Shown here: positions 1-64,000 of the stretch, in pieces | How positions within the stretch are numbered: position 1 is the stretch's first letter | Layout: every line of letters begins with the position of its first letter | Virus record (IMG/VR): IMGVR_UViG_3300028844_006278 | Length of the DNA: 64,000 nt | Reading direction: 5' to 3' (one strand) | DNA from: a virus | The notes under the pieces: generated by a model | The model's input: only the letters and a program-made list of their open reading frames with translations | Told to the model about the DNA's origin: nothing | Database searches by the model: none | Program-made: the position numbers and the translations under genes

Positions 1-237
1 TTCGATGTTCGATAACGACGACCGCTGGAGCCGGACGTTAGTCTTTATATGATCGATAGCCACAGGCAGTACCCGCTCCATTGCTACCTTAGATCGGAAA
101 AGCATTGCGATATTGTCTGACCGGTACAGGTCTCCCAGGTCTGCTGAGAGCGGGTGAACCATGAGGTCAGTAGGTGATGCGATGGATATCAGGACCTTTG
201 TCGGATCTATGTCTGGGAGCTCTGGATCTTCATTCAT
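1..237 (-). CDS. Hypothetical protein, runs off left edge; paralog of 2162..2548
   Basis: Not in ORF track. ATG at 237 gives MNEDPELPDIDPTKVLISIASPTDLMVHP...LYRSDNIAMLFRS...HIKTNV, aligning with PSVPSYDVLADLFVHIASYADIADYP...FFRKYYVDLIFQS...QIKNTV. Confidence 0.7.
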   Translation of the reverse strand, partial: MNEDPELPDIDPTKVLISIASPTDLMVHPLSADLGDLYRSDNIAMLFRSKVAMERVLPVAIDHIKTNVRLQRSSLSNIE

Positions 238-259
238 ATCAGTACCTACTGGTGTGACC

Positions 260-275
260 TAGCATACGTATTCTG
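260..275. promoter_or_regulatory. Palindromic motif copy TAGCATACGTATTCTG (14/16)
   Basis: Intergenic, just upstream of the ATG at 237; matches the perfect copies at 20640 and 38962. Confidence 0.6.
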
Positions 276-299
276 TTTTCAGCGACATATAAAAGTGAC

Positions 300-2147
300 T
301 CACGTATGGACAATCACGCACTGTATGTCCCCTCGCTGCCTAGTAACATACAAGAGTTCGCCCCAGATCTCTCCGGATATGTGGATCTTATCCCCGGCAG
401 CGAGTTGCCAAACCGGTCCGGATAGGGGGAAGTACTCGGCCGCTCTAGTCGGATCCAATGCCTGGGCAGGGCCGTCTGAGCCTACAGGTGGCCGAAAGAT
501 CTGGTAGGGCAGGGCATTAAGTATATGCTCATCACCATCCGATAATCGGAGGCCCAGCTTATAATACTCGCTTATGTTCGCTCGAGAGGTGCCGCTCACT
601 CGTTTAACCCCGACGGCAGGCCGGCCGGACTCTGATAGGTAGGACGAGACTACCCTATGGCCCTCCTGCAGATCTTCGCACGAATATGGACCACCTAGAG
701 GAGCAGGCACTGTGCAGACAGTAGTCCCCGGAAGTAGCGGTATGTCCTCAGACTCCGGTATAGCGATTGTAGGGCCTTCATACCGAATGTCCGTGTACGT
801 CGATAGATTATGCACTAGGAATCCGTTGGCGAATAAGGTTAGGTAATTTGCGACGTCCCATACAGCCACAGACTCTTCAGGTCCTTGGTGCTCATCTATA
901 CTTAAGATAGGATGCCATGCCCTATCCTTAGAGTACAACTCATCCTCTGCTCGTAGAGGCAGTATCTCCGATAGATATGGGTACTCCGCTGTGGCCTTGG
1001 CTGCATCTATGGCCTTCCAAGCTTCCTCTCCGGGAGCGGATCTAGCATATACGGGCTGAGTGTCTGAGATCTCGAGAGTACCTCCGGATAATGTCCGGAT
1101 CTGCCAGTACGCAAGCACGGATGATTTACAGGTACCTCTAATGGGCTGGAAATCTAGAGCGCCGTCGTACTCTGAGTATGAGAATACAGTATCTCCAGAG
1201 GCTAGATCCGATATAGGAACAACTCCCCGATCGCCGGTTAGTACGGTAGTAGAGCGGGATACAAGGGATCCCTTATTGTGTAAGAGCACCCCATCTGCGA
1301 AGTAGTTCCTATTGTCCTCTACCGCCCATAAATTATATACCTGCTTCTGCCCGGGATATTCCGATACAGAGGATATCTGATCCCACTCTCCACTCTTTGT
1401 TAGGACAAAGTCCCCTGCCGACATCTTCAGCAGTCGTCGTAGATACGGGTGCGATTTACGGGATCGGGAGGGGCAGTAGGATGCCCACCCTATCCCCGAT
1501 CCGGGCTTACGGACATACACTGGCTGGGAGGTGGTGATCCCCAGAGACGTCCCAGACTGTAGATTCAGCGTGATGTACCGGTCAACTAGCGGAGCATCTA
1601 TGCCGAGGACTCGTTTACCTTCGACCTGCTCGCTTACCTCGTTGTAGGAGAGCACAATGTCGCCTACCTGCACATCTTCGACTTTTATCTCCCCTCCTCC
1701 TGGAACTGATATTAAGGTGCTGGCCACTACGCATCCTCCTGGAATATCGTCCGAGGACGAGGACCCCGCCCCAACCTGCAACGTGCACAGATCCTGCATA
1801 AATACATGGGAGGCATTACGTACATACGGCATAGATATCTGCACAGGCGCGTCGAGCGTTACCCCTCGTACAGAGGATACGACAATATCTCCGTCTTCGC
1901 TGCGGAGAACGGCGCCCTCTACCAGTCCTCGATCCTTCTGGATAAAGCCAGAGGTGTTCTCAGCAGAGAAGAACTTGGTAGACGCTGAGAATACGTGGAT
2001 GTCATTTATTACGACAAATTCACGTACTGTTGTCTGAACTGCTTTGAATACCTTCCTCGTCTCAATATCTAGCTCCGGGGACAGCGTCGCTATCTCCATA
2101 CCCCTCTTCCAGGTCGGTAAAGCATCAAGCACGTCTTGATCCGTCAT
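300..2147 (-). CDS. Tandem multi-Hint (intein/BIL-like) domain protein
   Basis: GG-CVVASTLI...KVEDVQVGDIVLSY...VYNL..NYFADGVLLHN-K; second unit ...PISDLASGDTVFSY...LFANGFLVHN-L; two further degenerate units at the termini. Confidence 0.88.
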   Translation of the reverse strand: MTDQDVLDALPTWKRGMEIATLSPELDIETRKVFKAVQTTVREFVVINDIHVFSASTKFFSAENTSGFIQKDRGLVEGAVLRSEDGDIVVSSVRGVTLDAPVQISMPYVRNASHVFMQDLCTLQVGAGSSSSDDIPGGCVVASTLISVPGGGEIKVEDVQVGDIVLSYNEVSEQVEGKRVLGIDAPLVDRYITLNLQSGTSLGITTSQPVYVRKPGSGIGWASYCPSRSRKSHPYLRRLLKMSAGDFVLTKSGEWDQISSVSEYPGQKQVYNLWAVEDNRNYFADGVLLHNKGSLVSRSTTVLTGDRGVVPISDLASGDTVFSYSEYDGALDFQPIRGTCKSSVLAYWQIRTLSGGTLEISDTQPVYARSAPGEEAWKAIDAAKATAEYPYLSEILPLRAEDELYSKDRAWHPILSIDEHQGPEESVAVWDVANYLTLFANGFLVHNLSTYTDIRYEGPTIAIPESEDIPLLPGTTVCTVPAPLGGPYSCEDLQEGHRVVSSYLSESGRPAVGVKRVSGTSRANISEYYKLGLRLSDGDEHILNALPYQIFRPPVGSDGPAQALDPTRAAEYFPLSGPVWQLAAGDKIHISGEIWGELLYVTRQRGDIQCVIVHT

Positions 2148-2161
2148 AATAGTATGCTCCT

Positions 2162-2548
2162 TTAGCAGTCGTTAACTATTACTTCTACAGCCTCTTCGCC
2201 GTTAAGTCGAACCAGATCCTCTACTGTATTTTTAATCTGCCCTTCTATGAGATCCCACGTATCTGAGAGGTGCGGGAGACTCTGGAAGATGAGATCTACG
2301 TAATACTTACGGAAGAACGGAGAATCCTCGCCGGGATCATTCTCTGGATAGTCGGCTATATCGGCATAGGACGCTATGTGTACGAAGAGGTCTGCGAGTA
2401 CATCATAGGAAGGAACGGAGGGAAGTCTCTGGTACACGAAGACCGTCGGCGGAAGGTTATCGGAAGTCTCTGAGACCCAGACACGCATCCTATGTCGACT
2501 ATCCTCCTCTAGTGTCACCCTCCTTGAGATCTGTATGTAGCTGCTCAT
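2162..2548 (-). CDS. Hypothetical virion-associated protein
   Basis: 128-aa ORF in tail operon; paralog at 1..237. Confidence 0.7.
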   Translation of the reverse strand: MSSYIQISRRVTLEEDSRHRMRVWVSETSDNLPPTVFVYQRLPSVPSYDVLADLFVHIASYADIADYPENDPGEDSPFFRKYYVDLIFQSLPHLSDTWDLIEGQIKNTVEDLVRLNGEEAVEVIVNDC

Positions 2549-2551
2549 ATT

Positions 2552-2821
2552 CTAGACTGCTCCGCTGAGATAGAGGGCCTCTCCGTGTAGTTTCTCCGAC
2601 GAGCCCTGCGTCGGCACAGGTATTATGCCGGATTTGATGGCCGCCTTAAGAAGATCTAGACCTATTGTCGGATATCCTAACTCCTGGATTTCAGATGCCC
2701 CCGGCAGGCCTTGCTCCGCCAACTCATCTGTAGGATGCTCGTCTCCCTTTATGAGGGAGGCAAGGATACAGCTGGCTGCCGCCAATCCGTCACTATTGTT
2801 AAAAGTACCGGGAGCAATCAT
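2552..2821 (-). CDS. Hypothetical protein
   Basis: 89-aa ORF filling the gap, overlapping the upstream stop. Confidence 0.55.
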   Translation of the reverse strand: MIAPGTFNNSDGLAAASCILASLIKGDEHPTDELAEQGLPGASEIQELGYPTIGLDLLKAAIKSGIIPVPTQGSSEKLHGEALYLSGAV

Positions 2822-5097
2822 TTATAGGGAGATGGTGGAGCATATAGCAGGGTCGGGGCGGTGGCGTCAAGCGTGATACCTGTGTTTCTCCGTATATACG
2901 GAGCATCTACAAACCCGCGTACGAACGAAGTGTCGCCTGCGTTCAGAGTCTTCCCTATAGATATAGTGTTCGCCGATGGTAGGATGCTTCCGGCGAATGC
3001 CCTAGAGCCCAGCACGGTGCCGTCCAGGCTGAACTGCATGACGTTCCCCACCCTGTTCCATTCTAGCCAGTACCACGTGTCGTTATTTATAGTAGGAGTC
3101 CCACCACATCCCCAGTACCCTCCGTCCGGTCCCAGTCCTGCCATCCCCGCCTCAGTCCATGCCGAATATAGTGTTTTACCTCCGCTTGCTGCCCAGCCGG
3201 CAGGCTCGAAGGATATCACCCAGCACTCCCCGTTAGCGGAACCCCAGTTCGCAAAAATGTTCTGGTTTTGGGTATTATCTGTAGTACGCCATGCTATCCC
3301 TATCTCGAAGTTTTCTGTGCCGAAGTTGAAGCACGAGTGATAGTCTGCGGTAGCTAGGTCGGCACTAGTGTGCCTAGGGTCGTCGTACGTATTTCCCCAG
3401 TTCGGGAACGCGCCGGCAGTCATTGCGCCGTTGCCTCTTGTATTTATAGTCACATAGCTGCCTGCTGCGAAGCCTGTTATGCTGTCGGTGCCTATGTACG
3501 CCTGGGCGTTCGATACAGACGGTGTGCCTAGGGTAAGAGTTTGGTGCTGCTCTGTAGCATCTACCGCCGACCCTCCGTCTACATTAAGCGCAAGCAGAAC
3601 CTCGCAGCACATGTCTGCGCAGCAGTCGCAGTCATCGTACGACACTAGGGGAGTACTTACTGTATCTGGGGCCACGTCCGTCGTGTACTCTACGAAGGAA
3701 TAGCACTCTGAGCTGGACTGGAGTATAGAAGTAATGCCTGTTATTCCACCGGCATCCGACTCTTCGAATACATACTCGCCTCCTATTCCATCGCAGTCCT
3801 CGAACCTCATGCTTAGCGTAGTAGTATCACAAGTGGAGCAAAACTCGAACTCGTAGTCTATACTAGCGGCAGTAGTGGCAGCGGCTACGTATTGATCAAA
3901 CTCATAGCATACGCCGTCAATGCGTACGACCTCTGAGGTAGTGGTAGCGTCTGAGACAATCTGAGAGGAGGCCGGGTTATCGCACCTGACGTACTGTCGG
4001 TTATTGCCTGCACATGTCGCGCAATCAGCAAACTCGGCATCTATATCTACGCCCGTATGCGTGACAGGATCCGTGGTAGTGCTGATGAAGTCATAGCACA
4101 CTCCTCCTATCTTTATAGTCTGGGAACTTGTGTACTGGCTAGAAATAACCACCGCAGACGATCCGAGTATGCACTCCTCGTATAGCCTATATGTCTCACA
4201 AGCTCCACACGATGTGTGCGACGCATCAGGAGCCGCGTTGGTAGACGCGTCTTCTGTGAACTCGAAGAACTCGTAACACCCGCTGTTGATCTCTATTACA
4301 GAGTCTGTGGCCGGCACCTGGTTCTCAGGTATAATGACCTCGGCAACCCCGTCTACGCAAGACTTATACCTAGCCTGGATGCTAGTAGCAGCGCAGTCGG
4401 CGCAATCCGTGTAGTTCGAATAATCGATAGAGGTATGTGTCGTAGCAGCCAGTGTTGAGGATGTGGACGAGTAGCACACTTCATCAACTCGTACGATAAC
4501 TTGTCCCGGAGCTACGCTTTCCCGGATAACTAAGCTGGGGGCGGCAGCCGCACAATCTACGTACTCAATGGCGGAGAATGTGCTAGCGCATGACTCGCAA
4601 GTTACGAACTCGTTATCCACTGCAAACACGTCCGCCGCGGTCTCTACATACTCTGTAGACGAGTAGCATTTACCGCTGACCTCGACAATAGCTGCGACAG
4701 TTACCGCGTCGTCTATGTAGATAATGTCCGACGGATCTGCGCAGTTGGTATACCGTATGTTTAGGTCTATATCAGAGCAGTCCTGGCAGGTGTCGAACTC
4801 GTAGTCGAACTCTGTGTCGGTGATAGCGTCTTGGGTAGCGCCTACTCGCTCGTAACAGGCTCCGTCAATCTGGATAATTTGGGCATCTCCGGCTACAACC
4901 GGACTTAGTACTACAGGCATCTCAGGACCCCCGCAGTCTGTGTACTTTACGTTCGCTTCCCTGGCCGAAGAACTCCCCGGGCACTCCACAAACAGGACCT
5001 CGGAACATACCGTAAACCCCTCCCCATCGCACCGCAGCTCGCATCCCAAGGGGCGCTCTCTTACGGTGACATTTTCTATTCTGTGCTGGGAAGACAT
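2818..5097 (-). CDS. Cys-rich repeat protein with C-terminal LamG/ConA-like domain; putative fibre/adhesin
   Basis: Seven ~60-aa repeats Y-x-x-C...G-x-C-Y...F-x-x-C-x-x-C, then FNFGTENFEIGIAW...NDTWYWLEWNRVGNVMQFSLDG...ISIG...FVRGFVDAPYI (LamG-like). Confidence 0.8.
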   Translation of the reverse strand: MSSQHRIENVTVRERPLGCELRCDGEGFTVCSEVLFVECPGSSSAREANVKYTDCGGPEMPVVLSPVVAGDAQIIQIDGACYERVGATQDAITDTEFDYEFDTCQDCSDIDLNIRYTNCADPSDIIYIDDAVTVAAIVEVSGKCYSSTEYVETAADVFAVDNEFVTCESCASTFSAIEYVDCAAAAPSLVIRESVAPGQVIVRVDEVCYSSTSSTLAATTHTSIDYSNYTDCADCAATSIQARYKSCVDGVAEVIIPENQVPATDSVIEINSGCYEFFEFTEDASTNAAPDASHTSCGACETYRLYEECILGSSAVVISSQYTSSQTIKIGGVCYDFISTTTDPVTHTGVDIDAEFADCATCAGNNRQYVRCDNPASSQIVSDATTTSEVVRIDGVCYEFDQYVAAATTAASIDYEFEFCSTCDTTTLSMRFEDCDGIGGEYVFEESDAGGITGITSILQSSSECYSFVEYTTDVAPDTVSTPLVSYDDCDCCADMCCEVLLALNVDGGSAVDATEQHQTLTLGTPSVSNAQAYIGTDSITGFAAGSYVTINTRGNGAMTAGAFPNWGNTYDDPRHTSADLATADYHSCFNFGTENFEIGIAWRTTDNTQNQNIFANWGSANGECWVISFEPAGWAASGGKTLYSAWTEAGMAGLGPDGGYWGCGGTPTINNDTWYWLEWNRVGNVMQFSLDGTVLGSRAFAGSILPSANTISIGKTLNAGDTSFVRGFVDAPYIRRNTGITLDATAPTLLYAPPSPYK

Positions 5098-5128
5098 AAA
5101 TCATGACGCCTCTAAAGTAGTGCTATAT

Positions 5129-6652
5129 CTATACTGTACAACAGTACGCTACGGCGGCTTCGTACGCCATAGCGCCTTCGTCGAATACTGTATAGCATGT
5201 AAAATAATCCACCGTGTTTGGGTCGTCCTCGCAGTTGGCAGGCGCATCTGTATTTAGCGCTTGGTCTAGAGCAGCTTGTGCAGCATCCTCTGCGGTTGCT
5301 CCGTACGCCACTGAAATGAACTGAGTTGATCCCGGGTAATCCGCGCACATTAGAGCCTCGGTGGGACAGGCAGGGGAACATGCGTCCCCCGCTTTCCCCA
5401 TAGCCGTTGCCGCAGCATCGCAAGTTTCCTCGCACCAGGGCGCAGGATCGTCCTGAGCAACAATAGGTGTGAAGTCCTCTAAGTATGTAGGAGGAGTTCC
5501 CGAGACTATAGTTGCCCATACCGGCTGCTCTTGGTAATCTCTGTTTACATCCAAGTCCTCCGGAGGCAGCGGAGGCAGATTTCCGGGTATTACTACGGAC
5601 TCTGATCGAGGAGGCTTTACGTTCCACTGGAGTCCGGAGATTACACCATCGTGCACGACTATGTTGGCATAGTATACATAAAGTCTCCCATCCTCGTAGC
5701 ATTGGATATCTACCACAACCGGGATAATCCCTAGCGGCTCTTCTCTGCTCACTTCGTCAGATTCGTAAGGATTTCTCGGTGTACGGACAGACTCGTCTTG
5801 GTTGATATCTATATTAGTAGTCAGACTGTTCGGGGACGGCCAGCGAGGAAAATGCAGCTCTCTATTTACAAACTCATCGGCACTAGAAGACCACCCGCAG
5901 TCGTCTTTTAGGCAGCAGCTCTTGGGATATCCTGCAACCAGTTGGAAGCTCTGGTCGGTATCGTCTGCTCTATAGACATCCCGTACCTCTGGCTTCTCCC
6001 TACGAGTTAGCCTAATCTCGCCATTTACTATCTCCGCCTCTATGTGATCGGGCAGATCGTCTGGTTGCGGACAGCATCCTGTATCTAATGGAGGGCCGTC
6101 TGGGTTGAACTCCCGGACTGTTAGAGTTTCTCCGCCGGAAACTACCGTTGTGCCGTCTCCGCCTCCAAACGAGAAGAACGGGATAGTGTCTATAGATGGA
6201 AAGCGAGGCCGTCCGATAGATAGTGAGTTGGACTCTACGCCCTCTCCGGGACAGTAGCAGGTATCCTCCAGTACATCGGTCTGCAGGGCGCCGCTGATGT
6301 TGCCGGTAAGGGACCATAGGTCTGGATATTCTAGAGATGTGGGAGGTACAGGGCAGTCAGGGTCTAGAGGTGTGTAGGGATTGGTAAGAGAATCCCACCT
6401 GCTGTCGTACCCCCCTGTGTCTATCTCCACGTCTGGGGCATAGGATCCCGGCAGCCGCGCATAGTTATTGGCATTGTTCAGAGCAAATGTGTCGCACCCT
6501 GTAGTGGGAGTGACTGCTACGGAGTCTGTCGCCTCGCATACCGCGCATCCTCGAGCGGGCCCAGACCCTTCTGTCCCGTCCGGACATGCGCCGAAGTCCC
6601 GATACACGGCCCCTCGCCTAGTACTCGTATAAGATGTAAAAAGGCGTCTCAC
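5129..6652 (-). CDS. Acidic Cys/Pro-rich tail-associated structural protein
   Basis: 507-aa ORF with GTG start, many C/CC pairs, in the fibre cluster. Confidence 0.65.
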   Translation of the reverse strand: MRRLFTSYTSTRRGAVYRDFGACPDGTEGSGPARGCAVCEATDSVAVTPTTGCDTFALNNANNYARLPGSYAPDVEIDTGGYDSRWDSLTNPYTPLDPDCPVPPTSLEYPDLWSLTGNISGALQTDVLEDTCYCPGEGVESNSLSIGRPRFPSIDTIPFFSFGGGDGTTVVSGGETLTVREFNPDGPPLDTGCCPQPDDLPDHIEAEIVNGEIRLTRREKPEVRDVYRADDTDQSFQLVAGYPKSCCLKDDCGWSSSADEFVNRELHFPRWPSPNSLTTNIDINQDESVRTPRNPYESDEVSREEPLGIIPVVVDIQCYEDGRLYVYYANIVVHDGVISGLQWNVKPPRSESVVIPGNLPPLPPEDLDVNRDYQEQPVWATIVSGTPPTYLEDFTPIVAQDDPAPWCEETCDAAATAMGKAGDACSPACPTEALMCADYPGSTQFISVAYGATAEDAAQAALDQALNTDAPANCEDDPNTVDYFTCYTVFDEGAMAYEAAVAYCCTV

Positions 6653-6653
6653 G

Positions 6654-7475
6654 TTAGCGTACCAAGATCTCCAATTTCCCTTCAGATCTTTGTAACCCTA
6701 ATGCCGCTGACGTATCGACATCTATGTCTCCATTAGTCGGAAGCAGTCCATTTATCGTAAAGACTGGCTCGGCTGAGTAGGATGAGGAAGACGATCCGTC
6801 CCCATAGTCTACCGGGCACGGATCTTCGTAAGAGATGTCTCCTTCGTCTGTGAATCCAAGACCGTTTCCTACTCCTACGGAGAGGGTGAGGACGTCGGAT
6901 GAATAGGATACTGCGGCGTTATATCCGTCTGCCCAATCCATGCTAGACTCTCCACCTACACTTAGTGTAAGGATCTCTTCCTCGGGGTCGTCGGCGCAGG
7001 CGGGAGAGTTTAAGAAAGACAGGGATTGGACGTGCTCTGTATACCACTGTGCCCGGCAGGGCTCTACCTGTATGTAGCACGTTCCCGATCCGGCGTTAAT
7101 GATATCCGCGGAGGAGAAGACAAGTACTCCGGTAGCGTCCCCGGGGCCGGAGCTAGACACTGATCCTATATCGGAAACTGTCCCCACCTGATTAGGTACA
7201 TCGAATGTAATGAACCAGGACTGGCCTGACGAGTTCATAGCCTCGAACACAAGCTCTGTGGTAGTGGCTCCTGCTGAGTATGAGATAAGGTGAACCGTCG
7301 GAGCGCGCCCGGTAGAGACTGCCGGGGCCGCCGAGGAGGACGGCATAAGTACATCAGCATCTCCCTGAACTACAAAGAAGACGTCCAGAATGCCGGACGT
7401 GATAGTAGCGTTTGCGGCTGACAGGGTAGGGACAAATGGATAATCCTGCTGGGCAGATACGTGGCGCGTGCTCAT
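6654..7475 (-). CDS. Baseplate/fibre-associated protein (YP...TING paralog family)
   Basis: N-terminal QDYPF...ILDVFF; C-terminal VFTINGLLPTNGDIDV. Confidence 0.7.
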   Translation of the reverse strand: MSTRHVSAQQDYPFVPTLSAANATITSGILDVFFVVQGDADVLMPSSSAAPAVSTGRAPTVHLISYSAGATTTELVFEAMNSSGQSWFITFDVPNQVGTVSDIGSVSSSGPGDATGVLVFSSADIINAGSGTCYIQVEPCRAQWYTEHVQSLSFLNSPACADDPEEEILTLSVGGESSMDWADGYNAAVSYSSDVLTLSVGVGNGLGFTDEGDISYEDPCPVDYGDGSSSSSYSAEPVFTINGLLPTNGDIDVDTSAALGLQRSEGKLEILVR

Positions 7476-8185
7476 ACTGTGTCGTCCTTAGCTTGCGTGA
7501 ACTTGAGAGATCCTTCCTCTACCGATATACGTAAATTGGCTCTAGGATGATTCTCCAGCCATATAGAGGAGTTGGATACTCCGTTTATGCTTCTAACCGG
7601 GATCGCATCCGACACAGCAGGGTCAGTTCCTAATACATCAAGCCGCAGGCTGCCGGCCTCTGTAAGGGCGAATCGGCAGCCGGTTCGCGCTACTACTCGG
7701 ACGTCTCCGTATATGGCCCGGCCGTTGGCAACAACGTATCGTACATACGGAGCCTTGCTGACATGGCACAGATCTACCAGAAATACGGCCACCTTGCTGA
7801 ACACTCGGACTACTGTACCTGTGACTGATCCTATAAATCGGGCAACTCCTTCTGGATTAAAAAGTAGGTGACCTACTGGGATACCTACAGAATTTTGTAC
7901 CTCGACGTCTGTAGTATCGTAGTCTATAACACATGTTCCGATCTCCTGACCTCCGTCATCGGATATATGCATCCGCACCTGTGGCCGGTCCCCGTGTGTG
8001 CCGTCTACCTTCGAGACCTTAAGAGGCAGGGAAAAGTCTCCCTTCAGATAGAACGCCGCATCTATGAGAAGATCCGTGCCTATATCGACGGCGCCGTCCC
8101 GCAGGAGGGAATTCTCGTCGAACGGATAGCTGTGCTTGACTACCTCGTCCCTAAAGTTTTGATTGGTGATCGCGTATGCCGGCAT
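7472..8185 (-). CDS. Baseplate/fibre-associated protein (paralog family)
   Basis: FRDEVVKHSYPFDE...LLIDAAF; VRSINGV. Confidence 0.7.
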   Translation of the reverse strand: MPAYAITNQNFRDEVVKHSYPFDENSLLRDGAVDIGTDLLIDAAFYLKGDFSLPLKVSKVDGTHGDRPQVRMHISDDGGQEIGTCVIDYDTTDVEVQNSVGIPVGHLLFNPEGVARFIGSVTGTVVRVFSKVAVFLVDLCHVSKAPYVRYVVANGRAIYGDVRVVARTGCRFALTEAGSLRLDVLGTDPAVSDAIPVRSINGVSNSSIWLENHPRANLRISVEEGSLKFTQAKDDTV

Positions 8186-9097
8186 CTAGACGTCCTCCGG
8201 AACTGTATATAGGGATCCTATGGCCCTACCTGCAGTGATGTCGATTAGCGGGATATTCACAATGTCGGTAGGCCCTACGAAATAGTCTTCCTCGATCTCT
8301 ATAGGTACGGTAGAAGAGGAGGTAACCGGCGCACAGTCGTCGCCTTCCTCATATGTCCTGGGCTGGAAGACGTCTAGAGGAAGTTCCTCATAATCTCCCC
8401 CACCCTCGTCCCCTCTTGGAATGATAAGCTCTCCGAAGTCTCCGCAATCCTGTACCTTGCCAACTATGTCTATGTCTATATTGCCTAGTTCATCCGGCGT
8501 AGCTCCGCCTACAGAGAATATGTATCTCTCCGTATCTGCGACAGCGCCTCCTGTCTGTCCGGACTTCAAGGCAATTAGCTGATCTTGGCTGAGGACCTCG
8601 TCCGCTCTATCTAGATATACCGTATCCCCTTCGACTGTTACCGACAGGAAGTCCGTATTGCTGGCAAACTGCAAAACGTCTGCCAGGTCCTGGTCGAAGG
8701 AGTTAGTAGTTAGTTGGATAGGTATGCCGGACTGCTTCAGAGATACAATGGTCTCTGGGTCCAAGTCTATCTCCACATCCCCTATATAGAACGCGTCGCG
8801 AACTCCGGACCCTAGCACTACCCAGCCTGTCCCTACTACTTCCATCTCCATCGGATATACTCGTGCAGGCTCGGCCGCCACCTGCATGAGATGAGCAATC
8901 GGCAGGCCTGAGGTACGGTCCTCTATGGCGATAAATACAAAGCTCGACGTCACCCGCACGCACACTACTACTGGGTCGTATGCTTCGGGAACATTGAGAG
9001 ACAGGTCCAGGAGGATGTCGTTGGGGACACCTAGTTCGTGGAAGTCGCTGAGCGGATACTTTATGTCCGCGTTATTGGAGTAGAGTAGGGGAGTCAT
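8186..9097 (-). CDS. Baseplate/fibre-associated protein (paralog family)
   Basis: NNADIKYPLSD...ILLDLSL; IFSVGGATPDELGNIDI. Confidence 0.7.
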   Translation of the reverse strand: MTPLLYSNNADIKYPLSDFHELGVPNDILLDLSLNVPEAYDPVVVCVRVTSSFVFIAIEDRTSGLPIAHLMQVAAEPARVYPMEMEVVGTGWVVLGSGVRDAFYIGDVEIDLDPETIVSLKQSGIPIQLTTNSFDQDLADVLQFASNTDFLSVTVEGDTVYLDRADEVLSQDQLIALKSGQTGGAVADTERYIFSVGGATPDELGNIDIDIVGKVQDCGDFGELIIPRGDEGGGDYEELPLDVFQPRTYEEGDDCAPVTSSSTVPIEIEEDYFVGPTDIVNIPLIDITAGRAIGSLYTVPEDV

Positions 9098-10329
9098 GCG
9101 GAGGATGCCGGTTCTGGGGGACGGAAGTAGACAGCAGTGTCTCGGGATACAGGATTATCCGGCCCAGCAGGTCCGAGATGCGTATGAGATACGGTAAGGT
9201 CTATATCTACCCGGTATGAGTAGATAGGATCGTTTGTCAAGAGCGTTCCCAGCAATACGACCGCGAAGTCTGCATACATCTCCGCTCCTGTAGTGATATC
9301 TCCTCCCGATATCATCTCTACCTGAACTTGGCTTGCGCTCGGGAAGGTAACTCCGAGACCTCCGATATCTGCAGAGCACCGCTCTTGCCGGACGAGCGGT
9401 ATGACGTCTGTGATGGAGTCGGAAATGCCGGCCCAGCTAGACACATTGCCGCCGCTATCGATCTTCTTGAAGGATAGCAGGAACTGGAAGGTAACGCCGT
9501 TCACTCCGTCCCCTATATCTCGGTCAGATATGTTGCGGTAGAGTCCTGCGACCACTACGGATTGTCCGTATGCCTGCGCGGACAGCTTAACTGTAGAGTT
9601 GTGGACTAGGTAGTCCCAGTACTTACGGGAGGACATAAACTGCTGAAGTGTCCCTGTTGCAGCCTCCCGAACTCCTCCGTCCGGATGGGCAGGAATGCTC
9701 CCGGAGTCCGTCGAGTTGTCGTAGCTGAGGGAGAAGACATAGTCGTAGAAGGCCTCTATTCGATTGAGGTACTCTTCTAGTCGATAGTATTGCGGGCAGT
9801 CCAGGCACGGCGCACACGCGTCTGTGTACACTAGCTCCGCGCCTGTTAGCATAGAGGTAGATGACGCACCATACTCGGGTATCACGTACCGGCCGTCCTG
9901 GGGGTACCCAGCACCTAGGTCGGATTCGAACTCTCCGGCCGCCACACAGGCGTCCCCTGTTAGGAACACTGCCCCGGATATATCTTCAGCATATGTCTGA
10001 TTTACAGATGTCGTGAAGATGGACCGGTCTGAAAATACCCACGCTCTGCGGCGTACGTCCAGCTCCTCTCCAGATGAGATCTCGCCTTCTCCAATGTATG
10101 CCAGTGCGTTGAACTTCTGCCTATAGTACGGATCCTCTCCTCCGGCATCCGGGTCCAGCTCCAGGAGGATGTCCTCGTCGTCGAGCTCTGTATTGAACGA
10201 GACATTAGCTCCAGCTACTAACGATACGCCCCCGTCCTGGACTATGTCGATACTTCCGTCAGCGTGCTCTACGCATAAGCTAACCAGCCTGCGCAGGGAC
10301 GCATCTGTGTCGTCGCAGTTTGAGGACAT
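9094..10329 (-). CDS. Tail structural protein with CxxC and helical segment
   Basis: 411 aa; TTSVNQTY...GAVFLTGDAC and DACAPCLDC resemble the C-terminal part of 10333..11313. Confidence 0.65.
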   Translation of the reverse strand: MSSNCDDTDASLRRLVSLCVEHADGSIDIVQDGGVSLVAGANVSFNTELDDEDILLELDPDAGGEDPYYRQKFNALAYIGEGEISSGEELDVRRRAWVFSDRSIFTTSVNQTYAEDISGAVFLTGDACVAAGEFESDLGAGYPQDGRYVIPEYGASSTSMLTGAELVYTDACAPCLDCPQYYRLEEYLNRIEAFYDYVFSLSYDNSTDSGSIPAHPDGGVREAATGTLQQFMSSRKYWDYLVHNSTVKLSAQAYGQSVVVAGLYRNISDRDIGDGVNGVTFQFLLSFKKIDSGGNVSSWAGISDSITDVIPLVRQERCSADIGGLGVTFPSASQVQVEMISGGDITTGAEMYADFAVVLLGTLLTNDPIYSYRVDIDLTVSHTHLGPAGPDNPVSRDTAVYFRPPEPASSA

Positions 10330-10332
10330 GTA

Positions 10333-11313
10333 CTAGACCTCCGAACCGAGTACAAGCAGCTTATTCTGTATGCTGGAGATAGCCGAACTGGTAGAGTCGT
10401 AGAACGCTTTGAGCGTGGCGTATCGCTGGTTAAGGTTAGCGATGGATGCTAAGATATTGTCTATGTTAGTGTCCTCATCGCAACAAGGTCTGGCACATGG
10501 ATTAGAGATGACCACCGAGTGGCTGCCCTCCGCCTCTATGGCGGTACAGTCTCCTCCTAGGATGTTAAAATTCCTATTCGGATCCGGCAGCATGCCGTTT
10601 ATCGTGCGGATAGGTCTGCCGTACAGGTCGGTGAGTGCCGCTAGTACGTCCTCGTCGTTAGATAGCTGTAGGGTGGAGCCGGCGTTTAGGGAGGCAGATA
10701 CTGTGACAACCGTCTCGGTGTCCCCTCCGTCTAATGTCCGGGTATCTACGTCCAACGATACATTGGCCCCTTCCTTTAGCTTCACGTTGCCTGTGTATAG
10801 TCGGTTGTTTATCGATATGTACTGGACATTTAGAAGGCCCTTGGACACACGGGTCTGCAGTATCTTGGTGGACTTATCCGTCGTACTCTGGTCGAAGCTC
10901 CACGATCCGAGACTACGGACAGTGTCGACACACTCTCCTATAGTGATCTGCCCTGTCATGTAGTAGAGCGGGGAGAGCGCGCCTCCCCCTGTATACTCGT
11001 AAGGCGTGAAGTCATACGTGGAATGAGGATCTGCGGATGTGTCGATGCTGCGGAATACCCCTAGAGGGGATGTGATAAGCGCGTCATCATATCCTACCTC
11101 TATGTCGATGAAGTTTTTACGTACAACGACTCTCTCGATATAGAACTGACTCTTGTCCACCTCCGGAAGGCACGGCACACATAGGAATATGTCTGAGATA
11201 AGTGAACTCGGCATCGTAAACGACCCAGTAGCGTCCACTGCCCCGTTATCGTCTTCTATGGGGTAGGAGCGATGCAGGTTCTCGTCCAAGAATTCTAGTA
11301 AAATAGCAGACAT
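10333..11313 (-). CDS. Baseplate/fibre-associated protein (paralog family) with C-terminal coiled coil
   Basis: EFLDENLHRSYPI...LISDIFL; IRTINGMLPDPNRNFNI; NPCARPCC followed by heptads. Confidence 0.72.
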   Translation of the reverse strand: MSAILLEFLDENLHRSYPIEDDNGAVDATGSFTMPSSLISDIFLCVPCLPEVDKSQFYIERVVVRKNFIDIEVGYDDALITSPLGVFRSIDTSADPHSTYDFTPYEYTGGGALSPLYYMTGQITIGECVDTVRSLGSWSFDQSTTDKSTKILQTRVSKGLLNVQYISINNRLYTGNVKLKEGANVSLDVDTRTLDGGDTETVVTVSASLNAGSTLQLSNDEDVLAALTDLYGRPIRTINGMLPDPNRNFNILGGDCTAIEAEGSHSVVISNPCARPCCDEDTNIDNILASIANLNQRYATLKAFYDSTSSAISSIQNKLLVLGSEV

Positions 11314-11327
11314 ATTCTATTTCTCCT

Positions 11328-12947
11328 CTAGGTAAGGAAGAGTCGGATGCCTGTGTTAAGCAATCGGTAGGCAGGGTCTGGAGTAGCTGCGGCTAGTGAA
11401 TAGGACACCGCTCCACGGCTATACCCGGTAAGGTCGTACGATCCCGCGCTCTCGACATAGTAGACATCTGTGCTGCTAATAGATGACGGGAATGCCGGGA
11501 ACGTATCGGCTGCCTCTGCAGTAGGTGTTACACCCGCTACGTCCGGAGTAGGTAACAGAGATACAGAGATATCTGGTGGAGTCTGACTGGCGCCGGGTGC
11601 CAGGAATTGCGCGAACACCTTCATAGAGTAGGACACATCTCCCAGATTCGGAAGGACTACGCGATACGAGGCCGACGAAGTACGATTAGAGGGAAACAGC
11701 GTAAGTACTTGTACGCCTTCTACCGTAGTGATAGAGTTATTGAGATTCTGCGTATCGGCTTGGAGCATGAGGTCGTTGAACAGCTCTACCTCTACCGTGA
11801 CGTCGCCCACTCCGTCGCCTTGAGGAGACGACCGGGTAAGGCCTATCCCCACACTGACCGAAGACACTACTGGCCCTCGCTTCTGCACGTGGTCCGCTAT
11901 CTCTTTGACAACGATGTGTCCCTCAGTATCTGAGGCCTCCTCCATCTCCAGGATAGTGAGAGATACGAGTCCGTTACTCTCCGCAACTGACAGAGCATTG
12001 GGGGAGAGGCTCCGGAGGGCGGTGATGATTGAGATGCCGTGGGAGTCGGCAGATGTGACTACCATCTCGATATCGCACTCAGGAGCGGCAAAGTCGTTCC
12101 ACCATATCCCGTTCTCGTCTAGTACGACGGAAGTCTCGTCTACATGTAGGCCGCCGAGGTCGCAGGCAGCAGTACTAGATCCCTCGGCCGTGTCTGCGTG
12201 GTACAGGTAGACAAAGCTGGGATCCCCTACAGTAGGGAGTAAAGCATCTCCGACGTTCTGCTCGATAGAGCTGGTGGCTGTAAGGTCGTAGCCGTACTGA
12301 GCGCCATCTGGAACAAGGGATGCGTCGAAAGAGCCGGCCGCATCCCAGTCGTCCGTCCGTAGTCGGTAGCTCCTATGCGTATGTGTGATAGGCTCGTGCT
12401 GCGGGGGAAATACCCGTATTACGCCGCCGTCCGAGGCGTATAGGGTACGTACGCGCATCGCAGGAGGATCGAGCTCCACCGTTCCAGGAGAGGTCATCGA
12501 CAGATAGTAGGTACCGGCGGATGGACTAGCTGTTCCGAATAGGTTAGTAGTGGCGGAAGTATCCAGAACGGCAAAGCCGTTAATGAGGATATCACCCACT
12601 CTATCCGCAGACTTAGCCGTAACTACCCCGACATAGATGGCAGAATCTGCGGGGTACAGTTCTGTGCCGCCCTCGGATAGAGATCTCCACTGGGCCGTAG
12701 CCTTATCGTGTACGAGTGCGTCGGGGTCGTAGTAGACCACTGTGCCCGTTGATATGCTTTCCGCAAGAGGGGCGTCCCGGAAGACAAGCTGCTCTCCCGC
12801 TTCGATAGCATCGACAATGCGCTTAAGAGATGCAGTCCTATCGGCTAAGACTTGGGTAGGTGCGTTGGTGATGGCGGCGTTTACCGGATCTCCGTCGCTA
12901 ACAAAAGGAACGCTCTGCGTCCAGATAGATTCGTCTGTAGGGGGCAT
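11328..12947 (-). CDS. Tail fibre/baseplate-attached structural protein
   Basis: N-terminal DGDPVNAAITNAPTQVLADRTASLK resembles myophage fibre-attachment N-termini; directly follows the baseplate genes. Confidence 0.6.
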   Translation of the reverse strand: MPPTDESIWTQSVPFVSDGDPVNAAITNAPTQVLADRTASLKRIVDAIEAGEQLVFRDAPLAESISTGTVVYYDPDALVHDKATAQWRSLSEGGTELYPADSAIYVGVVTAKSADRVGDILINGFAVLDTSATTNLFGTASPSAGTYYLSMTSPGTVELDPPAMRVRTLYASDGGVIRVFPPQHEPITHTHRSYRLRTDDWDAAGSFDASLVPDGAQYGYDLTATSSIEQNVGDALLPTVGDPSFVYLYHADTAEGSSTAACDLGGLHVDETSVVLDENGIWWNDFAAPECDIEMVVTSADSHGISIITALRSLSPNALSVAESNGLVSLTILEMEEASDTEGHIVVKEIADHVQKRGPVVSSVSVGIGLTRSSPQGDGVGDVTVEVELFNDLMLQADTQNLNNSITTVEGVQVLTLFPSNRTSSASYRVVLPNLGDVSYSMKVFAQFLAPGASQTPPDISVSLLPTPDVAGVTPTAEAADTFPAFPSSISSTDVYYVESAGSYDLTGYSRGAVSYSLAAATPDPAYRLLNTGIRLFLT

Positions 12948-12957
12948 GGTGGTTCCT

Positions 12958-13527
12958 CTATAGGTTGAAGTAGATGCCCCATCGGATGCCGATCTGGGCG
13001 CCCGCGATCTTCGTAAAATGCGAAGGGCCTATATCGTTAAACGAGACGGAGGAAAATAGGATGTCTTGTTGGTAGTCGTCCGGATCGAGATAGGCGAGAG
13101 CAGCTCCGTAGAACTGCGACGTACCGTCCGTTAGGATATTGCCGGCGCCGGCCAGAAGGCCTGTCCCTGTAGTGATGGCTACGAAGGTCACCTTATTGTT
13201 GTTGAAGGCCGCGTCTGTGGTGGAGTAAGAGGGCTGAGCTAGAGTGGCTGCCCGGTCAAAGTTACGTGTGCCTCCCCCGTCGCTGTGGTAGAAGGACGCA
13301 GTTCTCTGTACCGGTGGAGTAACGTCCGTGTACGGGCTGCCGTCATTATCGTAGGCGAAGTACATTCCGTTAACGGATAGCTTTCCGCCTAGGGCCTTAG
13401 CCAGCAGGTCCATGCCTGAATTAACGATGACGTTCTTCTTGCGTGCAAGGACGTGGTCCTGCCCGTCGCGTCGGGCGAAGAGTTCGATCTCGCCGACCGC
13501 CCCTTTATATGTCTCTAGCATATCCAT
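12958..13527 (-). CDS. Baseplate/tail-collar-like protein
   Basis: KKNVIVNSGMDLLAKAL...KIAGAQIGIRWGIYF pattern typical of small fibre-connector proteins. Confidence 0.6.
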   Translation of the reverse strand: MDMLETYKGAVGEIELFARRDGQDHVLARKKNVIVNSGMDLLAKALGGKLSVNGMYFAYDNDGSPYTDVTPPVQRTASFYHSDGGGTRNFDRAATLAQPSYSTTDAAFNNNKVTFVAITTGTGLLAGAGNILTDGTSQFYGAALAYLDPDDYQQDILFSSVSFNDIGPSHFTKIAGAQIGIRWGIYFNL

Positions 13528-13536
13528 AATAGTATT

Positions 13537-14061
13537 CTATCCTCGTAAAATAGGTGAGTATATGAGTGTCTCGGCGACTTGGTCGTGCAGCTCGTCTGGG
13601 AGCTCTGGAGCGTAGAACACATCGACACTTTCGTCTCCGCTACTTAGGGTCAAGCCTTCTTCTATCTCCCTACGTTCTACTAACACAAAGAAGCAGCTAC
13701 CTGCCGGCACTGTTCGTCGGAGTACAGACAATAGCTGGGCGACCAGGGTGCTGTCAAGCAGATCTACCGCTATTTTCAAGAACACGGCATTGTTCCGGAA
13801 GTACGCCTCTCGGATTTCTTCAAACGGTATAATAGTGTCTGGGATCTTGCCGTACTTCTCCGACAGCATGTCGAAAAACGGCAATGTGCTCCCGTTGCCT
13901 GTGTTTATATCGAGGAAGAACTTATCGACGTTCGCCTCGGATCCGCCGACGAAGAAGGTGTATATGTCCTCAGGCACGGAGGCCATCAAAGCCTTAGCTT
14001 CCTCTTCAGTCTCGACGTACCCGATTATCAGGCCGGAGCTGTTTATAATTTTATATCCCAT
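13537..14061 (-). CDS. Putative baseplate wedge-associated protein
   Basis: 174 aa; LRRTVPAG resembles the 'xxKPAH' ends of gpI-like wedge proteins. Confidence 0.5.
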   Translation of the reverse strand: MGYKIINSSGLIIGYVETEEEAKALMASVPEDIYTFFVGGSEANVDKFFLDINTGNGSTLPFFDMLSEKYGKIPDTIIPFEEIREAYFRNNAVFLKIAVDLLDSTLVAQLLSVLRRTVPAGSCFFVLVERREIEEGLTLSSGDESVDVFYAPELPDELHDQVAETLIYSPILRG

Positions 14062-14127
14062 AGGATCCTCGGTATCTGCTTAGGCGCGCTGCCTAATCTA
14101 CACACGTAGCGCAACTATCAAACTACT

Positions 14128-15156
14128 TTACGCCTGTATCGTATACCACCCGGGATGAGTATTCCGCTCAACCGGGACCCGACTGTTTACGAACAAGAGG
14201 CTTCCGGGAATCCCTGGGAGGAATCCCCTGTCGAGGGCGAGTCCTTCGAAATCTTCGAACGGCACACGGTCGCTCCCGGCATTGACGCTAAACGTATCGA
14301 AGATGAGATCTCCCTCGGAGAGGCTGCTTCCTACAGCGGCCGTAGTAACTGCAGAGACTGGTGCGGTATAGACCGCATTGTCTGTCTGTACGCAGAGGCG
14401 ATCGCCTTCCTCGAATACATCGACTACTTCGCCGGAACTGTGCACGTAGTCCGTATCGGACAGTACACCGAGCAAGCGCTTTATATTCCGAGCTGTGGCT
14501 CCGTCTACTCGGAGGTCCCATGCCACATGCACGGCGTCCGTAGATCTACTCTCTGCCCTAGCGTATATGCCCGCCATTGTGCCGAAGAACGAGCACAGGG
14601 CGTTGATGTCCTCTCGTACCTGAAAGCCCCATAGTAAGAAGTCCCTAAGAGTGGAGCCGTCCGCTGCAGAGCGCGGGCGAATAGATATCCCTGCCAGCTG
14701 CAATGGATCTTCGAAGAACGTGATACTATCATCCGATACGTTGAAATCCTCCCCGGCCGTCAAAATCGTCCCGGGTGCCTGTATCCCTACTGATAGAAAC
14801 TTAGGCGAAAATCCCTTATCTATAGGGAAGGTGCGATTCTCCGTAGATAGGGTGTTCTCCCCGTATAGCGCGCCCGTGCCGCCGTAGGTGAGTCCCTCGT
14901 CTCCGTAAGTGTGTGCCGTAGTGTCTTCATCTGCCTCGCTGAATAGGAAGATCCGTGCATCTGTGTCCACGGTATCTGGTATTTCATACCTACTGAGGTA
15001 GCTGCCCATGCTATTGGCCGCCTTGTTCAGCCCGTCCAGGGGAACAGCAAAGGAGGTAGCGTAGCTGTCGACAAAGTCGGAGTCTAGGAATACCTGAGTC
15101 CAGAAATGTCCTAGCAGACGTATTGTCTCCTCTCTGGAGCGAGTCAGTGCGCTCAT
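14128..15156 (-). CDS. Putative baseplate wedge protein
   Basis: Directly follows baseplate J; 342 aa. Confidence 0.55.
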   Translation of the reverse strand: MSALTRSREETIRLLGHFWTQVFLDSDFVDSYATSFAVPLDGLNKAANSMGSYLSRYEIPDTVDTDARIFLFSEADEDTTAHTYGDEGLTYGGTGALYGENTLSTENRTFPIDKGFSPKFLSVGIQAPGTILTAGEDFNVSDDSITFFEDPLQLAGISIRPRSAADGSTLRDFLLWGFQVREDINALCSFFGTMAGIYARAESRSTDAVHVAWDLRVDGATARNIKRLLGVLSDTDYVHSSGEVVDVFEEGDRLCVQTDNAVYTAPVSAVTTAAVGSSLSEGDLIFDTFSVNAGSDRVPFEDFEGLALDRGFLPGIPGSLLFVNSRVPVERNTHPGWYTIQA

Positions 15157-15157
15157 C

Positions 15158-16729
15158 CTAGGACCCCTCGGACACAGCGATGTTTACATCAGACGGGAAG
15201 CAGAAGAACTGGCAGTTCTCGAAGGATATTCCGGTATCCGTGGGAGGCTTTACGTAGTTCTGGCTGCTTGTGTACGCCGTACTGCCGTCTGGGAGATACA
15301 AGGTGGCCCGAAGGTTAATCGGCATCCTCACGGTCCCCTCAGGAGACAGTCTCTGACATGCGCTCGCCAAATCTGACGTGTACAGCGCCTCGATTCCAAT
15401 TGGCTTTCCGTTGATAACATCAGCCACAGCTTGTTGGAACTCGGCAGCCTCTGGAACGATAACTCCGGATCTGTGGGATATGTCGATGTCGGCCTCTATA
15501 ACTATAGGGATCACCGCCTTTACCACGTGATCGAACACCATGCTCCGGACGCCCTCGCCGTTTAGGAAGTCCTGTGTCTCGGAGACTCCCGGCATGTACA
15601 GAACTCGCGCAGTGAAGATAGCCTCAGTAGCGCTGGGATCTCCGATGTCTGCCTCGAATGCTACTGTCAGTGTCTGGTACTTGCTATATCGAGCCTGGGC
15701 TGCCGATTCGACTAGCGGCCAGCCTCCGGTAGCGGAGTAGCCGACCGTGCTCTGTAGGCCGGCGTTGATGAGCTGGTTGTCGTAGGTAATCTGAGTAACC
15801 GCGTACGCTCCCGCAAAGGAGGCGGCAGGTACTTCCAGTTCCCACGAACCGTCGTCTTGTTTGTGCGCTGTGATTGGGGCATCCTGCGCGACCGGCACTA
15901 CTGCGGTCCGGATATAGGCATCTACGCGTCCGCCGGAGCTTATTCCTCCGTTATTGACCGAGTCCCGGGTCTGCAAGGCATCTCCCATTCCGAATACTCT
16001 AGCGTCCTGTACGATAAGGTCCTCGTTGCTGACTAGGAACTGCTGGATGTTATCCTTGCCTGTAAGGACCTTCGCATTCACACCTAGGCGAGCCCTATCT
16101 AGCAGCTGAGCGTTTGTCTCCTCGGCAGAGCCTCCTGTAAAGGTGGATCCTATCTCGACGGACGAGACATTAGAGTCGGAGACGTCGGACGTACAAGGGA
16201 GGCCGGCCGACAGTGTTGACGTTAGAGGCTCTACCGTGCTGGCTTGGATGGAGAACACCTTACGGCCGCCACCTAGATCGACGAACGGCACGTACGTTAC
16301 AGTATCTGTGTCCTCGTACACCGTGGTTCCCGCCACACCGACATACGACTTCAATGGTCTGATAGAGACGCCGCTACATATAAATGAAGCTGAGGCCGGG
16401 ATGTAGATGTTGTTGTTCCCGTTAGTGTAGATGTTGAGGGATCCCGAGGCGGACGATCCCTCCTTCCGGGTGACATTGTAGTTAGACAGGAGGTTATCCA
16501 CTAACTCGTCGTCCGGGGAGTCTGAGTTAAGGACCTGTGCTAGGGAGTAGTTGTCCCGCACGGTCTCTAGGTCTACGTCCTGCTTTGCAAAGTAATAGGA
16601 CGCAGGCTTGATCAGCAGCTCGAACAACACAGTGCCGGTAGACACGTCTATTGTCGGATAGGTCTCCGTTAGTAGCTGCTGGAGCTCTGTTGCTATTCTA
16701 TCCTGCTTCTCTGAGAAAGACTCATCCAT
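15158..16729 (-). CDS. Baseplate J-like wedge protein
   Basis: DVSTGTVLFELLIKP, TRKEGSSASG, FTGGSAEETNAQLLDRA, GGRVDAYIR. Confidence 0.88.
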   Translation of the reverse strand: MDESFSEKQDRIATELQQLLTETYPTIDVSTGTVLFELLIKPASYYFAKQDVDLETVRDNYSLAQVLNSDSPDDELVDNLLSNYNVTRKEGSSASGSLNIYTNGNNNIYIPASASFICSGVSIRPLKSYVGVAGTTVYEDTDTVTYVPFVDLGGGRKVFSIQASTVEPLTSTLSAGLPCTSDVSDSNVSSVEIGSTFTGGSAEETNAQLLDRARLGVNAKVLTGKDNIQQFLVSNEDLIVQDARVFGMGDALQTRDSVNNGGISSGGRVDAYIRTAVVPVAQDAPITAHKQDDGSWELEVPAASFAGAYAVTQITYDNQLINAGLQSTVGYSATGGWPLVESAAQARYSKYQTLTVAFEADIGDPSATEAIFTARVLYMPGVSETQDFLNGEGVRSMVFDHVVKAVIPIVIEADIDISHRSGVIVPEAAEFQQAVADVINGKPIGIEALYTSDLASACQRLSPEGTVRMPINLRATLYLPDGSTAYTSSQNYVKPPTDTGISFENCQFFCFPSDVNIAVSEGS

Positions 16730-17153
16730 TAGACTGCTCCGCGCTGATATTATCGATAGGGACGTTAACCGTAAAGAACTCGCCCGCCAGTGACTCTATC
16801 GTAAGATCTACGGCAACGGTACCTCTATCTGTGGTAGTGGCTTGAACCCTATATGACGACAGCTGCTCATCTGCAGATACATCTGCCGGGTACGTGAGCT
16901 CTAGGTCGTCTTTTACTTTATCCAGGGCTAATGTGAAAAGGTTGTTTAGGAAATCCGGACGACTGTTAGCAGAAATAGTCTCTGTGGCCAGGTTGGTTCC
17001 TATCCCAAGATTCGTAGAGACCGAGGAGTCCGTAAATAGAAGGACCAGTATCTTCTGCACCAGCTTATAGATGCCGTCGTTCGCAAGGTTCGCGATCCGT
17101 AGATCCGACACTGAGTCTGCAGGGTCTCCTAGTATAGCTAGATCTAAGCTCAT
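16722..17153 (-). CDS. gp25/gpW-like baseplate protein
   Basis: GIYKLVQKILVLLFT...GIGTNL; 143 aa, just upstream of J. Confidence 0.7.
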   Translation of the reverse strand: MSLDLAILGDPADSVSDLRIANLANDGIYKLVQKILVLLFTDSSVSTNLGIGTNLATETISANSRPDFLNNLFTLALDKVKDDLELTYPADVSADEQLSSYRVQATTTDRGTVAVDLTIESLAGEFFTVNVPIDNISAEQSNG

Positions 17154-17572
17154 CCTGCCAGCCTCACGTCCCCTACAAGGGAGTTGGTGTTATCCAAGTA
17201 CTCCGGATTTGCCCGAGTACCTATCTCCGGTAGTAGTGCCTGTAGCACTCCTCCTGCATCTATGGCCCGGCGCTTACTGGTGAATATGCCTGCCCACTTA
17301 CTTATACGGTTACATCGTCCGCTCTCGTATGCACGCTGATAGTTCGCAAGAAAGGCGTTCGCCTCTAGCGCATTAATCAGAGTAGCCTGCCGGACAGAGG
17401 CTGTGTTTGCCAGAATGGAGATAAGCTCTCCGATATTCTGAGACAGCCACTGCGGAGTAAGCGCGACCTGCAGAGCTTCAAACGTGTCGTCCGATGCATC
17501 TAGACCCAGGATCTGGTCGATCTCGGCCGAATACTGGTCCGCTAGCAGTCTGCATAGCTCCCGTGGTGTCAT
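17150..17572 (-). CDS. Hypothetical protein
   Basis: 140-aa ORF with 4-nt overlaps on both sides. Confidence 0.7.
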   Translation of the reverse strand: MTPRELCRLLADQYSAEIDQILGLDASDDTFEALQVALTPQWLSQNIGELISILANTASVRQATLINALEANAFLANYQRAYESGRCNRISKWAGIFTSKRRAIDAGGVLQALLPEIGTRANPEYLDNTNSLVGDVRLAG

Positions 17573-18285
17573 GCCTTAACCTCCTCTAACTTCTGAACGA
17601 TCTTAGATACCCGCTGACTGATAGCTGGCTGAGATATGCCTAGCTTTGTAGCGATCTCCTTCTTACTTAGACGCGCTGCTCCGTTATATCCCGTAGTCCA
17701 CTCGAAGATCTTCTTATCTTTCTCTCCGAGATCGAAATACACGTAGTCGACCCATATATCTGAGGCGCTCTTCGACTTGCCAGCTAGATCACCTTTATCG
17801 GAGAGCGCTCGAGAGGTCGGAGCCTCCTTCAGTCTGGTTCTGTTTATCCGTTCCACAGATATGGACAATCCGTCCGCGATCGCTGTGTCGCTGGGTTCGC
17901 GTCCGTGAATGTCGGTATACTCTCGCGTGAACTCGTCCACTTGTCTGCGGTCGGTATGGGTCTGCTCTGGGAAGTGTAGGGCGTTCTGTCGCTTTGCCTT
18001 GATTCGGTTCAGGCGGCGTAGATGGTTGTAGACGTGCGTATTGAGAGCCGCGCCTCTGGTGGGATCGTAGCTCTTTATAGCATCTACAGCGAGGACACGC
18101 GCCTTTGTACGATACGCCTTATCTCCGCCTGCGTGCGCGGTAAGGCCGGACTTAACGGCGGGCTCTACCTCTTTTAGCACCGCATATAGATTATCGTCTG
18201 TAGGTGACTTCTTCCATTTCTCGAACGACTCCGGACCTGTTAGCTCGGATGTCTTCCTAAATTGTCCTTTGAGGCCGGGATGCAT
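17569..18285 (-). CDS. Sigma70-family sigma factor (alternative type, regions 2-3-4)
   Basis: Region 2 AIKSYDPTRGAALNTH; region 3 GREPSDTAIADGL; region 4 HTH LSKKEIATKLGISQPAISQR. Confidence 0.9.
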   Translation of the reverse strand: MHPGLKGQFRKTSELTGPESFEKWKKSPTDDNLYAVLKEVEPAVKSGLTAHAGGDKAYRTKARVLAVDAIKSYDPTRGAALNTHVYNHLRRLNRIKAKRQNALHFPEQTHTDRRQVDEFTREYTDIHGREPSDTAIADGLSISVERINRTRLKEAPTSRALSDKGDLAGKSKSASDIWVDYVYFDLGEKDKKIFEWTTGYNGAARLSKKEIATKLGISQPAISQRVSKIVQKLEEVKA

Positions 18286-18301
18286 AGTATCTCTCTCGTC
18301 T

Positions 18302-19891
18302 CTAATTGTTGAACTGTGTATGTTCCGGCAGTTCTGACAGAAGTGTGCCGGACAGGTCCATACCTACCCACGAGGCCTCGTACAAAGGCTCACCGTCTGA
18401 AGTGAATCTGTCGGAATCGTTATCCTCTTTAGTCCTCAGACCGCCCAGTGTAATATCGGTATGGATAAACGGCTGGCCGCCTTGGCCCGCATCGCACGTA
18501 AAAATAGTCCTCACTACCTGTCCGACATACGACACGCCTCCCAGGGCAGATACAGGAGATCCGTCGTCGAACAGGCCCTTTACCTCTAAGATAGATCCCG
18601 GCATTATGTCTACCCGAAACGGCACCCTCACAGTAGCTGCGGTATTCTTTACCTGTTCCTCTCCGAATGCCGTTCGAAGGACTTTGGTAGATATAGCTCC
18701 TGCATTCTCGGCCGCCTCTCCTAAGGTGGCCGTAGAGTCCGAAGGAGCGTTCAGCAAACTTCTCAGCGGGATAAGGAACCGGGGATATGTCTTCTGGAAG
18801 TAGTAGGTGTTAGGTAGAGGCTTCCCGTCCTCTGTCGTCGGGAAGAATAGGGTATTTCTGATAGCTCCAACCAATGCGATGACATTCTCTTTTACGATGC
18901 GTACTCCGCGTACTTGCTGGTTAATATCTGCGCGCTTTGTGCGGGATACGGTAACGTACTCCGAAGGTCTGAGGGAGGTAGTTACGTTCTTATTTAGCGG
19001 ATAGGCTGCTGCAATGTAGAGTCCTTGGGCATACGGCAGGATACGTATATTGAAGTACGCACACACTCTCTTCAGGGCATCCAAGCAGTTAGACGACCTC
19101 CATTGCTCGAGGAATGCTTCCACTGCCTCCCTACCTATAGTTGTAGCGAGAAGCTCCGTGGCAGGTATACTCGTAAGGTTGGTCGGGTCATACGTCTTTA
19201 TTAAGTCTGCCTCTGCAGATCCGTCGCCTCGGTCGAACTCGCTGTGCAGGGCCTGCACTGCCTTCTTTAGCACTCTAGCTGGATACAAGGCCTCCGAGGG
19301 GCCCAGCTGTAGCGACTGCTCCCCCACCTCCTCGGATACTCCTAGCAGGCTGTCCGTTATCGCCTGTGTACGCAGAGGGTTCTTTGCGGCGGGCTGCAGA
19401 TTCAGATCCAAGTCTGTGCCTCCACCCGCATAGACATATGTGCTACTGGCTGCTCCACCAAGAATGCTGGCGATATGGGCTATCTCCAAATTTATTGATA
19501 CCCGATTGGAGGGGCCGGACGCGCTGTCCTGAAGACTAACTGTCGAGACGATTCCTCGTATTACGGTGACTCTACGAGGCGCTCCGATCTCCTCTCCGGG
19601 GAACCGCAGAAGTACTACGAGTTCGCACGGGGCTCCCTCTAGTTTAGCCTGCAGCTCTCCGTCCATCGATAGCCGGCTACCTACTCCTATGCGTGTACCG
19701 AATGCAGGGACTGCGCGGGCAGTAGGTAAGCTATTTACCTCGTAGCTGGCGGAGAACGACGTGAGGGGTAACGTCTCGTAGGGCTCAGACTCGAATACAC
19801 TGGTCCCTAACGGCTCAGCCGGGTCCGCCTCGTATATCTCGAGGTAGCTGTCCTCGATCTTATATCGTTTGAAGTTAAGCTGAGGAGGCAT
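18302..19891 (-). CDS. Putative baseplate hub (gp27/gpD-like)
   Basis: Start refined to ATG 19891 (MPPQLNF); SFSASYEVNSLPTA and VRVPFRVDIMPGSILEV...YVGQVVRT; lies downstream of the TMP. Confidence 0.6.
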   Translation of the reverse strand: MPPQLNFKRYKIEDSYLEIYEADPAEPLGTSVFESEPYETLPLTSFSASYEVNSLPTARAVPAFGTRIGVGSRLSMDGELQAKLEGAPCELVVLLRFPGEEIGAPRRVTVIRGIVSTVSLQDSASGPSNRVSINLEIAHIASILGGAASSTYVYAGGGTDLDLNLQPAAKNPLRTQAITDSLLGVSEEVGEQSLQLGPSEALYPARVLKKAVQALHSEFDRGDGSAEADLIKTYDPTNLTSIPATELLATTIGREAVEAFLEQWRSSNCLDALKRVCAYFNIRILPYAQGLYIAAAYPLNKNVTTSLRPSEYVTVSRTKRADINQQVRGVRIVKENVIALVGAIRNTLFFPTTEDGKPLPNTYYFQKTYPRFLIPLRSLLNAPSDSTATLGEAAENAGAISTKVLRTAFGEEQVKNTAATVRVPFRVDIMPGSILEVKGLFDDGSPVSALGGVSYVGQVVRTIFTCDAGQGGQPFIHTDITLGGLRTKEDNDSDRFTSDGEPLYEASWVGMDLSGTLLSELPEHTQFNN

Positions 19892-20594
19892 TGTGGCAGA
19901 GCTCCACAGCAGATATCGCAAATGCTGCCAGTTTATTAGACCACAGGGGATCTGATTTCCACGTATCCTCCAGGTCCGGGTCGGACCATGCGGCGGGTAT
20001 GGCTGCCGCCTTGGATAATAGGTCCGCGTAATCTGTCTTTGGCAGGACGGTCTTAGACACGGTGAACTCGTACGGCGATGCTGATGCAAAGTCGCTCTGC
20101 ATACGAACCCGTACCCCTGGATAGATCGTCACATATGAGCTTAGGTTCCCGGTAACGGTGTACGATCCAGACGTCCACTCTGAGGACACTGTATTCGTAG
20201 TGGTGTCTATCGAGCAGGACATGGATACCGAGGCCCGTCCTTCATCTAAGAATACCTCGTCATCAGAGAACAGGAAGATCCGCAGATCTGTAGGCTGAGC
20301 AGTAATCTCTATTGACAGGTCCGAGCTCGGGAAAGTCAGAGTAGCCTTGTCGTAGGTATTTACCGGATCGATGGCCTGTAGTCTATCGGCGAAGGGGGAT
20401 CGGCGGACGAGCTCGAGAATACCCTCTGCCCGATGAGATCTAAGTAGGTCGTCCGAGAACGGACATAGGATGTCCAGCATACGCACTGCTGCGGCAGATG
20501 AATCTGTGTACGCCGATGCATCTACTTTACGAGAGGAGGTAGGGTCTGCGTATGCGGAGCCTTTGGAGAGTACGGACCAGGCTTGGTTAATCAT
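19875..20594 (-). CDS. Hypothetical tail/baseplate protein
   Basis: Start refined to ATG 20594 (MINQAWS); the track start at 20645 falls inside the palindrome. Confidence 0.65.
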   Translation of the reverse strand: MINQAWSVLSKGSAYADPTSSRKVDASAYTDSSAAAVRMLDILCPFSDDLLRSHRAEGILELVRRSPFADRLQAIDPVNTYDKATLTFPSSDLSIEITAQPTDLRIFLFSDDEVFLDEGRASVSMSCSIDTTTNTVSSEWTSGSYTVTGNLSSYVTIYPGVRVRMQSDFASASPYEFTVSKTVLPKTDYADLLSKAAAIPAAWSDPDLEDTWKSDPLWSNKLAAFAISAVELCHNASSA

Positions 20595-20636
20595 CTTTAC
20601 ATATGTCCTTGTGTTAGTGTCCGACGTACGGACGCA

Positions 20637-20658
20637 ATCTAGCATACGTATGCTAGAT
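20637..20658. promoter_or_regulatory. Perfect 22-bp palindrome ATCTAGCATACGTATGCTAGAT
   Basis: Read directly; the 16-bp core is identical to 38962-38977. Confidence 0.75.
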
Positions 20659-21158
20659 CACGCACCTCCGCCGTTCTGTTTTATGCGGCCTAGGAGCTGT
20701 AAGCTGAACCGCATCTGCCCTACGTCGGATTTCGAGAACGATGGAATATTCATAGATATGATGTAGGCCTCGACTACCAATCCGCTGAAGGATAGCTTCA
20801 CCGATTTGTTGTCCGGGCTGGCGATATTGTATTTTTCGTACAGCTTGTAGAATCCCGGAGGATCGTTAGGCGTGCCTTGTTGGGCCGCGTCGCCGTTCGG
20901 ACATCGCTTAGCGGGCACAAATACCCCGTCCAGCGTCCACGACGACAATCTCTGGCTAAAGACGTTAAGATAGGCATCTGGGCCCAGGCTATACATAATC
21001 TGATAATTCGGAGCTACACTTCCTCCGAAGTTACTCACGAACAGATCTCCGTCTAGCTCCGCTCCATCTACGTCGGATATGGTGAGTAAGGATTTGCCAT
21101 CTCCGTACTTATCCAAACCTACCGAGATCTGAGGTTCTTCGTATAGCGGCGTTCTCAT
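20658..21158 (-). CDS. Tail tube-like initiator protein
   Basis: LFVSNFGGSVAPNYQIMYSLG...WTLDG pattern parallels the tube 27139..27657; directly follows the TMP. Confidence 0.55.
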   Translation of the reverse strand: MRTPLYEEPQISVGLDKYGDGKSLLTISDVDGAELDGDLFVSNFGGSVAPNYQIMYSLGPDAYLNVFSQRLSSWTLDGVFVPAKRCPNGDAAQQGTPNDPPGFYKLYEKYNIASPDNKSVKLSFSGLVVEAYIISMNIPSFSKSDVGQMRFSLQLLGRIKQNGGGA

Positions 21159-23518
21159 TACACTCCTCCTCCAGTCTTTACGGTTCCTTGATCGCCGGCC
21201 GGGTTATTAACCATAAGACCTAGGAGACTTGCCAGCGTATTGAGTACCGCTATAAGTTTAGCAGTCCAGTCCGTATTCTCGTCCTCATATGCGGCGTCGT
21301 ATACGTTCTTCTTCTCCCGGGCAGTCTGTCCGTAGGCTTTCATAAAGTCTGACCTGCTCATCATGCCTTTTTCGCCGAACTTAAACTCGCCGCCGGTCTT
21401 GAGCGCCTCTCTATAGGCCGCGGCTGTTTCGAAGAAGCTGGCTTCTTGATCATCGTCTAGTCCGGCTATTTCGAACGAGTCTTTATCTAAAGACCCTATC
21501 GCCCCAAGCGCTAAGTATTTTGCAGCGTCCTGCTTATCGCTGATAGAGACGCCGTTCAGTCCTCCTTCCGACTCTGTCAGCGCCTCTATCATACTTTTGT
21601 TTAATTCTCCGGGTGCCGAGACTTTAGCCGCGAATGCCCGGGCGGCGGACTGCTGATCTTCTAGTGTTTCTGCGGAGAAGATAGCTCTAGCAGCTAGTTG
21701 TTGGTCGGCAGTCATTCTGTTTCCGGCAATCTTATTAGTAACCAAGGCGCTTGCCGCTAAAGATGCAGAGTCTGCCGCTAAGCCGCCTCCTTTTTGTAGG
21801 CCCTCGAGTCCGCTGAAATAGTTCTTGAAATCGCCTCCTTCTAGATCCGCGTTGCCGGTTAGGAGGCGGTAGATATTCTTATCGCTATTTGCTAGATCAC
21901 CGCTCTGAGCCATCTCTATGATCGCCCCTAGTCCAAATGCCTTTCCTTTACCGGACACTGCATCTTTGAACTCGGTCTGCTCTTGGATGCTGTCCCGTAT
22001 CCTACCCAGCTCAGCGTCGTTGCGAATAGACGAGGCGTATTTATCCAGAGCCTCTGCTCCTTGGAATCCCATAGCTCTGGCCTGTACTCCGAATGCTCGC
22101 CGCAGAGCTCCTCGTCCCGCTACGTCTAGCCCTAGGCCTTCTGCGATGTTGGACATAGTCATAGGGCCTGTTATGCCGGAAACTGCTTCTGCCCCGTACA
22201 CACGAGTAAGGTAGTTACGTCGAGTATCGTCCAGCGCGGCAATCCCTCCGCGCATGGCCTCCAATCCTCCTACGCCGTCTTCAGCCCTCAGAGTTGCTGC
22301 TTCCTGGGAGAATCCGGCAGCTCGGATATCTTCGGCAGACAGTCCGGTAACTTCGGCGATATCTGATAAGCTGCGTATTTCTCCGTTGGCTACTCCCGCC
22401 TGTATTATCGCTTTTTGTTCTTCGTCTATGGCGTATGCCCCGGAGATATCTCTAGCGAAGTCGCTATACATAGCTCCGGTGGTCTGCTTCAAAAGGGTCC
22501 GGCGATACTGCGAAGAGTTTATGAACTTATTGGTGCCCGTAACACGTCCAACGGCCTCTTGCTCTGCGAAGAGCATGGCAGCCGACGCTGAGTTGAGAGA
22601 CCCTAGTCCGGCTCTATTAGACAGGCCCGCCGACTCTGCCATAGCCGCCTGAAGCTGAGAAGGGGAAGTGCTGGTAACAAATCCCGTGGTCCCCAGCCTC
22701 TGCGCTAAGGATCTGCCTGCGTCGTCGAAGGTCGCTGCAACGTCTGTACCCAGTAGCGAGTTCACACTGTCCATAACCTGCGTGACAGATCCCTGGAATA
22801 CAGACCGGAATTCCGAGATAGACTGGGAGGTCTTCTGCACTAGCGCGACTGTCTTTGCTTTTATGTCCTCCGCACTATCGTCTCCTGACAGTATGTCGGA
22901 GAACCCGCCCGTGCGCGCTAGTTCGGAGTATACGATCCCTACGTCTCGGCCCCTCATGCCTCCGTACGCTGATATGTTCGCGGGGAAATCTGCAGCTAAG
23001 CCCGTGGCCATGTTTCGGGCAATGCCTAAACGATCGTCGTCGGCGCCTCCGAATCCGGCCATAATGCCCATATATCTACCGCCGCTGCCGATGCCGGCCA
23101 GTAGTTGATCGGTCTGCAGTCGAGCGAACCCTGCTCCGGCAAGTAGTCCGAACGCATTGGATCCGGTAGCCGAAGGTCCTCCGAACATGTACGACGCAGC
23201 CTGGCTTGTGAATTTTTCCCGGGCTTTGTTTAGCTCTATATTGGCGTCTTCGTATACTGTCTGTATGACGTCGCGCTGGGCTTGGATGAAAAACTCGGAT
23301 CCGACATCAGTTGGTGCGAACATCCCCTGCGCGCCGAAGGCGTACGGATTTGAGTTATTTCCCCCGAACCTTGCGCTGGCCCCTAGATACTGCTCGAGCT
23401 TAGGAGTGAACGCCTGCACGATCTGGGCTGCTATTCCGGAGTCTCCGAAGATCTGGCTGAGCTTCTGGAGAAGGATCTCCATCTCGCTTACACCTGAATA
23501 GTCTTCTTGTGGAGGCAT
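21158..23518 (-). CDS. Tape measure protein
   Basis: 786 aa, Ala/Gly-rich and helical, follows the chaperone pair. Confidence 0.75.
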   Translation of the reverse strand: MPPQEDYSGVSEMEILLQKLSQIFGDSGIAAQIVQAFTPKLEQYLGASARFGGNNSNPYAFGAQGMFAPTDVGSEFFIQAQRDVIQTVYEDANIELNKAREKFTSQAASYMFGGPSATGSNAFGLLAGAGFARLQTDQLLAGIGSGGRYMGIMAGFGGADDDRLGIARNMATGLAADFPANISAYGGMRGRDVGIVYSELARTGGFSDILSGDDSAEDIKAKTVALVQKTSQSISEFRSVFQGSVTQVMDSVNSLLGTDVAATFDDAGRSLAQRLGTTGFVTSTSPSQLQAAMAESAGLSNRAGLGSLNSASAAMLFAEQEAVGRVTGTNKFINSSQYRRTLLKQTTGAMYSDFARDISGAYAIDEEQKAIIQAGVANGEIRSLSDIAEVTGLSAEDIRAAGFSQEAATLRAEDGVGGLEAMRGGIAALDDTRRNYLTRVYGAEAVSGITGPMTMSNIAEGLGLDVAGRGALRRAFGVQARAMGFQGAEALDKYASSIRNDAELGRIRDSIQEQTEFKDAVSGKGKAFGLGAIIEMAQSGDLANSDKNIYRLLTGNADLEGGDFKNYFSGLEGLQKGGGLAADSASLAASALVTNKIAGNRMTADQQLAARAIFSAETLEDQQSAARAFAAKVSAPGELNKSMIEALTESEGGLNGVSISDKQDAAKYLALGAIGSLDKDSFEIAGLDDDQEASFFETAAAYREALKTGGEFKFGEKGMMSRSDFMKAYGQTAREKKNVYDAAYEDENTDWTAKLIAVLNTLASLLGLMVNNPAGDQGTVKTGGGV

Positions 23519-23526
23519 ACTTTAGT

Positions 23527-23814
23527 CTACTCTGTATCCTTAAGGGGTTTTCCGGTGACCGCGTGCACAATCTCGTCGAAATTGTCGATAAGGTTCTGTA
23601 TTTCTGGAGATATCTCGGCTTGGCTGGGACTGTCCTCCGGGTCTTGCGATATCCACGGGAACTGGACGGCAGTCATCTTAGTTAAAACCGATTGTAGGTT
23701 TTCAAACTTCTGTTCCTGAATTATAGGCATAGCACCTACAGCCGAGGACCGGATATGGAGGGACTCCACTACCCGTCGTCGCTCGGCTTCCTCCAGCACG
23801 AGAGCCTCTCGCAC
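23527..23814 (-). CDS. Tail assembly chaperone, second (T-like) ORF; probably expressed by -1 frameshift
   Basis: Its frame stays open upstream into the end of 23883..24410 (FLEGRWARLTVSAFYDRALD...); the GTG start has no clear SD. Confidence 0.6.
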   Translation of the reverse strand: MREALVLEEAERRRVVESLHIRSSAVGAMPIIQEQKFENLQSVLTKMTAVQFPWISQDPEDSPSQAEISPEIQNLIDNFDEIVHAVTGKPLKDTE

Positions 23815-23882
23815 TAGACTTTCAGGATCGTCTCTCGATATAGTCGAGAGGTCTAAGGCTCTGTCGTAGAAGGCGCTAACCG

Positions 23883-24410
23883 TTAGGCGAGCCCAGCGCC
23901 CTTCCAGAAAGATGCGTCCATTCCTGCTGAAGGGAGGGCCTCTGCGAGACGAAGGAACTCCATGAGCACCCGCGTAACGATGACCGGGATATCTTCCCCC
24001 AGGCTTCCGAATCGTTTATTGTGCTCGACTTCCCACTCTTTAGGATCGAAGTCCAGTTCGAACTTCGTGCCGTTGAACTCCCGGCAATAGTATAAGCACT
24101 TAATCTTAATGCTTTGGGTAATCACTGCAACCTGGTCGTCGGACTCTACGGCTACGAGCGCCGTCTTCATCTGCTGCGCTTCGTCGGACGTAAGCATATC
24201 GAACCGTAAACTGAGCTGTCCGTCGAATAGTCCGTACGTCTTGGAGAACACCTTTCCGGATAAGAGGGCTCGTACGTACTCCTTCTTCTCGGCCTCGGTA
24301 GGTGCGATGACTTCTTCGCCCTCTAATTTATGCTGGCAGCGAGGGCATTTAGCAGCAATCTTGTCTGGGACTTCCTCTGGGACGTCCTTTGTGACTTCGT
24401 CTGGGGGCAT
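23883..24410 (-). CDS. Tail assembly chaperone (G-like) with N-terminal CxxC
   Basis: Lies before the TMP; KCPRCQH; ends ASFWKGAGLA. Confidence 0.65.
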   Translation of the reverse strand: MPPDEVTKDVPEEVPDKIAAKCPRCQHKLEGEEVIAPTEAEKKEYVRALLSGKVFSKTYGLFDGQLSLRFDMLTSDEAQQMKTALVAVESDDQVAVITQSIKIKCLYYCREFNGTKFELDFDPKEWEVEHNKRFGSLGEDIPVIVTRVLMEFLRLAEALPSAGMDASFWKGAGLA

Positions 24411-24439
24411 GATGTCTCCGGGTCTGGGTAATGTGTGGT

Positions 24440-27037
24440 CTACTTGTTTACCTTGTATTCGGACAAGGCTTTAGGCACTATACTGCCGTCATCGCTCTGT
24501 ACAAGGAGCGCATCCGGTGCATCGAATCTCTCCTTTCCTGGATAGGGATAGGTCTCACCTATAACGGCGTGCACGACTGCCTGCTCCTGCCAAGTATTCT
24601 CTGTATCTAGGATGGTCTGCCACTTAGGGGCTACCAGAGAGAAGGAGCTCGCGCCGTATACGGCAGATCCACTGCTCGGAAAGGCAAATGAGGAGGATCG
24701 CTGTCCTTTTTGCGTAGCGAGTCCCTTATTGATAAAGTCCTCGTACAGTAGCCGCAAGGATGTAGTAAACAGTGACGTAACGTCCTCGTACTCTTCGATG
24801 TTGCCTGCTTCGGGTACCGCGAGCTCTATCGAGATGCGTCTTCCTATAGTGATCGGATCTACGTTAGCCCCGTCGTTCGATACGACGCTCTTCTCGGATA
24901 GAATCTGTCCTTTAGCTAACACAGAGCCTCGCAGGCCTATATCTCCGTTGATCTCTACTCGAGGATCTTCTCTTGGGAGGTCTGAAACCTTATCGGCTAC
25001 GCCGGAGGCCTCGAGGGCCGGATTGTTTATAGCTCCACCGGCCTTGTCGACTGTGAGGAGCGGAGTAACTACACTGATAGGTCCTCTGGATATAGATAGG
25101 ATGGAGTTATCTCGCATGAATATACCTGTGGCGCTCTCCAACATAGTGAGGGAGGCCGACTGGGCGTAGGACATGAAGAGATTTTGGCCTCGGAGAGTGG
25201 TGCTGCCATTGCCCGAGTCGAATAGGATATCGCAGGTAGTCGTATCCGACTCTACCCCTCTATCGCTACCTTCTCCGTCTACGTCCGAGGAGTACCCGGA
25301 TCCGTATATGTGGCTGCCGAGGATAGACACTCCTGAGCTTGGAGCCTTAAGCTGTATACCGGATCCGAACGGCAGCCCTTCGTTTAAGGCCTGTTCGTCG
25401 ATGTCGTTGAGAGAGCCCTGCTCGGATCTATTTTCTAGAGTCAACATTCCCCCCGAACTACCACCGGATAGCATCTGTAGGTTCCCCTCTGCCTTTATGG
25501 CAATAGATCCTTCTGTAGAGGATACCTCTACCCGGCCCTTGGTTCTGTTGATGCGATTTCCGGGAACCTGCTCTATCAAATCTCTTCCGGGAAGTATCTC
25601 GACGTCTCCGATAGAGGCTATCGTTACCCTACCTCGGTTCATACGGATCTCGCCTCCGTATCCGTCCCCCAGCACTAGTCCCCCGTCATCCGACATAAGG
25701 AATACGGAGCTGTTCTTGAATAGCTTCACCTTCCTGCCCGGGTAGATCTCCTTATCTTCCGACACTAGGTCTGCGATTGTGTATTCGCTCTCCTGGGACT
25801 CTAGCGGGCGTACTTTTGTGGTAGATTCTCCCGGGAATACGGCCTCTCTTACCTCCTCTATGGTGGGGAAGTGCCAGATTCCGTCGTCTTTCCGAAGGCC
25901 CTGGAAGTAGGTAGTAGCCTCTTCATAGGTCGCGAACTCGTCGTGCATGAGAGGCATCAGTCTGTACACCTCGTCAATGCTAGACAGACCGAACGCCTCT
26001 CTCAGACGCTCTGCGTCGGATAGATCGGAGTATTCTGCAGGGAAGTCGTTGCCTTCTGCCGGCGCTGCGCATGCAATGTCCTCCTTCTTCCAAGGAGATA
26101 CGATTGCATAAGTCTTCTCTAGCTTTATCTCCTTTGCCGCCCGGACTCGGTATATGCCGTCCATTCGCTGTAGGACAGATAATGTTCCCGGATACGTCTC
26201 TTCTCCGAAGGTATATGGGCCGCCTTCGCTGAAGTCTGTACGCATGGTATCGTAGACACCTTCCGATGCACCTCCACGGAACGCCTGGTGCCGGAACAGC
26301 CCTGTAGCGTTCTCAGTAGCTGGGACGATAGACGTAGTGCCGTCCTCGTTCTCGTACTCTTGCAAGGCACTTTGTCCGCCTATAGCCTCTAAGATCGATA
26401 GGGCGTACTGCTCGACGTCTGTGGCAACGTCTCCTCGATGTATTGACTCCCGTAGGTAGGACAGGTGATCCTGAACATAGTTCCTGGCGGTGAGGTCTGC
26501 TTGGGAGTCTATTCCGCTGAAGGTAATGGCGCAATCCGGAGCTATTCCCGCCTTGCACATGAACTCCGATAAGAGGAAGATGCCGCCCAAAGCTGTCGAC
26601 TTATACCAATCGCCGGGCTGGGCATCTGTGAATCTATTACTAGACCTGCTTTGTCTAAGGTCTGAGGAGGGTCCGGAAGTCTTCACGACCTCCCTATATG
26701 CAGCGTTATTCTCCACGCCTGCGAGGGACCCCTCCTGTATCGATAGTCCGGAGAACACACTGCCTTCCTGCTTGGGGAAAACGTCGAACGAGCCGATAAT
26801 AAGGTTAGGGGAGAGGAAGTACTGTGCTAAGGCCGAGGCCTCGCGCAGTTTAGCTATCAGCACTACTCCGCCCGGGGAGTAACATGTGCCGCTAGTGTGG
26901 CCGCCGCGACGAGAGCTTCCTGTCTCTAAGGCCGCTGCGGTTATTGATTGGCCCTCTATCTCAACGAAATAGTGGTTGGCGTAGGCCCCTGCAACTATTA
27001 CGCGCCCTATATGTAGGGATATCTGTCCTTCCTGCAT
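24440..27037 (-). CDS. Putative central spike (gp5/VgrG-like)
   Basis: N-terminal OB-like segment (GRVIVAG...YSPGGVVLIA) and beta-repeats SVFLMSDDGGLVLGDGYGGEIRMNRGRVTIASIGDVEI. Confidence 0.55.
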   Translation of the reverse strand: MQEGQISLHIGRVIVAGAYANHYFVEIEGQSITAAALETGSSRRGGHTSGTCYSPGGVVLIAKLREASALAQYFLSPNLIIGSFDVFPKQEGSVFSGLSIQEGSLAGVENNAAYREVVKTSGPSSDLRQSRSSNRFTDAQPGDWYKSTALGGIFLLSEFMCKAGIAPDCAITFSGIDSQADLTARNYVQDHLSYLRESIHRGDVATDVEQYALSILEAIGGQSALQEYENEDGTTSIVPATENATGLFRHQAFRGGASEGVYDTMRTDFSEGGPYTFGEETYPGTLSVLQRMDGIYRVRAAKEIKLEKTYAIVSPWKKEDIACAAPAEGNDFPAEYSDLSDAERLREAFGLSSIDEVYRLMPLMHDEFATYEEATTYFQGLRKDDGIWHFPTIEEVREAVFPGESTTKVRPLESQESEYTIADLVSEDKEIYPGRKVKLFKNSSVFLMSDDGGLVLGDGYGGEIRMNRGRVTIASIGDVEILPGRDLIEQVPGNRINRTKGRVEVSSTEGSIAIKAEGNLQMLSGGSSGGMLTLENRSEQGSLNDIDEQALNEGLPFGSGIQLKAPSSGVSILGSHIYGSGYSSDVDGEGSDRGVESDTTTCDILFDSGNGSTTLRGQNLFMSYAQSASLTMLESATGIFMRDNSILSISRGPISVVTPLLTVDKAGGAINNPALEASGVADKVSDLPREDPRVEINGDIGLRGSVLAKGQILSEKSVVSNDGANVDPITIGRRISIELAVPEAGNIEEYEDVTSLFTTSLRLLYEDFINKGLATQKGQRSSSFAFPSSGSAVYGASSFSLVAPKWQTILDTENTWQEQAVVHAVIGETYPYPGKERFDAPDALLVQSDDGSIVPKALSEYKVNK

Positions 27038-27138
27038 CGTACTCCTATCCTCCTATGAAAACCGCAAGCTAAGTCTTCTATGCAGGAACAGAGTACAAGG
27101 ACATGCACAATATGCAAGGGCCTCTGCCCTCTCGGACT

Positions 27139-27657
27139 CTAGCGAGAGTTAGAGTCCACGGTCAGTTTAAGCACCTGGAGGGTGACATTGGCGTTAACGA
27201 CAGTAATGCCACCCCCTCCGTTGCTGACGGTCATACCGAAGTTGTTGATAAGGCACCCTTCGCATACAAAGCTCTGCGAGTTGGACCTCTCAGTCGCCGT
27301 ACAGTTACCGTTCGCGTCGGTATACGTTCCCGGGCCGGTAGGCTTCAGGACGATAACACGCTTCTCGAACCCGCAGATCTTACCGAAGTCCTCGAGGAAG
27401 TTCTTAATAGTTCCTTGCGGACCGATGATCGTACCCAAGCTGAGAGTGCCGTTAGACTCTCCCGAGATGATATGGGTAAGCGGGCTGTTGAGCGGGGTAA
27501 TTTGTGACGTAGACCGACGATATGCCAGGTTCACGGACGTTATGATCAGGTCATCGAGCGACGCGCTCTGTCCACGGTCCCCGAAGGATATAACCGCACC
27601 GTCCAAGTTCCACGCTTGGCCTATATTCCTATCGATTCCAAATACATCTTGTGCCAT
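27139..27657 (-). CDS. Tail tube protein
   Basis: 172 aa, beta-rich, directly after the sheath; GGAGG SD. Confidence 0.78.
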   Translation of the reverse strand: MAQDVFGIDRNIGQAWNLDGAVISFGDRGQSASLDDLIITSVNLAYRRSTSQITPLNSPLTHIISGESNGTLSLGTIIGPQGTIKNFLEDFGKICGFEKRVIVLKPTGPGTYTDANGNCTATERSNSQSFVCEGCLINNFGMTVSNGGGGITVVNANVTLQVLKLTVDSNSR

Positions 27658-27672
27658 TTTAATATCCTCCTA

Positions 27673-30441
27673 CTAGCTGACTCTAAAAGTGATAGGCAAG
27701 TTGTTCAGAGGGTCCGGCATATCCGGATCGACTTCTACATCGACTGTATCGCGAAGAACAGCATTCCGTTCGAGCTTGGTGACTGTTGCGGCAAGCATCT
27801 GGGGTCCAAGCTTGTTGGAGTACGATCTGTTCGTAATAGAACTGATCGTAGCGCTCAGGCGGGACGACAACAGTTCCAGCATGGCCGGACTGATGTTGCC
27901 TTGTCCGAACAGGTCCGATGTAGCATCGAGGAAGTCCCGGCAGATGTGGTCGAGGTTAGTCGTCTTCGAGCTTTCCCTCTCGTTGAAGTTCGCATAATCG
28001 ATAACCGAAGTGACCTGATGCCGCGTAAAGATACGGCCGGAGAAGTCCTTCTGTACGATCCATACTCCACCGCCTGCGATGGTGTTGAGATCCGCTCTGC
28101 TAAACTTAACCGCTGGATCTGATAGAGCAGACGATACGTTGAGCTGGGACTGCGGAGCGTGAGGCGGGATGCCTGCGCGCTGGCCAGCGAGGCCTGCCGC
28201 AACGTAGAAGATCTCCGAGGCAGTGCCGTCGGACTCTACCGGATTATCGATGTACACCAGATTGATGCGTCGAGTGTCGAACTGCGCGGCACGAGCAGCA
28301 AGGGCTGCGGCGTACTCTGCGGCACTCTGATTGCGCCAGATCTCGATCTTCAGCGCGACTGCGACCGGGCTTCCGACATCTTCTACGAGGATGAGCTGAG
28401 ACTCGGAGTTAACCCGGTCTACCGTATACTCGTCGTAGGTCGTAACGCCTTCTGCATCTGTGCTGAAGTTGATGCGAAGCAGATCGCCTGGGCGAACATC
28501 GTTGGTCTCGAACAGAGCGCCTGTTGCGTTCACTTCCCGGTAGGTATTGACTGGGAACAGATCGACAGTAGCTTCGATGTCGTCCTCGCTGGCGAGTTCT
28601 GTATAGACGTCCGTAAGCTGCGATACGGTATTGGGGATCCAGCCGATGCGCCACTGATTGTTAACTTCCGAGCTGCGGTCTAGGACGTGCGTCTTAACTG
28701 CTTGATGGATGTCCGGATCGTTAGTGAGCGGGACGATGCTGTAGACCTCGTCGTTCTCGGTGAGTACGTCGAGCGCTTCGTTATACCCGGTCAGATCGTC
28801 GGAGCATACCGGGACGTAGTAGACGCCGATCTGCCCTTCCTGGATAGCATGCGATACTGCCTTGCTGAGAGGATTCCGGGGACTGACTGGTCCGAGGATA
28901 GTCTCTCTCTGCGAATCGGAGTCCGCAAAGCCTACCTGTCCGCAGATGTCCGTGCGGAGTTCACGGAAGTCTACGACAAGCGTGCCTCCGATAACACTAT
29001 ACAGAGCATCTGTGCCGAGGATGTCGGAGGTAACTTGCGCCGATCCGTCGATAGTAACTGTATCTTCAGTGAGGGTCGAGTATGTGGACGGGAAGTCTAC
29101 ATCGACCTTATCGAACAATTCCAGATCGATATCACCTGCGATTACGTGGTCTACCGGATCGCGGAGTACGAGCGTGCGGAACGCACCTTCCGAGGCAGCC
29201 GCCATAGAGAAGGAGAACACGCCTGCCGTATTGAACTGCGTACCCTTCTTGAAGATCAGTTCGACATTGTTATTGCCGATAGGATAGGACACGGATGTGT
29301 CTATAGCGAAGTCTGATGCCGGCACAGTAAGGGTGCCTGCGATGTCTGCTCCGTTACTGGTAATGAAGGACACGATGACATCGCCCGCTGTGGCCGAGGC
29401 CGGGTCCAGCGTTCCGCCCTGAGTGACGGTGATGATGTACTTAGTGTTGGTATCTCCAGAGTAGCTAGGCGTAGCAGTAACTTCCAGATCGGCGGTGTCT
29501 GCAACATCTACCTGCAGATATGCCTGGGAGATCTCTACCTGCCAGCTATCGTTAAGCGAGACAGAGCCTGCGCCGGAATCTTCGATCGTAAACGTAGCGC
29601 CGCGAGTGCCGAGCGCTGTGTCGTACTCCGAGCCGTTGTACACGACATCCGTACCGAGGATAATGTCGGTAGTGGTGTCTCCGCCTTGGGAGCTAATACG
29701 AAGAGTAGTGCCATCCAGGCCGCCCGTGCCGCCTGTCCCTACGTTGAGGACGCGGATCGTGTAGATATCGCGAGGCCAGCCATCTACCAGACCGCTATAC
29801 AGCGTCGCATCTGCTGCGAACGTGTACTTAGTGGGCACGGTAGTGGTGGGAACCACTGTGTTGGTGATCGAGAGACTGTCGTAGGCGAACCCATTGTCGC
29901 GATAAGGATCTGCGACAGGGACTACAGAGCCTGCGATCTCCTCTGCGACGAAGCCGGATACCTGAGTGATCAGTTCCTGCTGTGCTCCGCCGTCGAACGC
30001 GCTGGAGGCGCCTTCTGTCTCGGGGAACCAGCGGAGGCGAGCCCAGTCGCCGACCTGTACATCTCGGTCGCCGAAGACCGTAGAGCGATCTGTGTCGTTA
30101 CCGGTCTTAAAGACGAGGCTATCCGACGTGATCTTATTGCCCGCAGTCTCGGTGAGTTCCGCGTTAGAGCTATCGCCGTAATACTTAAGCAGCGTATCCT
30201 CCAATAGAACGGACGCGTCATCCAGGTCTACGACTCCGCCGGGGACGGTGTCGGGCCAGTTATATACGGTACTGGACTCGGTGTCCAAGTACTCCCCGAG
30301 CTCGGCTCGTTCGTCGTCTACATCTGAACGGTGCAAGGAATAGAGCGGACCAACGCATGCTGCGTACAGAGGAAGCGCCCCCTGAGCTTGGGCCTGCTCA
30401 AATTCCTGGAAGATTTGTCTTCTAGGCTCTAAGTATGCCAT
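27673..30441 (-). CDS. Contractile tail sheath protein (large, with inserted domains)
   Basis: GYNEALDVL...VYSIVPLT, WRIGWI, AAGLAGQRAG, DLNTIAGGGVWIV...TRHQVT, DPLNNLPITF. Confidence 0.88.
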   Translation of the reverse strand: MAYLEPRRQIFQEFEQAQAQGALPLYAACVGPLYSLHRSDVDDERAELGEYLDTESSTVYNWPDTVPGGVVDLDDASVLLEDTLLKYYGDSSNAELTETAGNKITSDSLVFKTGNDTDRSTVFGDRDVQVGDWARLRWFPETEGASSAFDGGAQQELITQVSGFVAEEIAGSVVPVADPYRDNGFAYDSLSITNTVVPTTTVPTKYTFAADATLYSGLVDGWPRDIYTIRVLNVGTGGTGGLDGTTLRISSQGGDTTTDIILGTDVVYNGSEYDTALGTRGATFTIEDSGAGSVSLNDSWQVEISQAYLQVDVADTADLEVTATPSYSGDTNTKYIITVTQGGTLDPASATAGDVIVSFITSNGADIAGTLTVPASDFAIDTSVSYPIGNNNVELIFKKGTQFNTAGVFSFSMAAASEGAFRTLVLRDPVDHVIAGDIDLELFDKVDVDFPSTYSTLTEDTVTIDGSAQVTSDILGTDALYSVIGGTLVVDFRELRTDICGQVGFADSDSQRETILGPVSPRNPLSKAVSHAIQEGQIGVYYVPVCSDDLTGYNEALDVLTENDEVYSIVPLTNDPDIHQAVKTHVLDRSSEVNNQWRIGWIPNTVSQLTDVYTELASEDDIEATVDLFPVNTYREVNATGALFETNDVRPGDLLRINFSTDAEGVTTYDEYTVDRVNSESQLILVEDVGSPVAVALKIEIWRNQSAAEYAAALAARAAQFDTRRINLVYIDNPVESDGTASEIFYVAAGLAGQRAGIPPHAPQSQLNVSSALSDPAVKFSRADLNTIAGGGVWIVQKDFSGRIFTRHQVTSVIDYANFNERESSKTTNLDHICRDFLDATSDLFGQGNISPAMLELLSSRLSATISSITNRSYSNKLGPQMLAATVTKLERNAVLRDTVDVEVDPDMPDPLNNLPITFRVS

Positions 30442-30462
30442 GTCTAAGTATCTCCTCTGATA

Positions 30463-31176
30463 TTAGTTGAAGGTTGTCTGGTGAATAGCTACTCGTTTAA
30501 CAATTGGCGATTCTGGAATCACCAACCAATTATACATATACGACCAATCGAGATTAACAACTGTGTAAAATGAAGTCTTCGATTCGTCGTTACGGGTTCT
30601 TAGTTCGCTTACGCTTTGTGTTAGTAAGCTCCCTAAGTGGAAATCTCTCTTTATTACCTGCTGAAAGTGGAGCATCCGGAAAAATACTTCTTGTCCGAGC
30701 AGCTCTGCCTCCGCCCCGGTTCCTCCTTTGCAGACAATGTTGTGGCCGCCTGTGATGGCCATATGGTGCCTCTCTCCCTCGCGCCATCCGTCGGACATAC
30801 CTATCGCAGATTGATTACGCAAGGCCACCGAGTTGGATCGAAAAGACTTACGTTTGATGAGCAGCGTAGGTAGCTGCTGCACCTCAGGCCCTAGAGAGCT
30901 CCATGAGGGTTTTATCAGGATTCGGCTAGGCTCGTAGTCGTACGACGATCCTTCTGCTGTCTCAGATATGTCGCAGCACTGCGTACTAGGCGTCCATAGA
31001 TATCCCTTAAGAAGAGGCTCTTCGATATTGTCTGCCGATGAGAAGTGGTACTGCAGCAGCCGTTGAAACACTCCCGATAGCATAAACGGATTAGGGCCCG
31101 CCGTAGCGAACGCACTCGGCTGTTCACACGCCTCTTGCGGGATACCCCAGCACGGTTCTGGAAAGGAGTTGGGCAT
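30463..31176 (-). CDS. Putative tail terminator/completion protein
   Basis: Directly before the sheath; PTLLIKR...AEAELLGQEV pattern. Confidence 0.6.
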   Translation of the reverse strand: MPNSFPEPCWGIPQEACEQPSAFATAGPNPFMLSGVFQRLLQYHFSSADNIEEPLLKGYLWTPSTQCCDISETAEGSSYDYEPSRILIKPSWSSLGPEVQQLPTLLIKRKSFRSNSVALRNQSAIGMSDGWREGERHHMAITGGHNIVCKGGTGAEAELLGQEVFFRMLHFQQVIKRDFHLGSLLTQSVSELRTRNDESKTSFYTVVNLDWSYMYNWLVIPESPIVKRVAIHQTTFN

Positions 31177-31177
31177 T

Positions 31178-31193
31178 TAGAATACGTATTCTA
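31178..31193. promoter_or_regulatory. Perfect palindrome TAGAATACGTATTCTA
   Basis: Symmetric variant of the 16-bp motif, spanning a stop codon and abutting the next ATG. Confidence 0.7.
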
Positions 31194-31604
31194 TTTCTTA
31201 TTTGATCGGGTAGACAGTTCTTGTGCGGCGACCGCTACTCCGGCCCCGGCTATAGTGGACAATAAATCTCGACCTATAGAGGGGTCTTTCTTTATCTTTC
31301 CCCATAGCGCAGACCCCAGTCCGCCTACGGCTGCCCCGCCTAGCGCGGCGGTTCCTGTATATCTTAGCTTTCGTGCCTGCTCCGCCTGTTCGCGGGTAGC
31401 GGCCCGTGTCTTCTCCAATGCCTTCAGCCCTTCTTGATGCTGCTTGGTCTGCAGATTGACGTCTCCTCGGCTTGCCAAGTGACTCCCTCCGACCCAGCCC
31501 GCGGTGTATAGCAGAAACTTGAGAACCGGAGCTATCGCCCACGCCTCTTTCTCTAGCATATAGCCTGTACGAGACCCGGCGCAGTATGAAGATGTCTTAT
31601 GCAT
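31191..31604 (-). CDS. Small Gly-zipper membrane protein (paralog 3 of 3)
   Basis: Start refined to ATG 31604 (MHKTSS); ALGGAAVGGLGSALWGKIKKDPSIGRDLL. Confidence 0.75.
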   Translation of the reverse strand: MHKTSSYCAGSRTGYMLEKEAWAIAPVLKFLLYTAGWVGGSHLASRGDVNLQTKQHQEGLKALEKTRAATREQAEQARKLRYTGTAALGGAAVGGLGSALWGKIKKDPSIGRDLLSTIAGAGVAVAAQELSTRSNKK

Positions 31605-32136
31605 TATTATTGTTCGCGCTGGCCGCATATCCTGCGCCGATCGCGCCTCCGCCTAGAGCAAAGATAAGATCTCTAGCTAGGTCGGGCTGTCCTGACATCT
31701 TTCCCCATGCCGCAGAACTAGCTCCAGCCAGGGCCGCGCCTCCTGCGCCGTACATCACAGGATCTTTCTCGTCGGGTTTAGCGGGAGTAGCTGCCGGGCT
31801 AGGTGCTGGCGTAGCTTCGGGCTTATCTTCGGGCTTATCTTCGGAGCTGTGGTTAGCTATCAACGCGCTGCCTCCAACTCCAGCTCCTCCCGCTAAACCC
31901 AAGGCAGCAAGTATCTTTACCGCCAATCCAACCTTATTTCTCGAGCTCCCAGTTGCCACGACTCGCCGCCTGAGGACACGGTCGCTGGCAGCGCCGCTCA
32001 ACGTGGGGGTCTGCATAGCCGGGACCCTCGTAGGTTGGGCGCGTGCCCCGCGAGCGTGCAGCTGGGCCGTGGCCAGGTTTAGCACCGGGGTAGTGGCGTT
32101 CTTGAAAAATATACTTAGATCGTTAGTGGGGTGCAT
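31597..32136 (-). CDS. Small Gly-zipper membrane protein (paralog 2 of 3)
   Basis: GAGGAALAGASSAAWGKMSGQPDLARDLI. Confidence 0.75.
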   Translation of the reverse strand: MHPTNDLSIFFKNATTPVLNLATAQLHARGARAQPTRVPAMQTPTLSGAASDRVLRRRVVATGSSRNKVGLAVKILAALGLAGGAGVGGSALIANHSSEDKPEDKPEATPAPSPAATPAKPDEKDPVMYGAGGAALAGASSAAWGKMSGQPDLARDLIFALGGGAIGAGYAASANNNNA

Positions 32137-32137
32137 T

Positions 32138-32617
32138 CTATGCGTTCTCCTGGTTAGACATCCCGACAGCTGCGCCTACAGCGGCTCCGGATAGTGTTGA
32201 AATTAGATCTCTCTGCAGATCGGGCTTGTCGGCTAACTTGCCGTATAGTACAGACACAAGGCCAGTGCCTAGGCCCCCGGTAGCGGCGTATGCGGCCGTA
32301 GAGGCGGCCTGATCCTCTGCCTCCTCTTTATCGGAGAAGTCTAGAGGTTCTTCCTCGGCCCTGTCTAAGGATGTGAAGTAGTTGTATCCCGCTCCCCCTG
32401 TGCCGAGCGCGCCGGTGCCGAGCACGCCGGTAGTAATGGCGATGCGTTTCGGGCTAAATGTCCACGTATTAGGGGCAGGTTGGGGCGGTTTTTGGACTAC
32501 TCTCCGTAGAATGTCAATGACGGGCTGTAAGTTCACCTTAGCGATCTTCTGGGACATGTCGGGTGAGGCGGATTTGGGGTATACGGACTGTAGTAGCTTC
32601 TCTGCTGGGGATAACAT
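32138..32617 (-). CDS. Small Gly-zipper membrane protein (paralog 1 of 3)
   Basis: ATGGLGTGLVSVLYGKLADKPDLQRDLI. Confidence 0.75.
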   Translation of the reverse strand: MLSPAEKLLQSVYPKSASPDMSQKIAKVNLQPVIDILRRVVQKPPQPAPNTWTFSPKRIAITTGVLGTGALGTGGAGYNYFTSLDRAEEEPLDFSDKEEAEDQAASTAAYAATGGLGTGLVSVLYGKLADKPDLQRDLISTLSGAAVGAAVGMSNQENA

Positions 32618-32639
32618 ATGATATGAGGGGGTTTGTGAG

Positions 32640-33530
32640 TTAAAATACTTCGTCGTATGCGATGCCCTGTCGCCATCCCAATGAAGGATCTATTTCTCCT
32701 TTTTGGACGTCCTCGTCTGACTGATCGAGTGGAATCGTATATGCTATGTCTGTTCGAGGGAGTAACCGGAAATCTGTAGGGTAATACACGAGCGGAACAA
32801 ATCTAACATACGTCGCGACCCGTATACCGCGAACCACAAATCTCTTATTAGAAGAGCCGTGGACCCATATGTCGTAGGTATCCAATCGAGGATAGGCTAT
32901 ACACCGGGCTTGGTAGCTCTGGTTATCCTCTAGGGAGAATCCCTCTTTTACATCTAACGTGCTCCCTCCCCCTGAGAGGTCGACCCAATAAGGTATGGCG
33001 TCGTAGTATCCCTTCTGCAGGCCTGTTCCGTAGCATGTGCCGCATACGGACGATACGGGCTCGTCTATGTCGTAATCTACACAGGATGTGCACTTCGCTC
33101 CGCACCATCTCCGCTTCAGCAGGTATCCTAGGCTACCTGCGGAGGTCTTAACCATTCGAAGATACTCTTTACGTACGATGTCCCGGGATAGGCGCTTATC
33201 TCGTAACGGGATGTCCCCTAGAGTGGCGGCCGGCTTAGATGCGTACTCCCTGTCTCCGTCGAATGCGATGACACGGTAGAAGATGTCGCTCTTGTAGCCG
33301 CATCGGCGCCTATCCTCGTCCAAGTACAGACAGGCGTTGCAGATTGCGAAGTCCTTGTTGATACGCTCCCATTCTCCGCCTGCTCTGCTCCACTCTACAT
33401 AAAACACAAGCGGGCGTGTTCCGGAGAACTCGAACATGGGGTTGAGCTCCCACTCTACGATAGTCTCGTCCGAAGGAGTGACGTACGCCTCTACTCTACT
33501 GAATGCGAATATCTTAGCGGGCTTAGACAT
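32640..33530 (-). CDS. Putative head closure/neck protein with Zn-finger
   Basis: GAKCTSC...VCGTCYGTG; lies between the adaptor and the tail terminator. Confidence 0.6.
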   Translation of the reverse strand: MSKPAKIFAFSRVEAYVTPSDETIVEWELNPMFEFSGTRPLVFYVEWSRAGGEWERINKDFAICNACLYLDEDRRRCGYKSDIFYRVIAFDGDREYASKPAATLGDIPLRDKRLSRDIVRKEYLRMVKTSAGSLGYLLKRRWCGAKCTSCVDYDIDEPVSSVCGTCYGTGLQKGYYDAIPYWVDLSGGGSTLDVKEGFSLEDNQSYQARCIAYPRLDTYDIWVHGSSNKRFVVRGIRVATYVRFVPLVYYPTDFRLLPRTDIAYTIPLDQSDEDVQKGEIDPSLGWRQGIAYDEVF

Positions 33531-33566
33531 ACCTTATTGTCTCGTATAGGAGATAGAACTATCTCT

Positions 33567-34475
33567 CTAGTAAGATAACCCTCTGTCTTGGATTAGCCCG
33601 TTGCCGAATGAAGCTATATCGGTACTGCCGAAGGCGTTGCCTACGTTTATGGAATACTTCTTCTGCTGTACCCACTCTCGGTACTCCTGGATGTACCGAT
33701 CTCCCAGGTTCGTGTAGAAGTTTGCCTTGTCCTTATCGTCCACACTGAGTCCGCCTGCGGAGTATCGTAGGCGGTTCCTTTCGTAATGCGGTCCGGCTAT
33801 GCGGAGGAGCTCTCCGATTACCCCTACCGTCCAGTTATATCGATAAGGGAAGTTCGCAGGTGTATAGCACGGCCGCAGAGGGGGAGGCTGTTCGTTCCAG
33901 TATTCGACCGGCCGGCGTATGGCCCATGCGATCTCTGTGTCGGAGAACTCTACGTTATCCAATAGGAAGTTGTCCTCTACGCACTTGTCTCGTATAGCTA
34001 GTCGGATCTCTGCTATAGTGAGCGGGCCGGAGCAGCTCGCCCAGTACGTATTGTTAGCCAGATTGGGGATTACCTCTACATAGCAAGGCAGGCGGTACCG
34101 CACATCCGTTGCGCAGAATCTGGTGGAGGTTGTATCCTCTACTGAAGATGAGCTGCCGCTTTCCGGATCCGGGATGAATAGGACAAGCTCACCTAGGAAT
34201 AGGCCTGCCCGTGTAAGAGAGGAGCACGGTATGGAGAAGGCCGCCGTGCCTTCCTCCGCGTCTACAATTCCCTCTACGTTCAGGTAGACCTGGTTTGACC
34301 CGAAGGCATCCTTAGCAACAAGGCACACCGAGTACTCCTCTAGAGGAATAGGCAGACCCTGCGCGTCCCGGATGGTGACTGTGTATTCGCTTAGAGCGTC
34401 CTGGGTGAGGGATAGGACTGGCCACTCGTTGGGGCAGGATTCTCTATCCCCTAGGCAGATGTCGGCAAAAGGCAT
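33567..34475 (-). CDS. Putative head-tail adaptor (neck) protein
   Basis: Ig-like N-half; EIRLAIRD...NFLLDNVEFSD...RNRLRYSAGGLSV. Confidence 0.65.
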   Translation of the reverse strand: MPFADICLGDRESCPNEWPVLSLTQDALSEYTVTIRDAQGLPIPLEEYSVCLVAKDAFGSNQVYLNVEGIVDAEEGTAAFSIPCSSLTRAGLFLGELVLFIPDPESGSSSSVEDTTSTRFCATDVRYRLPCYVEVIPNLANNTYWASCSGPLTIAEIRLAIRDKCVEDNFLLDNVEFSDTEIAWAIRRPVEYWNEQPPPLRPCYTPANFPYRYNWTVGVIGELLRIAGPHYERNRLRYSAGGLSVDDKDKANFYTNLGDRYIQEYREWVQQKKYSINVGNAFGSTDIASFGNGLIQDRGLSY

Positions 34476-34479
34476 GTCT

Positions 34480-35403
34480 CTACGGAGTCCTCAATTTAGT
34501 CTTTATTCTCTTTACGAGCTGTTCTGTGGCCTTACTCTGCAGTTGACCGGCTCGTCCTTTCTCGCCCTCAGGTCCGTATACCTTGGATCTAAGGTCTTCG
34601 GGCATCTCAGCCTTGGCGTACTCGCCGGTCTCTACGACCTCCTGTAACCCCCGCTTGTGGCGTATATAATCCACGATATGATAGATCATGACTGCCAGTA
34701 CGATTAGCGCGCCTATGCTGCCGACTATCCCGAATAGCCACATGTATTTAGTCACAGCCATAACTGCCATGGCGACTGATATGAGCACGATACCCGCTAT
34801 CGCGCCTCCGATAGCTTTAGGATTGCCGGTAAAGAAGAGCGTTACGCATATGGCAATGATGATCGATCCGGCCAGTACCATATACAGCATCGCTTTCCGT
34901 AGAGCTGCGTTGCGATCGGACTGCGCCTGCTCTAGCTGATCCTGCAGCGCCGCCTTCTCTTCCTCTCCCGCAGCGATGCGGTCCTCTAGAGAAACGGCCC
35001 TGTCTGTGAGTGTCTGGACATTTAAGGCCAGTCCCTGGAGAGATACGGCCAGTTTGGACACGTCTATCCCGGCAGCCCGGATAGTCTCCGCCTCTCCTAG
35101 AATGTTATCCGCCTCTGCCTTAATCGCTGTAAGGTGTTCCGTCAGATCCTTCTTAGCGGACGCAGGCGCCTTTATCCCGACCGTCTCGGCATGGGACTTA
35201 ACAGAGTGGGCGGATGTTGTAATCTTAGAGGCAGAGCTGTCGATCCCTTGGCCGGCAGTACTGGCTATTCCGGCCGCCTTACCTAGAGCGGGACCTGGGG
35301 ACGGCGGCGTGGAACTCGAGGACGGCTCTATGTGCTCGCACGCGGCTGCTACGAGGAAGATGCCTAAAATGGCGGGGAACGGGCTAACTTTGTCGAGGCT
35401 CAT
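34480..35403 (-). CDS. Lipoprotein with coiled coil and three C-terminal TM helices; candidate unimolecular spanin-like protein
   Basis: Start refined to ATG 35403: MSLDKVSPFPAILGIFLVAAA-C signal and lipobox-like site, heptad region, three hydrophobic segments. Confidence 0.6.
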   Translation of the reverse strand: MSLDKVSPFPAILGIFLVAAACEHIEPSSSSTPPSPGPALGKAAGIASTAGQGIDSSASKITTSAHSVKSHAETVGIKAPASAKKDLTEHLTAIKAEADNILGEAETIRAAGIDVSKLAVSLQGLALNVQTLTDRAVSLEDRIAAGEEEKAALQDQLEQAQSDRNAALRKAMLYMVLAGSIIIAICVTLFFTGNPKAIGGAIAGIVLISVAMAVMAVTKYMWLFGIVGSIGALIVLAVMIYHIVDYIRHKRGLQEVVETGEYAKAEMPEDLRSKVYGPEGEKGRAGQLQSKATEQLVKRIKTKLRTP

Positions 35404-35983
35404 CTTTTGTCGGGCTCCTAGGATCTGAGGGTGATAGTATCGGGGTGAAACAGGGTAGGTGGAATAAATCGTCCGGACGTACCCTATCATTACAAGAAAT
35501 ATCTACTGGGATTATAGTGCCGTAGCTGCGGAGTATGAGCTCCGTGCAGTATAGGACGTCCTCTGATTTAGCAGAGAAGAGTATATCGTACGGCATGCCT
35601 AGCTTATCTATGGCGAATGCGGCTGCCTTGTACTTAGTCTGCTGGGAGGCCTTTGGCCTGAGTATACAGGCGTGGTCTGTTCGTAGGAACTGGAGGATAT
35701 CTTCTTCGATTACTCCTTTACCCCCTATGGCATGTACTACCTTTGTCTTAGACACAGCTAGCCCTACGTGGCTGTAGTAGCCTGGAATTAGGAGCGAGGT
35801 TAGATACCGATCGTATCGACGGAGTACGACATCTCCTGGCTCAATCGTATCGGAGAATACTCGAAGCATTCTACCGCTAAGCTTATACGACGTAGAGGAG
35901 AAGGAGAGAAAGGGAGGAGCAGGCCATATCTGTATGTTGCCCAAGAACGAGACTATCTGCCTCTTAAATTTGCTCAACGACAT
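35384..35983 (-). CDS. Permuted papain-like NlpC/P60 (YiiX/YebB-like) amidase
   Basis: EPGDVVL...YSHVGL...VVHA...GMPYD...LYCTELI (His before Cys). Confidence 0.88.
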   Translation of the reverse strand: MSLSKFKRQIVSFLGNIQIWPAPPFLSFSSTSYKLSGRMLRVFSDTIEPGDVVLRRYDRYLTSLLIPGYYSHVGLAVSKTKVVHAIGGKGVIEEDILQFLRTDHACILRPKASQQTKYKAAAFAIDKLGMPYDILFSAKSEDVLYCTELILRSYGTIIPVDISCNDRVRPDDLFHLPCFTPILSPSDPRSPTKDEPRQS

Positions 35984-36013
35984 GGCCTCTCCTCTCTAAG
36001 TTGGTCCTACCCT

Positions 36014-36640
36014 CTATTCGGCTTTCTTCGCAGCGGGGGCTTTCTTCGCAGCTGGGGCTTTCTTTGCAGCCGTGGTGGTAGGCTTTTTGCGTGTCCGCTT
36101 TGGAGCAGTAGTTACCTCTGTGGCGGGAGTCTCTAGCTTGGCCTTCGGCTCCTTAGAAGGGGTAATGTCCGCAGCTTCTTTGTGGGTAAGGGTGGTATCG
36201 GTCTCGAACATCTTCTGTGTGACCGGGGGACCGTTGGGGACATCTACATCGTGTCCGGGGAGCGTGACCTTGCGGGGAAGGAAGTCCTCCGCAGTGCCTG
36301 TGCCGAAACGAGTATCTGTGTTAGTAGCGCCTGACGTAACATCTACATCTGTGGCGGAGGACTCGGTAGTTGCCGGAGCCTTCTTTGGCTTGGCGGCCGC
36401 GCTCGAGGGCTTAGCGACCGGGAGATCCGTGATAAGGGTGACCTCTACAGCGCCTCGCTTGATGTCTTCGATGCAGAGCGGCTTATACCGCTTGTGCGTC
36501 ACCTCTGACGGATATGCCCCGTCGACCTCGATCTCTTCGCCGGACTTAAGTGACCGACCGTGCTTTCCAATCCAGTATAAGAACCGATCGTGAGAGAGGT
36601 TGTTCTTAATGCGGGTACGTAGTACGAAATTCTTACTCAT
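36014..36640 (-). CDS. Hypothetical protein with histone H1-like PAAKK tail
   Basis: C-terminus AAKKAPAAKKAPAAKKAE. Confidence 0.7.
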   Translation of the reverse strand: MSKNFVLRTRIKNNLSHDRFLYWIGKHGRSLKSGEEIEVDGAYPSEVTHKRYKPLCIEDIKRGAVEVTLITDLPVAKPSSAAAKPKKAPATTESSATDVDVTSGATNTDTRFGTGTAEDFLPRKVTLPGHDVDVPNGPPVTQKMFETDTTLTHKEAADITPSKEPKAKLETPATEVTTAPKRTRKKPTTTAAKKAPAAKKAPAAKKAE

Positions 36641-36676
36641 GATAGTTAGCCTCCAAAGCTGTTGGTATGAGATATG

Positions 36677-36716
36677 AACAAAGAAGGGGGCTGAGGATAA
36701 TCTCCCCAGCCCCCTT
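36677..36716 (-). terminator. Intrinsic terminator after the major capsid gene
   Basis: Minus strand AAGGGGGCTGGGGA-GATTA-TCCTCAGCCCCCTT (14-bp stem, one G-U) followed by CTTTGTT. Confidence 0.8.
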
Positions 36717-36751
36717 AATTGACCGGGGTTGCACCGATAGGTTAGGTGATG

Positions 36752-37735
36752 TTACGCAGTAACGTCATTCCAACCGTTGGTGGTAGCCGTGATGAACTCG
36801 GCGCGACAGACCGCACCGCTGTTCTTGATGGTAGCTCCGACCATCTCGTAGCAGAACATCTCGAACAGGAAGTTCTCATGCTTGGTCGAGCAAGTAACGT
36901 CCTCGAACGTGTAGAAATCACCCAAGAACTTCGGCGCTGCGAAGTAGTAGATGACGTCGTTAGGAACGAGGTCGGTCTTGATCGTGATGATATGGGGAAC
37001 GCCCATGATCTTACGCTCGGTGAAACCATTGCGAAACATCTCTTCAGCAAGGTCGCCGCCGATCTCGGTACGGTCCAGGGCAACAATGTCATGGATAGTG
37101 ACGTTGTTGACAAGGGCAGTAGCCGCGGTCAGGTGACGGGTCGTGCTTGGGAGACCCTTCATGGCAAGAGCCAAAGAATCACGGGACATAGCGCCCACAG
37201 TGATGTTACCCATGGCACCGACTTCGGTGACGCGAGGACTGGCAGCTGCGCTCTGCTCGTCCAACGTACCGACTACAGTGTTTACTGCGGCCATGTACTT
37301 ACGGTCTTCCTCTGCGAGGATGTCCTTAAGCATAAGGTCGTTAAACACCTGACGGATGTCGAGGTCATAGGTCATGAGGTTAGCCACATCGGCGATGAAG
37401 CGAGCCGACATGATGCGGTCAAACATCACACGGTAGCGCGGAGCATCGATGTAGTGGTTCATCGGGACGTTGCCAAACGGCACCGAAATGGCGGGAGGTG
37501 TGTCCGGCTCAGTATCCTTGACAATAACCGGCTTGACGGTATCGACCTGACGGTCGAGATCGGCGGGGGTAACCGGGATTGGGGGCTGGATGCGTCGAGC
37601 AAAACCATCTTCGCGAGCTTTGAGGCGAAGGTAGTCGTCCACACCATTCTGAGCGGTCTTCTGCACGTAGGGATCCGAGGAACCCAGGGATTCGATGACC
37701 GTCTGATTACGGGTACTGGTCTCTGTATTCAACAT
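36752..37735 (-). CDS. Major capsid protein (HK97 fold presumed)
   Basis: 327 aa after protease, scaffold and decoration genes; strong codon bias; downstream terminator; REDGFARRIQPP, ILAEEDRKYM. Confidence 0.85.
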   Translation of the reverse strand: MLNTETSTRNQTVIESLGSSDPYVQKTAQNGVDDYLRLKAREDGFARRIQPPIPVTPADLDRQVDTVKPVIVKDTEPDTPPAISVPFGNVPMNHYIDAPRYRVMFDRIMSARFIADVANLMTYDLDIRQVFNDLMLKDILAEEDRKYMAAVNTVVGTLDEQSAAASPRVTEVGAMGNITVGAMSRDSLALAMKGLPSTTRHLTAATALVNNVTIHDIVALDRTEIGGDLAEEMFRNGFTERKIMGVPHIITIKTDLVPNDVIYYFAAPKFLGDFYTFEDVTCSTKHENFLFEMFCYEMVGATIKNSGAVCRAEFITATTNGWNDVTA

Positions 37736-37753
37736 AATGTCTATTCTCCTATG

Positions 37754-38398
37754 TTACGGGGTGACTGCTCGTGCGGGCAGGTACACCGGCCAGAACTGGA
37801 GAACGTCTTGCCCGTACGTTTCCGTACGCGCACCAGTGGAGACTACTCCAACGATGTTCTCTTCCAAGGCAAGCTCGCCGCCTGCCTGAATAGTACCGAC
37901 ATCGAGCCAGCCTTCGGGGTAACTGTCCGTGGGCTCGCCGCCGACGGTAGTGTATCCGATGAGCGGATCGTTCTCGTTGTAGGTCGAACCAGTGTTGAAC
38001 TCAGTGGTAACGAGTTCGAAGCCACCGGTAGCAACGAGGGTGCCGACCTTCTTAGTAAGCACAGTGCTGTTATCGCTGGCCAAGGTCTGGCCTGCGATGT
38101 TACCTGCGTCTACGCGAAACAGAGAATTAGCCCCTGCGCCCCAGGCACCACCGCCTGTAACGTCGAGGTCATAACTCGCATTGATAGCGAACAACGCCAT
38201 AGCGTGTCCACCGAGGGTGCCGGCCAGATCTTCGAAGGGGATCAATTCCCCGTCAGCATCCAGCCCCAGCAGAGAACCACGGTTCCAATTCGCCGCCGAA
38301 TCGCCATTACCTTGGAACTGCAGGTCGTGCATTCCATTGTAGCCGGAGATCGGGGTGAGGAGGTGATCGTAGTTCTGTCCAGGAGTGATATGAGCCAT
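37754..38398 (-). CDS. Putative capsid decoration/cement protein
   Basis: Start refined to ATG 38398 with GGAGG SD; Gly-rich beta protein directly before the MCP. Confidence 0.65.
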   Translation of the reverse strand: MAHITPGQNYDHLLTPISGYNGMHDLQFQGNGDSAANWNRGSLLGLDADGELIPFEDLAGTLGGHAMALFAINASYDLDVTGGGAWGAGANSLFRVDAGNIAGQTLASDNSTVLTKKVGTLVATGGFELVTTEFNTGSTYNENDPLIGYTTVGGEPTDSYPEGWLDVGTIQAGGELALEENIVGVVSTGARTETYGQDVLQFWPVYLPARAVTP

Positions 38399-38445
38399 CC
38401 TGAATTCCTCCAAATTTGAGGGTTAGTGTTTTTCCCGGCTGGGTA

Positions 38446-38931
38446 TTAGCCTGCCGAGAGGTTGTCAAAACACTGCTCGAATGCCCGATCTGACTCCCGC
38501 GCTTGCGCAGAGGCAGATGCCTGACCTGTCGGTACAGCGTGTCCCAATTTCGGCATCTCCGCGCCCGCACTATCCGAGCTGATGCGCTGATCCGCGAGCT
38601 TATCCAAAAAGGTAAGCAACGAATTGGCGGCATCGTCCTGAATAGCCTGCAAGGCCTGCTGGCGACTGCCTTCTTTGAGAAATCCTGCTTGGATAACCTT
38701 GTCGACGGTGCTTTCTATAGCGCCGTCCTCGAGGCTAGCCTGTTTGTCCTGTCCGTCTTCCGAGCACATACTGCACTTGTCGTAATCCTTGCCGCAGGCG
38801 CACTTGCCTTCAACGCTGGCGAGCTTCTCCTGGAGGCCGTGGATTTCGGCGGACTGGTCTTTGATAATGCTTTGCGTATCCGAGACATACGTGGCGATGT
38901 CGGCGGCCGCTTCTTTAGTGAGTGAGATCAT
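38446..38931 (-). CDS. Head assembly (scaffold-associated) protein
   Basis: Start refined to ATG 38931 (GGAGAGG SD); coiled coil; KEAA, KLAS, KQAS, KLAD motifs. Confidence 0.7.
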   Translation of the reverse strand: MISLTKEAAADIATYVSDTQSIIKDQSAEIHGLQEKLASVEGKCACGKDYDKCSMCSEDGQDKQASLEDGAIESTVDKVIQAGFLKEGSRQQALQAIQDDAANSLLTFLDKLADQRISSDSAGAEMPKLGHAVPTGQASASAQARESDRAFEQCFDNLSAG

Positions 38932-38961
38932 ACTGGTGTCCTCTCCGTTCTGGGGGATATT

Positions 38962-38977
38962 TAGCATACGTATGCTA
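38962..38977. promoter_or_regulatory. Perfect palindrome TAGCATACGTATGCTA
   Basis: Intergenic; identical to 20640-20655. Confidence 0.75.
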
Positions 38978-38984
38978 TGTCCCG

Positions 38985-39908
38985 CTATTCCGCGATGGGA
39001 GCTGCTGCTTCGTCGCCGGACTCTTCCAAGACTTCGGACATGACCTCTGCCAGCTCGTCGGGAGAAATCCCGGCTTCCTGCAGAGCCTGTACGTCTTCTA
39101 CGGCCTGGGCGAGTTCGTCGGCAGTTACACCGGCTTCGTCGAGGGCATCAGCAAGTGCATCGATGGTCGCATCGCCGCCTTCTTCCTCGACAGCAGCACC
39201 GTCTTCCATTTCAGCCGCGGCTGCGGGAAGTGCGGCCTCTTCGGGGAGGATAGCTTCGGGGAATTCCATAGCGACCTTGTCGAGGATGCCGGAGATGCCG
39301 CCGGCCTTTTCGATAAGGGCGGGGTCGATCTTGTTCTCAGCACAGGCTGCTTGGAGGTCCTGCTGGTCCTTGGCGCGCTTATGCATGCCGTAGAGATAGC
39401 CTTCGTAGTACTCTTGAGCAGCTTCGGCAGCCTGGGCGGCCATCTTATCGAGAGCGGTCGGAGCTTTAACGCTTTCGACAGGAGCCTCGGCAGACTCTGA
39501 GGCCGCCTTGAAGAGGACTTCGAGAATAGCGTTACCGAGGTTCTCGGCACGAGCTACTTTCTGCTCGCTGTTGATCTCAGTCTTCTTGACGGGACCGATA
39601 TTGCCTTTCTGCTCGACGGGATCGTCGGTAGTAAGGGTCTGCGTGCCCTGGGTCTCTGCGAACGTATTGCCGGCACCTTCCTTATTGTCGGGAGCGGAGC
39701 TGACGGTGGAGCCGGAGTCATTAGCAGCTTGTGTCTGCTCGACGCCGAGATTGGTCTGCGATTCAGCAGGGTCCTTCTCCTTCATCTGCTCTTGGGGCGT
39801 GGCGTCCTTCGTGTCTTTGAAGGATGCTTCTTTCTGTGCTTGGGCCCGGACGGGCTCCAAAAACGTGTTGATCAAGGACAGGCTGTCCTGAATGCTGCGA
39901 TTACTCAT
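38985..39908 (-). CDS. Putative scaffolding protein
   Basis: Acidic, Ala/Glu-rich, between protease and capsid genes; several K-x-A motifs. Confidence 0.7.
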   Translation of the reverse strand: MSNRSIQDSLSLINTFLEPVRAQAQKEASFKDTKDATPQEQMKEKDPAESQTNLGVEQTQAANDSGSTVSSAPDNKEGAGNTFAETQGTQTLTTDDPVEQKGNIGPVKKTEINSEQKVARAENLGNAILEVLFKAASESAEAPVESVKAPTALDKMAAQAAEAAQEYYEGYLYGMHKRAKDQQDLQAACAENKIDPALIEKAGGISGILDKVAMEFPEAILPEEAALPAAAAEMEDGAAVEEEGGDATIDALADALDEAGVTADELAQAVEDVQALQEAGISPDELAEVMSEVLEESGDEAAAPIAE

Positions 39909-39924
39909 TTGATGAGTCTCCTAA

Positions 39925-42516
39925 TTAGGATTTGGCTTGGTTATGGACTACGACGCGGTGTGCGTACTTGTCTGCCCCGATGCCAGCCAGTAGTGAGATT
40001 TGATATTTCGCGTACTCATGCGACAAAACTCTTGACTCAGCACTCATTGTCGGCTCAACAAACATACTTGCCCGCTTGTGTTGCGGAGGACCGCCTTGGA
40101 TAACTACGAGGGTTATCCTACGACGAACCGGGTCATCTTCAATTGAGAAACTTGGTTTTATATCTTTAGCCAAGTCCTCCAACTCTCTCCAATAGGTAGG
40201 AGAAAGCGGAGTATAACTTGAATCCGATATAGCTCCGGACGCGGAGCACGCCGCATCGGGGGCTCCACATTCGGCTTCAGTAAAGGCGCCCCGCATAGCT
40301 GGGCACATATTATCGATGCCTGGGATCTGATCTTTGTCCTTCTTAGTGACTATCTGGGCAAAGGATTCCGGAGGCAGTAAAATCTTATGATTAGCAAGGC
40401 AGCCGAGTACATCTTCCAGGGGGAATTCCTTTAGACGCTTAATGATATCCTCGGGAAGTTCTTCGTCCGGGAAGGCTAAGGATAGATCTGACTCTTCTGG
40501 GGTGAGTCCTTCTGCTAAGATCTTCTTTTCGATCTCTGCGAGCTTAGACAGAGCATGGGCGTTATTCTTCTCGGATTCTGAGCCGACCTTGCTGATAAGG
40601 GATAGCGGAAGATACATGTTAGTAGCGTCATCTGCCGTGGGGTCTATCCCGCCGTTGCTGGCTACCTTGGCTAGTGCGAACGCTATCCTATCGGCCGGGA
40701 CACGGACTTTAGATATGTCGTGGAAATGGGGCTTATCATTGATCGCATAGACCTGGTGACCTTCTTTAGTGATCCCCAGCTTATTATACTTGAGGTGCTC
40801 GCAGTAGTTAGCGCGTGTCTTTGCCTCGTTGCCACATACCGAGCAGATATCGAAAGGAACGCCGCAGTTGTGGGTAGATATGCCGTTCGCCAAGTAGCTG
40901 TGGTGTTCCGATTCGACCTCTAAGTTAAAGACGTCTGTGCTTCTAACAGTCACGTCAATGCTAGATACTGGGACCAGCATATGATCTCCGACTATTCTCC
41001 TAGTGCGTCTAGTTTTGGCTGTTCCTTTAATCTCAGGAATCTTGGAGCTTAGGCCGTGTAGAGCCTCTGTAAGCACCCTGCTGCACCACAGCTGATATTC
41101 GTATGTGAAACCATCCTCTGTGTTAGCTGACGCGCTTGTGACGTGCTTGATATTGTTTATCGATACAGGATGTCCAAGCATAGGGAATAAAATCTGAAGC
41201 TGGATCGCCAGCTCTCTGCTGGAAGTGCTGAAGTAGGCATTGCCTCTAACGGAGTCAACATCTGATGAGGTATAGTACCCGCCGTCTCCCTCATGATATC
41301 CTCCAAGCAGTTCCCACAAAGCTCCGTCTACCCACTGGAATACGGAAGGATGGATGTACTTATTTTTTGCCCCTGATCCAAATAGCATTAGTAGTGTTTT
41401 AGCCAGGTCTGCATCGAACAAGTTGATTGAGAAGGCTTGGTCGCAGTCTCTTCTTTTTGACTCTACTGGAGGGTTTCTAGTCCCTATCTCCCGGCATATG
41501 TCGTTTATGCGCTCTCTTAGTGTGTCTGACGCATGACACGTAAAGCATATGCCTGAGGGGGTGCCGTCCTTATTGAACAGCACGTAGCCCTCAGCCAAGT
41601 AGTATCCGCAAAGCCGGGCAAAAGCTTCCGTTGCGTAAGCAGGATGAGCTACTGTTCTTGATAGGGGAGTCAGTAGGAGATCTCCCTCTAAGATTTCCGA
41701 CGCCTCTAGCCACTCAGCGCGGTCAATTACATCTCCATCCAAGATAAATCTGCCGCGCTTAAAGGCCTTTTCCCTACGTACCACCAAGAACGGGTGATTG
41801 GGGGTGCATTCTAGGGGAAGTCCTCCTGTGGGCTTTATGGTGTAGATCTCGATGTCATCATACGATAATGAGCGAATAGCATCTACTTTTGAGCTCTCAC
41901 CTGTGTGCAGTCGAACCTCGTCGCCTACGGCCACGTCTTGAATGGGAACTTGAGACATGTCGGACATTGTGACTAGTGTTCCGGATAGGAAGCAGCCCAT
42001 TGAAAATAAGACAGGAGTATCGGACGCCAGTTTATTCAGCGAGTCTGCCCATATATCGTTATCCAGCTTGACGACTAGTTCCCCTCTATGCATTGCCGGG
42101 TTATAGGCCTCTAGCTCTATACTTCCTAACGACTTAGCTCCTTTGCGGGAATTGTGGTGCTCCCTATACACTCCGCCGTATTTGCTGAACGTGCTGTGAT
42201 ACTGTGTAAGGCCGCCGTCGATCTTCTTCTGATATTCCCTGCCTGTGCGGTGATGCTCTGGGACGGTGATAGTCCCTTCCTTCTCGTTGAAGAAGTCCGC
42301 ATTGTTGTTAGGGCCGTAGAACTCTCCCGCACCTGTGGTAATGAGATGCACAAAGCTCTTACCCTTCTCCGGCTTGATGTCCATATGCATAACGTATTCC
42401 GACGCGGCGATCTTCGACATCTGCATCCTATCGACCCCTCGGCTGTGCACATCTATGAGATGGGCCGCCGGGTGGTCCTGGAACCAGCTTGTAGGGAGTA
42501 TGCTCTTAGGGATCAT
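39925..42516 (-). CDS. Prohead maturation protease (intein-containing)
   Basis: NNNADFF, YREHHN, LFSMG|intein|CGVPFDICSVCGN...CEHL, FHDISKV..PAD; canonical position before scaffold and MCP. Confidence 0.8.
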   Translation of the reverse strand: MIPKSILPTSWFQDHPAAHLIDVHSRGVDRMQMSKIAASEYVMHMDIKPEKGKSFVHLITTGAGEFYGPNNNADFFNEKEGTITVPEHHRTGREYQKKIDGGLTQYHSTFSKYGGVYREHHNSRKGAKSLGSIELEAYNPAMHRGELVVKLDNDIWADSLNKLASDTPVLFSMGCFLSGTLVTMSDMSQVPIQDVAVGDEVRLHTGESSKVDAIRSLSYDDIEIYTIKPTGGLPLECTPNHPFLVVRREKAFKRGRFILDGDVIDRAEWLEASEILEGDLLLTPLSRTVAHPAYATEAFARLCGYYLAEGYVLFNKDGTPSGICFTCHASDTLRERINDICREIGTRNPPVESKRRDCDQAFSINLFDADLAKTLLMLFGSGAKNKYIHPSVFQWVDGALWELLGGYHEGDGGYYTSSDVDSVRGNAYFSTSSRELAIQLQILFPMLGHPVSINNIKHVTSASANTEDGFTYEYQLWCSRVLTEALHGLSSKIPEIKGTAKTRRTRRIVGDHMLVPVSSIDVTVRSTDVFNLEVESEHHSYLANGISTHNCGVPFDICSVCGNEAKTRANYCEHLKYNKLGITKEGHQVYAINDKPHFHDISKVRVPADRIAFALAKVASNGGIDPTADDATNMYLPLSLISKVGSESEKNNAHALSKLAEIEKKILAEGLTPEESDLSLAFPDEELPEDIIKRLKEFPLEDVLGCLANHKILLPPESFAQIVTKKDKDQIPGIDNMCPAMRGAFTEAECGAPDAACSASGAISDSSYTPLSPTYWRELEDLAKDIKPSFSIEDDPVRRRITLVVIQGGPPQHKRASMFVEPTMSAESRVLSHEYAKYQISLLAGIGADKYAHRVVVHNQAKS
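40867..41994 (-). mobile_element. Intein with LAGLIDADG homing endonuclease (376 aa)
   Basis: CFLSGTLV start; LECTPNHPF block B; LCGYYLAEG and LLGGYHEGDG; VFNLEV...YLANGISTHN, +1 Cys. Confidence 0.95.
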
Positions 42517-42537
42517 ATAGAGAGGGCCTCTTGTATC

Positions 42538-44031
42538 CTAGATGATATTAGGGGGAGCGCCTGTATTATTAGCAGGGGCGGGGGCAGGCATTTTAGCTGG
42601 GGCTTTCTTGTCCGACGAGGTTAGCACATCTGCTGCTAATGATGCACTTGATTTTATCGCCCTACCGGCCGAGTCGGCAATATTCCTGACGCCTAGCGAG
42701 CCCTGTAGAGCAGTGGGTCTCTCTGGACGCTGCGCTTCTAGGCGTTCTTTCTGTGCTAATTCGTCTGACGCTTGATCTCTCTGTTGGTCGCGAAGACCTT
42801 TTGAGATATCGGCCTCGGTCTTCAGCTCGAAGGGATCCTTAAGGCCGGAGGACTGGATATTCTTGATCATAAGGCTGCTGAGGATCTCAGGCTTATTGTA
42901 CGCCTCCGGGACCGTGCTTACTGCTGCGTTGTACGCCTTGAGAAGCTCCCCGTGTCCGTACGCCTTAAGCTCTGGGTGATACAAGGACAGCAGGATGAAT
43001 GTCCTCTTGGCCTCCTGGCCCTTCATCTCGTTGAACTGGTCCGCGTCCAGCAGCTCTTCTTCAACAGTCTTTACATGCTTCCGGGCCGACATAGCGTCCA
43101 CGATCTTATCAGAAGACACTCCCGCGCCTGCGAGGAAGTTAGCCAGCGCATTAGCTGCGAAGTTAGATCCGAATTCTCCGCTGGCTGCCTCTTTATCAAC
43201 AAAGAGGGCCATCTCGGTCTCAGCCTTTGCCATGTTCTCGGCCGCGGTATACAGACGGTTGATGGTTACGTAAGGCTCTTGAGTCGGGAAGCATACGCAG
43301 TTAGCGGTCTTAGTCATCTCTGGGAAGTCTACTCGAGCCTTGTATTCGATGATGTCCAGCAGCCCTTTACCTGTAGTCGGGTACCCGTTAACAATATACT
43401 GAGCTACCTTGCGCAGTCCTCGCGGAGTTAGAGGAGCCAGGTGCTCGCACACCTCGTCAAGGGCTCGCTCGAAGGCCATTTTATGGAACTGGATCTTCAT
43501 GCGCAGTTCCTCCTTCAGCTTACTAGTAACGGCCGTCTTCTCCAGACAGGCCTGCTTTAGAAGTCGGTCGCAGGTACTTACCTCTTCTGCTGTGAGTTCC
43601 TTCTTGCTGGACGGCGCAGTCTGTAGGTGGTCGGAGGCCGTCTTGGCAAACATGTCTAGTGCAGCGGCTTCGTCCGCCTGCCGCAGCGCCTTGTGGGACT
43701 CTTCGAATAGAGCGTCCTTGGAAAAAGAAGGTAGGGCGAACACGGCTGCCGTCTTCTCGGTAGGCGTATAGATGGATCGTAAGATCTCTTGCGTATTGGC
43801 TAGTTCGAACGGATTGGCGCGCTCGTCCTGGGACGCCGCCTTAAACACGTGTACCGACTTCGATTTATTAAAGGCCTCCGCCATTCGGCTGATCTTCTCA
43901 GGGCCGTACTTCTTATCTGCGGCTACCTTAGCTATAGCGTCATTGGGGGACAGTCCACTATGAGTGAGTCCTATGGACTGCTCGATCGCACTAACTAATT
44001 CGTTCTCTTCCCTAGGCGAGAGCATTTTCAT
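42538..44031 (-). CDS. Putative head-internal/core protein, K-x-A rich
   Basis: Start refined to ATG 44031 (GGAG SD); about ten K-x-A motifs in the N-terminal 60%. Confidence 0.7.
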   Translation of the reverse strand: MKMLSPREENELVSAIEQSIGLTHSGLSPNDAIAKVAADKKYGPEKISRMAEAFNKSKSVHVFKAASQDERANPFELANTQEILRSIYTPTEKTAAVFALPSFSKDALFEESHKALRQADEAAALDMFAKTASDHLQTAPSSKKELTAEEVSTCDRLLKQACLEKTAVTSKLKEELRMKIQFHKMAFERALDEVCEHLAPLTPRGLRKVAQYIVNGYPTTGKGLLDIIEYKARVDFPEMTKTANCVCFPTQEPYVTINRLYTAAENMAKAETEMALFVDKEAASGEFGSNFAANALANFLAGAGVSSDKIVDAMSARKHVKTVEEELLDADQFNEMKGQEAKRTFILLSLYHPELKAYGHGELLKAYNAAVSTVPEAYNKPEILSSLMIKNIQSSGLKDPFELKTEADISKGLRDQQRDQASDELAQKERLEAQRPERPTALQGSLGVRNIADSAGRAIKSSASLAADVLTSSDKKAPAKMPAPAPANNTGAPPNII

Positions 44032-44089
44032 GTAACGTATTCTCCAAATGTGGAACATATGTACCTAATAATAGGAACATACACCTTCT

Positions 44090-45010
44090 TTATTTATCTA
44101 AAACTCGTTTCGAGAGTTCTGCATTAGGCTTAAAATGGGGAGAGATCCCCGGCTCGTAAAATGTTCTCGCCTCTTTTACCAGGGCGGGGATGCTCGGATC
44201 CATCAAGGCCTGCTCGAGAGACTCCAACACGCTGCGACCAGTCTCTTCTGTGAGAGATCCGGTGCCGGCGATGTTTTTAGCCATAGCGGAGTTCTGCATG
44301 CTCCAGTGCCTGTCCGCATGGTCGAGGACCGCTAACGCGTCCTGCCGATACATGTTTCGCAGACTGGACGTGAGGTTGAACTCTCCGTAAGATCGTCGGA
44401 AGGAACTTACGTCCCGGAACCAAGTCTTTATCGGATCCGGCAGCATCCCGCCGGCTCGGAACGCAACAAACTCGCGGAACGCATCGAAGCCTTGGGTATA
44501 CGCAATAATCTTCCACGTAAAGTCGCAATCGGTGGCGGCATGTGTTTTAGCCAGAGACTGCGCTAGTATGCTGCATAGGACATTAGCCTTGCGTTCCCGG
44601 TAGTGGTCAATATCGAAGTACACTTTGCGGTACATCTCGATCGTCTCGGCTCCGTGTAGCGGGCAGAACTCGTTAGCGATCTCTTTGTTCGTAGCGTCTG
44701 TCATCAGCATCGCCTCTACGAGCCACCGATACCCTCCTTGATTGCCTGCGTGGAGGTGGATCATAAATGCCTCGTGCATTGCCGGATACTTGGCAATGTA
44801 CTCTGGATTGCGCTCTACGATCTCTTGTCGGCTGCCGTAGAACTCACATGCGGTCACCAAGTGCGTGTCCAGAGCTCGTCTGGCCTCTCGTATCTCCTTC
44901 TCGGCAGTGACTAGGGAGCTGTCGACAAAGCACCGCATGGCAATAGTCCACCGCCAGTTCGGTGCTCGGAGATACGAGGGGATCTGGGCTTGGTGCCGAA
45001 CCAGATGCAT
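44090..45010 (-). CDS. Hypothetical protein
   Basis: 306 aa, coupled to the upstream stop (TAATG). Confidence 0.75.
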   Translation of the reverse strand: MHLVRHQAQIPSYLRAPNWRWTIAMRCFVDSSLVTAEKEIREARRALDTHLVTACEFYGSRQEIVERNPEYIAKYPAMHEAFMIHLHAGNQGGYRWLVEAMLMTDATNKEIANEFCPLHGAETIEMYRKVYFDIDHYRERKANVLCSILAQSLAKTHAATDCDFTWKIIAYTQGFDAFREFVAFRAGGMLPDPIKTWFRDVSSFRRSYGEFNLTSSLRNMYRQDALAVLDHADRHWSMQNSAMAKNIAGTGSLTEETGRSVLESLEQALMDPSIPALVKEARTFYEPGISPHFKPNAELSKRVLDK

Positions 45011-47214
45011 TATACCGCAATGTCCTCTGAGAGGGAGCCGAAGATGTCTTCCGAGAATGTGGGATTGTATGACGTCTTCTCGCGGAGGAAGAGGATAAGA
45101 TCTCCTGTCTTCTTAAAGACATTAAGGAGTGTGTCCTCTAGCTTAGTGAGGTCATCCTTACCGTAACGGGCCTCGAACTCATCGTTATGCCAGTAGAACA
45201 GGAACAGCATGCGACCCACCTTATCCATGCCTACGACCATGTCGGAGATATAATCCTTACGGATCTCCGAGATATCGGCCTTATCGATAAGGCCCTGCAG
45301 GACGCGGACATCGAACACTTCCTTGATCCCCTGCTCGGCAGCCTGCGTGGCCTGTCCGATTACCGTCTCCGGTAGAATAGGGGAATTGTCGGATGCCGAC
45401 GGGGCGGTAAGTGCCTTTCCTTGTCTGGAATCTGTCTCTTCGGTTACTGCTTCTTCCTGAGAAGTAGCAGGACCTCCCATCCACGGCGGCTCGGCATACC
45501 CGTACGCAGCTGTATCGTAGGGTGCGGCGTGTTTGATGAGGTATCCTTTGCAGGAGTTCGGAGCTGAGTGAGCCTCCTTCAGCATCTGCAGGGCCTGGCC
45601 GCCTCCGATTCCGTGCCTCCAGATGAGGTGTTTTATAGCAGCCTCTTTAGAGATTAGCCCTGTGGAGCTCTCTCCGAACAGTACCTGAGCGTTAGAGCCG
45701 GAGCTATGGATACGCAGGTGACGGAGATTGGCCTGCTTGTGGATTACCTGGTGCAGGACCGTCGAGGAGTTCCCTAGAGACACATCACGAGGAGTGTGCT
45801 GCTTGGGATATGCCGGCGTGCGTCCGTCGAACAGCGACCGGCGAGTAAAGATCCGAGTGCCTTCCGGAACAAACAGACGGCCGGTCTCTAGGCGGAGCTG
45901 GGCGTCCGGGCCGACGAACTCTACGCGGACTACACTCGGGCAGGAATCCCCTGCGAATGCTTGGTGACCGTCGGTATATCCCGTACTGTTGCTAACTGTG
46001 ACGGAGAATGATCCGTCGGGATTGCCTTCACGGTTGACGATACGAGTCAGGATAGAGTTCTGAGGGCTCTGGACAAATAGAAGCCCGGTGTCTCGCGCCA
46101 GCCCGGCCAGAATAGTTCGGGAGGCCTTCTTGCCGCCTTGGATGCCTGCCATCTCTTCGGACGTTACCCCGGTGGCCGGTTTACAGTACACGTCGGACGA
46201 GCACTTACTGGTATAGCTCTTCGGGTTGTCTATATCGACAAGACATATCTGCCGATTAGAGGAAGGAGCGAACCTGCGCGAGGTAATGGAGGCCTCGGAG
46301 GTGTGATTAGGCAGAAAGATGATGAATGTCTTAAACGATCCGTCCGACAGTAGGACATCGTACAGGCCCGGGGACGTAGGGTTCTGCAGGACAGAACTGT
46401 CTACCTCCTCTTGGAAGATCTTAGACAGGTTAGTTCTATTGTCCTTCACATAGATACCGTTACGGACTAGCAGCTCCTTCTCCCGATCGGCAAGATCCTT
46501 CGCCTCCTTGGAAGTCATATCGGAGATTACGACAACGTCGTCCTTCTCGGGCTTATCCGGAGTCGAGGCGCAGAAAGCAGCGTGCTTGGCCATTACTTCG
46601 ACCTGACCTGTGTCGTAGAAGGAGAACAGAGAGTTGCTGAAGTCGGTGCTGTTGAGGAAGGTCTCCAAGAAGGAGTGAGACGCCGACTTACCTAGCTTAG
46701 GGATATCCCGGGCCAGGTCTACTGGAGAGAAGTTGGTAGCATCGAGCGCGGCCATCTTTACGGTCATGCGACGCCAAGTGTCCTGATCGATAATAGAGTT
46801 GGCGTCGAAGGATGCTTCCTTGCCTAACGTGACCATGCCCTCATCCAGTATCTGGGTATTCTCCGGAGAGGCCTTATCTATATTCTGGTCGCTAGCTTCC
46901 TCTGCTTGGCCTATCGCTTTCGTGCCCTGCTCTTTTATAGAAGAGATCCAGTTATCGAGAGCCGGCACGAAGATGTCCTTCTGCTTGACGTATATTAGGT
47001 CTAGCCCTTTGATGTCTCCCTTAATGAAAAACACCGGGATGTATAGCCAGAGATTATTGACTACAAACGCGGCAATGCCTACCGCCTTCGTGTCGTCCTC
47101 TGTCTTGTCGATTACCTGGAATCCCACGCGGTGCTCGACTAATGACGGCAGCTTCTCGCTGATCTGGGAATCGGCTAGCTGTCCAAACTTCTGCTCAAAA
47201 CTGACGTCGGCCAT
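45010..47214 (-). CDS. Putative head-internal/core protein, K-x-A rich
   Basis: 734 aa; KEAS, KMAA, KSAS, KHAA (twice), KQAN, KEAA. Confidence 0.7.
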   Translation of the reverse strand: MADVSFEQKFGQLADSQISEKLPSLVEHRVGFQVIDKTEDDTKAVGIAAFVVNNLWLYIPVFFIKGDIKGLDLIYVKQKDIFVPALDNWISSIKEQGTKAIGQAEEASDQNIDKASPENTQILDEGMVTLGKEASFDANSIIDQDTWRRMTVKMAALDATNFSPVDLARDIPKLGKSASHSFLETFLNSTDFSNSLFSFYDTGQVEVMAKHAAFCASTPDKPEKDDVVVISDMTSKEAKDLADREKELLVRNGIYVKDNRTNLSKIFQEEVDSSVLQNPTSPGLYDVLLSDGSFKTFIIFLPNHTSEASITSRRFAPSSNRQICLVDIDNPKSYTSKCSSDVYCKPATGVTSEEMAGIQGGKKASRTILAGLARDTGLLFVQSPQNSILTRIVNREGNPDGSFSVTVSNSTGYTDGHQAFAGDSCPSVVRVEFVGPDAQLRLETGRLFVPEGTRIFTRRSLFDGRTPAYPKQHTPRDVSLGNSSTVLHQVIHKQANLRHLRIHSSGSNAQVLFGESSTGLISKEAAIKHLIWRHGIGGGQALQMLKEAHSAPNSCKGYLIKHAAPYDTAAYGYAEPPWMGGPATSQEEAVTEETDSRQGKALTAPSASDNSPILPETVIGQATQAAEQGIKEVFDVRVLQGLIDKADISEIRKDYISDMVVGMDKVGRMLFLFYWHNDEFEARYGKDDLTKLEDTLLNVFKKTGDLILFLREKTSYNPTFSEDIFGSLSEDIAV

Positions 47215-47268
47215 AATAAGTATCCTCTACACTCCTAACTTCGTGAACTAATAAAACTGAATCTGTGT

Positions 47269-49539
47269 TTACAACCTAACCGGGTCTAGCACTTTAGGAA
47301 CATATGATGTGCCCTCGTGCTTGCTACTGGATCCTAACTGGGCTGCCTCTAGGAATGACTTTTTAAGGCCAAACCCGGATAATCGTACTTTCCAGTCGGG
47401 ATCGCTTCCGAGGACACCCATCGCTCTAACCACGTGCGGCTCGAATCCGGGCCCCTCTTTATGAGTAACAATAGTCTCTACCCCGTTATCTTCCAAATCT
47501 TTCGCAATCTTCGACGTTACTTTAGTACCTATAGAGTAATGCATGGTAGGCTTCTCCAGGTACGTACCTACCGCCCGCTTTGGGCGCAAAGGGTTAGAAT
47601 CCTTACGTGGAATGTACTCACTAGCTAGCTGAGTATATGGAACAATGTCGGATATAGCATATCCCATAACGCCTTCCGGTCGTGTGATTTTAACTTTATC
47701 GAAGAATGCTCTGGACAATACCTCTACATTACGTCTATGCGAGGATACTCCGTTTTTTGTAAGGATCTCGTAGAACTTGTCTTGGAAGTACCGGCGGCCT
47801 TCCCCTAGCCCTTTCGCCTGCGCGATCTCTGCAGGGTTAGGAGTGCCGTCTGTGAGCACATCTCCAGAAGTCACCTCATCTCCCACCTTTACGGTAATAT
47901 TCCGTGTACCTGGAGAGTATTCTGGCTCTCCGTCTATATACACGTACTTGCCTCCTTGAGGGGCGTCTACGATGCGTGTGACCTTGCCGTCTCGTTTAGA
48001 CAGCACTGCGCCTCCCTTGAAAGTCTTAGGAACCTGGACGAATTGGTTTACCTCGTCGAACCCTGACACGTTGGACGTGTTCTCCCCTACCACTCCGCCT
48101 AAGTGCTTGGCGGATAGCGCGAGCTGCTGGGTCATTGGCTCTGATAATACTCGAGCAGACTCGATACCTATGTATGCTCCCATAGGCGGGAACTTATTCT
48201 GATCTCGTTTTCCGGAACACATCTGACATACGCCTTCCGGCATCTGGCAGGTTAGTAGTGACCGGATCATTACTCGCTTGCCTCTCAGGGTAGCGAGATC
48301 TTTACGGGATACGGCAGTATTTCTGGAGATGCCTTCAGTGTCCCGAGAGATGACTGATCCTAGTATCTCGGGGTCATCTCCATCTACCATAAGACCTACC
48401 CCATCTGCCCCGCAGTCCTTCCCGGTAACTCGAATGTGCTGCGACATAGCTGCGAGCTGTTTACCTAGAAATCCTGTCTTGGCCGTTGCGAACTGTACGT
48501 CTGAGTTGCTGACGATAAGGCCGTTCGCTAGTACGAACATATGATCGGGGTGATCTACTTCCAGGTCGTACGTAGGAGTTAGACCGAGGGGCTCCGGATC
48601 ACTCTGCTTCTTTAAGAATCCTGCTTTGGTCCACTCGTCCTTATCTAAGACAAGGGTCTTGTCGCTAACTCTACAGCGAGTCGCCTCTCCGATTGGATTC
48701 ATATCTCCGCCTCGGGTCGCCAGTATCTTGTGATCCGGGGTAGCCTCTATGTATATGGAGGCTCCGCTACCGAAGTGGTATCTGTAGACGACTCTTACGC
48801 CGTTGTAGTGCCTGTCGATAACCTGTACTGGGAATGTATCTCCGGCAGGGCCGGATCCGAGCACCCATTCGCCGGGCCCTATGTCCTCTATACGCTTAAC
48901 AGACGTGTCCGCCATCCGCACCAGAGTGTTGGGAGACAAGCAGTATCCTTTTCGCGACGCGTACGACCCTGCCCAGAACTCCGGACCAGTCACTCCTTCT
49001 CCGTATCCGTGCATTCCAGGGATAGGTACAGGGCGATCTCTGTGGTCTGCTACTAACATGTCGCCGAACAGGAGCTGCGTGAGCTGGGTCGGTGATCCGC
49101 GTAGTCCTTGCTTCACCATCTCCCCGTATGCGTTTGGACGAGTCTCCAGTTCGGCTAGTAGCGTCTTCTGGATAGTCGGCATAGCCTTCTGCATAGTCGA
49201 CATGATCTGCTCGTCCTTCTGCGCTGAAGTCAAGGCGTTGCTCTGAGAGATGGCCCGTATCTTCTCTTGCAGCTGCTTACGATATGCCTTTGTCTTCGGT
49301 GGCAGCCTAAGGTCTGTAAGCCGCAACGAGGATGTTCCTCCGTACTCAGTCGCAACTACCCGGGAGATATCGGAGAGTCTTTTCAGCACCGTCACGTAAT
49401 CGTCCGGGTGCTTCTCTGCTAACTCTTGGAAGAACGCCGACGAAGTCTTCTTGTTTAAGACTCGTCCGGGCTCTCGCATAGACTCGGGGATCGCCTGGTC
49501 TATGAGTATCCTCCCTAGCGTTGTACGGGCAGCGGGCAT
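47269..49539 (-). CDS. rpoC: RNA polymerase beta' subunit, C-terminal half (mini-intein-containing)
   Basis: Start refined to ATG 49539. TTLGR, GLRGS..QL, bridge helix SRKGY|SDVQFATAKTGFLGKQL, Zn site DCG...TCQMPEGVCQMCSG, trigger loop SEPMTQQLALSAKHLGG. Confidence 0.93.
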   Translation of the reverse strand: MPAARTTLGRILIDQAIPESMREPGRVLNKKTSSAFFQELAEKHPDDYVTVLKRLSDISRVVATEYGGTSSLRLTDLRLPPKTKAYRKQLQEKIRAISQSNALTSAQKDEQIMSTMQKAMPTIQKTLLAELETRPNAYGEMVKQGLRGSPTQLTQLLFGDMLVADHRDRPVPIPGMHGYGEGVTGPEFWAGSYASRKGYCLSPNTLVRMADTSVKRIEDIGPGEWVLGSGPAGDTFPVQVIDRHYNGVRVVYRYHFGSGASIYIEATPDHKILATRGGDMNPIGEATRCRVSDKTLVLDKDEWTKAGFLKKQSDPEPLGLTPTYDLEVDHPDHMFVLANGLIVSNSDVQFATAKTGFLGKQLAAMSQHIRVTGKDCGADGVGLMVDGDDPEILGSVISRDTEGISRNTAVSRKDLATLRGKRVMIRSLLTCQMPEGVCQMCSGKRDQNKFPPMGAYIGIESARVLSEPMTQQLALSAKHLGGVVGENTSNVSGFDEVNQFVQVPKTFKGGAVLSKRDGKVTRIVDAPQGGKYVYIDGEPEYSPGTRNITVKVGDEVTSGDVLTDGTPNPAEIAQAKGLGEGRRYFQDKFYEILTKNGVSSHRRNVEVLSRAFFDKVKITRPEGVMGYAISDIVPYTQLASEYIPRKDSNPLRPKRAVGTYLEKPTMHYSIGTKVTSKIAKDLEDNGVETIVTHKEGPGFEPHVVRAMGVLGSDPDWKVRLSGFGLKKSFLEAAQLGSSSKHEGTSYVPKVLDPVRL
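48505..48942 (-). mobile_element. Mini-intein (146 aa, no endonuclease)
   Basis: CLSPNTLV...IEDI; IEATPDHKI; TYDLEV...FVLANGLIVSN, +1 Ser. Confidence 0.92.
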
Positions 49540-49543
49540 AGAG

Positions 49544-50101
49544 TTATCTAAACTTATTATCGATGATGTTACCAAACACGGTGCCGAGGAACGGCACTGC
49601 CTGCCCTACCTCTATCCCCCTATCCTTCCAAGTCCTACCGTCTATCTTACCTGTAAGATGTTTTGCTATAGACATGAGCTTGGCCTTTCTAGTAGGGTCC
49701 TTTTCAGACGTGGCGGCTTCGGTAAGCACTTGGCGGCGAGCGATCAGCGCATTTCGGTGCTTTAGATTAGGTGCCCGAGTCCTTGCTTTTTTAGCATTGC
49801 CCTCGATATCTCCCTGTAGGATTCCTCTCTGGGAGTTGATAAAATCTATCTCTTCCTTAGAGATATCTGACGTGGGGTTGCCTAGAACGTAGTCTTTATA
49901 TTGACCTAAGCTGGATATACCCTTCCGTCTTCCCTGCATGAGCTCCCCTGCTGCAAGACCAACGCCTGCTCCGACGCCACCTCCAATCAGATACTTGTTG
50001 AAGGTCCTATCGGACTCGGGCACGAGCTTGCGGGTTAGCGCGACTCCGATGACAGCGCCGAGCGGGGTCGTAACTAGTGATGGGTTGATTGGATCCTTCA
50101 T
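49544..50101 (-). CDS. Gly-zipper membrane protein
   Basis: PLGAVIGVAL; LIGGGVGAGVGLAAG. Confidence 0.7.
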   Translation of the reverse strand: MKDPINPSLVTTPLGAVIGVALTRKLVPESDRTFNKYLIGGGVGAGVGLAAGELMQGRRKGISSLGQYKDYVLGNPTSDISKEEIDFINSQRGILQGDIEGNAKKARTRAPNLKHRNALIARRQVLTEAATSEKDPTRKAKLMSIAKHLTGKIDGRTWKDRGIEVGQAVPFLGTVFGNIIDNKFR

Positions 50102-50106
50102 CTGGA

Positions 50107-50907
50107 CTACTCCGCGTACTGGCCGAGGGCCCGCAGTACTTGAATAAGGGCGTTATCTTGGTCGGCGGCCTCTAGCTGCTGCGGCATCTCCGTGGGGACC
50201 GGCATGGGCGGCAGTTCTGCCATAGGGGGAAGGGCCTCTGGCATGGGCATCTCGCCTGCGGGCGGAAGTGCGCTTAGGGAGTCCGGTGTCAGATTAGCGA
50301 CGCTTGGAGGGAGCGCAGCCTCCCCTCCCTCTGGAACTGTCTCCGGAACAGAGACGCCCATGGTATTAGCCATCTGGACAAGCAGAGACTCTAGCTCATC
50401 GATGCGGGACTCCAGCTCCTTATTGGTGACTCTGGAAGATTCCTCCTCCTTTGCAGGGGGCTGGGAGGCAGCGGCGGCCTCGATCAGCATCTGCAGATCC
50501 TGTGCCGACAGGGTAACAGGCTGTGCTTCCATGCCTGCCATCCCGGGATCTCCTGGACCGGCAGCTGGCATACCCATCATACTAGGGTCCATCGGAGGCA
50601 TCGGCGGTGCGCCGCCCATCATACTAGGATCCATCATGCTAGGGTCCATCGGAGGCATCGGCGGTGCGCCGCCCATCATGCTAGGGTCCATCGGAGGCAT
50701 CGGCGGTGCGCCGCCCATCATACTAGGATCCATCATGCTAGGATCCATCGGAGGCATCGGCGGTGCGCCGCCAGCTAGTGCGGGATCCTCTGCAGGTGGC
50801 AGGGCACCCATCTGTCCCGGTACTGCTGCTGCTGGCGCGGGAGCTGGGGGGGCGTATGCCTCCTTGGTTAGGTGCATTACTTTATTTAGTAGGTCTTTAT
50901 TCAACAT
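50107..50907 (-). CDS. Pro/Met-rich low-complexity protein with short coiled coil
   Basis: TKEAY then (GGAPPMPPMDPSMM) repeats; ELESRIDELESLL. Confidence 0.75.
   Translation of the reverse strand: MLNKDLLNKVMHLTKEAYAPPAPAPAAAVPGQMGALPPAEDPALAGGAPPMPPMDPSMMDPSMMGGAPPMPPMDPSMMGGAPPMPPMDPSMMDPSMMGGAPPMPPMDPSMMGMPAAGPGDPGMAGMEAQPVTLSAQDLQMLIEAAAASQPPAKEEESSRVTNKELESRIDELESLLVQMANTMGVSVPETVPEGGEAALPPSVANLTPDSLSALPPAGEMPMPEALPPMAELPPMPVPTEMPQQLEAADQDNALIQVLRALGQYAE
50573..50772. repeat. Coding tandem repeat: four 42-nt units plus two extra 15-nt units
   Basis: ccatcggaggcatcggcggtgcgccgcc x4 and catcat(a/g)ctagg(g/a)tc x6. Confidence 0.9.
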
Positions 50908-50947
50908 CGGGATATCTTATGCCTCTTAGGTGATTCGGATATTGCTA

Positions 50948-51478
50948 TTAATTTGAAGTGTACCCCGATATAAATGCGGAAACATTTATTGTCGGCATTT
51001 GAGAAGCGCACTTCCATTTTCTGCGTGCCTTACATATTCTCTTATCAGGAGTCTTTGAGCAATCTATATTATGCATCTTGCGCTGTCCATCGGATCTAGC
51101 GCAGAAGCTCTTTCTTCTCTTAGACGCCGCGCCCCCCTTTTTAACTTTACCTGTGACAGGCGCTTTTAAGTTACTGCCTGGGTTTTCTCTCTCGTAAGAC
51201 TTACGGCCAGCTTCGTTTAGGCCGCCTTCTCTATTCTGTCCCTTCTTACGAGTCCATGCAGGGCTCTTCTTTTTCTTATCCTTAGCCTCTTTGAATGCTG
51301 TCACGAACCTTACAAATTCGTTATCGCTTGAGGCTTTCTTCGCAAACTCCTCCAACTTATCTTCGGACATGCTGTTGGCGATCTCTTTTACCTTATCTGA
51401 AGCGTCCGGGCTCTCTCCTCGCTTATATGCTAGAGCCGCTCCAAAAAGTTTACGCTGATTTTCAGATTTAGCAGGCAT
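50948..51478 (-). CDS. Basic two-module protein (DUF3008-like + DUF6321-like)
   Basis: Start ATG 51478 (GGAGG SD); MPAKSENQRKLFGAALAYKRGE...SMSEDKLEEFA and AWTRKKG...GGLN..GRKSY...RRKSFCAR...RKWKC. Family names from memory, not searched. Confidence 0.65.
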   Translation of the reverse strand: MPAKSENQRKLFGAALAYKRGESPDASDKVKEIANSMSEDKLEEFAKKASSDNEFVRFVTAFKEAKDKKKKSPAWTRKKGQNREGGLNEAGRKSYERENPGSNLKAPVTGKVKKGGAASKRRKSFCARSDGQRKMHNIDCSKTPDKRICKARRKWKCASQMPTINVSAFISGYTSN

Positions 51479-51479
51479 C

Positions 51480-52712
51480 TTACTTCTCTCCTCCATTGAA
51501 CATATCTCTTGATATCCTTAGCTTAGATCCTGGGTCGTATCCGGGAAAATCTTCTCTCCGGCTGTTTATACCCACTGCATCTGCCAAGGACTGTACGAAT
51601 GTGTTGGAGTTTACTCCTCGGCCTAGAATGTTCTTCCATATGGGTGGGTACATGTAGGGATTCTCCCTTTCGTTATATCTGTAGGCTTCCCCAGCCTTTA
51701 GTACTTTACTTATGATGTCGTCGGTGCTCTTCCCTTGGTTGACAGATCTGCTGATGTGCGTCTCCCAGAACTTAGGTAACTTGGGATTCTCCTGTGTTGA
51801 GAAGTACTCTCGAAAAGCCTTTACATCGTTTCCGTAGTTCCTATGGTACCGGAGCCTGCGTCTGCTGAAGAAACTAGGTTTAACATTGTATGCTCCTACT
51901 ATGATGGCAGGAGTGTCTCCGTACTTATCTACCGCATTGCCGAATCTATTGGGATCTTGTGGAACCAATATGAAGAACTGGTGTCTGCCTATAGGGGCCT
52001 TGCCGACGCCTGTGTCCATAGCGACTCTTCTCGATCCTATGTATATGCCGGGATTAAGGTTCTTGCTGTGTACTAGTTCCTTGCCTTTCTTCTTCGCCGC
52101 AGACTTGAATAGCTTCGTAGGCAGGCGGATGTCGTTCCCTATATCGCCCTTGGGGAAATCCTGCCTGCGCTTATCTATGCCTGCCACGTCGGCTAAGGTC
52201 TGTGCGAAGGTGTTAGAGTTAGGCCGCATTCCGAGGAGATTGGGAGCGAGGGCCGGGTAATACACTGGGCGCTTCGCTGTAGATTTCTCGTACGCCTTGC
52301 CTGCAGTCAGCATCCTACGGATAGTGTCGTCAATATCTTTCTTTGGGATAATGGGCCGGCTCAGTACGGGCTTCCAAAAGGCCTTAGACTTGGGGCTGCC
52401 TGAGTGTGTGTCTGTGTACTCTCGGATGGCTGCTAGATCGTCTGGCTCGTTCTGTCGGTACTTGAGACGGGGCCTGGATAGGACCCTTTCCCCCGGGACC
52501 CGGTATCCTCCGACCAATATTCCGCGATTGCCGTTGCCTAGATCGACGTCCAGTCCTTTGAACTTCTCGGGCTTATTAGGCACCATCACGAAGAATTGGT
52601 GGCGGAAGTAGGAGGGGTTCGCCGGGCTGTTCGCATTGGCTACTCGGCGCGTGCCTAGGTATATGCCTGGAGCAAGCGTTCCGGTTTCTATGAGTTTATC
52701 TTGCTGCTTCAT
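51480..52712 (-). CDS. Protein with two tandem permuted-papain-like (H...NSN) domains
   Basis: PGIY.G.RRVA...RHQFF...Y.P...N.LG...NSNTF.Q.LAD..GI..RR.DFP occurs twice. Confidence 0.7.
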   Translation of the reverse strand: MKQQDKLIETGTLAPGIYLGTRRVANANSPANPSYFRHQFFVMVPNKPEKFKGLDVDLGNGNRGILVGGYRVPGERVLSRPRLKYRQNEPDDLAAIREYTDTHSGSPKSKAFWKPVLSRPIIPKKDIDDTIRRMLTAGKAYEKSTAKRPVYYPALAPNLLGMRPNSNTFAQTLADVAGIDKRRQDFPKGDIGNDIRLPTKLFKSAAKKKGKELVHSKNLNPGIYIGSRRVAMDTGVGKAPIGRHQFFILVPQDPNRFGNAVDKYGDTPAIIVGAYNVKPSFFSRRRLRYHRNYGNDVKAFREYFSTQENPKLPKFWETHISRSVNQGKSTDDIISKVLKAGEAYRYNERENPYMYPPIWKNILGRGVNSNTFVQSLADAVGINSRREDFPGYDPGSKLRISRDMFNGGEK

Positions 52713-52719
52713 ATGTCTA

Positions 52720-55700
52720 CTATTCCAGTATGGTGATGGGGTCGTCTATTGCTATCTTACCTGACCTATACGCCTTTCTTGCATCGGCCACGGTATTGAA
52801 TACAGCGGCTGTCTTATCTGCAGGAGCCTTGGTAGCTAGATATAGCCCCTGCAGATATTCATTGGAAAGCTTATACGATGCCTGTCCTGATCGGGCGGAG
52901 ATTAGATTGCGGTCCGGCATCATGCGGTCGACCACTTGGGATACCGCCTCGTCCGAGACAGGAACGGTGAATGACGCTGTGTCTCCGTCATAGTCCATGG
53001 CGAATGGCCCTACAATGGCCGGAGGCACTTGGACGGTAGATCCTTTTACGAGTACCGGCCAGAATCCCATGACACTGTACTTGTGTAAGGTAGGCGCCCG
53101 ATTTAAGATGACAGGGCGCTTGGTGATAACAGACTGCAACGACTTGTACGCTAGGGGTGAGTGATCTTTGACCGCTGTTGCAGCCTCTGTGGCAGGGACG
53201 CCCTGTCGCACAAGGTCTCGGATAACAAACGGCTCGTATAGATTCCAAGCAAGCTTCTCTGGGATGCCCGCTTGGTTGAGTAGAAGGGACGGATTAGGTG
53301 CGACTACGCCTAGTCCCGACATATCGATATTAGTCCCTAGAACTCGGCGCTGAATGAAGCCTGTCTTCGGACTTCCTTTTCCGAATATGTGCGAAAGGAT
53401 GCCCTTTACGTTCTTCTGTACGAGCTGATCCTTCTTCGGATCGGATACACCGATGAGAGCCTTGTAGCTATCCCATAGATCTCTTCGAGCATCGTTACGC
53501 ATATCTGCCGGTAGTCCCTCTGTCTCGTTATAGTCGGAGATAGACTCCACTAGAGACTTATACAGGTAGTTCGGGTCGGCCACCATCGTCATCCCTCCCT
53601 GTGCTGATATAGGACGGAACCGAGGCGGAAGTACCGGAACTCGGGTCATCATGAAGTCCGATGGCTTCACCTTGTTAGTTTCGAAAGCATGTAGGAATCG
53701 GAACTTTTTTACAGCATCGTCGCGCTTAGATCTGATGCCGTGCTTTATCTCGTGCAGCGCCTTGGCCTTTTCTGCCTTGACGTCGATTCTACCTAGCTTG
53801 TCGGCTAGAGCGTCCTCTCCGGAGGCCACTAAATCCTCCATCTCGGTTCTTTTTAGGCCCAATATACGCCGTATAGGGTCTACCATGATAGGGTTAGGCA
53901 TGGCCGTAGGGAGGTCAATGTATGCCCATCTGTCGCCGTTAGCCGAGCTTCCGGTAGCGTCGGGGTCAAATAGGCCTCCTGGGATGGGCTTAAGACCTTT
54001 TGCTGTATATGTATCACCGGTAGAGATCTTTCTATTTCCGGTAAGGTCTTTTGCCTGTTGGTTGGTCATAGAGAATATGTCGTCGGAGAACGCGCCTTCC
54101 GACAGATGTACTCCGCCTGCTCTGAGGAGGTCCTTAAACTTCTCGTAGACTAGCGGAGTCTTCGGCATGGTAGGGGTCTGTCCCAGCTTCAGCTGACGCC
54201 AGAACATATCGTTCTTCTGCCCCTTGATGAGCTTCATGTCCTTGAGGACCTCTGTCGCCCCGTGTGCTAAAAGAGCCTCTTGGTACATCTTGCCTAGGTG
54301 TTTAGCGCCTGTCTTGCCTCCCTTGGCCGGCTGGTCCTCTGCTGTGTACTTAGCCTGTGATCTGGACTTGCCTTTACCTTCGGACGTATGCTGCATCTTG
54401 TAGAAGTACGTCACTCCGGTAAATATCTGGGGGATCTTCTTCCCGGTTCTCGGATCTACTAGGTCCTCTCTATCGGATAGTCTATTCTTCTGGAGCTCGC
54501 TATGGGTGAACTCTATCATGTCTTCGTCTGAGAATCCCGGTAAGACGTAGGGCTTGCCTGTCTTCTCTGCGATCTTGCCTAGCTGGGCCTCTAGCTTCTG
54601 TGCCGGGTTAGTTCTGCTGACTACTCCCAGGGGAGACAGTATGACGTCCATCTTTCTGCCCTTAGGGTCCGTCGGCATCTCAGAGTCCTTGATCACCTTA
54701 GAGATTACGCCCTTGCCGCCGTGCCGCATGGCCAGTTTATCTCCTACGCCCATGGGTATGTTCGTACGGACATTGATGTAGTACTGCTCTTTGCCTTCGG
54801 TCGCGTCTGTGACTACTCCGGGGTGTCTCTTCTCCCACAGCACTGCCTTGTTGGAGCGCATGCGGCGGCCAAGGGATCCACCGGCATGCGGATCCTGCTC
54901 GGACATCGCCAGAGCAAGCGGATCTCCATATCGTACGACCGATCCGGGCTTTATCATCCCCGTCGTTTCGTCGATCTTAGCGAGCTGCTCTTTATTGAAG
55001 GCGGCGGGGAAATTAGCTCTGAACTTATCCTTAGAGACAGACAGGTCCTTTTCCTTCTTGAACTTAGCATGATACATATGCTCTGACGTGAGCTTCTTAG
55101 CTGCCGTCTCGGATATAACAATGGCATCCTCGAACACCAGTCCGTCATAGTTCCAGTACGCTACGCGGAGATTAGTCCCGAGGGCCGCTACTCCCTTATC
55201 GCTGGTGAAGTTACTGGCTGCGAGCATGTCGCCCTTCTTCACCTTGTCTCCGGCCTTTACTAGGGCCTTGTTGCGGATGTACGTGGATCGGGCATACGGA
55301 AAGTTCTCGTACAGATCCACGGATCCCTCGGATCCGTCCGCATAGGTTAGGTCTACTCTATTCTTGCGGACGGCCTTAACTGTGGCGTCCCTAGAGGCGC
55401 GCACTGCTCCGAGATGGCCGCCTATGCGTCTCTCCATGCTGGTGCCGCTTCCGGGATCGGTAGTTCTTACTAGCGGAGCCTCTCTGCTCACCAGAGGAAG
55501 TGCCTGGGGCCCAAATTTCGAGCCCATTAATAAACGCATTCCCTTATCTCCGGATTTCAGAGGAACCAGGTTAGCCCCATCGCTAAACATATCATCGTTG
55601 TTCGGTACGACGTAATCGATGTCTTCACGCTTTACCCATGCCATGCCCTTATTAGGCACCATCGCAATTACGTAGGGGTCTGTGTTCTTCTGGAATCCCG

Positions 55701-57168
55701 GCCATGTCAGGTTCTTTCTAGCGGCCTCTCGGATCCCTACCCACTTCTCCTTACCTGTACGGGCATCTATGAATTTAGAGTACAGCTGACGGTCGGGGCC
55801 TCTACGTACGTTGCGCGACATCTTCATATCTACGCCGATCTTTAAGCTTTCCGGAGCACGAACTGGATCAATGTAATTCAGGTACGTGGGCTGTACGCCT
55901 CGGGCCTCTTTAGGGACAACATCTACGCTAGTCATCGCGCCCTCGCCTAGGCGTAAGATCCGCTGGTTCTGGTCGTACATGTCTAGCGGATTGATCTCTT
56001 CGATGGGCTGAGCCATCCCTGAGCTGACAAACAGATGCTGTACGTGTTTATCGAGAGGGGCGGTAGGTACTGCAGATATGTCTCCGTTCTTCTTTGAGAC
56101 TTTCCATAGGATCTGTCGCAGCACTCCGTTCTGGTCGTTGGCTACCTTGTCACTAAGGAAGTCCGATATATCCCAGACGTCCTGGAACTCTAACGAATCC
56201 CTACTGTCGGAGTCTTCGTCTCCTTTGGCAACCCGCAGGATCTTCCCGGTAGCCGACATAATAGCCTCTGGAGAAGCGTTGGTGTGATCCTCTCCGAGAG
56301 TAACCCTAGTGACCCGGGGGTTGAGTCCGATTTTACCGAACTCTTCAGTAAGTCCTTCCCGGACCGTGTCGTTGTATAGGGAGGACACTGTCGACCCTGT
56401 CTTCTGCTGTAAGAGCTGTGCAACTACAGGCCCTGCCTTGGCGTCCAGTGCTATGGGCGCTGCCGGTGCATCTGGCTCTGGGGCAACTGCGAATCCTTTT
56501 AGGAAGTTGACTGCGTAGGGAGACTTCTCTAAGGTCCTGTTCTTCTCCGCGATGTCTTTTCCCCACTGCGCCTCGATATCTTCGTGCTGCTTACCCATGG
56601 CCCGGAGGATAGGATATAGCGGAAGCTTACGGTTCTTATACTTCATGTAGAAGAAAGACGTCGACGGCTCCATGTATATACGGAAAGAGGGCCCGGACCG
56701 TGGAATAGCGTTGAACTGGGCCTCTATGTTCGAGTCATCCGTTACGCGCGTGTATATTCCTGAGTTGAGACGAAGCTGCTTCGCTACAGTGTATTCCGTG
56801 CCGTTACGTACGTACGTGCCTCTGTCTGTAAGGTACGGCACGTTTATGATAGTCTTCCGGCCAGTTCTGCCTAGCGACTTGCCTGTCTCCTTATCGATAA
56901 CCTCCCACCGACCTGTCACCTTATCGCTAAGTGTCCGGCCCTCTAGGATCGCGTCCTTCTGCTGGGACAGCGAGTATCTACCTTTAGGCTTAGCGTACGC
57001 GACGTCTGTGGCCTTTAGCATGTATCTGTCGTTTTCGGAAAACGCTGATTGCTCTACTGAAGACAGGACCTTCTTTCGAAGATCGGTTCGTACTGAATCG
57101 TAGTCCGTATAATTTAGGAGACCGGTACCATCTGAGAAGTCCGGAGCAGGAGAAGGCATCTCAGGCAT
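52720..57168 (-). CDS. rpoBC: RNA polymerase beta subunit fused to the N-terminal half of beta'
   Basis: Beta: GTYVRNGTEY, DPVRAPES, FEDAIVISE, GDKLAMRHGGKGVIS, SPLGVVSR. Beta': GGLFD, VPVLPPRFRP, LNRAPTLH, AMDYDGD. Confidence 0.96.
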   Translation of the reverse strand: MPEMPSPAPDFSDGTGLLNYTDYDSVRTDLRKKVLSSVEQSAFSENDRYMLKATDVAYAKPKGRYSLSQQKDAILEGRTLSDKVTGRWEVIDKETGKSLGRTGRKTIINVPYLTDRGTYVRNGTEYTVAKQLRLNSGIYTRVTDDSNIEAQFNAIPRSGPSFRIYMEPSTSFFYMKYKNRKLPLYPILRAMGKQHEDIEAQWGKDIAEKNRTLEKSPYAVNFLKGFAVAPEPDAPAAPIALDAKAGPVVAQLLQQKTGSTVSSLYNDTVREGLTEEFGKIGLNPRVTRVTLGEDHTNASPEAIMSATGKILRVAKGDEDSDSRDSLEFQDVWDISDFLSDKVANDQNGVLRQILWKVSKKNGDISAVPTAPLDKHVQHLFVSSGMAQPIEEINPLDMYDQNQRILRLGEGAMTSVDVVPKEARGVQPTYLNYIDPVRAPESLKIGVDMKMSRNVRRGPDRQLYSKFIDARTGKEKWVGIREAARKNLTWPGFQKNTDPYVIAMVPNKGMAWVKREDIDYVVPNNDDMFSDGANLVPLKSGDKGMRLLMGSKFGPQALPLVSREAPLVRTTDPGSGTSMERRIGGHLGAVRASRDATVKAVRKNRVDLTYADGSEGSVDLYENFPYARSTYIRNKALVKAGDKVKKGDMLAASNFTSDKGVAALGTNLRVAYWNYDGLVFEDAIVISETAAKKLTSEHMYHAKFKKEKDLSVSKDKFRANFPAAFNKEQLAKIDETTGMIKPGSVVRYGDPLALAMSEQDPHAGGSLGRRMRSNKAVLWEKRHPGVVTDATEGKEQYYINVRTNIPMGVGDKLAMRHGGKGVISKVIKDSEMPTDPKGRKMDVILSPLGVVSRTNPAQKLEAQLGKIAEKTGKPYVLPGFSDEDMIEFTHSELQKNRLSDREDLVDPRTGKKIPQIFTGVTYFYKMQHTSEGKGKSRSQAKYTAEDQPAKGGKTGAKHLGKMYQEALLAHGATEVLKDMKLIKGQKNDMFWRQLKLGQTPTMPKTPLVYEKFKDLLRAGGVHLSEGAFSDDIFSMTNQQAKDLTGNRKISTGDTYTAKGLKPIPGGLFDPDATGSSANGDRWAYIDLPTAMPNPIMVDPIRRILGLKRTEMEDLVASGEDALADKLGRIDVKAEKAKALHEIKHGIRSKRDDAVKKFRFLHAFETNKVKPSDFMMTRVPVLPPRFRPISAQGGMTMVADPNYLYKSLVESISDYNETEGLPADMRNDARRDLWDSYKALIGVSDPKKDQLVQKNVKGILSHIFGKGSPKTGFIQRRVLGTNIDMSGLGVVAPNPSLLLNQAGIPEKLAWNLYEPFVIRDLVRQGVPATEAATAVKDHSPLAYKSLQSVITKRPVILNRAPTLHKYSVMGFWPVLVKGSTVQVPPAIVGPFAMDYDGDTASFTVPVSDEAVSQVVDRMMPDRNLISARSGQASYKLSNEYLQGLYLATKAPADKTAAVFNTVADARKAYRSGKIAIDDPITILE

Positions 57169-57175
57169 GAGTTAT

Positions 57176-58261
57176 CTACGCTCCCATTAACTCTGAGTAC
57201 AAATCCTGCGATGCGGTGTCGCCTAGTTCGGAGGGAATTAGAGACTGTCCTTTATCCGCGGCCGCGATGGCGGCCCGTCCTGTCGGTATTGCCGTATGTA
57301 TGCTCTCCTTCTTTACTGCTCCTGCCTCGGATGAGGAGGGGACCTCGGGAAGATCTGACGCGTCCAGGATGACGGGAGCGCCTGTCTGCTTCTGCCGAGA
57401 GCTCATGAGCTTTTTCAGATCCTTCATACGTCCTCGAGCGGGATCTTGCTTGTCGGAGTAGGTCTTCATAGCCTTATAAGAGAACGCAAATGCGAACGTA
57501 GCCCACAGCCACCAGAAATTAGCTACCGCTTGTGGGTACCGGGTCGGGGATGTTAGTGTATCGCCTATAGACGGGTTCTGTTTTTCTATATCCGCTGCGT
57601 GGATAGTGTCTGCTGCCTTCTTCTGGCTGCCCATTCCCTTTACGCGCTCGTACTCTTCGTGGATCATCTTATCGACTTTGTTTTTAGTACTGGCGATGCT
57701 TGTGTCTAGCTGCTCTCGACGCTGGGCGTCCTCAGCATAGTCCGCAAGGCGCCATCCGCCCGCAGTCGCTGCAAATACGGCAGCCGTGGCTAGGGCCAGA
57801 TGAGCCGGATCGTGCTTACCGGAGGATATGTCGTCCAGGAATCGGCCTGTTGTACCTGCTACGCCTTGTAAGAGTCCACTAGCCTCCTTCTGCCCTTCGC
57901 CTAAGAGGCGGTCCTCTAAGGCCTCCTCCTCTTCCAGATCAGCAGCGTCGGGGTCGATAGTAAATGTTGGATACTTGCCTGAAGAGTAGGCCTTAGCGTC
58001 TGCTCTCCTTCTCTGCAGCTCCTGGTTGATTCCGAGCTCTTCAGCCTCTTTTAGCTTGTGTAGCTTGCGAAGTACGAACGCGAGTCCGCCGTAGCCTATG
58101 CCTAGGCCTCCTGCATGCAGGAGGGCCTTCTTTGTCGGACTCGCGTCCGGGGAGACTATAGTCCGATCGAAGGCGACGGGATTGAAAAAAGTATTGAGGA
58201 CGCGGGCCATGTCGTCCTTGGCCGCCTTCTTTTGCGTATCGGTATTAGAGTCTGTAGGCAT
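57176..58261 (-). CDS. Membrane protein with three hydrophobic segments and K-x-A motifs
   Basis: QKKAA, QKEAS and QKKAA each precede a hydrophobic helix module. Confidence 0.75.
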   Translation of the reverse strand: MPTDSNTDTQKKAAKDDMARVLNTFFNPVAFDRTIVSPDASPTKKALLHAGGLGIGYGGLAFVLRKLHKLKEAEELGINQELQRRRADAKAYSSGKYPTFTIDPDAADLEEEEALEDRLLGEGQKEASGLLQGVAGTTGRFLDDISSGKHDPAHLALATAAVFAATAGGWRLADYAEDAQRREQLDTSIASTKNKVDKMIHEEYERVKGMGSQKKAADTIHAADIEKQNPSIGDTLTSPTRYPQAVANFWWLWATFAFAFSYKAMKTYSDKQDPARGRMKDLKKLMSSRQKQTGAPVILDASDLPEVPSSSEAGAVKKESIHTAIPTGRAAIAAADKGQSLIPSELGDTASQDLYSELMGA

Positions 58262-58330
58262 TCTATGGGCTCTCGGTATCGTATATGAATGTTGAAAGGA
58301 GTTCGGGGCTGCACTGCCCTATGTCTAACA

Positions 58331-58346
58331 TAGAACACGTATGCTA
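58331..58346. promoter_or_regulatory. Palindromic motif copy TAGAACACGTATGCTA (14/16)
   Basis: In the ~105-nt intergenic gap upstream of 57176..58261 and the RNAP gene. Confidence 0.6.
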
Positions 58347-58365
58347 AATTGTAACCGATGTATGT

Positions 58366-58926
58366 CTACGTCGTATCGGGGCTATCGTCGTCCGGAATCT
58401 GCTGGAGGGCCTGCATCAGACCGTCCATAGCGTCCTGGGCTGTATGGTATCGGCTACCGCTATCGTCCAGCTCCGGGGGAGAGAATTTATCCGAGGGGGT
58501 CCGGGTATCTGTCTCGGGCATTACTTTCTTCTTAGGCTCTTTTGCGGTACCGGCCGTGGCGTTCTCTACTGCCTTAGGCGGGGCGAAGTAGTGCTCCATC
58601 CATCGCATAAGTACGCGCCAGCTTTTGATGTCGTTGTCGTACACCTTCTCCTCGAACGAGATGGTGGCCAGGCTGTCGCAGACTTTCTGTCCTACAGCCC
58701 GGTACTGCTTCATGTCTTCCTCATTACTGAGGTCGAACTGTGCGCAGCAGGCGTTGCTCTTTAGCTGAGGCTTTAGATCGTCAGCATCGTCTTCCTTAAA
58801 TGGGTGCGGTTGACCTATGTATGGCAGCCCGCCGTACTCGTATCCCTTTCCATAGTCCCGCAAAGCCCCGTAGGACTTTAGTGGGGACATAGCGCTGAAG
58901 GGATTAAATGCGGAGCGCTCGTGCAT
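58366..58926 (-). CDS. Hypothetical protein
   Basis: 186 aa; FDLSNEEDMKQY...WRVLMRWME. Confidence 0.7.
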   Translation of the reverse strand: MHERSAFNPFSAMSPLKSYGALRDYGKGYEYGGLPYIGQPHPFKEDDADDLKPQLKSNACCAQFDLSNEEDMKQYRAVGQKVCDSLATISFEEKVYDNDIKSWRVLMRWMEHYFAPPKAVENATAGTAKEPKKKVMPETDTRTPSDKFSPPELDDSGSRYHTAQDAMDGLMQALQQIPDDDSPDTT

Positions 58927-59269
58927 TGCTGCCTCCTTTCTTGGTCTCTTCGTCTATCTCTGCCTGTACCTTACGGCGAGCCACGTCCGTCTCCAGCTTA
59001 CGGAGATCGGAAAGCTCGATGGCTTTCTGGACTGTCTTGAAGTCCAGCTTTGACGGGGAGGTTATTCTAGAATGTATGTGGCCTCCGAAGCCGCCTGCAA
59101 TTGCCGGGAGGACCAGCATATAGGGTAGGAGCTCTCCGGCAGAGGTTATCCCGAGTTCCAGTGCGTTGCCTACGACGTCTGCGAGTCCTGCTTTCTTCTC
59201 TATAGGGCTAGTCTGCGGCTCTATGTTGGCGTAGCCTCCGGAGAAGCCTAAGTATGTATCTGCGTTCAT
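58904..59269 (-). CDS. Small membrane protein with leader motif
   Basis: YLGFSGGY...EKKAG; LLPYMLVLPAIAGGFGG. Confidence 0.7.
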   Translation of the reverse strand: MNADTYLGFSGGYANIEPQTSPIEKKAGLADVVGNALELGITSAGELLPYMLVLPAIAGGFGGHIHSRITSPSKLDFKTVQKAIELSDLRKLETDVARRKVQAEIDEETKKGGSNARALRI

Positions 59270-59700
59270 TATTCCCCAAACTCCGTAAATATTCCTGTAC
59301 TGATAAGTGCGCCGGCTATCGCTCCTGCTGCGCTTAAGCGCTTAGAAACTATAGTCGGTAATGAAAATAGTGAGGATGCGGCACGGCCGAAAAGATACCC
59401 TGCTCCTCCGCCAGCGCCAGCTGTGACCGCGCTTTGCATTAAGGATCCCCCGCTTGTAAAGCCGAACTTCTTCTTCTCAGCTTTCTCGAATATCGCAGAA
59501 GCTATATCCTTCTGGGTGATGGATAGGTATGGATCTCCTTTGATGATCTGTAGGCTCTCTGAGATCGGAACGCTCTTAGATTTAAGAGATATGTCCTCGT
59601 TCATCATGTACGAGGCATCCTTCTCCAGCAAGTGCATCCACGCCAGATCCCCGGCAGATGCGTATCCCTTCTTATATCCCGCAGACTTGCTCATCGTCAT
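59269..59700 (-). CDS. Small Gly-zipper protein with leader motif
   Basis: KSAGYKKGY...EKDAS; AGAGGGAGYLFG; AAGAIAGALI. Confidence 0.7.
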   Translation of the reverse strand: MTMSKSAGYKKGYASAGDLAWMHLLEKDASYMMNEDISLKSKSVPISESLQIIKGDPYLSITQKDIASAIFEKAEKKKFGFTSGGSLMQSAVTAGAGGGAGYLFGRAASSLFSLPTIVSKRLSAAGAIAGALISTGIFTEFGE

Positions 59701-60191
59701 CGCCTCATATCTTGGTAGGTTCGGCTGACGTCGTAAGCGACAGGAGCGTTTGCTGCTGTTCGTTTGTGGGCGTTCCGCTTCCTATCAAAGACTTCTTTGT
59801 ACTTCGTCTTATAGGACGGGTCTACCAAGCTCTGCAGGGCTCGACCTGTGCCGGCGGATGTATCGATGTGTTTGAGTATCGGATACGCCGCTCCTGCTGC
59901 ACCGCCGAGAGTAGCGGATATGCGGCTAATCGTCTGCACTGTGCCGTCTTCTTCTAGCTTACGTAGGGCTTCGGCCCTCTTATCCGGAGGTACTCGGATG
60001 AGTAGCGTTTTAACTAGTCCGTCCGTAAGCTTCTTTGCAGCGAAGTGTCCGCCAACTGCTCCGAGCGATCCCAGGATGGCCGATTCTGCCCAAGGTGCCT
60101 TGTCCGTAAAAGACTTATATCCTCGCATCGCGCCCTGGGCTGCCGATGACGCTGTGTCTATCCAGTTGGTTTTTGCAGGTGTTGTACTCAT
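59697..60191 (-). CDS. Small Gly-zipper protein
   Basis: AILGSLGAVGG; LGGAAGAAY. Confidence 0.7.
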   Translation of the reverse strand: MSTTPAKTNWIDTASSAAQGAMRGYKSFTDKAPWAESAILGSLGAVGGHFAAKKLTDGLVKTLLIRVPPDKRAEALRKLEEDGTVQTISRISATLGGAAGAAYPILKHIDTSAGTGRALQSLVDPSYKTKYKEVFDRKRNAHKRTAANAPVAYDVSRTYQDMRR

Positions 60192-60214
60192 AGTGATTCT
60201 CTCCTACAAAGTAG

Positions 60215-61114
60215 TTACGTAAGTCTAGTCGGATTCAGATTCTGCCCCAGCTGTCGGTACATGGACTCCGATAGGTAGCTGGAAGGCTGTCTAGGCGTCA
60301 CCGCTTTAGGCGCCTGCTGAGGTGCTGCAGATTTAGTCTTAGACATCAGCAGCATCGCCAATGGAGTCAGTGCCGCGGCACCTGCTACCCATGGAGCGGC
60401 CTTCTGCACAGTTCCCGATACTTTAGATCGGACGTGCTGTAGGAGCTCCTTCTTCGCCCCCTCTCGGTAAGGAGAATGTTTGACATAGGTAGCAAGATGG
60501 TGCATCTTGTCGTAGTCTTTCGCCTTCCGCGCGTCGGCGAAAGCTGTCCTAAAGGCTGTCTCCTTAGCACCCTCCCCTATGGGCAGCCTATTGCCCAAGT
60601 ACGCGGCTAATTGGCCAACCTCGTCTTGCTTGGCATGCGGGTATCTAGGTTGGATGTAGTTTTTGAATACGTGCTTGGCGTCCGCAGCATTGGGATTATA
60701 TCTAATGTATTTTCCTCCTCCTGCCTCGCTATTATAGATTCTAGCCGGAGGAACGGCGTATCTGCCTCCACTATTACCTACGGGCCCGTACGGGGAATAC
60801 CTGTAGGTCGGAGTAGTGGCAGGGCGATCCTTTACCGTAGGGGCCGTAGCGTATTCCAACATAGATGAAATAGATGGCCGGCCTTTTTCTTGGAGGAGGC
60901 CCGGGGGTGGTCCCGTGGGGCTCTGAAAGATAGGAGCCATTGCCTTGACCTCCGGAGAGAACTTGGGGGCGAACTTCTCTATGTTCTCGTCCGTTAGCAC
61001 CTCATTGTTGAACCCGCTTACTATACTCCCCATTATACCTTCCCCCGCTTCCTTAGAAAAAGAAGCAGAGTATCCGGCTCTAACAGCTATATTGTAGTTG
61101 TGTCTATCTGTCAC
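60215..61114 (-). CDS. Hypothetical protein with leader motif and C-terminal hydrophobic helix
   Basis: GTG start; AVRAGYSASFSKEAG; PWVAGAAALTPLAMLLM. Confidence 0.7.
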   Translation of the reverse strand: MTDRHNYNIAVRAGYSASFSKEAGEGIMGSIVSGFNNEVLTDENIEKFAPKFSPEVKAMAPIFQSPTGPPPGLLQEKGRPSISSMLEYATAPTVKDRPATTPTYRYSPYGPVGNSGGRYAVPPARIYNSEAGGGKYIRYNPNAADAKHVFKNYIQPRYPHAKQDEVGQLAAYLGNRLPIGEGAKETAFRTAFADARKAKDYDKMHHLATYVKHSPYREGAKKELLQHVRSKVSGTVQKAAPWVAGAAALTPLAMLLMSKTKSAAPQQAPKAVTPRQPSSYLSESMYRQLGQNLNPTRLT

Positions 61115-61152
61115 GAATATCCTATCTGGGTTAGGGGAGAGTAATTTTTTTT

Positions 61153-62634
61153 TTACTCCCCTACAATGCTTGAGAGGAAGCCCTTGGCCATGTTACTGAG
61201 TTGTCTAGATTTGCTGTCTTGCTGTTTCTGTATCTCTTCCATTTTTTTGCGGCGGGCGGTGTTTAGCTCGTTTTTTGGCGCGTTCGCGTTGTACTCCTCT
61301 TTATCCTTAGCTGTAGGAGTTGGGTGCATTACTTTAGGCGAGGGAGGGGCGTTATACTCCTGTTTGGCCTGACTGACCATAGCTCTGGCCGCCGCGACTG
61401 GGTTGTAACTACTGGCGTTGTACCCGGCGTCTAGTATCCTGTATAGTGCGGAGGACTGGTTAGGAGCCGGAGTAGGAGCCGGAGTAGTAGCGGGAGGCGC
61501 TGCCGGATGCGGCGGTGCTGGAGCCGGAGGGGCTGGCGCGGGAGTGGTAGCTGGAGGGGCTGGAGCCGGAGGGGCTGGCGCGGGAGTGGTAGCTGGAGGG
61601 GCTGGTGCAGGAGCTGGCTCTGGTGCGGGGGGAGGCGTTGGAGCCGGGGGCTCTGGTGCAGGAGGAGCAGCGGGAGCAGCAGCAGCGGGAGCAGCAGCAG
61701 GAGTATGAACAGGGACCATGTTTTTGTACCTGTTCTCTAAGTCCGTTAGCCTATCCTGGGCTTTAGCAATCTGCGCACCGTAGTCCGTGCCGGATGATTC
61801 GAGCAGTCCGGCGGGCAGGGCTGTTCCGGCTTCTCTGAGACTATCTAGTGATTTTAGGTGACCGATATTCGCCTGTTCTTTTGCTACAGCTGCACGGTTA
61901 CGGGCGATATTATCTACATTCGCGGTGCTTAGCCCGGGGGCAGTTATATTGAGGAGTTCTTTCTGCTCCGCCAAGGTTCTTTTGAATACATCCTTAGTGT
62001 AGGCGGTATGCGCAGCCGGTAACTGATTCTTCATAAGATCAGTCTTCTGCTCACTGGACAAGGCGGATTGATTATTAGCTAGCTCTAGGGCTGTACTGTA
62101 CACGGCGGCCGGGGCTGTACTGATTGCCGCTATAGCCTCCGCATTCTTGTCCGGATCCTTCGCGAGAGCTTCTCGTACCTTGTCTAGATTGCGAGTAGCG
62201 ATCGAGTCCTGTACGAACTTAACAGCTTCCGTTTTACCTACGCCGAAGAAGTCCATAACCGCGAAGGCAAGTGTACCGATAAGTGTGCCGGCCAGTGCGC
62301 CTTTACCGCCTCCTAAGAGACCTCCGATGACTCCTCCGACGCCGGCTCCGCCCAGGGCCCATCCTATCTTCTGCGCAGTCTTATCTGACGATACCTGATA
62401 CATGGTGTCGGACATGATAAGCGAGCTCGCCCATTGCCGAATCTGAGACAGCTTTTCCGGAGTATTATAGCCTGCTTTGTATGCCGCTCGGGTGAATTCG
62501 TCTCCCTCGACTTGAGGCACCATGTCTGCAGGTACCGGTGCTGGAGGCGGCGGGACCGCCCCTGTATTTGCCCATTTCTGGAAGAATTCCTCGGCCTCCT
62601 CGGCCGATAGTCTAGTATGAGGTAATTTGATCAT
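61153..62634 (-). CDS. Gly-zipper protein with Pro/Ala-rich linker
   Basis: KTAQ then GWALGGAGVGGVIGGLLGGGKGALAGTLIG; PAPPATTPAP repeats. Confidence 0.75.
   Translation of the reverse strand: MIKLPHTRLSAEEAEEFFQKWANTGAVPPPPAPVPADMVPQVEGDEFTRAAYKAGYNTPEKLSQIRQWASSLIMSDTMYQVSSDKTAQKIGWALGGAGVGGVIGGLLGGGKGALAGTLIGTLAFAVMDFFGVGKTEAVKFVQDSIATRNLDKVREALAKDPDKNAEAIAAISTAPAAVYSTALELANNQSALSSEQKTDLMKNQLPAAHTAYTKDVFKRTLAEQKELLNITAPGLSTANVDNIARNRAAVAKEQANIGHLKSLDSLREAGTALPAGLLESSGTDYGAQIAKAQDRLTDLENRYKNMVPVHTPAAAPAAAAPAAPPAPEPPAPTPPPAPEPAPAPAPPATTPAPAPPAPAPPATTPAPAPPAPAPPHPAAPPATTPAPTPAPNQSSALYRILDAGYNASSYNPVAAARAMVSQAKQEYNAPPSPKVMHPTPTAKDKEEYNANAPKNELNTARRKKMEEIQKQQDSKSRQLSNMAKGFLSSIVGE
61517..61605. 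repeat. Exact 42-bp tandem duplication in a Pro/Ala linker
   Basis: gctggagccggaggggctggcgcgggagtggtagctggaggg x2 plus a partial copy. Confidence 0.85.
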
Positions 62635-64000
62635 TGTACAGGTACCTGTCCTTGTCGCGCGAGCTGCACACCTTGTGTAGCCGCTTGGTTTTCGAGTTCG
62701 CTGAGTCTAGCTTTGACTTGGGCATACAGTGCCTCGTCCTGGTGCTTAAGGTCGGATAGCGTCCTACGTCGTGTAAGCGGGTCCGCTACGATAAGCTCTT
62801 GGGCGATCTGGTCTGCGTTGGTCAATAGGTCGTCGATGGTTGCTCCAACCCCTGTAGCCCCTCCCGTTCCTGCGGAGGGAGGCATAGCGGCAGGAGGAGC
62901 TGCTGCTCCTGCGGGAGCACCGGCCTGCTGCTCTTGGGCAGCCATAGCGGCCTGCTCTTCCTGCATAAGGACCTGCTGTCCTGGGCCGGGCACGGTGACT
63001 GCTTGTACATTGGCCATCTGGTTGTCCATCTGGCGCTGGCGCTCTTCCATCTCTTCGGCAGCCGCTTCTTCCTGATCGAGCAGCTTCTTACGCTCTTGGT
63101 CGTAGTCTATGCCGATTGTCTGTAGAGCGGTGTCTTCAGATATCTTACCCGCGGCGGCGAGCTGCATCTTGAGACTGCGGATCTCCGGATCCTCGTATAG
63201 GGATACTGGTTTGACGAATGCGCGGACAGTTTCCCAGCTTAGTAGATCGCCCTGCTTATTCACTACCCACGTTGCCCACTTGTTGAGCTGGTTAGCGAAA
63301 TGCTGCCACGTCCGTTCGAACATCTTAAAGCCGATAAGAGGTCCTGCAGCTGCTTGGAATCCTGTAATGGATGACTTGTAGAACTCAGGAGGAATACCCA
63401 TAGAGTGTAGGAGCCGCATCTCGAAGTGCTCCATGATGTCTACAGGTATAAGGCTCTTTGCCTCGCCTCCCAGTGTCTGGTACTCCAAAGGATAGGGGAG
63501 GAAGTTCCAGTCCGTAGGATTTCTACGGTGGCGCTGGATCATACCCATTACAGATCCGACAAAGTCCTTCATATTCATGTTGAGCATAGGATCCTTAGAT
63601 CCGCCTGCGCTCGGAGGAGAGAACACGCGAAACGGCATAAGGTACTCTACCAGGATAGTCTCCACGTACTTATCCAACATCGTCACTAAGACGGCCGTTT
63701 CAAAGTCCGCCATGAATGGGGGAAGTCCCCATCCCTTAAGATTAGGGATAGAGCAGGCAGCTACTGGGAAGGACATGTGATATAGCTCGTCGTTCGCAAA
63801 CTCGAACTCGCTTCCTTTACAGATAGCCTCTACGACCTCCCAAGGAGTGTCTTCAAGAAAGATGAGGTCTCCTCTAAGAACAGGGGCGGACAAAGAATCG
63901 TACTGTTTTAGGTCTATGCTGTACTTGGTGCGGCCTGACATCGGATGCTGATGGATGCGCATAAACTGCGGCGGCCAGCGGGTGATGACAGGCTTAGACT
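62631..64000 (-). CDS. Probable portal protein, N-terminus outside the window
   Basis: Frame open to the edge (SKPVITRWPPQFMRI); GWGLPP, LLHSMGIPPEF, GKISEDTALQTIGIDYDQE are portal-like; heads the head module. Confidence 0.72.
   Translation of the reverse strand, partial: SKPVITRWPPQFMRIHQHPMSGRTKYSIDLKQYDSLSAPVLRGDLIFLEDTPWEVVEAICKGSEFEFANDELYHMSFPVAACSIPNLKGWGLPPFMADFETAVLVTMLDKYVETILVEYLMPFRVFSPPSAGGSKDPMLNMNMKDFVGSVMGMIQRHRRNPTDWNFLPYPLEYQTLGGEAKSLIPVDIMEHFEMRLLHSMGIPPEFYKSSITGFQAAAGPLIGFKMFERTWQHFANQLNKWATWVVNKQGDLLSWETVRAFVKPVSLYEDPEIRSLKMQLAAAGKISEDTALQTIGIDYDQERKKLLDQEEAAAEEMEERQRQMDNQMANVQAVTVPGPGQQVLMQEEQAAMAAQEQQAGAPAGAAAPPAAMPPSAGTGGATGVGATIDDLLTNADQIAQELIVADPLTRRRTLSDLKHQDEALYAQVKARLSELENQAATQGVQLARQGQVPVQ

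Follow-up and report, generated by a model that had tools for sequence, protein, structure and literature searches.

Hint domains are familiar as inteins, as processing domains of Hedgehog and as single BIL modules, which release or vary the domain next to them. Where a protein is made only of Hint domains, it is not obvious what would be released, and this raises the question of what purpose the array itself serves. Full-text literature searches retrieved no paper on tandem Hint/BIL arrays, on extein-less head-to-tail arrays or on Hint-only phage proteins. The domain type is a known one, and what appears to be undescribed is its cargo-less tandem architecture in phages together with the catalytic decay reported below.

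BIL domains of the A type carry Cys at position 1 (Cys1), end in His-Asn, have no Cys, Ser or Thr at the +1 position and reside in fast-changing, non-conserved proteins (PMC7765530). Those described so far (Amitai et al., 2003; Dassa et al., 2004) occur one at a time in secreted bacterial proteins, with real flanking domains on either side. In the Tetrahymena thermophila BUBL1 gene, BILs form a repeated array within one gene and alternate with ubiquitin-like cargo (Dassa et al., 2004; Chiarini et al., 2021). BIL2 of this array is described by its authors as joining the upstream ubiquitin-like domain to a lysine via an isopeptide bond, and the block-B His is called a key catalytic residue of this domain (PMC8616854). 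The structures 6TMM and 6Y75 are Tetrahymena BUBL BIL2 by their entry titles, the molecule name being given as 'ADP-ribosyltransferase'. We describe here a phage protein, P0001, that resembles these systems in fold and differs from them in architecture and in most of its catalytic residues.

The P0001 Gene and Its Surroundings

The gene lies in a window of 64,000 nt (the whole stretch of DNA that was analysed), which is part of an uncultured phage record (IMGVR_UViG_3300028844_006278) representing a complete virus of 164,893 bp with terminal repeats. The ORF runs from 300 to 2147 on the minus strand, encodes 615 aa and ends with a stop codon at 300–302. The features are as follows.

300..2147, minus strand: whole P0001 gene, delimited by the ORF and by the full-length orthologue P0002 (53% identity) on a syntenic contig
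2157..2162, minus strand: Shine-Dalgarno sequence AAGGAG, 9 nt 5′ of the ATG at 2147–2145, overlapping the stop codon of the upstream 128-aa gene
1734..2147, minus strand: unit 1 (aa 1–138), degenerate Hint without Cys1 and without the insertion, LQ replacing the terminal His-Asn
1275..1733, minus strand: unit 2 (aa 139–291), best-kept Hint with Cys139, His290-Asn291 and +1 Lys292, the block-B His being changed to Gln208
1266..1274, minus strand: linker Lys292-Gly-Ser294, a K-G-x junction as is usual in the family, with 100% identity to P0002 and P0004
807..1265, minus strand: unit 3 (aa 295–447), Leu295 at position 1, Gln364 at the block-B His, His446-Asn447 kept and followed by Leu448
741..806, minus strand: disordered 22-residue linker (aa 448–469), pLDDT <50 for 449–467, 28% identity to P0002
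303..740, minus strand: unit 4 (aa 470–615), Hint that stops short of block G, with Pro470 at position 1 and Leu in place of the block-B His

The N-terminal 16 residues of P0001 are kept in P0004 and also in L002 upstream of the called start, and the true start of P0002 is 16 codons upstream of its called start. Besides P0001, the 164.9-kb genome encodes a multisubunit RNA polymerase, a sigma-like factor, a gpA-type large terminase and two true inteins, one in an 863-aa protein (39925–42516) and one in an RNA polymerase subunit (47269–49575).

Family assignments were few around the gene. The ten nearest upstream genes had no match in Pfam or PHROGs, and a 759-aa neighbour had none in Pfam or PDB sequence searches; in the same searches the single match of a 1031-aa neighbour was a weak one to the tail needle gp26. 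A weak Baseplate_J match was found 13 kb from the P0001 gene. The genes surrounding it are variable and rich in Cys modules. Since the neighbours are almost without family matches, and the basis consists of the weak Baseplate_J match and the variable Cys-module-rich genes, the placement of P0001 in the virion or tail stays putative.

Four Hint Units and Almost No Extein

P0001 consists of four Hint units and nothing else, with almost zero extein. Searches of Pfam and PHROGs detected no extein of recognisable function, and PHROGs gave nothing beyond one weak, unannotated family. The Pfam scores of P0001 were all below the curated cut-offs, here given in parentheses: 28.5 bits for Intein_splicing (35.8), 23.0 for Hint (29.7), 23.7 for Hint_2 (28.4) and 19.0 for PT-HINT (27.7). 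Membership of the Hint superfamily nevertheless stands, because homology was established by other methods.

Units 2 and 3 are clear paralogues, with a gap-free BLASTP alignment (7e-24, 29% identity) and matches to an HMM of their own family at i-E 6e-53 and 1.8e-31, respectively. In unit 2, Gly138 precedes Cys139 and Gln208 lies within TTSQPV (nt 1518–1535); in unit 3, Gln364 lies within SDTQPV and the block-F Tyr of the family is replaced. Unit 4 matches unit 2 in BLASTP (1e-5), and phmmer relates it both to unit 2 (8e-6) and to unit 3 (6e-5). Similarity of this order among the repeats lies well outside chance. Against a Hint profile built from 45 diverse Hint units it gave an hhalign probability of 95.9% (E 5.8e-9) over columns 3–130 of 150; it therefore ends before the last two strands, which bear the His-Asn, and the strand order in the AlphaFold model agrees with this truncation. 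A pairing by MAFFT of the final VHT of unit 4 with VHN was a gap-placement artefact, ruled out by the model strand order and by hhalign. The last 25 residues of the unit (EIWGELLYVTRQRGDIQCVIVHT) are strongly conserved in the alignment with P0002, and the protein ends in …IVHT615.

Unit 1 escaped detection by BLAST. Its homologue is the N-domain of P0003 (phmmer 4e-10 and alignment), in which the end LVHN|GGGGG|C is still present, and in hhalign it matched the Hint profile over the C-terminal half, as far as the His-Asn position (87%, E 3.7e-6). Its own C-terminal end is a disordered Ser/Gly linker (…IPGG138). When unit 1 was folded from its own alignment of four sequences (pLDDT 67) and compared with 48,161 PDB representatives, all 30 matches with Z of at least 2 were inteins or BILs, the best being BIL2 (6tmm; Z 6.2, rmsd 3.1 Å over 100 residues), and Foldseek agreed weakly with the Hint assignment. 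Unit 1 is thus a degenerate Hint, and unit 4 is a Hint from which the last two strands are missing.

The full-length AlphaFold model (mean pLDDT 79) has four separately folded units, unit 1 reaching a pLDDT of about 88, and disordered linkers at 126–136, 293–297 and 449–467. Comparison of this model with the PDB gave 53 matches at E ≤ 0.001, and the 50 listed were all inteins, BILs or Hedgehog; by structure comparison P0001 has the horseshoe-like all-beta fold of the Hint superfamily. An earlier note, made from the letters of the window, had read the protein as four tandem Hint domains with differing catalytic residues and almost no extein, and the repeat comparisons (BLASTP, phmmer), hhalign and the structure matches all agree with this reading. 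The residues that it quoted for units 2–4 (C139, Q208, H290-N291|K292, L295, Q364, H446-N447|L448 and P470) are in place. Its remark that unit 4 stops before the HN block is borne out by the profile columns covered and by the model, and the very degenerate unit 1 proved to be invisible to BLAST and still a Hint by phmmer, hhalign and structure. Both of these units were modelled as Hint folds, the opposite result having been named beforehand as one that would speak against the proposal.

Comparison With Described Hint Systems

The best match of unit 2 was BIL2 of Tetrahymena BUBL1 (6TMM, 6Y75), with 27–28% identity (phmmer 5e-7) and a Foldseek TM of 0.88–0.90 at an rmsd of 2.2 Å; BIL2 is also the best match of unit 1. 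BIL2 and unit 2 have in common Cys1, the His-Asn end and a W-x-S-x-CP insertion, and both belong to a repeated array within one gene. The lysine acceptor of the BIL2 reaction fits the +1 Lys of the family. However, BUBL is a ciliate gene in which BILs alternate with cargo, whereas the Hints of the phage protein P0001 follow one another without cargo, separated by linkers of 3–22 residues, and BIL2 has the block-B His (H69) where P0001 has Gln or Leu.

A-type BILs share their residue pattern with the P0001 family. The model of P0001 showed a TM of 0.86 to the Clostridium thermocellum BIL 2LWY, and the link to this type is drawn from that match and from the residue pattern rather than from the motif profiles of Amitai et al. 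(2003). In contrast to the single A-type BILs described between flanking domains, P0001 is an array lacking most catalytic residues. Canonical mini-inteins (Ssp DnaB, gp41-1, Mtu RecA) have the same Hint fold (TM 0.72–0.80) and share the layout of blocks A, B, F and G with the family consensus; unlike them, P0001 has no +1 nucleophile, does not interrupt a conserved host protein at a functional site and contains no homing endonuclease. PT-HINT (PF07591) of polymorphic toxins, which has a self-cleaving role in variable proteins, matched the C-terminal part of unit 2 weakly and below cut-off (E 0.0018). P0001 differs from these toxins in having several units instead of one and no downstream toxin domain.

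The Hint Family and the Same Gene Slot in Related Phages

In an exhaustive search, 1885 related proteins were recovered. A family model of 153 positions, built from unit-2-like matches, was scored on the 152 best representatives of these 1885, and all the following counts refer to that set. Position 1 was Cys in every one of the 294 domains aligned from that position, 277 of 294 domains had the terminal His-Asn, and the +1 residue was Lys in 191/294 and Arg in 29/294. The block-B His was present in all complete units (259/259). Cys1 was missing in only seven of 281 near-complete units, two of the seven being unit 3 of P0001 and unit 3 of P0002. Head-to-tail junctions with linkers of <12 aa (KG, KC, KGG, K and others) occurred in 73 of the 152 proteins, with runs of up to seven units and linkers often of 1–5 residues. 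The family is therefore large and, judged from its residues, is predicted to be A-type-BIL-like with the pattern Cys1 … His-Asn|Lys.

The consensus of the whole Hint subfamily contains a W-x-S-x-x-P…HPYL insertion, which is also found in Tetrahymena BIL2. The earlier note had taken the insertion shared by units 2–4 as a sign of duplication within the gene; being family-wide, it is no evidence for a recent in-gene duplication in P0001. In a tree of the units, units 2, 3 and 4 of P0001 each paired, at full support, with the unit of the same number in P0002, which shows that the array predates the divergence of these phages. Units 3 and 4 stood on long stems.

The contig with P0002 (53% identity to P0001) is colinear with the window gene for gene. 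P0005 comes from a more distant relative, in which the neighbouring genes are 46–61% identical to those of the window, among them orthologues of the upstream 128-aa gene (53%) and of the M10 peptidase gene, the latter lying downstream. It contains four intact units that make up 92% of its 663 residues. Besides the N-domain and seven intact units, P0003 has a collagen-like tail, rich in proline, that ends in C-x-E-E-C-x-x-x-P; P0007 resembles it, and both are encoded a few genes from the same terminase block. The search for multi-Hint homologues that the earlier note had suggested thus yielded, among others, P0005, P0003 and P0007. The number of units varies from three plus the N-domain in P0001 to four in P0005 and seven in P0003. 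Comparison of P0002, P0005, P0003 and P0007 shows that this group of phages carries a Hint-only gene of variable unit number and integrity.

Among 50,697 deposited phage genomes, the only tblastn matches of P0001 were made through unit 2, to single inteins of Vibrio phage helicases, and tblastn of P0005 against deposited phage genomes gave no match. Searches for relatives in IMG/VR with the N-domain alignment and with whole P0001 were also without a match. ESM Atlas and BFVD contained several viral clusters of Hint-only or multi-Hint proteins, those in ESM Atlas having lengths of 248–771 residues and 50–156 members each, which suggests that many uncultured phages encode Hint-only proteins. A bacterial ESM Atlas cluster with Tim44, PT-HINT and Hint_2 was also among the nearest structures.

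Loss of Catalytic Residues and Selection on the Gene

No unit of P0001 has the full catalytic set. The Thr-x-x-His of block B is absent, with Gln208, Gln364 and Leu at the His position in units 2–4. Cys, Ser or Thr is found at position 1 only in unit 2 (Cys139); the residue there is Leu295 in unit 3 and Pro470 in unit 4, and unit 1 begins with the initiator Met. The +1 residues are Lys292 and Leu448 and not Cys, Ser or Thr. There is no conserved host protein for splicing to restore, as P0001 has no non-Hint body. The residue set of A-type BILs (N-terminal Cys, C-terminal His-Asn, no +1 nucleophile) is present in unit 2 and in the family consensus, and units 1, 3 and 4 are degenerate derivatives of that form. 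P0001 is also a variable protein, as is typical of the residence of A-type BILs: it is 53% identical to its orthologue, compared to 76–89% for most neighbours.

Cys139, His290-Asn291 and Lys292 are present in P0001, P0002 and P0004, and the His-Asn of unit 3 is kept in both orthologues. Since only three orthologues exist, the conservation of four residues in a unit that is 69% identical is not statistically informative. P0004 still has the block-B His of unit 2 and branches outside P0001 and P0002 in the unit tree, which places the loss of this His as the latest step.

Identities to P0002 were 45, 69, 57.5 and 40% for units 1–4, being highest in unit 2 and lowest in unit 4. Between P0001 and P0002 dN was 0.44, compared to 0.07–0.18 for most neighbours; dS was saturated (at least 1.2) for every gene pair, and the comparison is thus one of dN and not of dN/dS. 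The P0001 gene changes 3–6 times faster than its neighbours and is the fastest-evolving long gene locally. At 53% identity the ORF is open in both phages over about 615 codons, and sharply conserved patches are found, for example at HI(L/I)NALPYQIF and over the C-terminal 25 residues of unit 4. An open frame together with a dN of 0.44 at saturated dS shows that the gene evolves fast but not neutrally.

Discussion

With moderate confidence, we favour the explanation that P0001 is an array that has decayed catalytically and persists, with its units strung like beads, in a structural or host-contact role, processing itself little or not at all. The ancestor in this gene slot would have had head-to-tail self-processing units of the form Gly/Ser/Cys|Cys1 … Thr-x-x-His … His-Asn|Lys, as still seen in related phages; its activity is read from these relatives rather than from a rooted reconstruction. 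Losses would then have followed stepwise, at both ends of unit 1, at Cys1 of units 3 and 4, in the last two strands of unit 4 and, most recently, at the block-B His of unit 2. The product would be one chain of 615 residues with four Hint-fold beads on flexible linkers. Encoded in a part of the phage genome that evolves fast, it would have a structural function or make contact with the host. The chemistry left would include no thioester and at most a slow cleavage by Asn cyclisation after Asn291 and perhaps after Asn447. Because the chemistry was lost step by step, P0001 is most likely made and used as a single chain. We therefore infer that the array was once active, that it probably does not process itself now and that its present role may be structural or in binding. 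Of the functions proposed in the earlier note, the reuse of Hint folds as structural or binding modules is the one favoured for P0001, given that no unit has the full catalytic set, and the self-cleaving polyprotein and the protein-ligation device fit the intact P0005 and P0003 better.

Continued self-processing of P0001 is possible but rather doubtful. Unit 2 would form a thioester at Gly138|Cys139, Asn291 and Asn447 would cyclise, and unit 1 with its Gly-Gly end would be transferred either to Lys292 or to some other protein's lysine, with splicing, an isopeptide link or simple cleavage as the outcome; the predicted pieces are 1–291 (or 1–138 and 139–291), 292–447 and 448–615. The persistence of Cys1, His-Asn and +1 Lys of unit 2 and of the identical K-G-S linker in P0001, P0002 and P0004 is consistent with this, as is the position of unit 2 as the slowest-evolving part of the protein. 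A-type BILs cleave at their C-terminal Asn (PMC7765530), and the closest solved relative, Tetrahymena BIL2 (TM 0.88–0.90), makes an isopeptide bond to lysine (PMC8616854). However, the His that is present in 259/259 family units and is key to catalysis in BIL2 is Gln in unit 2 of both P0001 and P0002, unit 3 also lacks the family block-F Tyr, and a domain of 69% identity would keep four given residues by chance about one time in four. Some inteins splice without the block-B His (Friedel et al., 2019, cited in PMC8616854), and since Cys139, His290-Asn291 and Lys292 persist in the three orthologues, unit 2 may still work. By analogy with BUBL, phage Hint arrays (intact in P0005 and P0003, partly so here) might even constitute an enzyme-free lysine-conjugation system, in which each unit would hand the preceding module to the +1 Lys or to a lysine of the virion or host, giving isopeptide chains or stapled proteins, and in which unit 2, its Gln208 notwithstanding, would continue to join unit 1 with its Gly-Gly end to Lys292 or a target. 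We regard this as improbable.

It is just as improbable that P0001 is a functionless relic on its way out, its Hint units being selfish or neutral passengers in an ORF that is just not yet broken. The rapid evolution of the gene, the fastest among long genes locally (53% identity against 76–89% for most neighbours), the progressive loss of catalytic residues and the lack of an extein with recognisable function would all fit such a relic. Against it, the ORFs of about 615 codons in P0001 and P0002 are uninterrupted despite saturated synonymous divergence, the Shine-Dalgarno sequence AAGGAG is strong, all four units gave confident folded models, and the conserved patches, among them HI(L/I)NALPYQIF and the C-terminal 25 residues of unit 4, point to purifying selection. 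Those 25 residues are the best-conserved segment of unit 4, which ends at about Hint column 130–134 of 150, and the unit could thus be compared to the large half of a split intein, with a separate protein supplying the last two strands and the His-Asn and docking or ligating in trans. This is very unlikely, as ligation chemistry is impossible without Cys1 and the block-B His. No partner candidate emerged either: when the ORFs in all six frames of the 164.9-kb genome were scanned with a pattern for an orphan block-G strand with a His-Asn end, only units 2 and 3 and one unconvincing match were recovered.

The gene slot of P0001 offers a natural series in which the purpose of cargo-less arrays of self-processing domains can be addressed, with intact four- and seven-unit arrays on one side and, on the other, a decayed version in which the folds and the frame are kept. 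Should the decayed form still be functional, the Hint fold would have a structural or binding use that is independent of catalysis. Should the intact forms make isopeptide links to their invariant +1 lysine as BIL2 does to a lysine, they would represent a compact protein-ligation device, which may be of practical interest.

Genes surrounding the Hint gene

The start of P0002, the full-length orthologue of the Hint protein P0001, was probably called 16 codons too far downstream; the in-frame sequence upstream of the called start (L002:9953-10000), MTIDDISNAWPTWRRGM, matches the N-terminus of P0001. Small genes flank the Hint gene on both sides, and another gene was found inserted before that of P0005, a protein of four intact Hint units in the same gene slot of a more distant related phage:

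Window 1-237 (-): 99-aa protein, downstream neighbour
Window 2162-2548 (-): 128-aa protein, upstream neighbour
L006:8852-9916: 354-aa protein, inserted before P0005

By eye, the 99-aa and 128-aa proteins and the middle of the 354-aa protein look like a small paralogue family (...IAS..DL...P.D..LYR...AMLFRS...); among the three, only the 354-aa and 99-aa proteins were linked by BLAST (33%, E 1e-11).

A short Cys-rich module was common to five proteins encoded around the Hint gene, several of them linked pairwise by BLAST (E 1e-13 to 4e-4), and was absent from P0001 itself:

Window 2818-5097 (-): 759-aa protein
L005:15362-18457, downstream of the window start: 1031-aa protein
L005:14912-15346, downstream of the window start: 144-aa protein
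L005:12994-14826 (-), downstream of the window start: 610-aa protein carrying a metallopeptidase domain of the matrixin (M10) type
L005:10644-12980, downstream of the window start: 778-aa protein

The gene for the 610-aa metallopeptidase-domain protein lies between the Hint gene and that of a gpA-type large terminase (L005:4989-6737, +), which lies approximately 12 kb beyond the former and is encoded on the other strand relative to it.

Inteins and transcription genes

Two genuine inteins were found away from the Hint gene, and genes for transcription proteins were also present:

Window 39925-42516 (-): intein with LAGLIDADG endonuclease, inside an 863-aa protein
Window 47269-49575 (-): Hint within the C-terminal beta-prime subunit of RNA polymerase
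Window 52720-57168 (-): 1482-aa protein, a single chain that unites a domain of RNA polymerase beta (Rpb2_6) with N-terminal domains of beta-prime (Rpb1_1, Rpb1_2)
Window 17569-18285 (-): 238-aa protein, sigma-70 regions 3 and 4

In profile comparison, both inteins matched the Hint model, built from units like unit 2 of P0001, at their ends only, as would be expected of inteins that contain insertions.

C-terminal tail of intact arrays

The intact arrays at loci L003 and L009 were closed by a proline-rich, short collagen-like (G-x-y) tail (P0003, residues 1223-1285; also at the ends of P0006 and P0007), which finishes in a conserved motif, C-x-E-E-C-x-x-x-P. P0001 and P0005 both lack this tail. 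In P0003, P0006, and P0007, the tail may be the real 'extein' of the intact arrays.

Follow-up and report, generated by a model that had tools for sequence, protein, structure and literature searches.

The head-assembly proteins of an uncultured 165-kb phage, and of thousands of its relatives, carry a conserved short signal (a hydrophobic residue, any residue, Lys, any residue, Ala, and then usually Ser or Ala), and we think this signal is probably what the phage's own capsid-maturation serine protease recognizes and cuts, with the hydrophobic residue putatively at P5, Lys at P3, Ala at P1 and mostly Ser or Ala at P1′. The protease, as judged from a structural model, would represent a new sequence family with the fold of herpesvirus assemblin and T4 gp21. 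The stretch analyzed (the window) comprises 64,000 nucleotides of phage DNA; its relevant features are collected in Table 1. In our search of the literature, we found no publication describing a hydrophobic-x-Lys-x-Ala motif or a protease of such specificity.

Table 1. Features of the window that bear on the motif (↓, predicted scissile bond; numbers after motifs are residues)
Feature	Position	Strand	Remarks
Major capsid protein (MCP), 327 aa	36752..37735	minus	YVQ-KTA↓Q (K26; DNA 37649-37660); phrog_2522 major head protein, 1e-6
Head-assembly protein, 173 aa	38446..38967	minus	KEA↓A 18, KLA↓S 48, KQA↓S 75
Putative scaffold, 307 aa	38985..39908	minus	KEA↓S 26, KAA↓S 134, KMA↓A 155; acidic C-terminus
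Prohead protease precursor, 863 aa (putative)	39925..42516	minus	N-terminal propeptide, intein-split assemblin-fold domain, helical C-terminal scaffold-like region
Protease tail site, QH-KRA↓S (K814)	40066..40077	minus	Maturation (M)-type; predicted detachment of last 47 residues
Release-type protease site, LA-KVA↓S (K617; K241 in intein-free numbering)	40657..40668	minus	End of protease domain
Intein with LAGLIDADG homing endonuclease, residues 175-550	40867..41994	minus	Pfam Intein_splicing (7e-10), LAGLIDADG_3, Hint
Protease internal site, LN-KLA↓S (K162)	42022..42033	minus	Inside the fold, 10 residues before Ser172
Protease site 1, MS-KIA↓A (K35)	42403..42414	minus	Predicted loss of 37-aa N-terminal propeptide
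Protein directly upstream of protease, 506 aa	42538..44058	minus	Twelve K-x-A; candidate heavily processed core/scaffold-type protein
Protein of 734 aa	45010..47214	minus	Eleven K-x-A; best conserved LG-KEA↓S (K132; DNA 46810-46821) and LI-KHA↓A (K561)
RNA polymerase beta'-C subunit	47269..49575	minus	Motif-free; Pfam RNA_pol_Rpb1_5
Four small genes immediately after the portal gene	58904..62634	minus	IE-KKA↓G 25, LE-KDA↓S 27, FS-KEA↓G 21, FQ-KWA↓N 20

Enrichment was measured against within-protein shuffles, supplemented by local 25-aa shuffles and by reversed and permuted motifs. Across positions 31191-62634, bare K-x-A occurs 96 times where 73.9 are expected (z 2.8) and ranks fifth among 400 gapped pairs, an enrichment that is not convincing after multiple testing. 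K-x-A followed by Ala or Ser occurs 35 times against 14.1 expected, and K-x-A with any other residue next 61 times against 59. A sequence-only reading of this DNA had proposed a K-x-A code, with Ala, Ser, Gly or Gln next; an excess beyond Lys and Ala content is strong for K-x-A-[A/S] and weak for the bare form. Requiring a hydrophobic residue two positions before the Lys ([MLIF].K.A) yields 40 copies in the window against 13.5. The excess of K-x-A-[A/S] is greatest in five adjacent genes, 38446-47214 (22 vs 3.7, z approximately 10), where it persists under local shuffling and where the reverse motif, [AS]A.K, shows no excess (3 vs 3.6); none of six permuted motifs departs from expectation. No excess of the motif is found in the genes at 31191-36640, which belong to the head-module span first assigned to the code, 31191-62634. 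Were the recurrence a by-product of Lys- and Ala-rich helical composition, or chance, the modest score of bare K-x-A over the whole span would be explained, as would the contrast between head and tail: the tail proteins are indeed poor in K-x-A, as had been noticed, but because of their low Lys content (0.4-3%; 21 K-x-A vs 25 expected). As a source of the motif itself, composition or chance is refuted by the shuffled, reversed and permuted controls, against which K.A[AS] reaches z values of 10-19, by the excess of the form with the hydrophobic residue, and by the set of 91 protease representatives considered below; sites conserved by column in distant orthologues argue against it as well, and we give it next to no credence.

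The same signal is found in relatives. In the loci of seven relatives, with all 133 ORFs taken together, K.A[AS] occurs 163 times against 42.7 (z 18.6) and the reverse motif lies at expectation (43 vs 43); [MLIF].K.A[AS] occurs 103 times against 8.2, with shifted registers near expectation. In 91 protease representatives sharing at most 50% mutual identity, K-x-A-[A/S] is present 388 times where 48.8 are expected. Motif sites hold fixed alignment columns in orthologues at 15-50% identity, including those of the cultured Salmonella phage Arash. The full logo has M, L, I or F at P5 (2-4× enriched), K at P3, A at P1 and S or A at P1′; P2 is free, and Arg was not found as a substitute for Lys. Such alternation of positions is what one would expect if the peptide docks as an extended strand.

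That the 863-aa protein is the capsid-maturation protease is supported indirectly, by its modelled fold and its gene context, with the scaffold and MCP genes following directly downstream. Pfam and PHROG give no protease match to this protein, and Foldseek, Pfam and hhalign detect no protease relationship for its family. The structure was modelled from an intein-free homologue, P0002 (76% identity over the C-extein), in which residues 38-243 form an ordered, beta-rich domain. The best structural match to model residues 45-246 is the VZV protease (Z 9.8, rmsd 2.9, 116 residues aligned), followed by T4 gp21 (Z 9.2, 129 residues) and the HCMV and KSHV proteases (Z 6.4 and 5.9). The resemblance is moderate, since the best chance match typically reaches a Z of 7-8 and the values here are about 9-10. 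Two residues, His120 and Ser172, do not vary in sets of 36 and 91 family members, and their spacing of 52 residues may be compared with the 55 between His85 and Ser140 of T4. No His could be assigned as the third triad residue, and in the 91 representatives His198 looks like a metal ligand, part of a Cys-Cys-Cys-His cluster. Catalysis by this protein, cutting at the motif bonds and the placing of the cut after Ala are inferred. The intein is inserted at FSMG↓C (the arrow here marking the insertion point), three residues past Ser172; its boundaries read G-C-F and H-N-C-G, and global alignment to P0002 assigns residues 1-174 and 551-863 to the exteins.

All K-x-A instances originally listed are present in the genes to which they were assigned, among them QKTAQ at MCP residues 25-29 and KIAA, KLAS, KVAS and KRAS at protease residues 35, 162, 617 and 814. 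Within the protease, site 1 has K-x-A in the same column in 35 of 36 homologues and 82 of 91 representatives, as well as in phage G gp19; the release-type site has it in 34 of 36 and 84 of 91. The tail site recurs at approximately residues 430-440 in most homologues, in a poorly conserved stretch of low pLDDT, and is present in 61 of 91 representatives. In the P0002 model, the low-pLDDT segment 1-37 terminates at the site 1 Ala and a disordered linker, 244-259, begins immediately past the Ala of the release-type site (intein-free numbering); together with 430-438, these low-confidence segments start or stop at the A↓[AS] bonds of three conserved sites. In the 734-aa protein, a disordered linker (104-135) is likewise modelled as stopping at K132-E-A-S. 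The idea that sites lie at domain boundaries is therefore sustained for the protease and for K132, but in several conserved cases the site is modelled within a helix or is enclosed by the protease fold (K162, in helix 157-164 and retained as K-x-A in 69 of 91 representatives; K283, intein-free numbering; K176 and K523 of the 734-aa protein) and may be inaccessible to cutting.

These boundaries bear on where the bond is broken. The same protease could use the same motif and cut after the Lys, with the hydrophobic residue at P3, Lys at P1 and x-Ala-Ser beyond the bond, a charge-reversed copy of the T4 arrangement of Leu or Ile at P3 and Glu at P1. The hydrophobic residue does sit exactly two positions before the Lys, as P3 does relative to P1 in T4 and the herpesviruses, and the capsid protein of HK97 is processed by its protease on the C-terminal side of a Lys. 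Such a site would be unusual, however, in leaving P1′ unconstrained while fixing Ala at P2′ and Ser or Ala at P3′; the modelled order/disorder boundaries (37/38 and 243/244) coincide with the Ala-Ser bond rather than following the Lys, and small residues on both sides of a cut after Ala agree with assemblin precedent (PMC4498786). We consider a cut after Lys unlikely. P3 Lys and P1 Ala, as the sequence-only reading had it, are the most likely assignment, given the protease fold and context, the motif flanking the protease's own domain, the conservation of its columns in substrates and its P3-x-P1 form.

A [MLIFV].K.A site falls between residues 6 and 50 in 12 of the 29 head-region proteins, against an expectation of 2.2, in agreement with the early impression that sites cluster near N-termini. 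The MCP, which weakly matches the phage G MCP (6wkk), has its N-terminal K-x-A at, or within one column of, the K26 position in eight of nine orthologues, being missing only in phage G; P1′ at this site varies (Q/N/S/K/A/G), and few K-x-A occur in the mature part (4 vs 8.5 expected in eight orthologues). The 307-aa protein is a putative scaffold, a role suggested by gene position and composition. It has seven K-x-A against 3.3 expected; its N-terminal site, at residues 21-27, is kept in seven of eight orthologues (K-E-A-E in the relative L003), and the scaffolds of relatives L002-L007 have an extra site approximately 10-31 residues from the C-terminus that the window's scaffold lacks. Five K-x-A occur in the 173-aa protein (1.5 expected), at sites conserved by alignment column in orthologues. 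In the 506-aa protein, K-x-A is found 12 times against 6.0 and K-x-A-[AS] 5 times against 1.3, in the same columns in orthologues at 16-45% identity, including Arash gp220 (seven sites). Across 43 members of the 734-aa family, K.A[AS] occurs 195 times against 25 (reverse motif, 30 vs 25), K132 and K561 being at least 90% conserved; fold searches with this protein gave no informative match, and it is not the portal protein. Its Arash homologue, gp218, is an abundant virion protein.

The four small genes near the portal are candidates, from their sequences, for propeptide-bearing head proteins. Taken singly, their sites could be chance; collectively they belong to the excess of N-terminal sites described above. 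That the packaged proteome can be read from the motif is sustained only in a restricted form: bare K-x-A is near chance outside some 8-12 proteins, and the extended motif and its position are needed. The RNA polymerase beta'-C subunit, whose Arash homologue is abundant in virions, has no K-x-A-[AS] where 4.1 are expected (p approximately 0.02, eight orthologues), which is weakly consistent with a packaged protein avoiding the motif so as to remain intact.

A non-proteolytic role for the motif, as a peptide for docking or capsid targeting (to the shell interior or the helical domain of the protease) or as a site of Lys modification, is less probable still than a cut after Lys. It would suit the conserved copies in helices and folded domains, the second conserved element (small-aromatic-x-x-G-Y) that precedes the site in several of the 58904..62634 proteins, and the high coverage of predicted substrates in Arash virions (84-100% in the Arash proteome paper, which gives protein coverage only). 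It sits poorly with the many copies per protein in scaffold and core types that are degraded in other phages, with copies that bracket the protease domain in disordered linkers and with others 20-35 residues from N-termini, like known propeptide sites; nor is a modifying enzyme or binding partner indicated.

If the motif is a cleavage signal, the 863-aa precursor would splice out its intein and be incorporated into the procapsid. The protease would cut itself after Ala37, after Ala619, releasing its domain, and after Ala816, losing the C-terminal tail. It would strip leaders of 20-35 residues off the MCP, the scaffold and a number of small head proteins, and cut the scaffold-like proteins (173, 307, 506 and 734 aa) to fragments, so that the head could empty and fill with DNA.

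The sequence-only reading looked to T4 and phiKZ for comparison. T4 gp21 (PDB 5jbl) does have the same fold and a similar His-to-Ser spacing, and the order protease, scaffold, MCP is shared with T4 gp21, phiKZ gp175 and SPN3US gp245. In these phages a single short motif of P3-x-P1 form recurs across MCP, scaffold, core and internal proteins, N-terminal leaders included (PMC10052503, PMC5694885). K-x-A has the same form as L/I-x-E (T4) and V/L-x-A (herpesviruses), as has A/S/G-x-E, the rule for phiKZ gp175 and for SPN3US (PMC10052503). P1, however, is Glu in the three phage systems and predicted to be Ala here. [SAG]-x-E is not enriched in the phage (144 vs 157 expected), [LI]-x-E is enriched 1.3× without concentration in assembly genes, and profile comparison detected no sequence similarity; the phage protease, at approximately 480 aa, has a long helical C-terminal part, whereas gp21 has 212 aa. 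Unannotated sequence homologues of the protease from cultured phages are Salmonella phage Arash gp222, Vibrio phages D181/D148/D69 and Bacillus phage G gp19 (28-32% identity, E 1e-10 to 1e-31). Arash has the same gene order and 25 motifs against 7.3 over its locus, with gp222 annotated only as a structural protein (PMC10585845). In phage G gp19, which is shorter (300 aa), both the N-terminal site and the one after the domain are retained, and the phage G MCP is without an N-terminal K-x-A.

The closest analogy, missed in that reading, is the herpesvirus assemblin precursor (HSV/PrV pUL26, HCMV UL80a; MEROPS S21). There is no sequence similarity between the two proteases, the phage scaffold is a separate gene rather than a nested one, and the phage copy differs in its intein, its extra 37-residue N-terminal propeptide and a Cys-x-x-Cys...Cys-x-His cluster past the catalytic Ser, with no identifiable third triad His. 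Herpesviruses place hydrophobic residues at P3 and P4, (V/L/I)-x-A↓S, whereas the phage would have Lys at P3 and the hydrophobic residue moved to P5. Assemblins cut after Ala and before Ser or Thr at two sites, one for release and one for maturation, the latter approximately 25-37 residues from the C-terminus, as in the PrV cuts YLQA↓T and VQA↓S (PMC4498786). In the phage, too, an N-terminal protease domain is followed by a helical scaffold-like part, with a release-type site right after the domain, a maturation-type site approximately 50 residues from the C-terminus, and a predicted cut between Ala and Ser or Ala.

The sequence-only reading had proposed that K-x-A is a processing code for the head proteins, and the instances that it quoted are all present in the sequence. 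Judged against shuffles that preserve the composition of each protein, bare K-x-A across 31191-62634 is not convincing by itself (96 occurrences versus 73.9 expected, z 2.8, fifth of 400 gapped pairs). What does stand beyond composition is K-x-A followed by Ala or Ser, with 35 occurrences versus 14.1 in the same span, as against 61 versus 59 for K-x-A before any other residue. This excess is located in five adjacent assembly genes (38446-47214; 22 versus 3.7) and is the same when residues are shuffled in 25-residue blocks. The reversed motif and five permutations match expectation, [AS]K.A being mildly raised (9 versus 3.7) and overlapping the motif, and no substitution of Arg for Lys was seen among the motif variants put through the shuffle test. 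In a logo over 530 sites, Met, Leu, Ile and Phe are favored two residues before the Lys, and Gln and Glu one residue before it; [MLIF].K.A occurs 40 times in the span versus 13.5 expected, and moving the hydrophobic residue by one position leaves no enrichment. Because of the P1' preference and the register-specific hydrophobic preference, the motif is hydrophobic-x-K-x-A-[S/A], with informative residues at alternating positions (P5, P3, P1). Over the whole genome, K.A[AS] is found 71 times versus 37.8 expected.

The claim that K-x-A is scarce in tail proteins does not hold as a meaningful contrast: the tail region has 21 copies versus 25 expected, and since tail proteins are Lys-poor (0.4-3% Lys), composition suffices to account for the count. 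The tail and appendage proteins, encoded at 1-31176, are also acidic (Asp 8-11%, with K/(K+R) often about 0.2), and Lys stands at 6-9% in the head-interior and RNA polymerase proteins; the Lys-poor, acidic tails may reflect selection on exposed parts of the virion. Glu-specific processing of the T4/phiKZ type should leave head proteins enriched in (L/I)-x-E or (S/A/G)-x-E, and this was not found: [SAG].E occurs 144 times in the head span versus 157 expected, and [LI].E 104 times versus 80 over the whole span but 34 versus 27 in the five assembly genes.

The motif recurs in relatives at six syntenic metagenomic loci, with which we compared the regions of the cultured Salmonella phage Arash and of Bacillus phage G. 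When every one of the 133 ORFs at the seven closest loci is counted, without selection, K.A[AS] occurs 163 times versus 42.7 (z 18.6) and [MLIF].K.A[AS] 103 times versus 8.2. At every locus the excess is held by the same orthologues (the 734-aa, 506-aa, protease, scaffold-like, and about 150-aa proteins), and it is absent from the RNA polymerase subunit, the 306-aa protein, and the mature capsid protein of these loci. Between orthologues of 15-50% identity, sites occupy identical alignment columns. A profile search of 1.84 billion representatives puts the protease family itself at 4,249 clusters at 50% identity. In 91 of its full-length representatives that lack an intein, the motif occurs 388 times versus 48.8 expected, the reverse motif being depleted (25 versus 49), and in intein-free numbering K-x-A is present at position 35 in 82 of the 91, at 162 in 69, at 241 in 84, at 283 in 72, and at about 433 in 61. 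A megablast search of the head block against phage genomes and a pattern scan of viral contigs with the major capsid protein (MCP) returned no match.

The enzyme that would read this motif is the 863-aa protein, which was aptly labeled a spliced protease. Its residues 175-550 form an intein with a LAGLIDADG endonuclease: a Hint domain, an N-terminal Cys, a C-terminal His-Asn, a +1 Cys, and the LAGLIDADG insert are all present, and insert-free homologues align precisely across the junction. Alignment to P0002, an intein-free homologue, places the exteins at exactly 1-174 and 551-863 (76% identity over the C-extein), with junctions G|C and HN|C; 54 unannotated homologues of the C-extein, about 480 aa long, carry no intein. 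The family is an intein hot spot. Many members (P0109-P0248) have inteins, most at profile position about 173-174, beside the catalytic Ser; insertion also occurs at about 68 and at about 103-120, and two inteins seem to be present in some of the 1,000-1,270-aa proteins.

The AF2 model of P0002 (mean pLDDT 81, about 90 for the domain) is disordered at its head (1-37), continues with a beta-rich domain predicted with confidence (38-243) and a disordered linker (244-259), and ends with a helical part (260-430), a short disordered stretch (430-438), and a terminal helical hairpin. Exhaustive structural alignment of the model with 48,161 PDB chains ranked the protease of the herpesvirus VZV first (Z 9.8) and T4 gp21 second (Z 9.2); the next unrelated fold scored 6.8, and the HCMV and KSHV proteases 6.4 and 5.9. 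Because Foldseek found no match to the model in the PDB, we grade the apparent assemblin-fold match as moderate, and at that level the model has the beta-barrel fold of the clan SH capsid proteases (S21, T4 gp21 S77, HK97 S78, phiKZ S80). Pfam matched neither extein nor any of 36 homologues at E up to 1, a PHROGs search of the 863-aa protein gave intein-type matches alone and no protease family, and hhalign against T4 gp21 returned a probability of 0.07%. A profile search of PDB sequences with the protease gave no match, and an ESM Atlas shape search gave unnamed viral clusters only. Since Pfam, PHROGs, and hhalign provide no link to described protease families, we conclude that these proteins constitute a new sequence family of predicted assemblin-fold capsid proteases. 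The homologue in phage G, gp19, has already been termed a head maturation protease (PMC12484599). Arash gp222 is annotated as a structural protein only; that entry should probably be corrected to a protease.

His120 and Ser172 are invariant in the 36 homologues and the 91 representatives, as are Asp74, Arg144, Cys185, and Cys196 across the family; His57 is conserved in 84 of 91. The His and Ser follow the same order as His85 and Ser140 of T4 gp21, at a spacing of 52 versus 55, and by invariance, order, and spacing they probably correspond to the catalytic pair of clan SH. A third catalytic His of T4 gp21 at residue 161 was considered and rejected, that residue of gp21 being Phe. His198 lies 26 residues after Ser172, and the spacing from Ser to the second His in the CMV protease is about 25. 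Because 7 of 91 representatives have Cys or Asp in its place and it belongs to the Cys182/Cys185/Cys196 cluster, His198 looks like a metal ligand, not a member of a triad. The cluster itself, Cys-x-x-Cys...Cys-x-His (C182, C185, C196, H198 in the intein-free protein; window 40770-40866, residues about 551-582), directly follows the catalytic Ser, is nearly invariant, H198 being the position that varies, and is probably a zinc site; we know of no counterpart in T4 gp21 or the herpesvirus proteases.

The parent virus record is 164.9 kb long with direct terminal repeats, the window being part of it, and every real gene of the window lies on the minus strand. As is usual for capsid proteases, the gene stands in a head-assembly block, adjoining the scaffold and MCP genes, and the window's gene order, 734 aa - 306 - 506 - protease - scaffold-like - 173 - 219 - MCP, is conserved in Arash and in six metagenomic relatives. 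A 557-aa open frame at 36746-38419 (+), lying precisely antisense to the genes for the MCP and the 219-aa protein and without a family match, is most likely spurious.

Genes of the head region, from the gene list, with coordinates in the window
Feature	Coordinates	Strand	Remarks
MCP	36752-37735	-	HK97-type, weakly recognizable; phrog_2522; weak match to phage G MCP 6wkk
219-aa protein	within 31191-62634	-	
173-aa protein	38446-38967, within 31191-62634	-	
Acidic scaffold-like protein	38985-39908	-	307 aa
Intein-bearing protein (protease)	39925-42516	-	863 aa
506-aa protein	42538-44058, within 31191-62634	-	
306-aa protein	within 31191-62634	-	
734-aa protein	45010-47214, within 31191-62634	-	
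RNA polymerase beta'C chain	47269-49575	-	separate chain, carries Hint domain
RNA polymerase beta-beta'N fusion	52720-57168	-	multisubunit type
Several small genes	within 31191-62634	-	
Portal	gene starting at 62631	-	homologue of Arash gp204

Both RNA polymerase genes (47269-57168) sit inside the block of head genes. Because the homologous subunits are the most abundant proteins of Arash virions (PMC10585845), the analogy suggests that the polymerase may be packaged here as well. The polymerase beta-beta'N fusion and the 506-aa protein also have the sequence K-T-A-A-V-F in common, at residue 1452 (D-KTAAVF-N, 30 residues from the C-terminus) and residue 102 (E-KTAAVF-A), respectively; the match could be accidental, or the element could be shared for processing or docking.

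We consider it most likely that hydrophobic-x-K-x-A-[S/A] is the predicted cleavage site of the 863-aa protease, and we infer that the cut falls after the Ala. The three best-conserved sites of the protease bracket its own domain, and low-confidence segments of the model start or stop exactly at the Ala|Ser/Ala bond (between 37 and 38, between 243 and 244, and at 430-438 around K433). Reading the hydrophobic residue as P3, as in T4 and the herpesviruses, would instead put the cut after the Lys; such a register leaves P1' free with P2' invariant, and the order/disorder boundaries of the model fall after Ala, not Lys, so we regard it as rather improbable. An informative residue at every second position (P5, P3, P1), with no constraint at P2, is consistent with a strand lying in the groove of a protease. 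Although the stretch around the third site is not conserved and the site shifts a few residues within it, the site is nearly always present, which is the behavior of a short linear motif and not of structural residues.

The presumed substrates also carry sites. The scaffold-like protein keeps one at residue 21-27, and its relatives add another about 10-31 residues from the C-terminus; in the MCP, K-x-A stands at residue 26-29 in eight of nine orthologues, just ahead of the conserved body. Among 29 head-region proteins, 12 have hydrophobic-x-K-x-A in residues 6-50 versus 2.2 expected, and these include all four of the small genes (58904-62634) listed in the sequence-only reading. In the 734-aa protein, a near-invariant K132-E-A-S ends a 32-residue disordered linker that follows the N-terminal domain. 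This protein is not the portal, which is encoded elsewhere in the window (see table). Fold searches with it were uninformative, Foldseek giving weak chymotrypsin-like rows, and we rejected the idea of a second, Lys-specific protease because neither a Ser nor a His is conserved in the matched region.

A motif that served for docking without proteolysis is a less likely reading than a cleavage site. Because several conserved sites are placed by the models in helices or within the fold of the protease itself, some copies may escape cleavage, and K162 could be an internal regulatory site or merely structural. There is a weak hint that the motif is avoided in the polymerase beta'C chain (0 sites versus 4.1 expected, eight orthologues) and the mature capsid body (4 K-x-A versus 8.5). 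The beta'C homologue is abundant in Arash virions. A caveat to cleavage is the high coverage of the predicted substrates in the Arash proteome (PMC10585845). The 6WKK capsid chain is uninformative on processing, because it begins at Met1 of phage G gp27.

Further candidates are encoded outside the window. One, a 426-aa protein whose gene (G000:C1:44387-45667) lies about 9-10 kb ahead of it, has six K.A[AS] versus 0.4 expected, with a hydrophobic P5 at five K.A[AS] sites and at one K-x-A-G site, and small proteins have a single site at residue 20-23. In a 572-aa protein (G000:C1:141854-143572), a weak match to 'internal virion protein with endolysin domain' begins right after LD-KEA|A at residue 214, the end of a mid-protein leader, SAYVQGYLD-KEA|A. 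We regard the 426-aa and 572-aa proteins as candidate packaged cargo. Several leaders have a small-aromatic-x-x-G-Y element ahead of the site, and we speculate, with considerable doubt, that the code could have two parts: a leader, often small-aromatic-x-x-Gly-Tyr, would carry cargo into the procapsid, and the hydrophobic-x-Lys-x-Ala|Ser site would then release it. If so, the ejected or internal proteome, including the proteins that accompany a virion-packaged multisubunit RNA polymerase, would be readable from sequence across a lineage of thousands of 50%-identity protein clusters, and Ala|Ser cutting would be an ancestral trait of the protease fold, not a herpesvirus peculiarity.

We classify the motif as the processing code of a prohead protease whose specificity is new and resembles that of herpesviruses, the protease family being large and unannotated. 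It is absent from the literature that we found on prohead proteolysis, a broader search gave Glu-specific systems only, and to our knowledge every characterized T4-type prohead protease cuts after Glu. If the classification is correct, an Ala-cutting sister family of 4,249 clusters, with Lys at P3, would widen the known specificities of the fold and link phage and herpesvirus capsid maturation by substrate recognition, beyond the fold. The motif also maps, in a form open to test, the propeptides, scaffold fragments, and candidate packaged proteins of a lineage that is otherwise almost wholly 'hypothetical' and that appears to carry RNA polymerase in its virion; as a cultured member, Arash, whose description contains no discussion of processing (PMC10585845), makes the prediction directly testable. 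The L/I-x-E motif of T4 and the A/S/G-x-E motif of SPN3US (PMC10052503) have a parallel alternating form, the difference here being Lys at P3 and Ala at P1. In the herpesvirus protease-scaffold precursor, the release site comes after the protease and the maturation site 25-37 residues before the C-terminus, and at each the cut falls after an Ala that precedes Ser/Thr (PMC4498786); the K-x-A-[S/A] sites at which we predict cuts have the same layout, one after the domain and one about 50 residues from the C-terminus.

Follow-up and report, generated by a model that had tools for sequence, protein, structure and literature searches.

The locus between positions 47269 and 57168 raises the question of how beta and beta', subunits of a cellular-type RNA polymerase (RNAP), are partitioned between phage genes, and whether the resulting enzyme is carried in the virion. 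The window (the whole 64,000-nt stretch of DNA that was analyzed) belongs to a complete phage genome of 165 kb. The original prediction held that beta runs without a stop into beta' at ~54070-54110, placing both catalytic barrels in one chain. Both parts of this claim were borne out by gene P0001 (52720-57168, minus strand), a single ORF of 1482 codons without a stop, whose translation carries Pfam matches to Rpb2_6 (residues 629-950, E 8e-46), Rpb1_1 (residues 1159-1264), and Rpb1_2 (residues 1345-1413) in the same 1482-aa chain.

The beta module of P0001 occupies residues 1-1023 (54100-57168, minus strand). By phmmer, it matched Thermus beta with an E value of 7e-60 over residues 85-752 and onward, and cyanobacterial beta could be aligned up to residue ~1016. 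The beta double-psi barrel motif GDKLAMRHGGKG, which corresponds to the conserved basic motif of bacterial-type beta (GDK..RHG.KG), lies at residues 809-820. At residue ~1024, the end of beta (GVHLSEG) is followed without a linker by the start of beta' (AFSDDIF), which puts the junction motifs at nt 54073-54114 (minus strand; residues 1019-1032), matching the predicted interval. When the junction segment alone was used as a phmmer query against the PDB, beta' was recognized only from query residue ~165, and the first ~70 beta' residues were recognized only through the family alignment, in which the junction is conserved, and through the structure model. That model, made with AlphaFold (AF2), covers residues 600-1482 and is continuous and confident across the junction (pLDDT 86.8). 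In VIA alignments, model residue 425, equivalent to P0001 residue 1024 (1024/1025), aligns with beta' residues 3-16, and the end of the chain aligns with E. coli beta' 552 and with cyanobacterial gamma 558-560.

The beta'N module (residues 1024-1482; 52723-54099, minus strand) corresponds to beta' ~3-552 in E. coli numbering. It retains the RVPVLPPRFRP motif as well as the region of the clamp helices and the triad of Mg-binding residues. The Mg loop MDYDGD, the counterpart of NADFDGD, lies at residues 1391-1396 (nt 52981-52998), and D1392, D1394, and D1396 are invariant, together with other core residues, among the 55 sequences of alignment A1. The four-Cys Zn ribbon at the N-terminus of beta' is absent, there being 0 Cys in the whole 1482-aa chain, and the region from GGLFDP to W-Y-I-L is shortened across the whole phage family in the alignment. 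The enzyme as a whole keeps its catalytic motifs and its second Zn site and has lost the N-terminal Zn ribbon.

The remainder of beta' is encoded by P0122 (47269-49539, minus strand), a 756-aa precursor recognized by Pfam (Rpb1_4/Rpb1_5) and PDB alignments. Its ORF extends over 47269-49575 and opens with RTTLGR; translation probably begins with the ATG at 49539, matching the recorded call for the protein, and position 3 aligns in the profile with E. coli beta' 570. As had been proposed, the split lies just before TTxGR: TTLGR opens chain 2, and the break falls ~55-60 residues upstream of the gamma C-terminus. PDB alignments place the bridge helix, a four-Cys Zn site, and the trigger-loop region in beta'C. 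The Zn-site cysteines are invariant in alignment A2 and at least 90% conserved in alignment A3, and 66 of 67 intein-free homologues have exactly four Cys. The ORF list shows four ORFs of 410, 182, 266, and 185 aa (49544-52712, minus strand) between the fusion gene and beta'C, in agreement with the claim that the second half lies five genes downstream. No informative family was found for these four, only the 182-aa ORF having family matches (DUF3008/DUF6321); the 410-aa and 266-aa ORFs contain no cysteine.

The P0122 precursor is interrupted by a 146-aa segment (48505-48942, minus strand), which is flanked by RKGY and SDVQFATAKTG and enters the bridge helix at its N-terminal end. This segment has a Pfam Hint match below the cutoff (E 4e-5), is skipped by the PDB alignments of beta'C, constitutes a precise indel relative to ~606-610-aa homologues, and forms an all-beta domain between the two bridge-helix halves in an AF2 model. 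It has the features of a class 1 intein, with Cys1 (CLSPNT...), TPDH in block B, a terminal Asn (...VSN), and Ser at +1. The penultimate residue is Ser rather than the usual His, and the same Ser is found in five aligned mini-intein homologues; inteins without a penultimate His exist. Sixty-seven of 120 beta'C clusters are intein-free at ~590-640 aa, and the flanks RKGY and (S/A)DVQFATA are conserved. By these sequence features, the insertion is a class 1 mini-intein with predicted splicing, which would leave a mature beta'C of about 610 aa. An 863-aa protein in the genome also carries an intein; we considered and rejected a prohead protease assignment for it, as the Atlas leads were weak (0.84-0.85) and its exteins have no Pfam family. 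The original prediction made no mention of the intein or the Zn-ribbon loss, nor of the missing alpha and omega genes and the fully fused sister group described below.

We consider it probable that P0001 and P0122 make up a two-chain, bacterial-type phage RNAP core that is likely packaged and has a layout ancestral to a large phage family. Chain 1 is a minimal beta that continues directly into beta' residues ~3-552. Chain 2 would be made as the 756-aa precursor, from which the mini-intein must splice out for the bridge helix to become continuous, and in its mature ~610-aa form would contribute the bridge helix along with the Cys4 Zn site, the trigger loop, and the clamp's C-terminal portion. 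A more far-reaching version, which we hold to be possible but doubtful as a whole, would make the enzyme a new, third lineage that exists as a single set, depends on sigma, works without alpha or omega, is essentially Cys-free for storage in the capsid and threading through the tail, matures by intein splicing of the bridge helix and perhaps by cleavage by a head protease at a K-x-A site in a beta loop that can be dispensed with, and descends from a single-chain beta-beta' ancestor that split from the bacterial enzyme before the sampled bacterial phyla radiated.

The RNAP genes had been placed inside the head module, and their surroundings agree. Upstream lies the gene for a 622-aa portal (62631-64000, minus strand, running to 64499 beyond the window), which matched the gp204 portal of the cultured Salmonella phage Arash by tblastn (E 1e-53) and is syntenic in relatives. 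A major capsid protein candidate (36752-37735, minus strand; phrog_2522 major head protein, E 1e-6) is encoded downstream. Directly after beta'C is the gene for a 734-aa protein (45010-47214, minus strand) that keeps this position in relatives and shows weak similarity to gp218, a virion protein of Arash. From the portal through RNAP, beta'C, and the 734-aa protein to the major capsid protein, the gene order is kept both in relatives with the split and in fully fused relatives, a sister group with beta and all of beta' in one chain of 2023-2262 aa (2.0-2.3 kaa). The RNAP genes, which lie between those for the portal and the major capsid protein in all relatives, are a fixed part of a portal-to-capsid module, with the qualification that nearly all of the genome is encoded on a single strand, which makes module membership weaker evidence than it would be in a mosaic genome. 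The fusion chain and five neighboring ORFs contain 0 Cys, compared to a genome mean of 1.77%, and 46 of 60 homologues of the fusion chain also have 0 Cys.

Virion mass spectrometry is available for Arash. In that report (PMC10585845), gp206 (the fusion) gave the most spectra (3516) and gp216 (beta'C) gave 1210, which puts both chains among the best-detected proteins of purified virions, and a sigma was also detected. The same study assigns 116 of 272 proteins to the virion, ribonucleotide reductases among them, and its authors remark that abundant late proteins may co-purify. Because nonstructural enzymes are listed and co-purification is possible, the Arash data are no proof of packaging. The same two-chain RNAP might instead be made during infection for middle and late genes and not be packaged, on the model of the non-virion RNAPs of phiKZ/AR9 or N4 RNAPII, with the Arash virion signal explained by co-purification. 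Beyond the nonstructural enzymes and the authors' own caution, the number of gp206 spectra per residue exceeds half that of the capsid protein, which is implausibly high for a packaged enzyme, and each genome has only one RNAP set, encoded among late genes, which leaves no obvious enzyme to transcribe the middle genes. However, the portal-capsid position is kept across about 30%-identity divergence, with the fully fused sister group included; the 0 Cys of the fusion chain, its neighbors, and a sigma-like protein is difficult to account for if the enzyme is purely cytoplasmic; and an enzyme expressed late could get its own expression under way only after host RNAP had read the whole genome. We regard a non-packaged enzyme as unlikely. 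The RNAP is likely packaged, judging by analogy with the relative's proteome, by synteny, and by the absence of cysteine; the best support comes from the published mass spectrometry of the 30%-identical Arash orthologues, conserved portal-RNAP synteny, and the lack of cysteine, none of which the original prediction had cited. The packaged enzyme would most likely be held in the head and ejected with the DNA, where it would start host-independent early transcription.

The packaging argument had also drawn on K-x-A motifs, and this part is only partly supported and is weak for P0001. The variable Ala/Pro-rich insert in beta defined by alignment (residues ~229-262; 56383-56484, minus strand) ends in QQKTGS, so that P0001 itself reads K-T-G, whereas close relatives have K-x-A at the aligned site; only 25 of 59 relatives have K-x-A within the insert. 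The insert is a possible protease site. Plain K.A was mildly enriched in the head block (99 observed vs. 77.5 expected). A narrower motif, K[ETKQSDM]A[SAG], occurred 25 times there vs. 7.9±2.7 expected, with no shuffle as high, and 18 times vs. 12.4 in the remaining genome; because this motif was defined post hoc, its excess in the head block is suggestive only. We rejected K-x-A as evidence of RNAP processing. We also took as chance the KTAAVF common to the RNAP C-terminus and a 506-aa neighbor, which is unconserved in relatives.

Searches of the complete genome with the Pfam models for alpha and omega (PF01000, PF01192) gave no match, while the controls were positive. Divergent alpha/omega analogues could hide among the unannotated neighbors. 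The genome contains two divergent sigma-like ORFs, and the clamp-helix region is kept in beta'N. One is a 238-aa sigma-70-family protein with 0 Cys (17569-18285, minus strand), which scored over the Pfam cutoffs for Sigma70_r3 (26.3 bits) and r4 (25.6 bits) and below the cutoff for NCBIfam FliA/WhiG (1e-9); its sequence marks it as a candidate initiation factor of the phage's core enzyme. The failure of Pfam to detect a phage alpha or omega, the bacterial type of the enzyme, and its retained sigma-binding clamp-helix region would also fit a core that recruits host alpha, omega, and/or sigma, i.e., a host-dependent replacement of beta/beta' and not an autonomous enzyme. We find this improbable, as the phage encodes its own sigma-like proteins, the family occurs with hosts as different as Salmonella and Vibrio and on contigs from many habitats, ~30% identity to any host beta/beta' makes conserved alpha contacts doubtful, and once beta and beta' are covalently fused, the chief reason for needing alpha is gone. 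E. coli RNAP with beta tethered to beta' is functional, which likewise speaks against dependence on host subunits. For the two-chain phage core that we favor, the covalent joining of beta to beta' probably stands in for the assembly platform that the alpha dimer provides, and promoters are probably recognized by the phage's own divergent sigma-70-like proteins.

The fusion architecture is common to >120 homologous 90%-clusters. A junction-spanning query matched 874 50%-clusters at E<=1e-10, and among the matches listed, 150 of 150 50%-clusters span the junction; all of the full-length homologues (59/59) terminate in one and the same alignment column. Both the fusion and the break point are conserved in at least 150, and probably in ~870, 50%-identity clusters. 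The two-gene layout is also present in cultured phages, namely Arash and the Vibrio phages D69, D148, and D181. Searched by megablast, 50,697 phage records gave no match to the region, and relatives are detectable only at the protein level. Many relatives are binned in MAGs of unrelated phyla, including DPANN archaea; we rejected these bins as host evidence and read them as mis-binned phage contigs.

In a concatenated tree (LG+G4, quick search, rooted with two DPANN archaea), the phage family was monophyletic and fell outside 21 bacteria from at least 9 phyla, a sampling without Firmicutes, Actinobacteria, Cyanobacteria, Gammaproteobacteria, and Campylobacterota. The phage clade had an SH-aLRT of 100 and a stem of 0.70, and support for the bacterial clade was 100. 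The phylogeny called for by the original prediction thus refutes a recent bacterial capture as far as the sampled bacteria go, while the predicted likeness to bacterial enzymes is supported by the Thermus match and by 27-31% identity to bacterial rpoB/rpoC. That the fusion is an artifact or a decaying gene, through misassembly or as a frameshifted rpoB-rpoC recently captured from a bacterium, has a negligible probability, since it has in its favor only the general point that bacterial rpoB and rpoC are adjacent and would be fused by loss of a stop codon, whereas hundreds of independent assemblies and the genomes of cultured phages show the same junction and C-terminal end, the AF2 model stays confident across the junction, no bacterial rpoB/rpoC is more than 27-31% identical, the phage clade lies outside the sampled bacteria, and the catalytic residues are invariant. 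The fusion and re-split are real and define a large phage family. The split layout and the single-chain beta-beta' sister phages would be one gene fission, or one fusion, apart.

The family offers a naturally minimized bacterial-type RNAP, with two chains and about 2,090 residues in total, in a phage with no alpha or omega gene, and its cultured members, Arash and D69, open the way to structural and biochemical work. The partition of beta and beta' is not fixed, since the two occur as one chain or as beta+beta'N plus beta'C, and this variety bears on the origin of the cellular two-subunit core and the role of alpha. The bridge-helix intein would make activity dependent on protein splicing. If packaged, the enzyme would provide a third route to host-independent early transcription, beside the single-chain enzymes of N4/crAss and the multi-chain enzymes of phiKZ, and proteins that are ejected could then be recognized by a simple sequence marker, their complete lack of cysteine.

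Among known systems, the closest are Arash gp206 + gp216 (OQ632216; PMC10585845) and phages D69/D148/D181, which have the same two-gene architecture with the same break point (a 1525-aa fusion and a ~606-aa beta'C), with a portal lying just upstream and a genome that includes sigma genes. This group is only ~30% identical to the present enzyme, the beta'C of Arash and D69 is without an intein, unlike P0122, and Arash has more genes between the halves, some on the other strand. The beta+beta'N / beta'C layout seems to be undescribed, although a cultured relative has been annotated: the recorded annotation of the fusion is "RNA polymerase subunit beta" in Arash and "hypothetical protein" in D69, and the accessible portion of the Arash paper (PMC10585845) does not mention the fusion.

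Helicobacteraceae and Wolbachia have a natural RpoB-RpoC fusion (cited in PMC7483510, after Zakharova 1999 and Lane & Darst 2010), in which, as in P0001, the beta C-terminus is joined to the beta' N-terminus in one polypeptide. That fusion includes the whole of beta' (about 2,900 aa), alpha and omega are present, and the fusion genes are ordinary members of their own bacterial clades, whereas the phage clade lies outside the 21 sampled bacteria. P0001 is not a complete fusion of this kind, as its beta' is cut at ~552 and the Zn ribbon is missing; the single-chain phage sister group is the closer analogue of the Helicobacter form. In cyanobacteria and plastids (RpoC1/gamma + RpoC2), beta' is likewise in N-terminal and C-terminal pieces, and the best Foldseek matches of the beta'N part were gamma chains. 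However, the phage chain ends at gamma 558-560 of 615-624, so that the cyanobacterial break comes after the TTxGR segment and the phage break before it. In the phage, moreover, other genes separate the two, beta is fused to the N-terminal piece, and beta'C has ~610 aa, compared to ~1,320 aa for the PDB's cyanobacterial beta' chains.

Deep-branching phage RNAPs from metagenomes, to which the original prediction had pointed, do exist in the mReC metagenomic Caudovirales (Weinheimer & Aylward 2020, PMC7481178); these enzymes and the beta' of Rhizobium Kleczkowskaviridae are bacterial-like, deep-branching, and phage-encoded, as is the present enzyme. Their architecture is different, with a separate beta (999-1563 aa), a whole beta' (902-1038 aa), and a T4-type capsid and portal in mReC (PMC7481178, Supplementary Data 2) and a whole 1127-aa beta' in the replication module of RHph_Y65 (Kleczkowskaviridae), which did not join the fused clade in the concatenated tree. 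The present genome gave no match to the Gp23-type capsid protein (PF07068), and we rejected membership of the present family in the mReC clade on gene lengths and capsid type. The phiKZ/AR9-like jumbo phages (PMC7598289, PMC7824862) also encode two-barrel RNAPs with beta' split into N and C parts and no alpha or omega, and one of their RNAP sets is packaged in the virion. Their enzymes are markedly divergent from cellular RNAP (PMC7598289, PMC7824862), with beta split too (4-5 chains), two paralogous sets, and no sigma (PMC7824862), whereas the present phage has one set, a beta that is fused instead of split, and sigma-like genes of its own.

The two RNA polymerase (RNAP) genes belong to a 164,893-bp record that has terminal repeats and is rated complete; the window covers bases 54565-118564 of it, and nearly all genes of the record lie on the minus strand. 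The larger gene, at 52720-57168(-), has 1482 open codons, in which Pfam identified the beta barrel (Rpb2_6, residues 629-950) and the beta' barrel (Rpb1_1 at 1159-1264 and Rpb1_2 at 1345-1413). When compared with PDB chains by phmmer, residues ~85 to ~1016-1035 of this fusion chain matched bacterial beta (Thermus, E 7e-60) and residues 1094-1480 matched bacterial beta'. The remainder of beta' (beta'C) is encoded by an ORF at 47269-49575(-) with Pfam Rpb1_4/Rpb1_5 matches; its recorded gene call starts at an ATG at 49539, yielding 756 aa, and this start also abolishes the overlap with the upstream ORF. Four ORFs (410, 182, 266, and 185 aa) separate the two genes, in agreement with the earlier placement of the second half five genes downstream. 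The 410-aa protein (51480-52712(-)) appears to consist of two tandem ~200-aa copies (NPGIY.G.RRVA...HQFF..VP...), has a weak DUF3750 match, and has a partly conserved counterpart behind the RNAP gene at locus L009, a homologous locus from the prokaryotic genome set. The 266-aa protein (50107-50907(-)) is mostly repeats such as GGAPPMPPMDPSMM, with no cysteine and no family.

The position given for the junction in the original prediction was correct. Beta ends with ...GVHLSEG and beta' begins with AFSDDIF... (residues 1019-1032, nt 54073-54114). AlphaFold2, run on residues 600-1482 with 55 homologues, gave a model that was confident through the junction (mean pLDDT 86.8, pTM 0.71), and VIA-align placed model residue 425/426 (1024/1025 of the chain) on beta' 3-16 of Thermus, Mycobacterium, cyanobacteria, and E. 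coli, with Z of 21-22.6 and about 450 residues aligned for the beta'N superpositions; beta therefore joins beta' without a linker. The last residue of the chain fell on E. coli beta' 552, M. tuberculosis 637, and cyanobacterial gamma 558-560. Since beta'C opens with ...RTTLGR and its position 3 aligns to E. coli beta' 570 (profile of 49 homologues), the break lies between E. coli beta' ~552 and ~568. The C-terminus of cyanobacterial gamma (615-624 aa) comes roughly 55-60 residues further on, bearing out the earlier view that the split resembles the cyanobacterial/plastid one but occurs at a different site.

An assembly artefact as the origin of the fusion is ruled out, because both the fusion and its end point recur. 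By word-index search, more than 120 clusters were found to combine beta and beta' domains (35-90% identity, ~1450-1530 aa, longer where inteins are present), and every chain in a 59-sequence alignment ends 0-7 residues from one common column. An exhaustive search of representatives of 50% clusters with a 201-residue junction-spanning query gave 1017 matches at E<=1e-3, 874 at E<=1e-10, and 211 at E<=1e-30; among the matches listed, 150 of 150 crossed the junction. The same two genes are present in cultured phages, namely Salmonella phage Arash (gp206/gp216) and Vibrio phages D69, D148, and D181.

The fusion chain contains the beta motif GDKLAMRHGGKG and, in its beta' part, the DYDGD triad, which is invariant across the phage family. 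It lacks the N-terminal Zn ribbon of beta' and any cysteine in its 1482 residues. The C-terminal Zn site keeps its four cysteines, which are invariant in alignment A2 and conserved at 90% or more in alignment A3, and exactly four cysteines occur in 66 of 67 intein-free beta'C homologues. One RNAP set is present in the phage genome. Pfam detected no alpha or omega in this genome, which carries two divergent sigma-70-family ORFs: one at 17569-18285(-), in which regions 3 and 4 both exceed their Pfam cut-offs and which matches NCBIfam FliA/WhiG at 1e-9, below the cut-off of that family, and an ECF-like ORF of 164 aa outside the window (whole-genome G000:C1 ~159,700-160,200(-)). The former adjoins baseplate genes in a structural region.

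The original prediction overlooked a 146-aa mini-intein in the beta'C gene (nt 48505-48942). PDB alignments skip from ...SRKGY to SDVQFATAKTGF..., corresponding to the bacterial ARKGLADTALKTA bridge-helix segment, and exactly this stretch is absent from 67 of 120 homologous beta'C clusters (~590-640 aa); other clusters contain a mini-intein or a larger intein that includes a homing endonuclease. Its Hint match is below the Pfam threshold; it has Cys first, TPDH (block B), VSN last, and Ser next. In the structure that AF2 predicts for the precursor (pLDDT 81.9), residues 200-345 form an all-beta domain flanked by helices 185-195 and 350-365. The bridge helix cannot be intact in the precursor, so that splicing should be needed for activity. 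Inteins and homing endonucleases abound in the family, with inserts at several different sites: 53 of 120 fusion-chain and 49 of 120 beta'C clusters exceed the intein-free length, and Cys immediately follows RKGY in only 11 of those 49. A second intein in the window, ~376 aa long and containing a LAGLIDADG domain (nt 40867-41994), interrupts an 863-aa protein (39925-42516(-)) whose gene immediately precedes acidic scaffold-like ORFs and the capsid gene. The exteins of this protein match no Pfam family, and there are weak language-model leads to prohead proteases.

We scanned one genome per prokaryotic species for the origin of the enzyme and recovered phage contigs in MAGs of many unrelated phyla (32-47% identity) and genuine bacterial rpoB-rpoC (27-31%). 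Family contigs (L012-L029) occur in MAGs named Lentisphaera, Gemmataceae, Treponema, Anaerolineales, Pacearchaeota, and Aenigmatarchaeota; these labels probably reflect mis-binning and give no basis for host assignment. Recent capture from a bacterial phylum, the alternative raised in the original prediction, is rejected for any sampled phylum, because the phage family (support 100, stem 0.70) lies outside a single clade of the 21 bacteria (support 100). The tree (1416 concatenated beta + beta'N columns; IQ-TREE, LG+G4, SH-aLRT) included 41 phage rows, bacteria of at least nine phyla, two archaea as root, and one Rhizobium phage beta'; branch depth is to be read with its simple model, DPANN root, and several missing major phyla in mind. 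The order among phages, bacteria, and Rhizobium phage beta' lacks resolution. Split-type enzymes are monophyletic (support 97), and their sister group consists of six MAG-binned loci (L019, L020, L022, L023, L026, L027) with beta, beta'N, and beta'C in one ORF of 2023-2262 aa (Pfam-confirmed for three), also preceded by a portal gene; the sequence of these loci reads through the split family's stop point (...G, then ..TT.GR...). The two forms differ by one fission or one fusion, which the tree does not polarise.

The RNAP genes stand between the portal (62631->64499; Arash gp204, E 1e-53) and a major capsid protein candidate (36752-37735, phrog_2522), and distant relatives retain the order portal, RNAP, beta'C, 734-aa protein. 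According to the Arash report (PMC10585845), mass spectrometry of purified particles gave gp206 the top spectral count (3516), with gp216 at 1210 and a sigma factor also detected; the list of 116 proteins includes ribonucleotide reductases, and its authors caution that abundant proteins may co-purify. A new observation is the cysteine pattern. Besides the fusion chain, cysteine is absent from its neighbours at 50107-50907, 51480-52712, 57176-58261, 60215-61114, and 61153-62634, and from the sigma-like ORF (genome mean 1.77%); 46 of 60 intein-free fusion-chain homologues also have none, and five bacterial beta/beta' pairs have 17-32. We interpret this pattern as selection acting on proteins that exist for a time extracellularly and undergo translocation in an unfolded state, and the cysteine-free ORFs may together encode proteins that are packaged or ejected. 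The cysteine-free run spans 50107-62634 (ORFs of 266, 410, 1482, 361, 299, and 493 aa), and a 786-aa ORF at 21158-23518 is cysteine-free as well. The earlier packaging argument from K-x-A sites is weaker: a motif chosen after inspection is ~three-fold enriched in the head block; the aligned RNAP insert site reads K-T-G, with K-x-A there in just 25 of the 59 relatives. Neither Pfam nor the language-model leads on the 863-aa protein allowed a head protease to be assigned. KTAAVF, shared by a 506-aa neighbour (42538-44058) and the fusion-chain C-terminus (52720-52830), is probably chance, being unconserved in relatives.

These results confirm and extend the predicted layout, and the enzyme is best read as a predicted two-chain phage RNAP that would be matured by intein splicing, work with sigma, and probably be carried in the virion. 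It differs from the mReC clade (PMC7481178), which has separate beta (999-1563 aa), whole beta' (902-1038 aa), and T4-type capsid and portal; no Gp23-type capsid protein was found in this phage genome. Rhizobium phage RHph_Y65 has a whole beta' of 1127 aa in its replication module, and phiKZ/AR9-type enzymes (PMC7824862) have beta and beta' each split, two sets, and no sigma. In the incompletely accessible literature we found no paper describing the beta+beta'N / beta'C layout, and the architecture appears undescribed even though its cultured members have been sequenced and, in part, characterised. Fusions of beta with beta' have precedents in Helicobacteraceae and Wolbachia (PMC7483510), and the enzyme is a variation on known things: phage multisubunit RNAPs, beta-beta' fusions, and split beta'.
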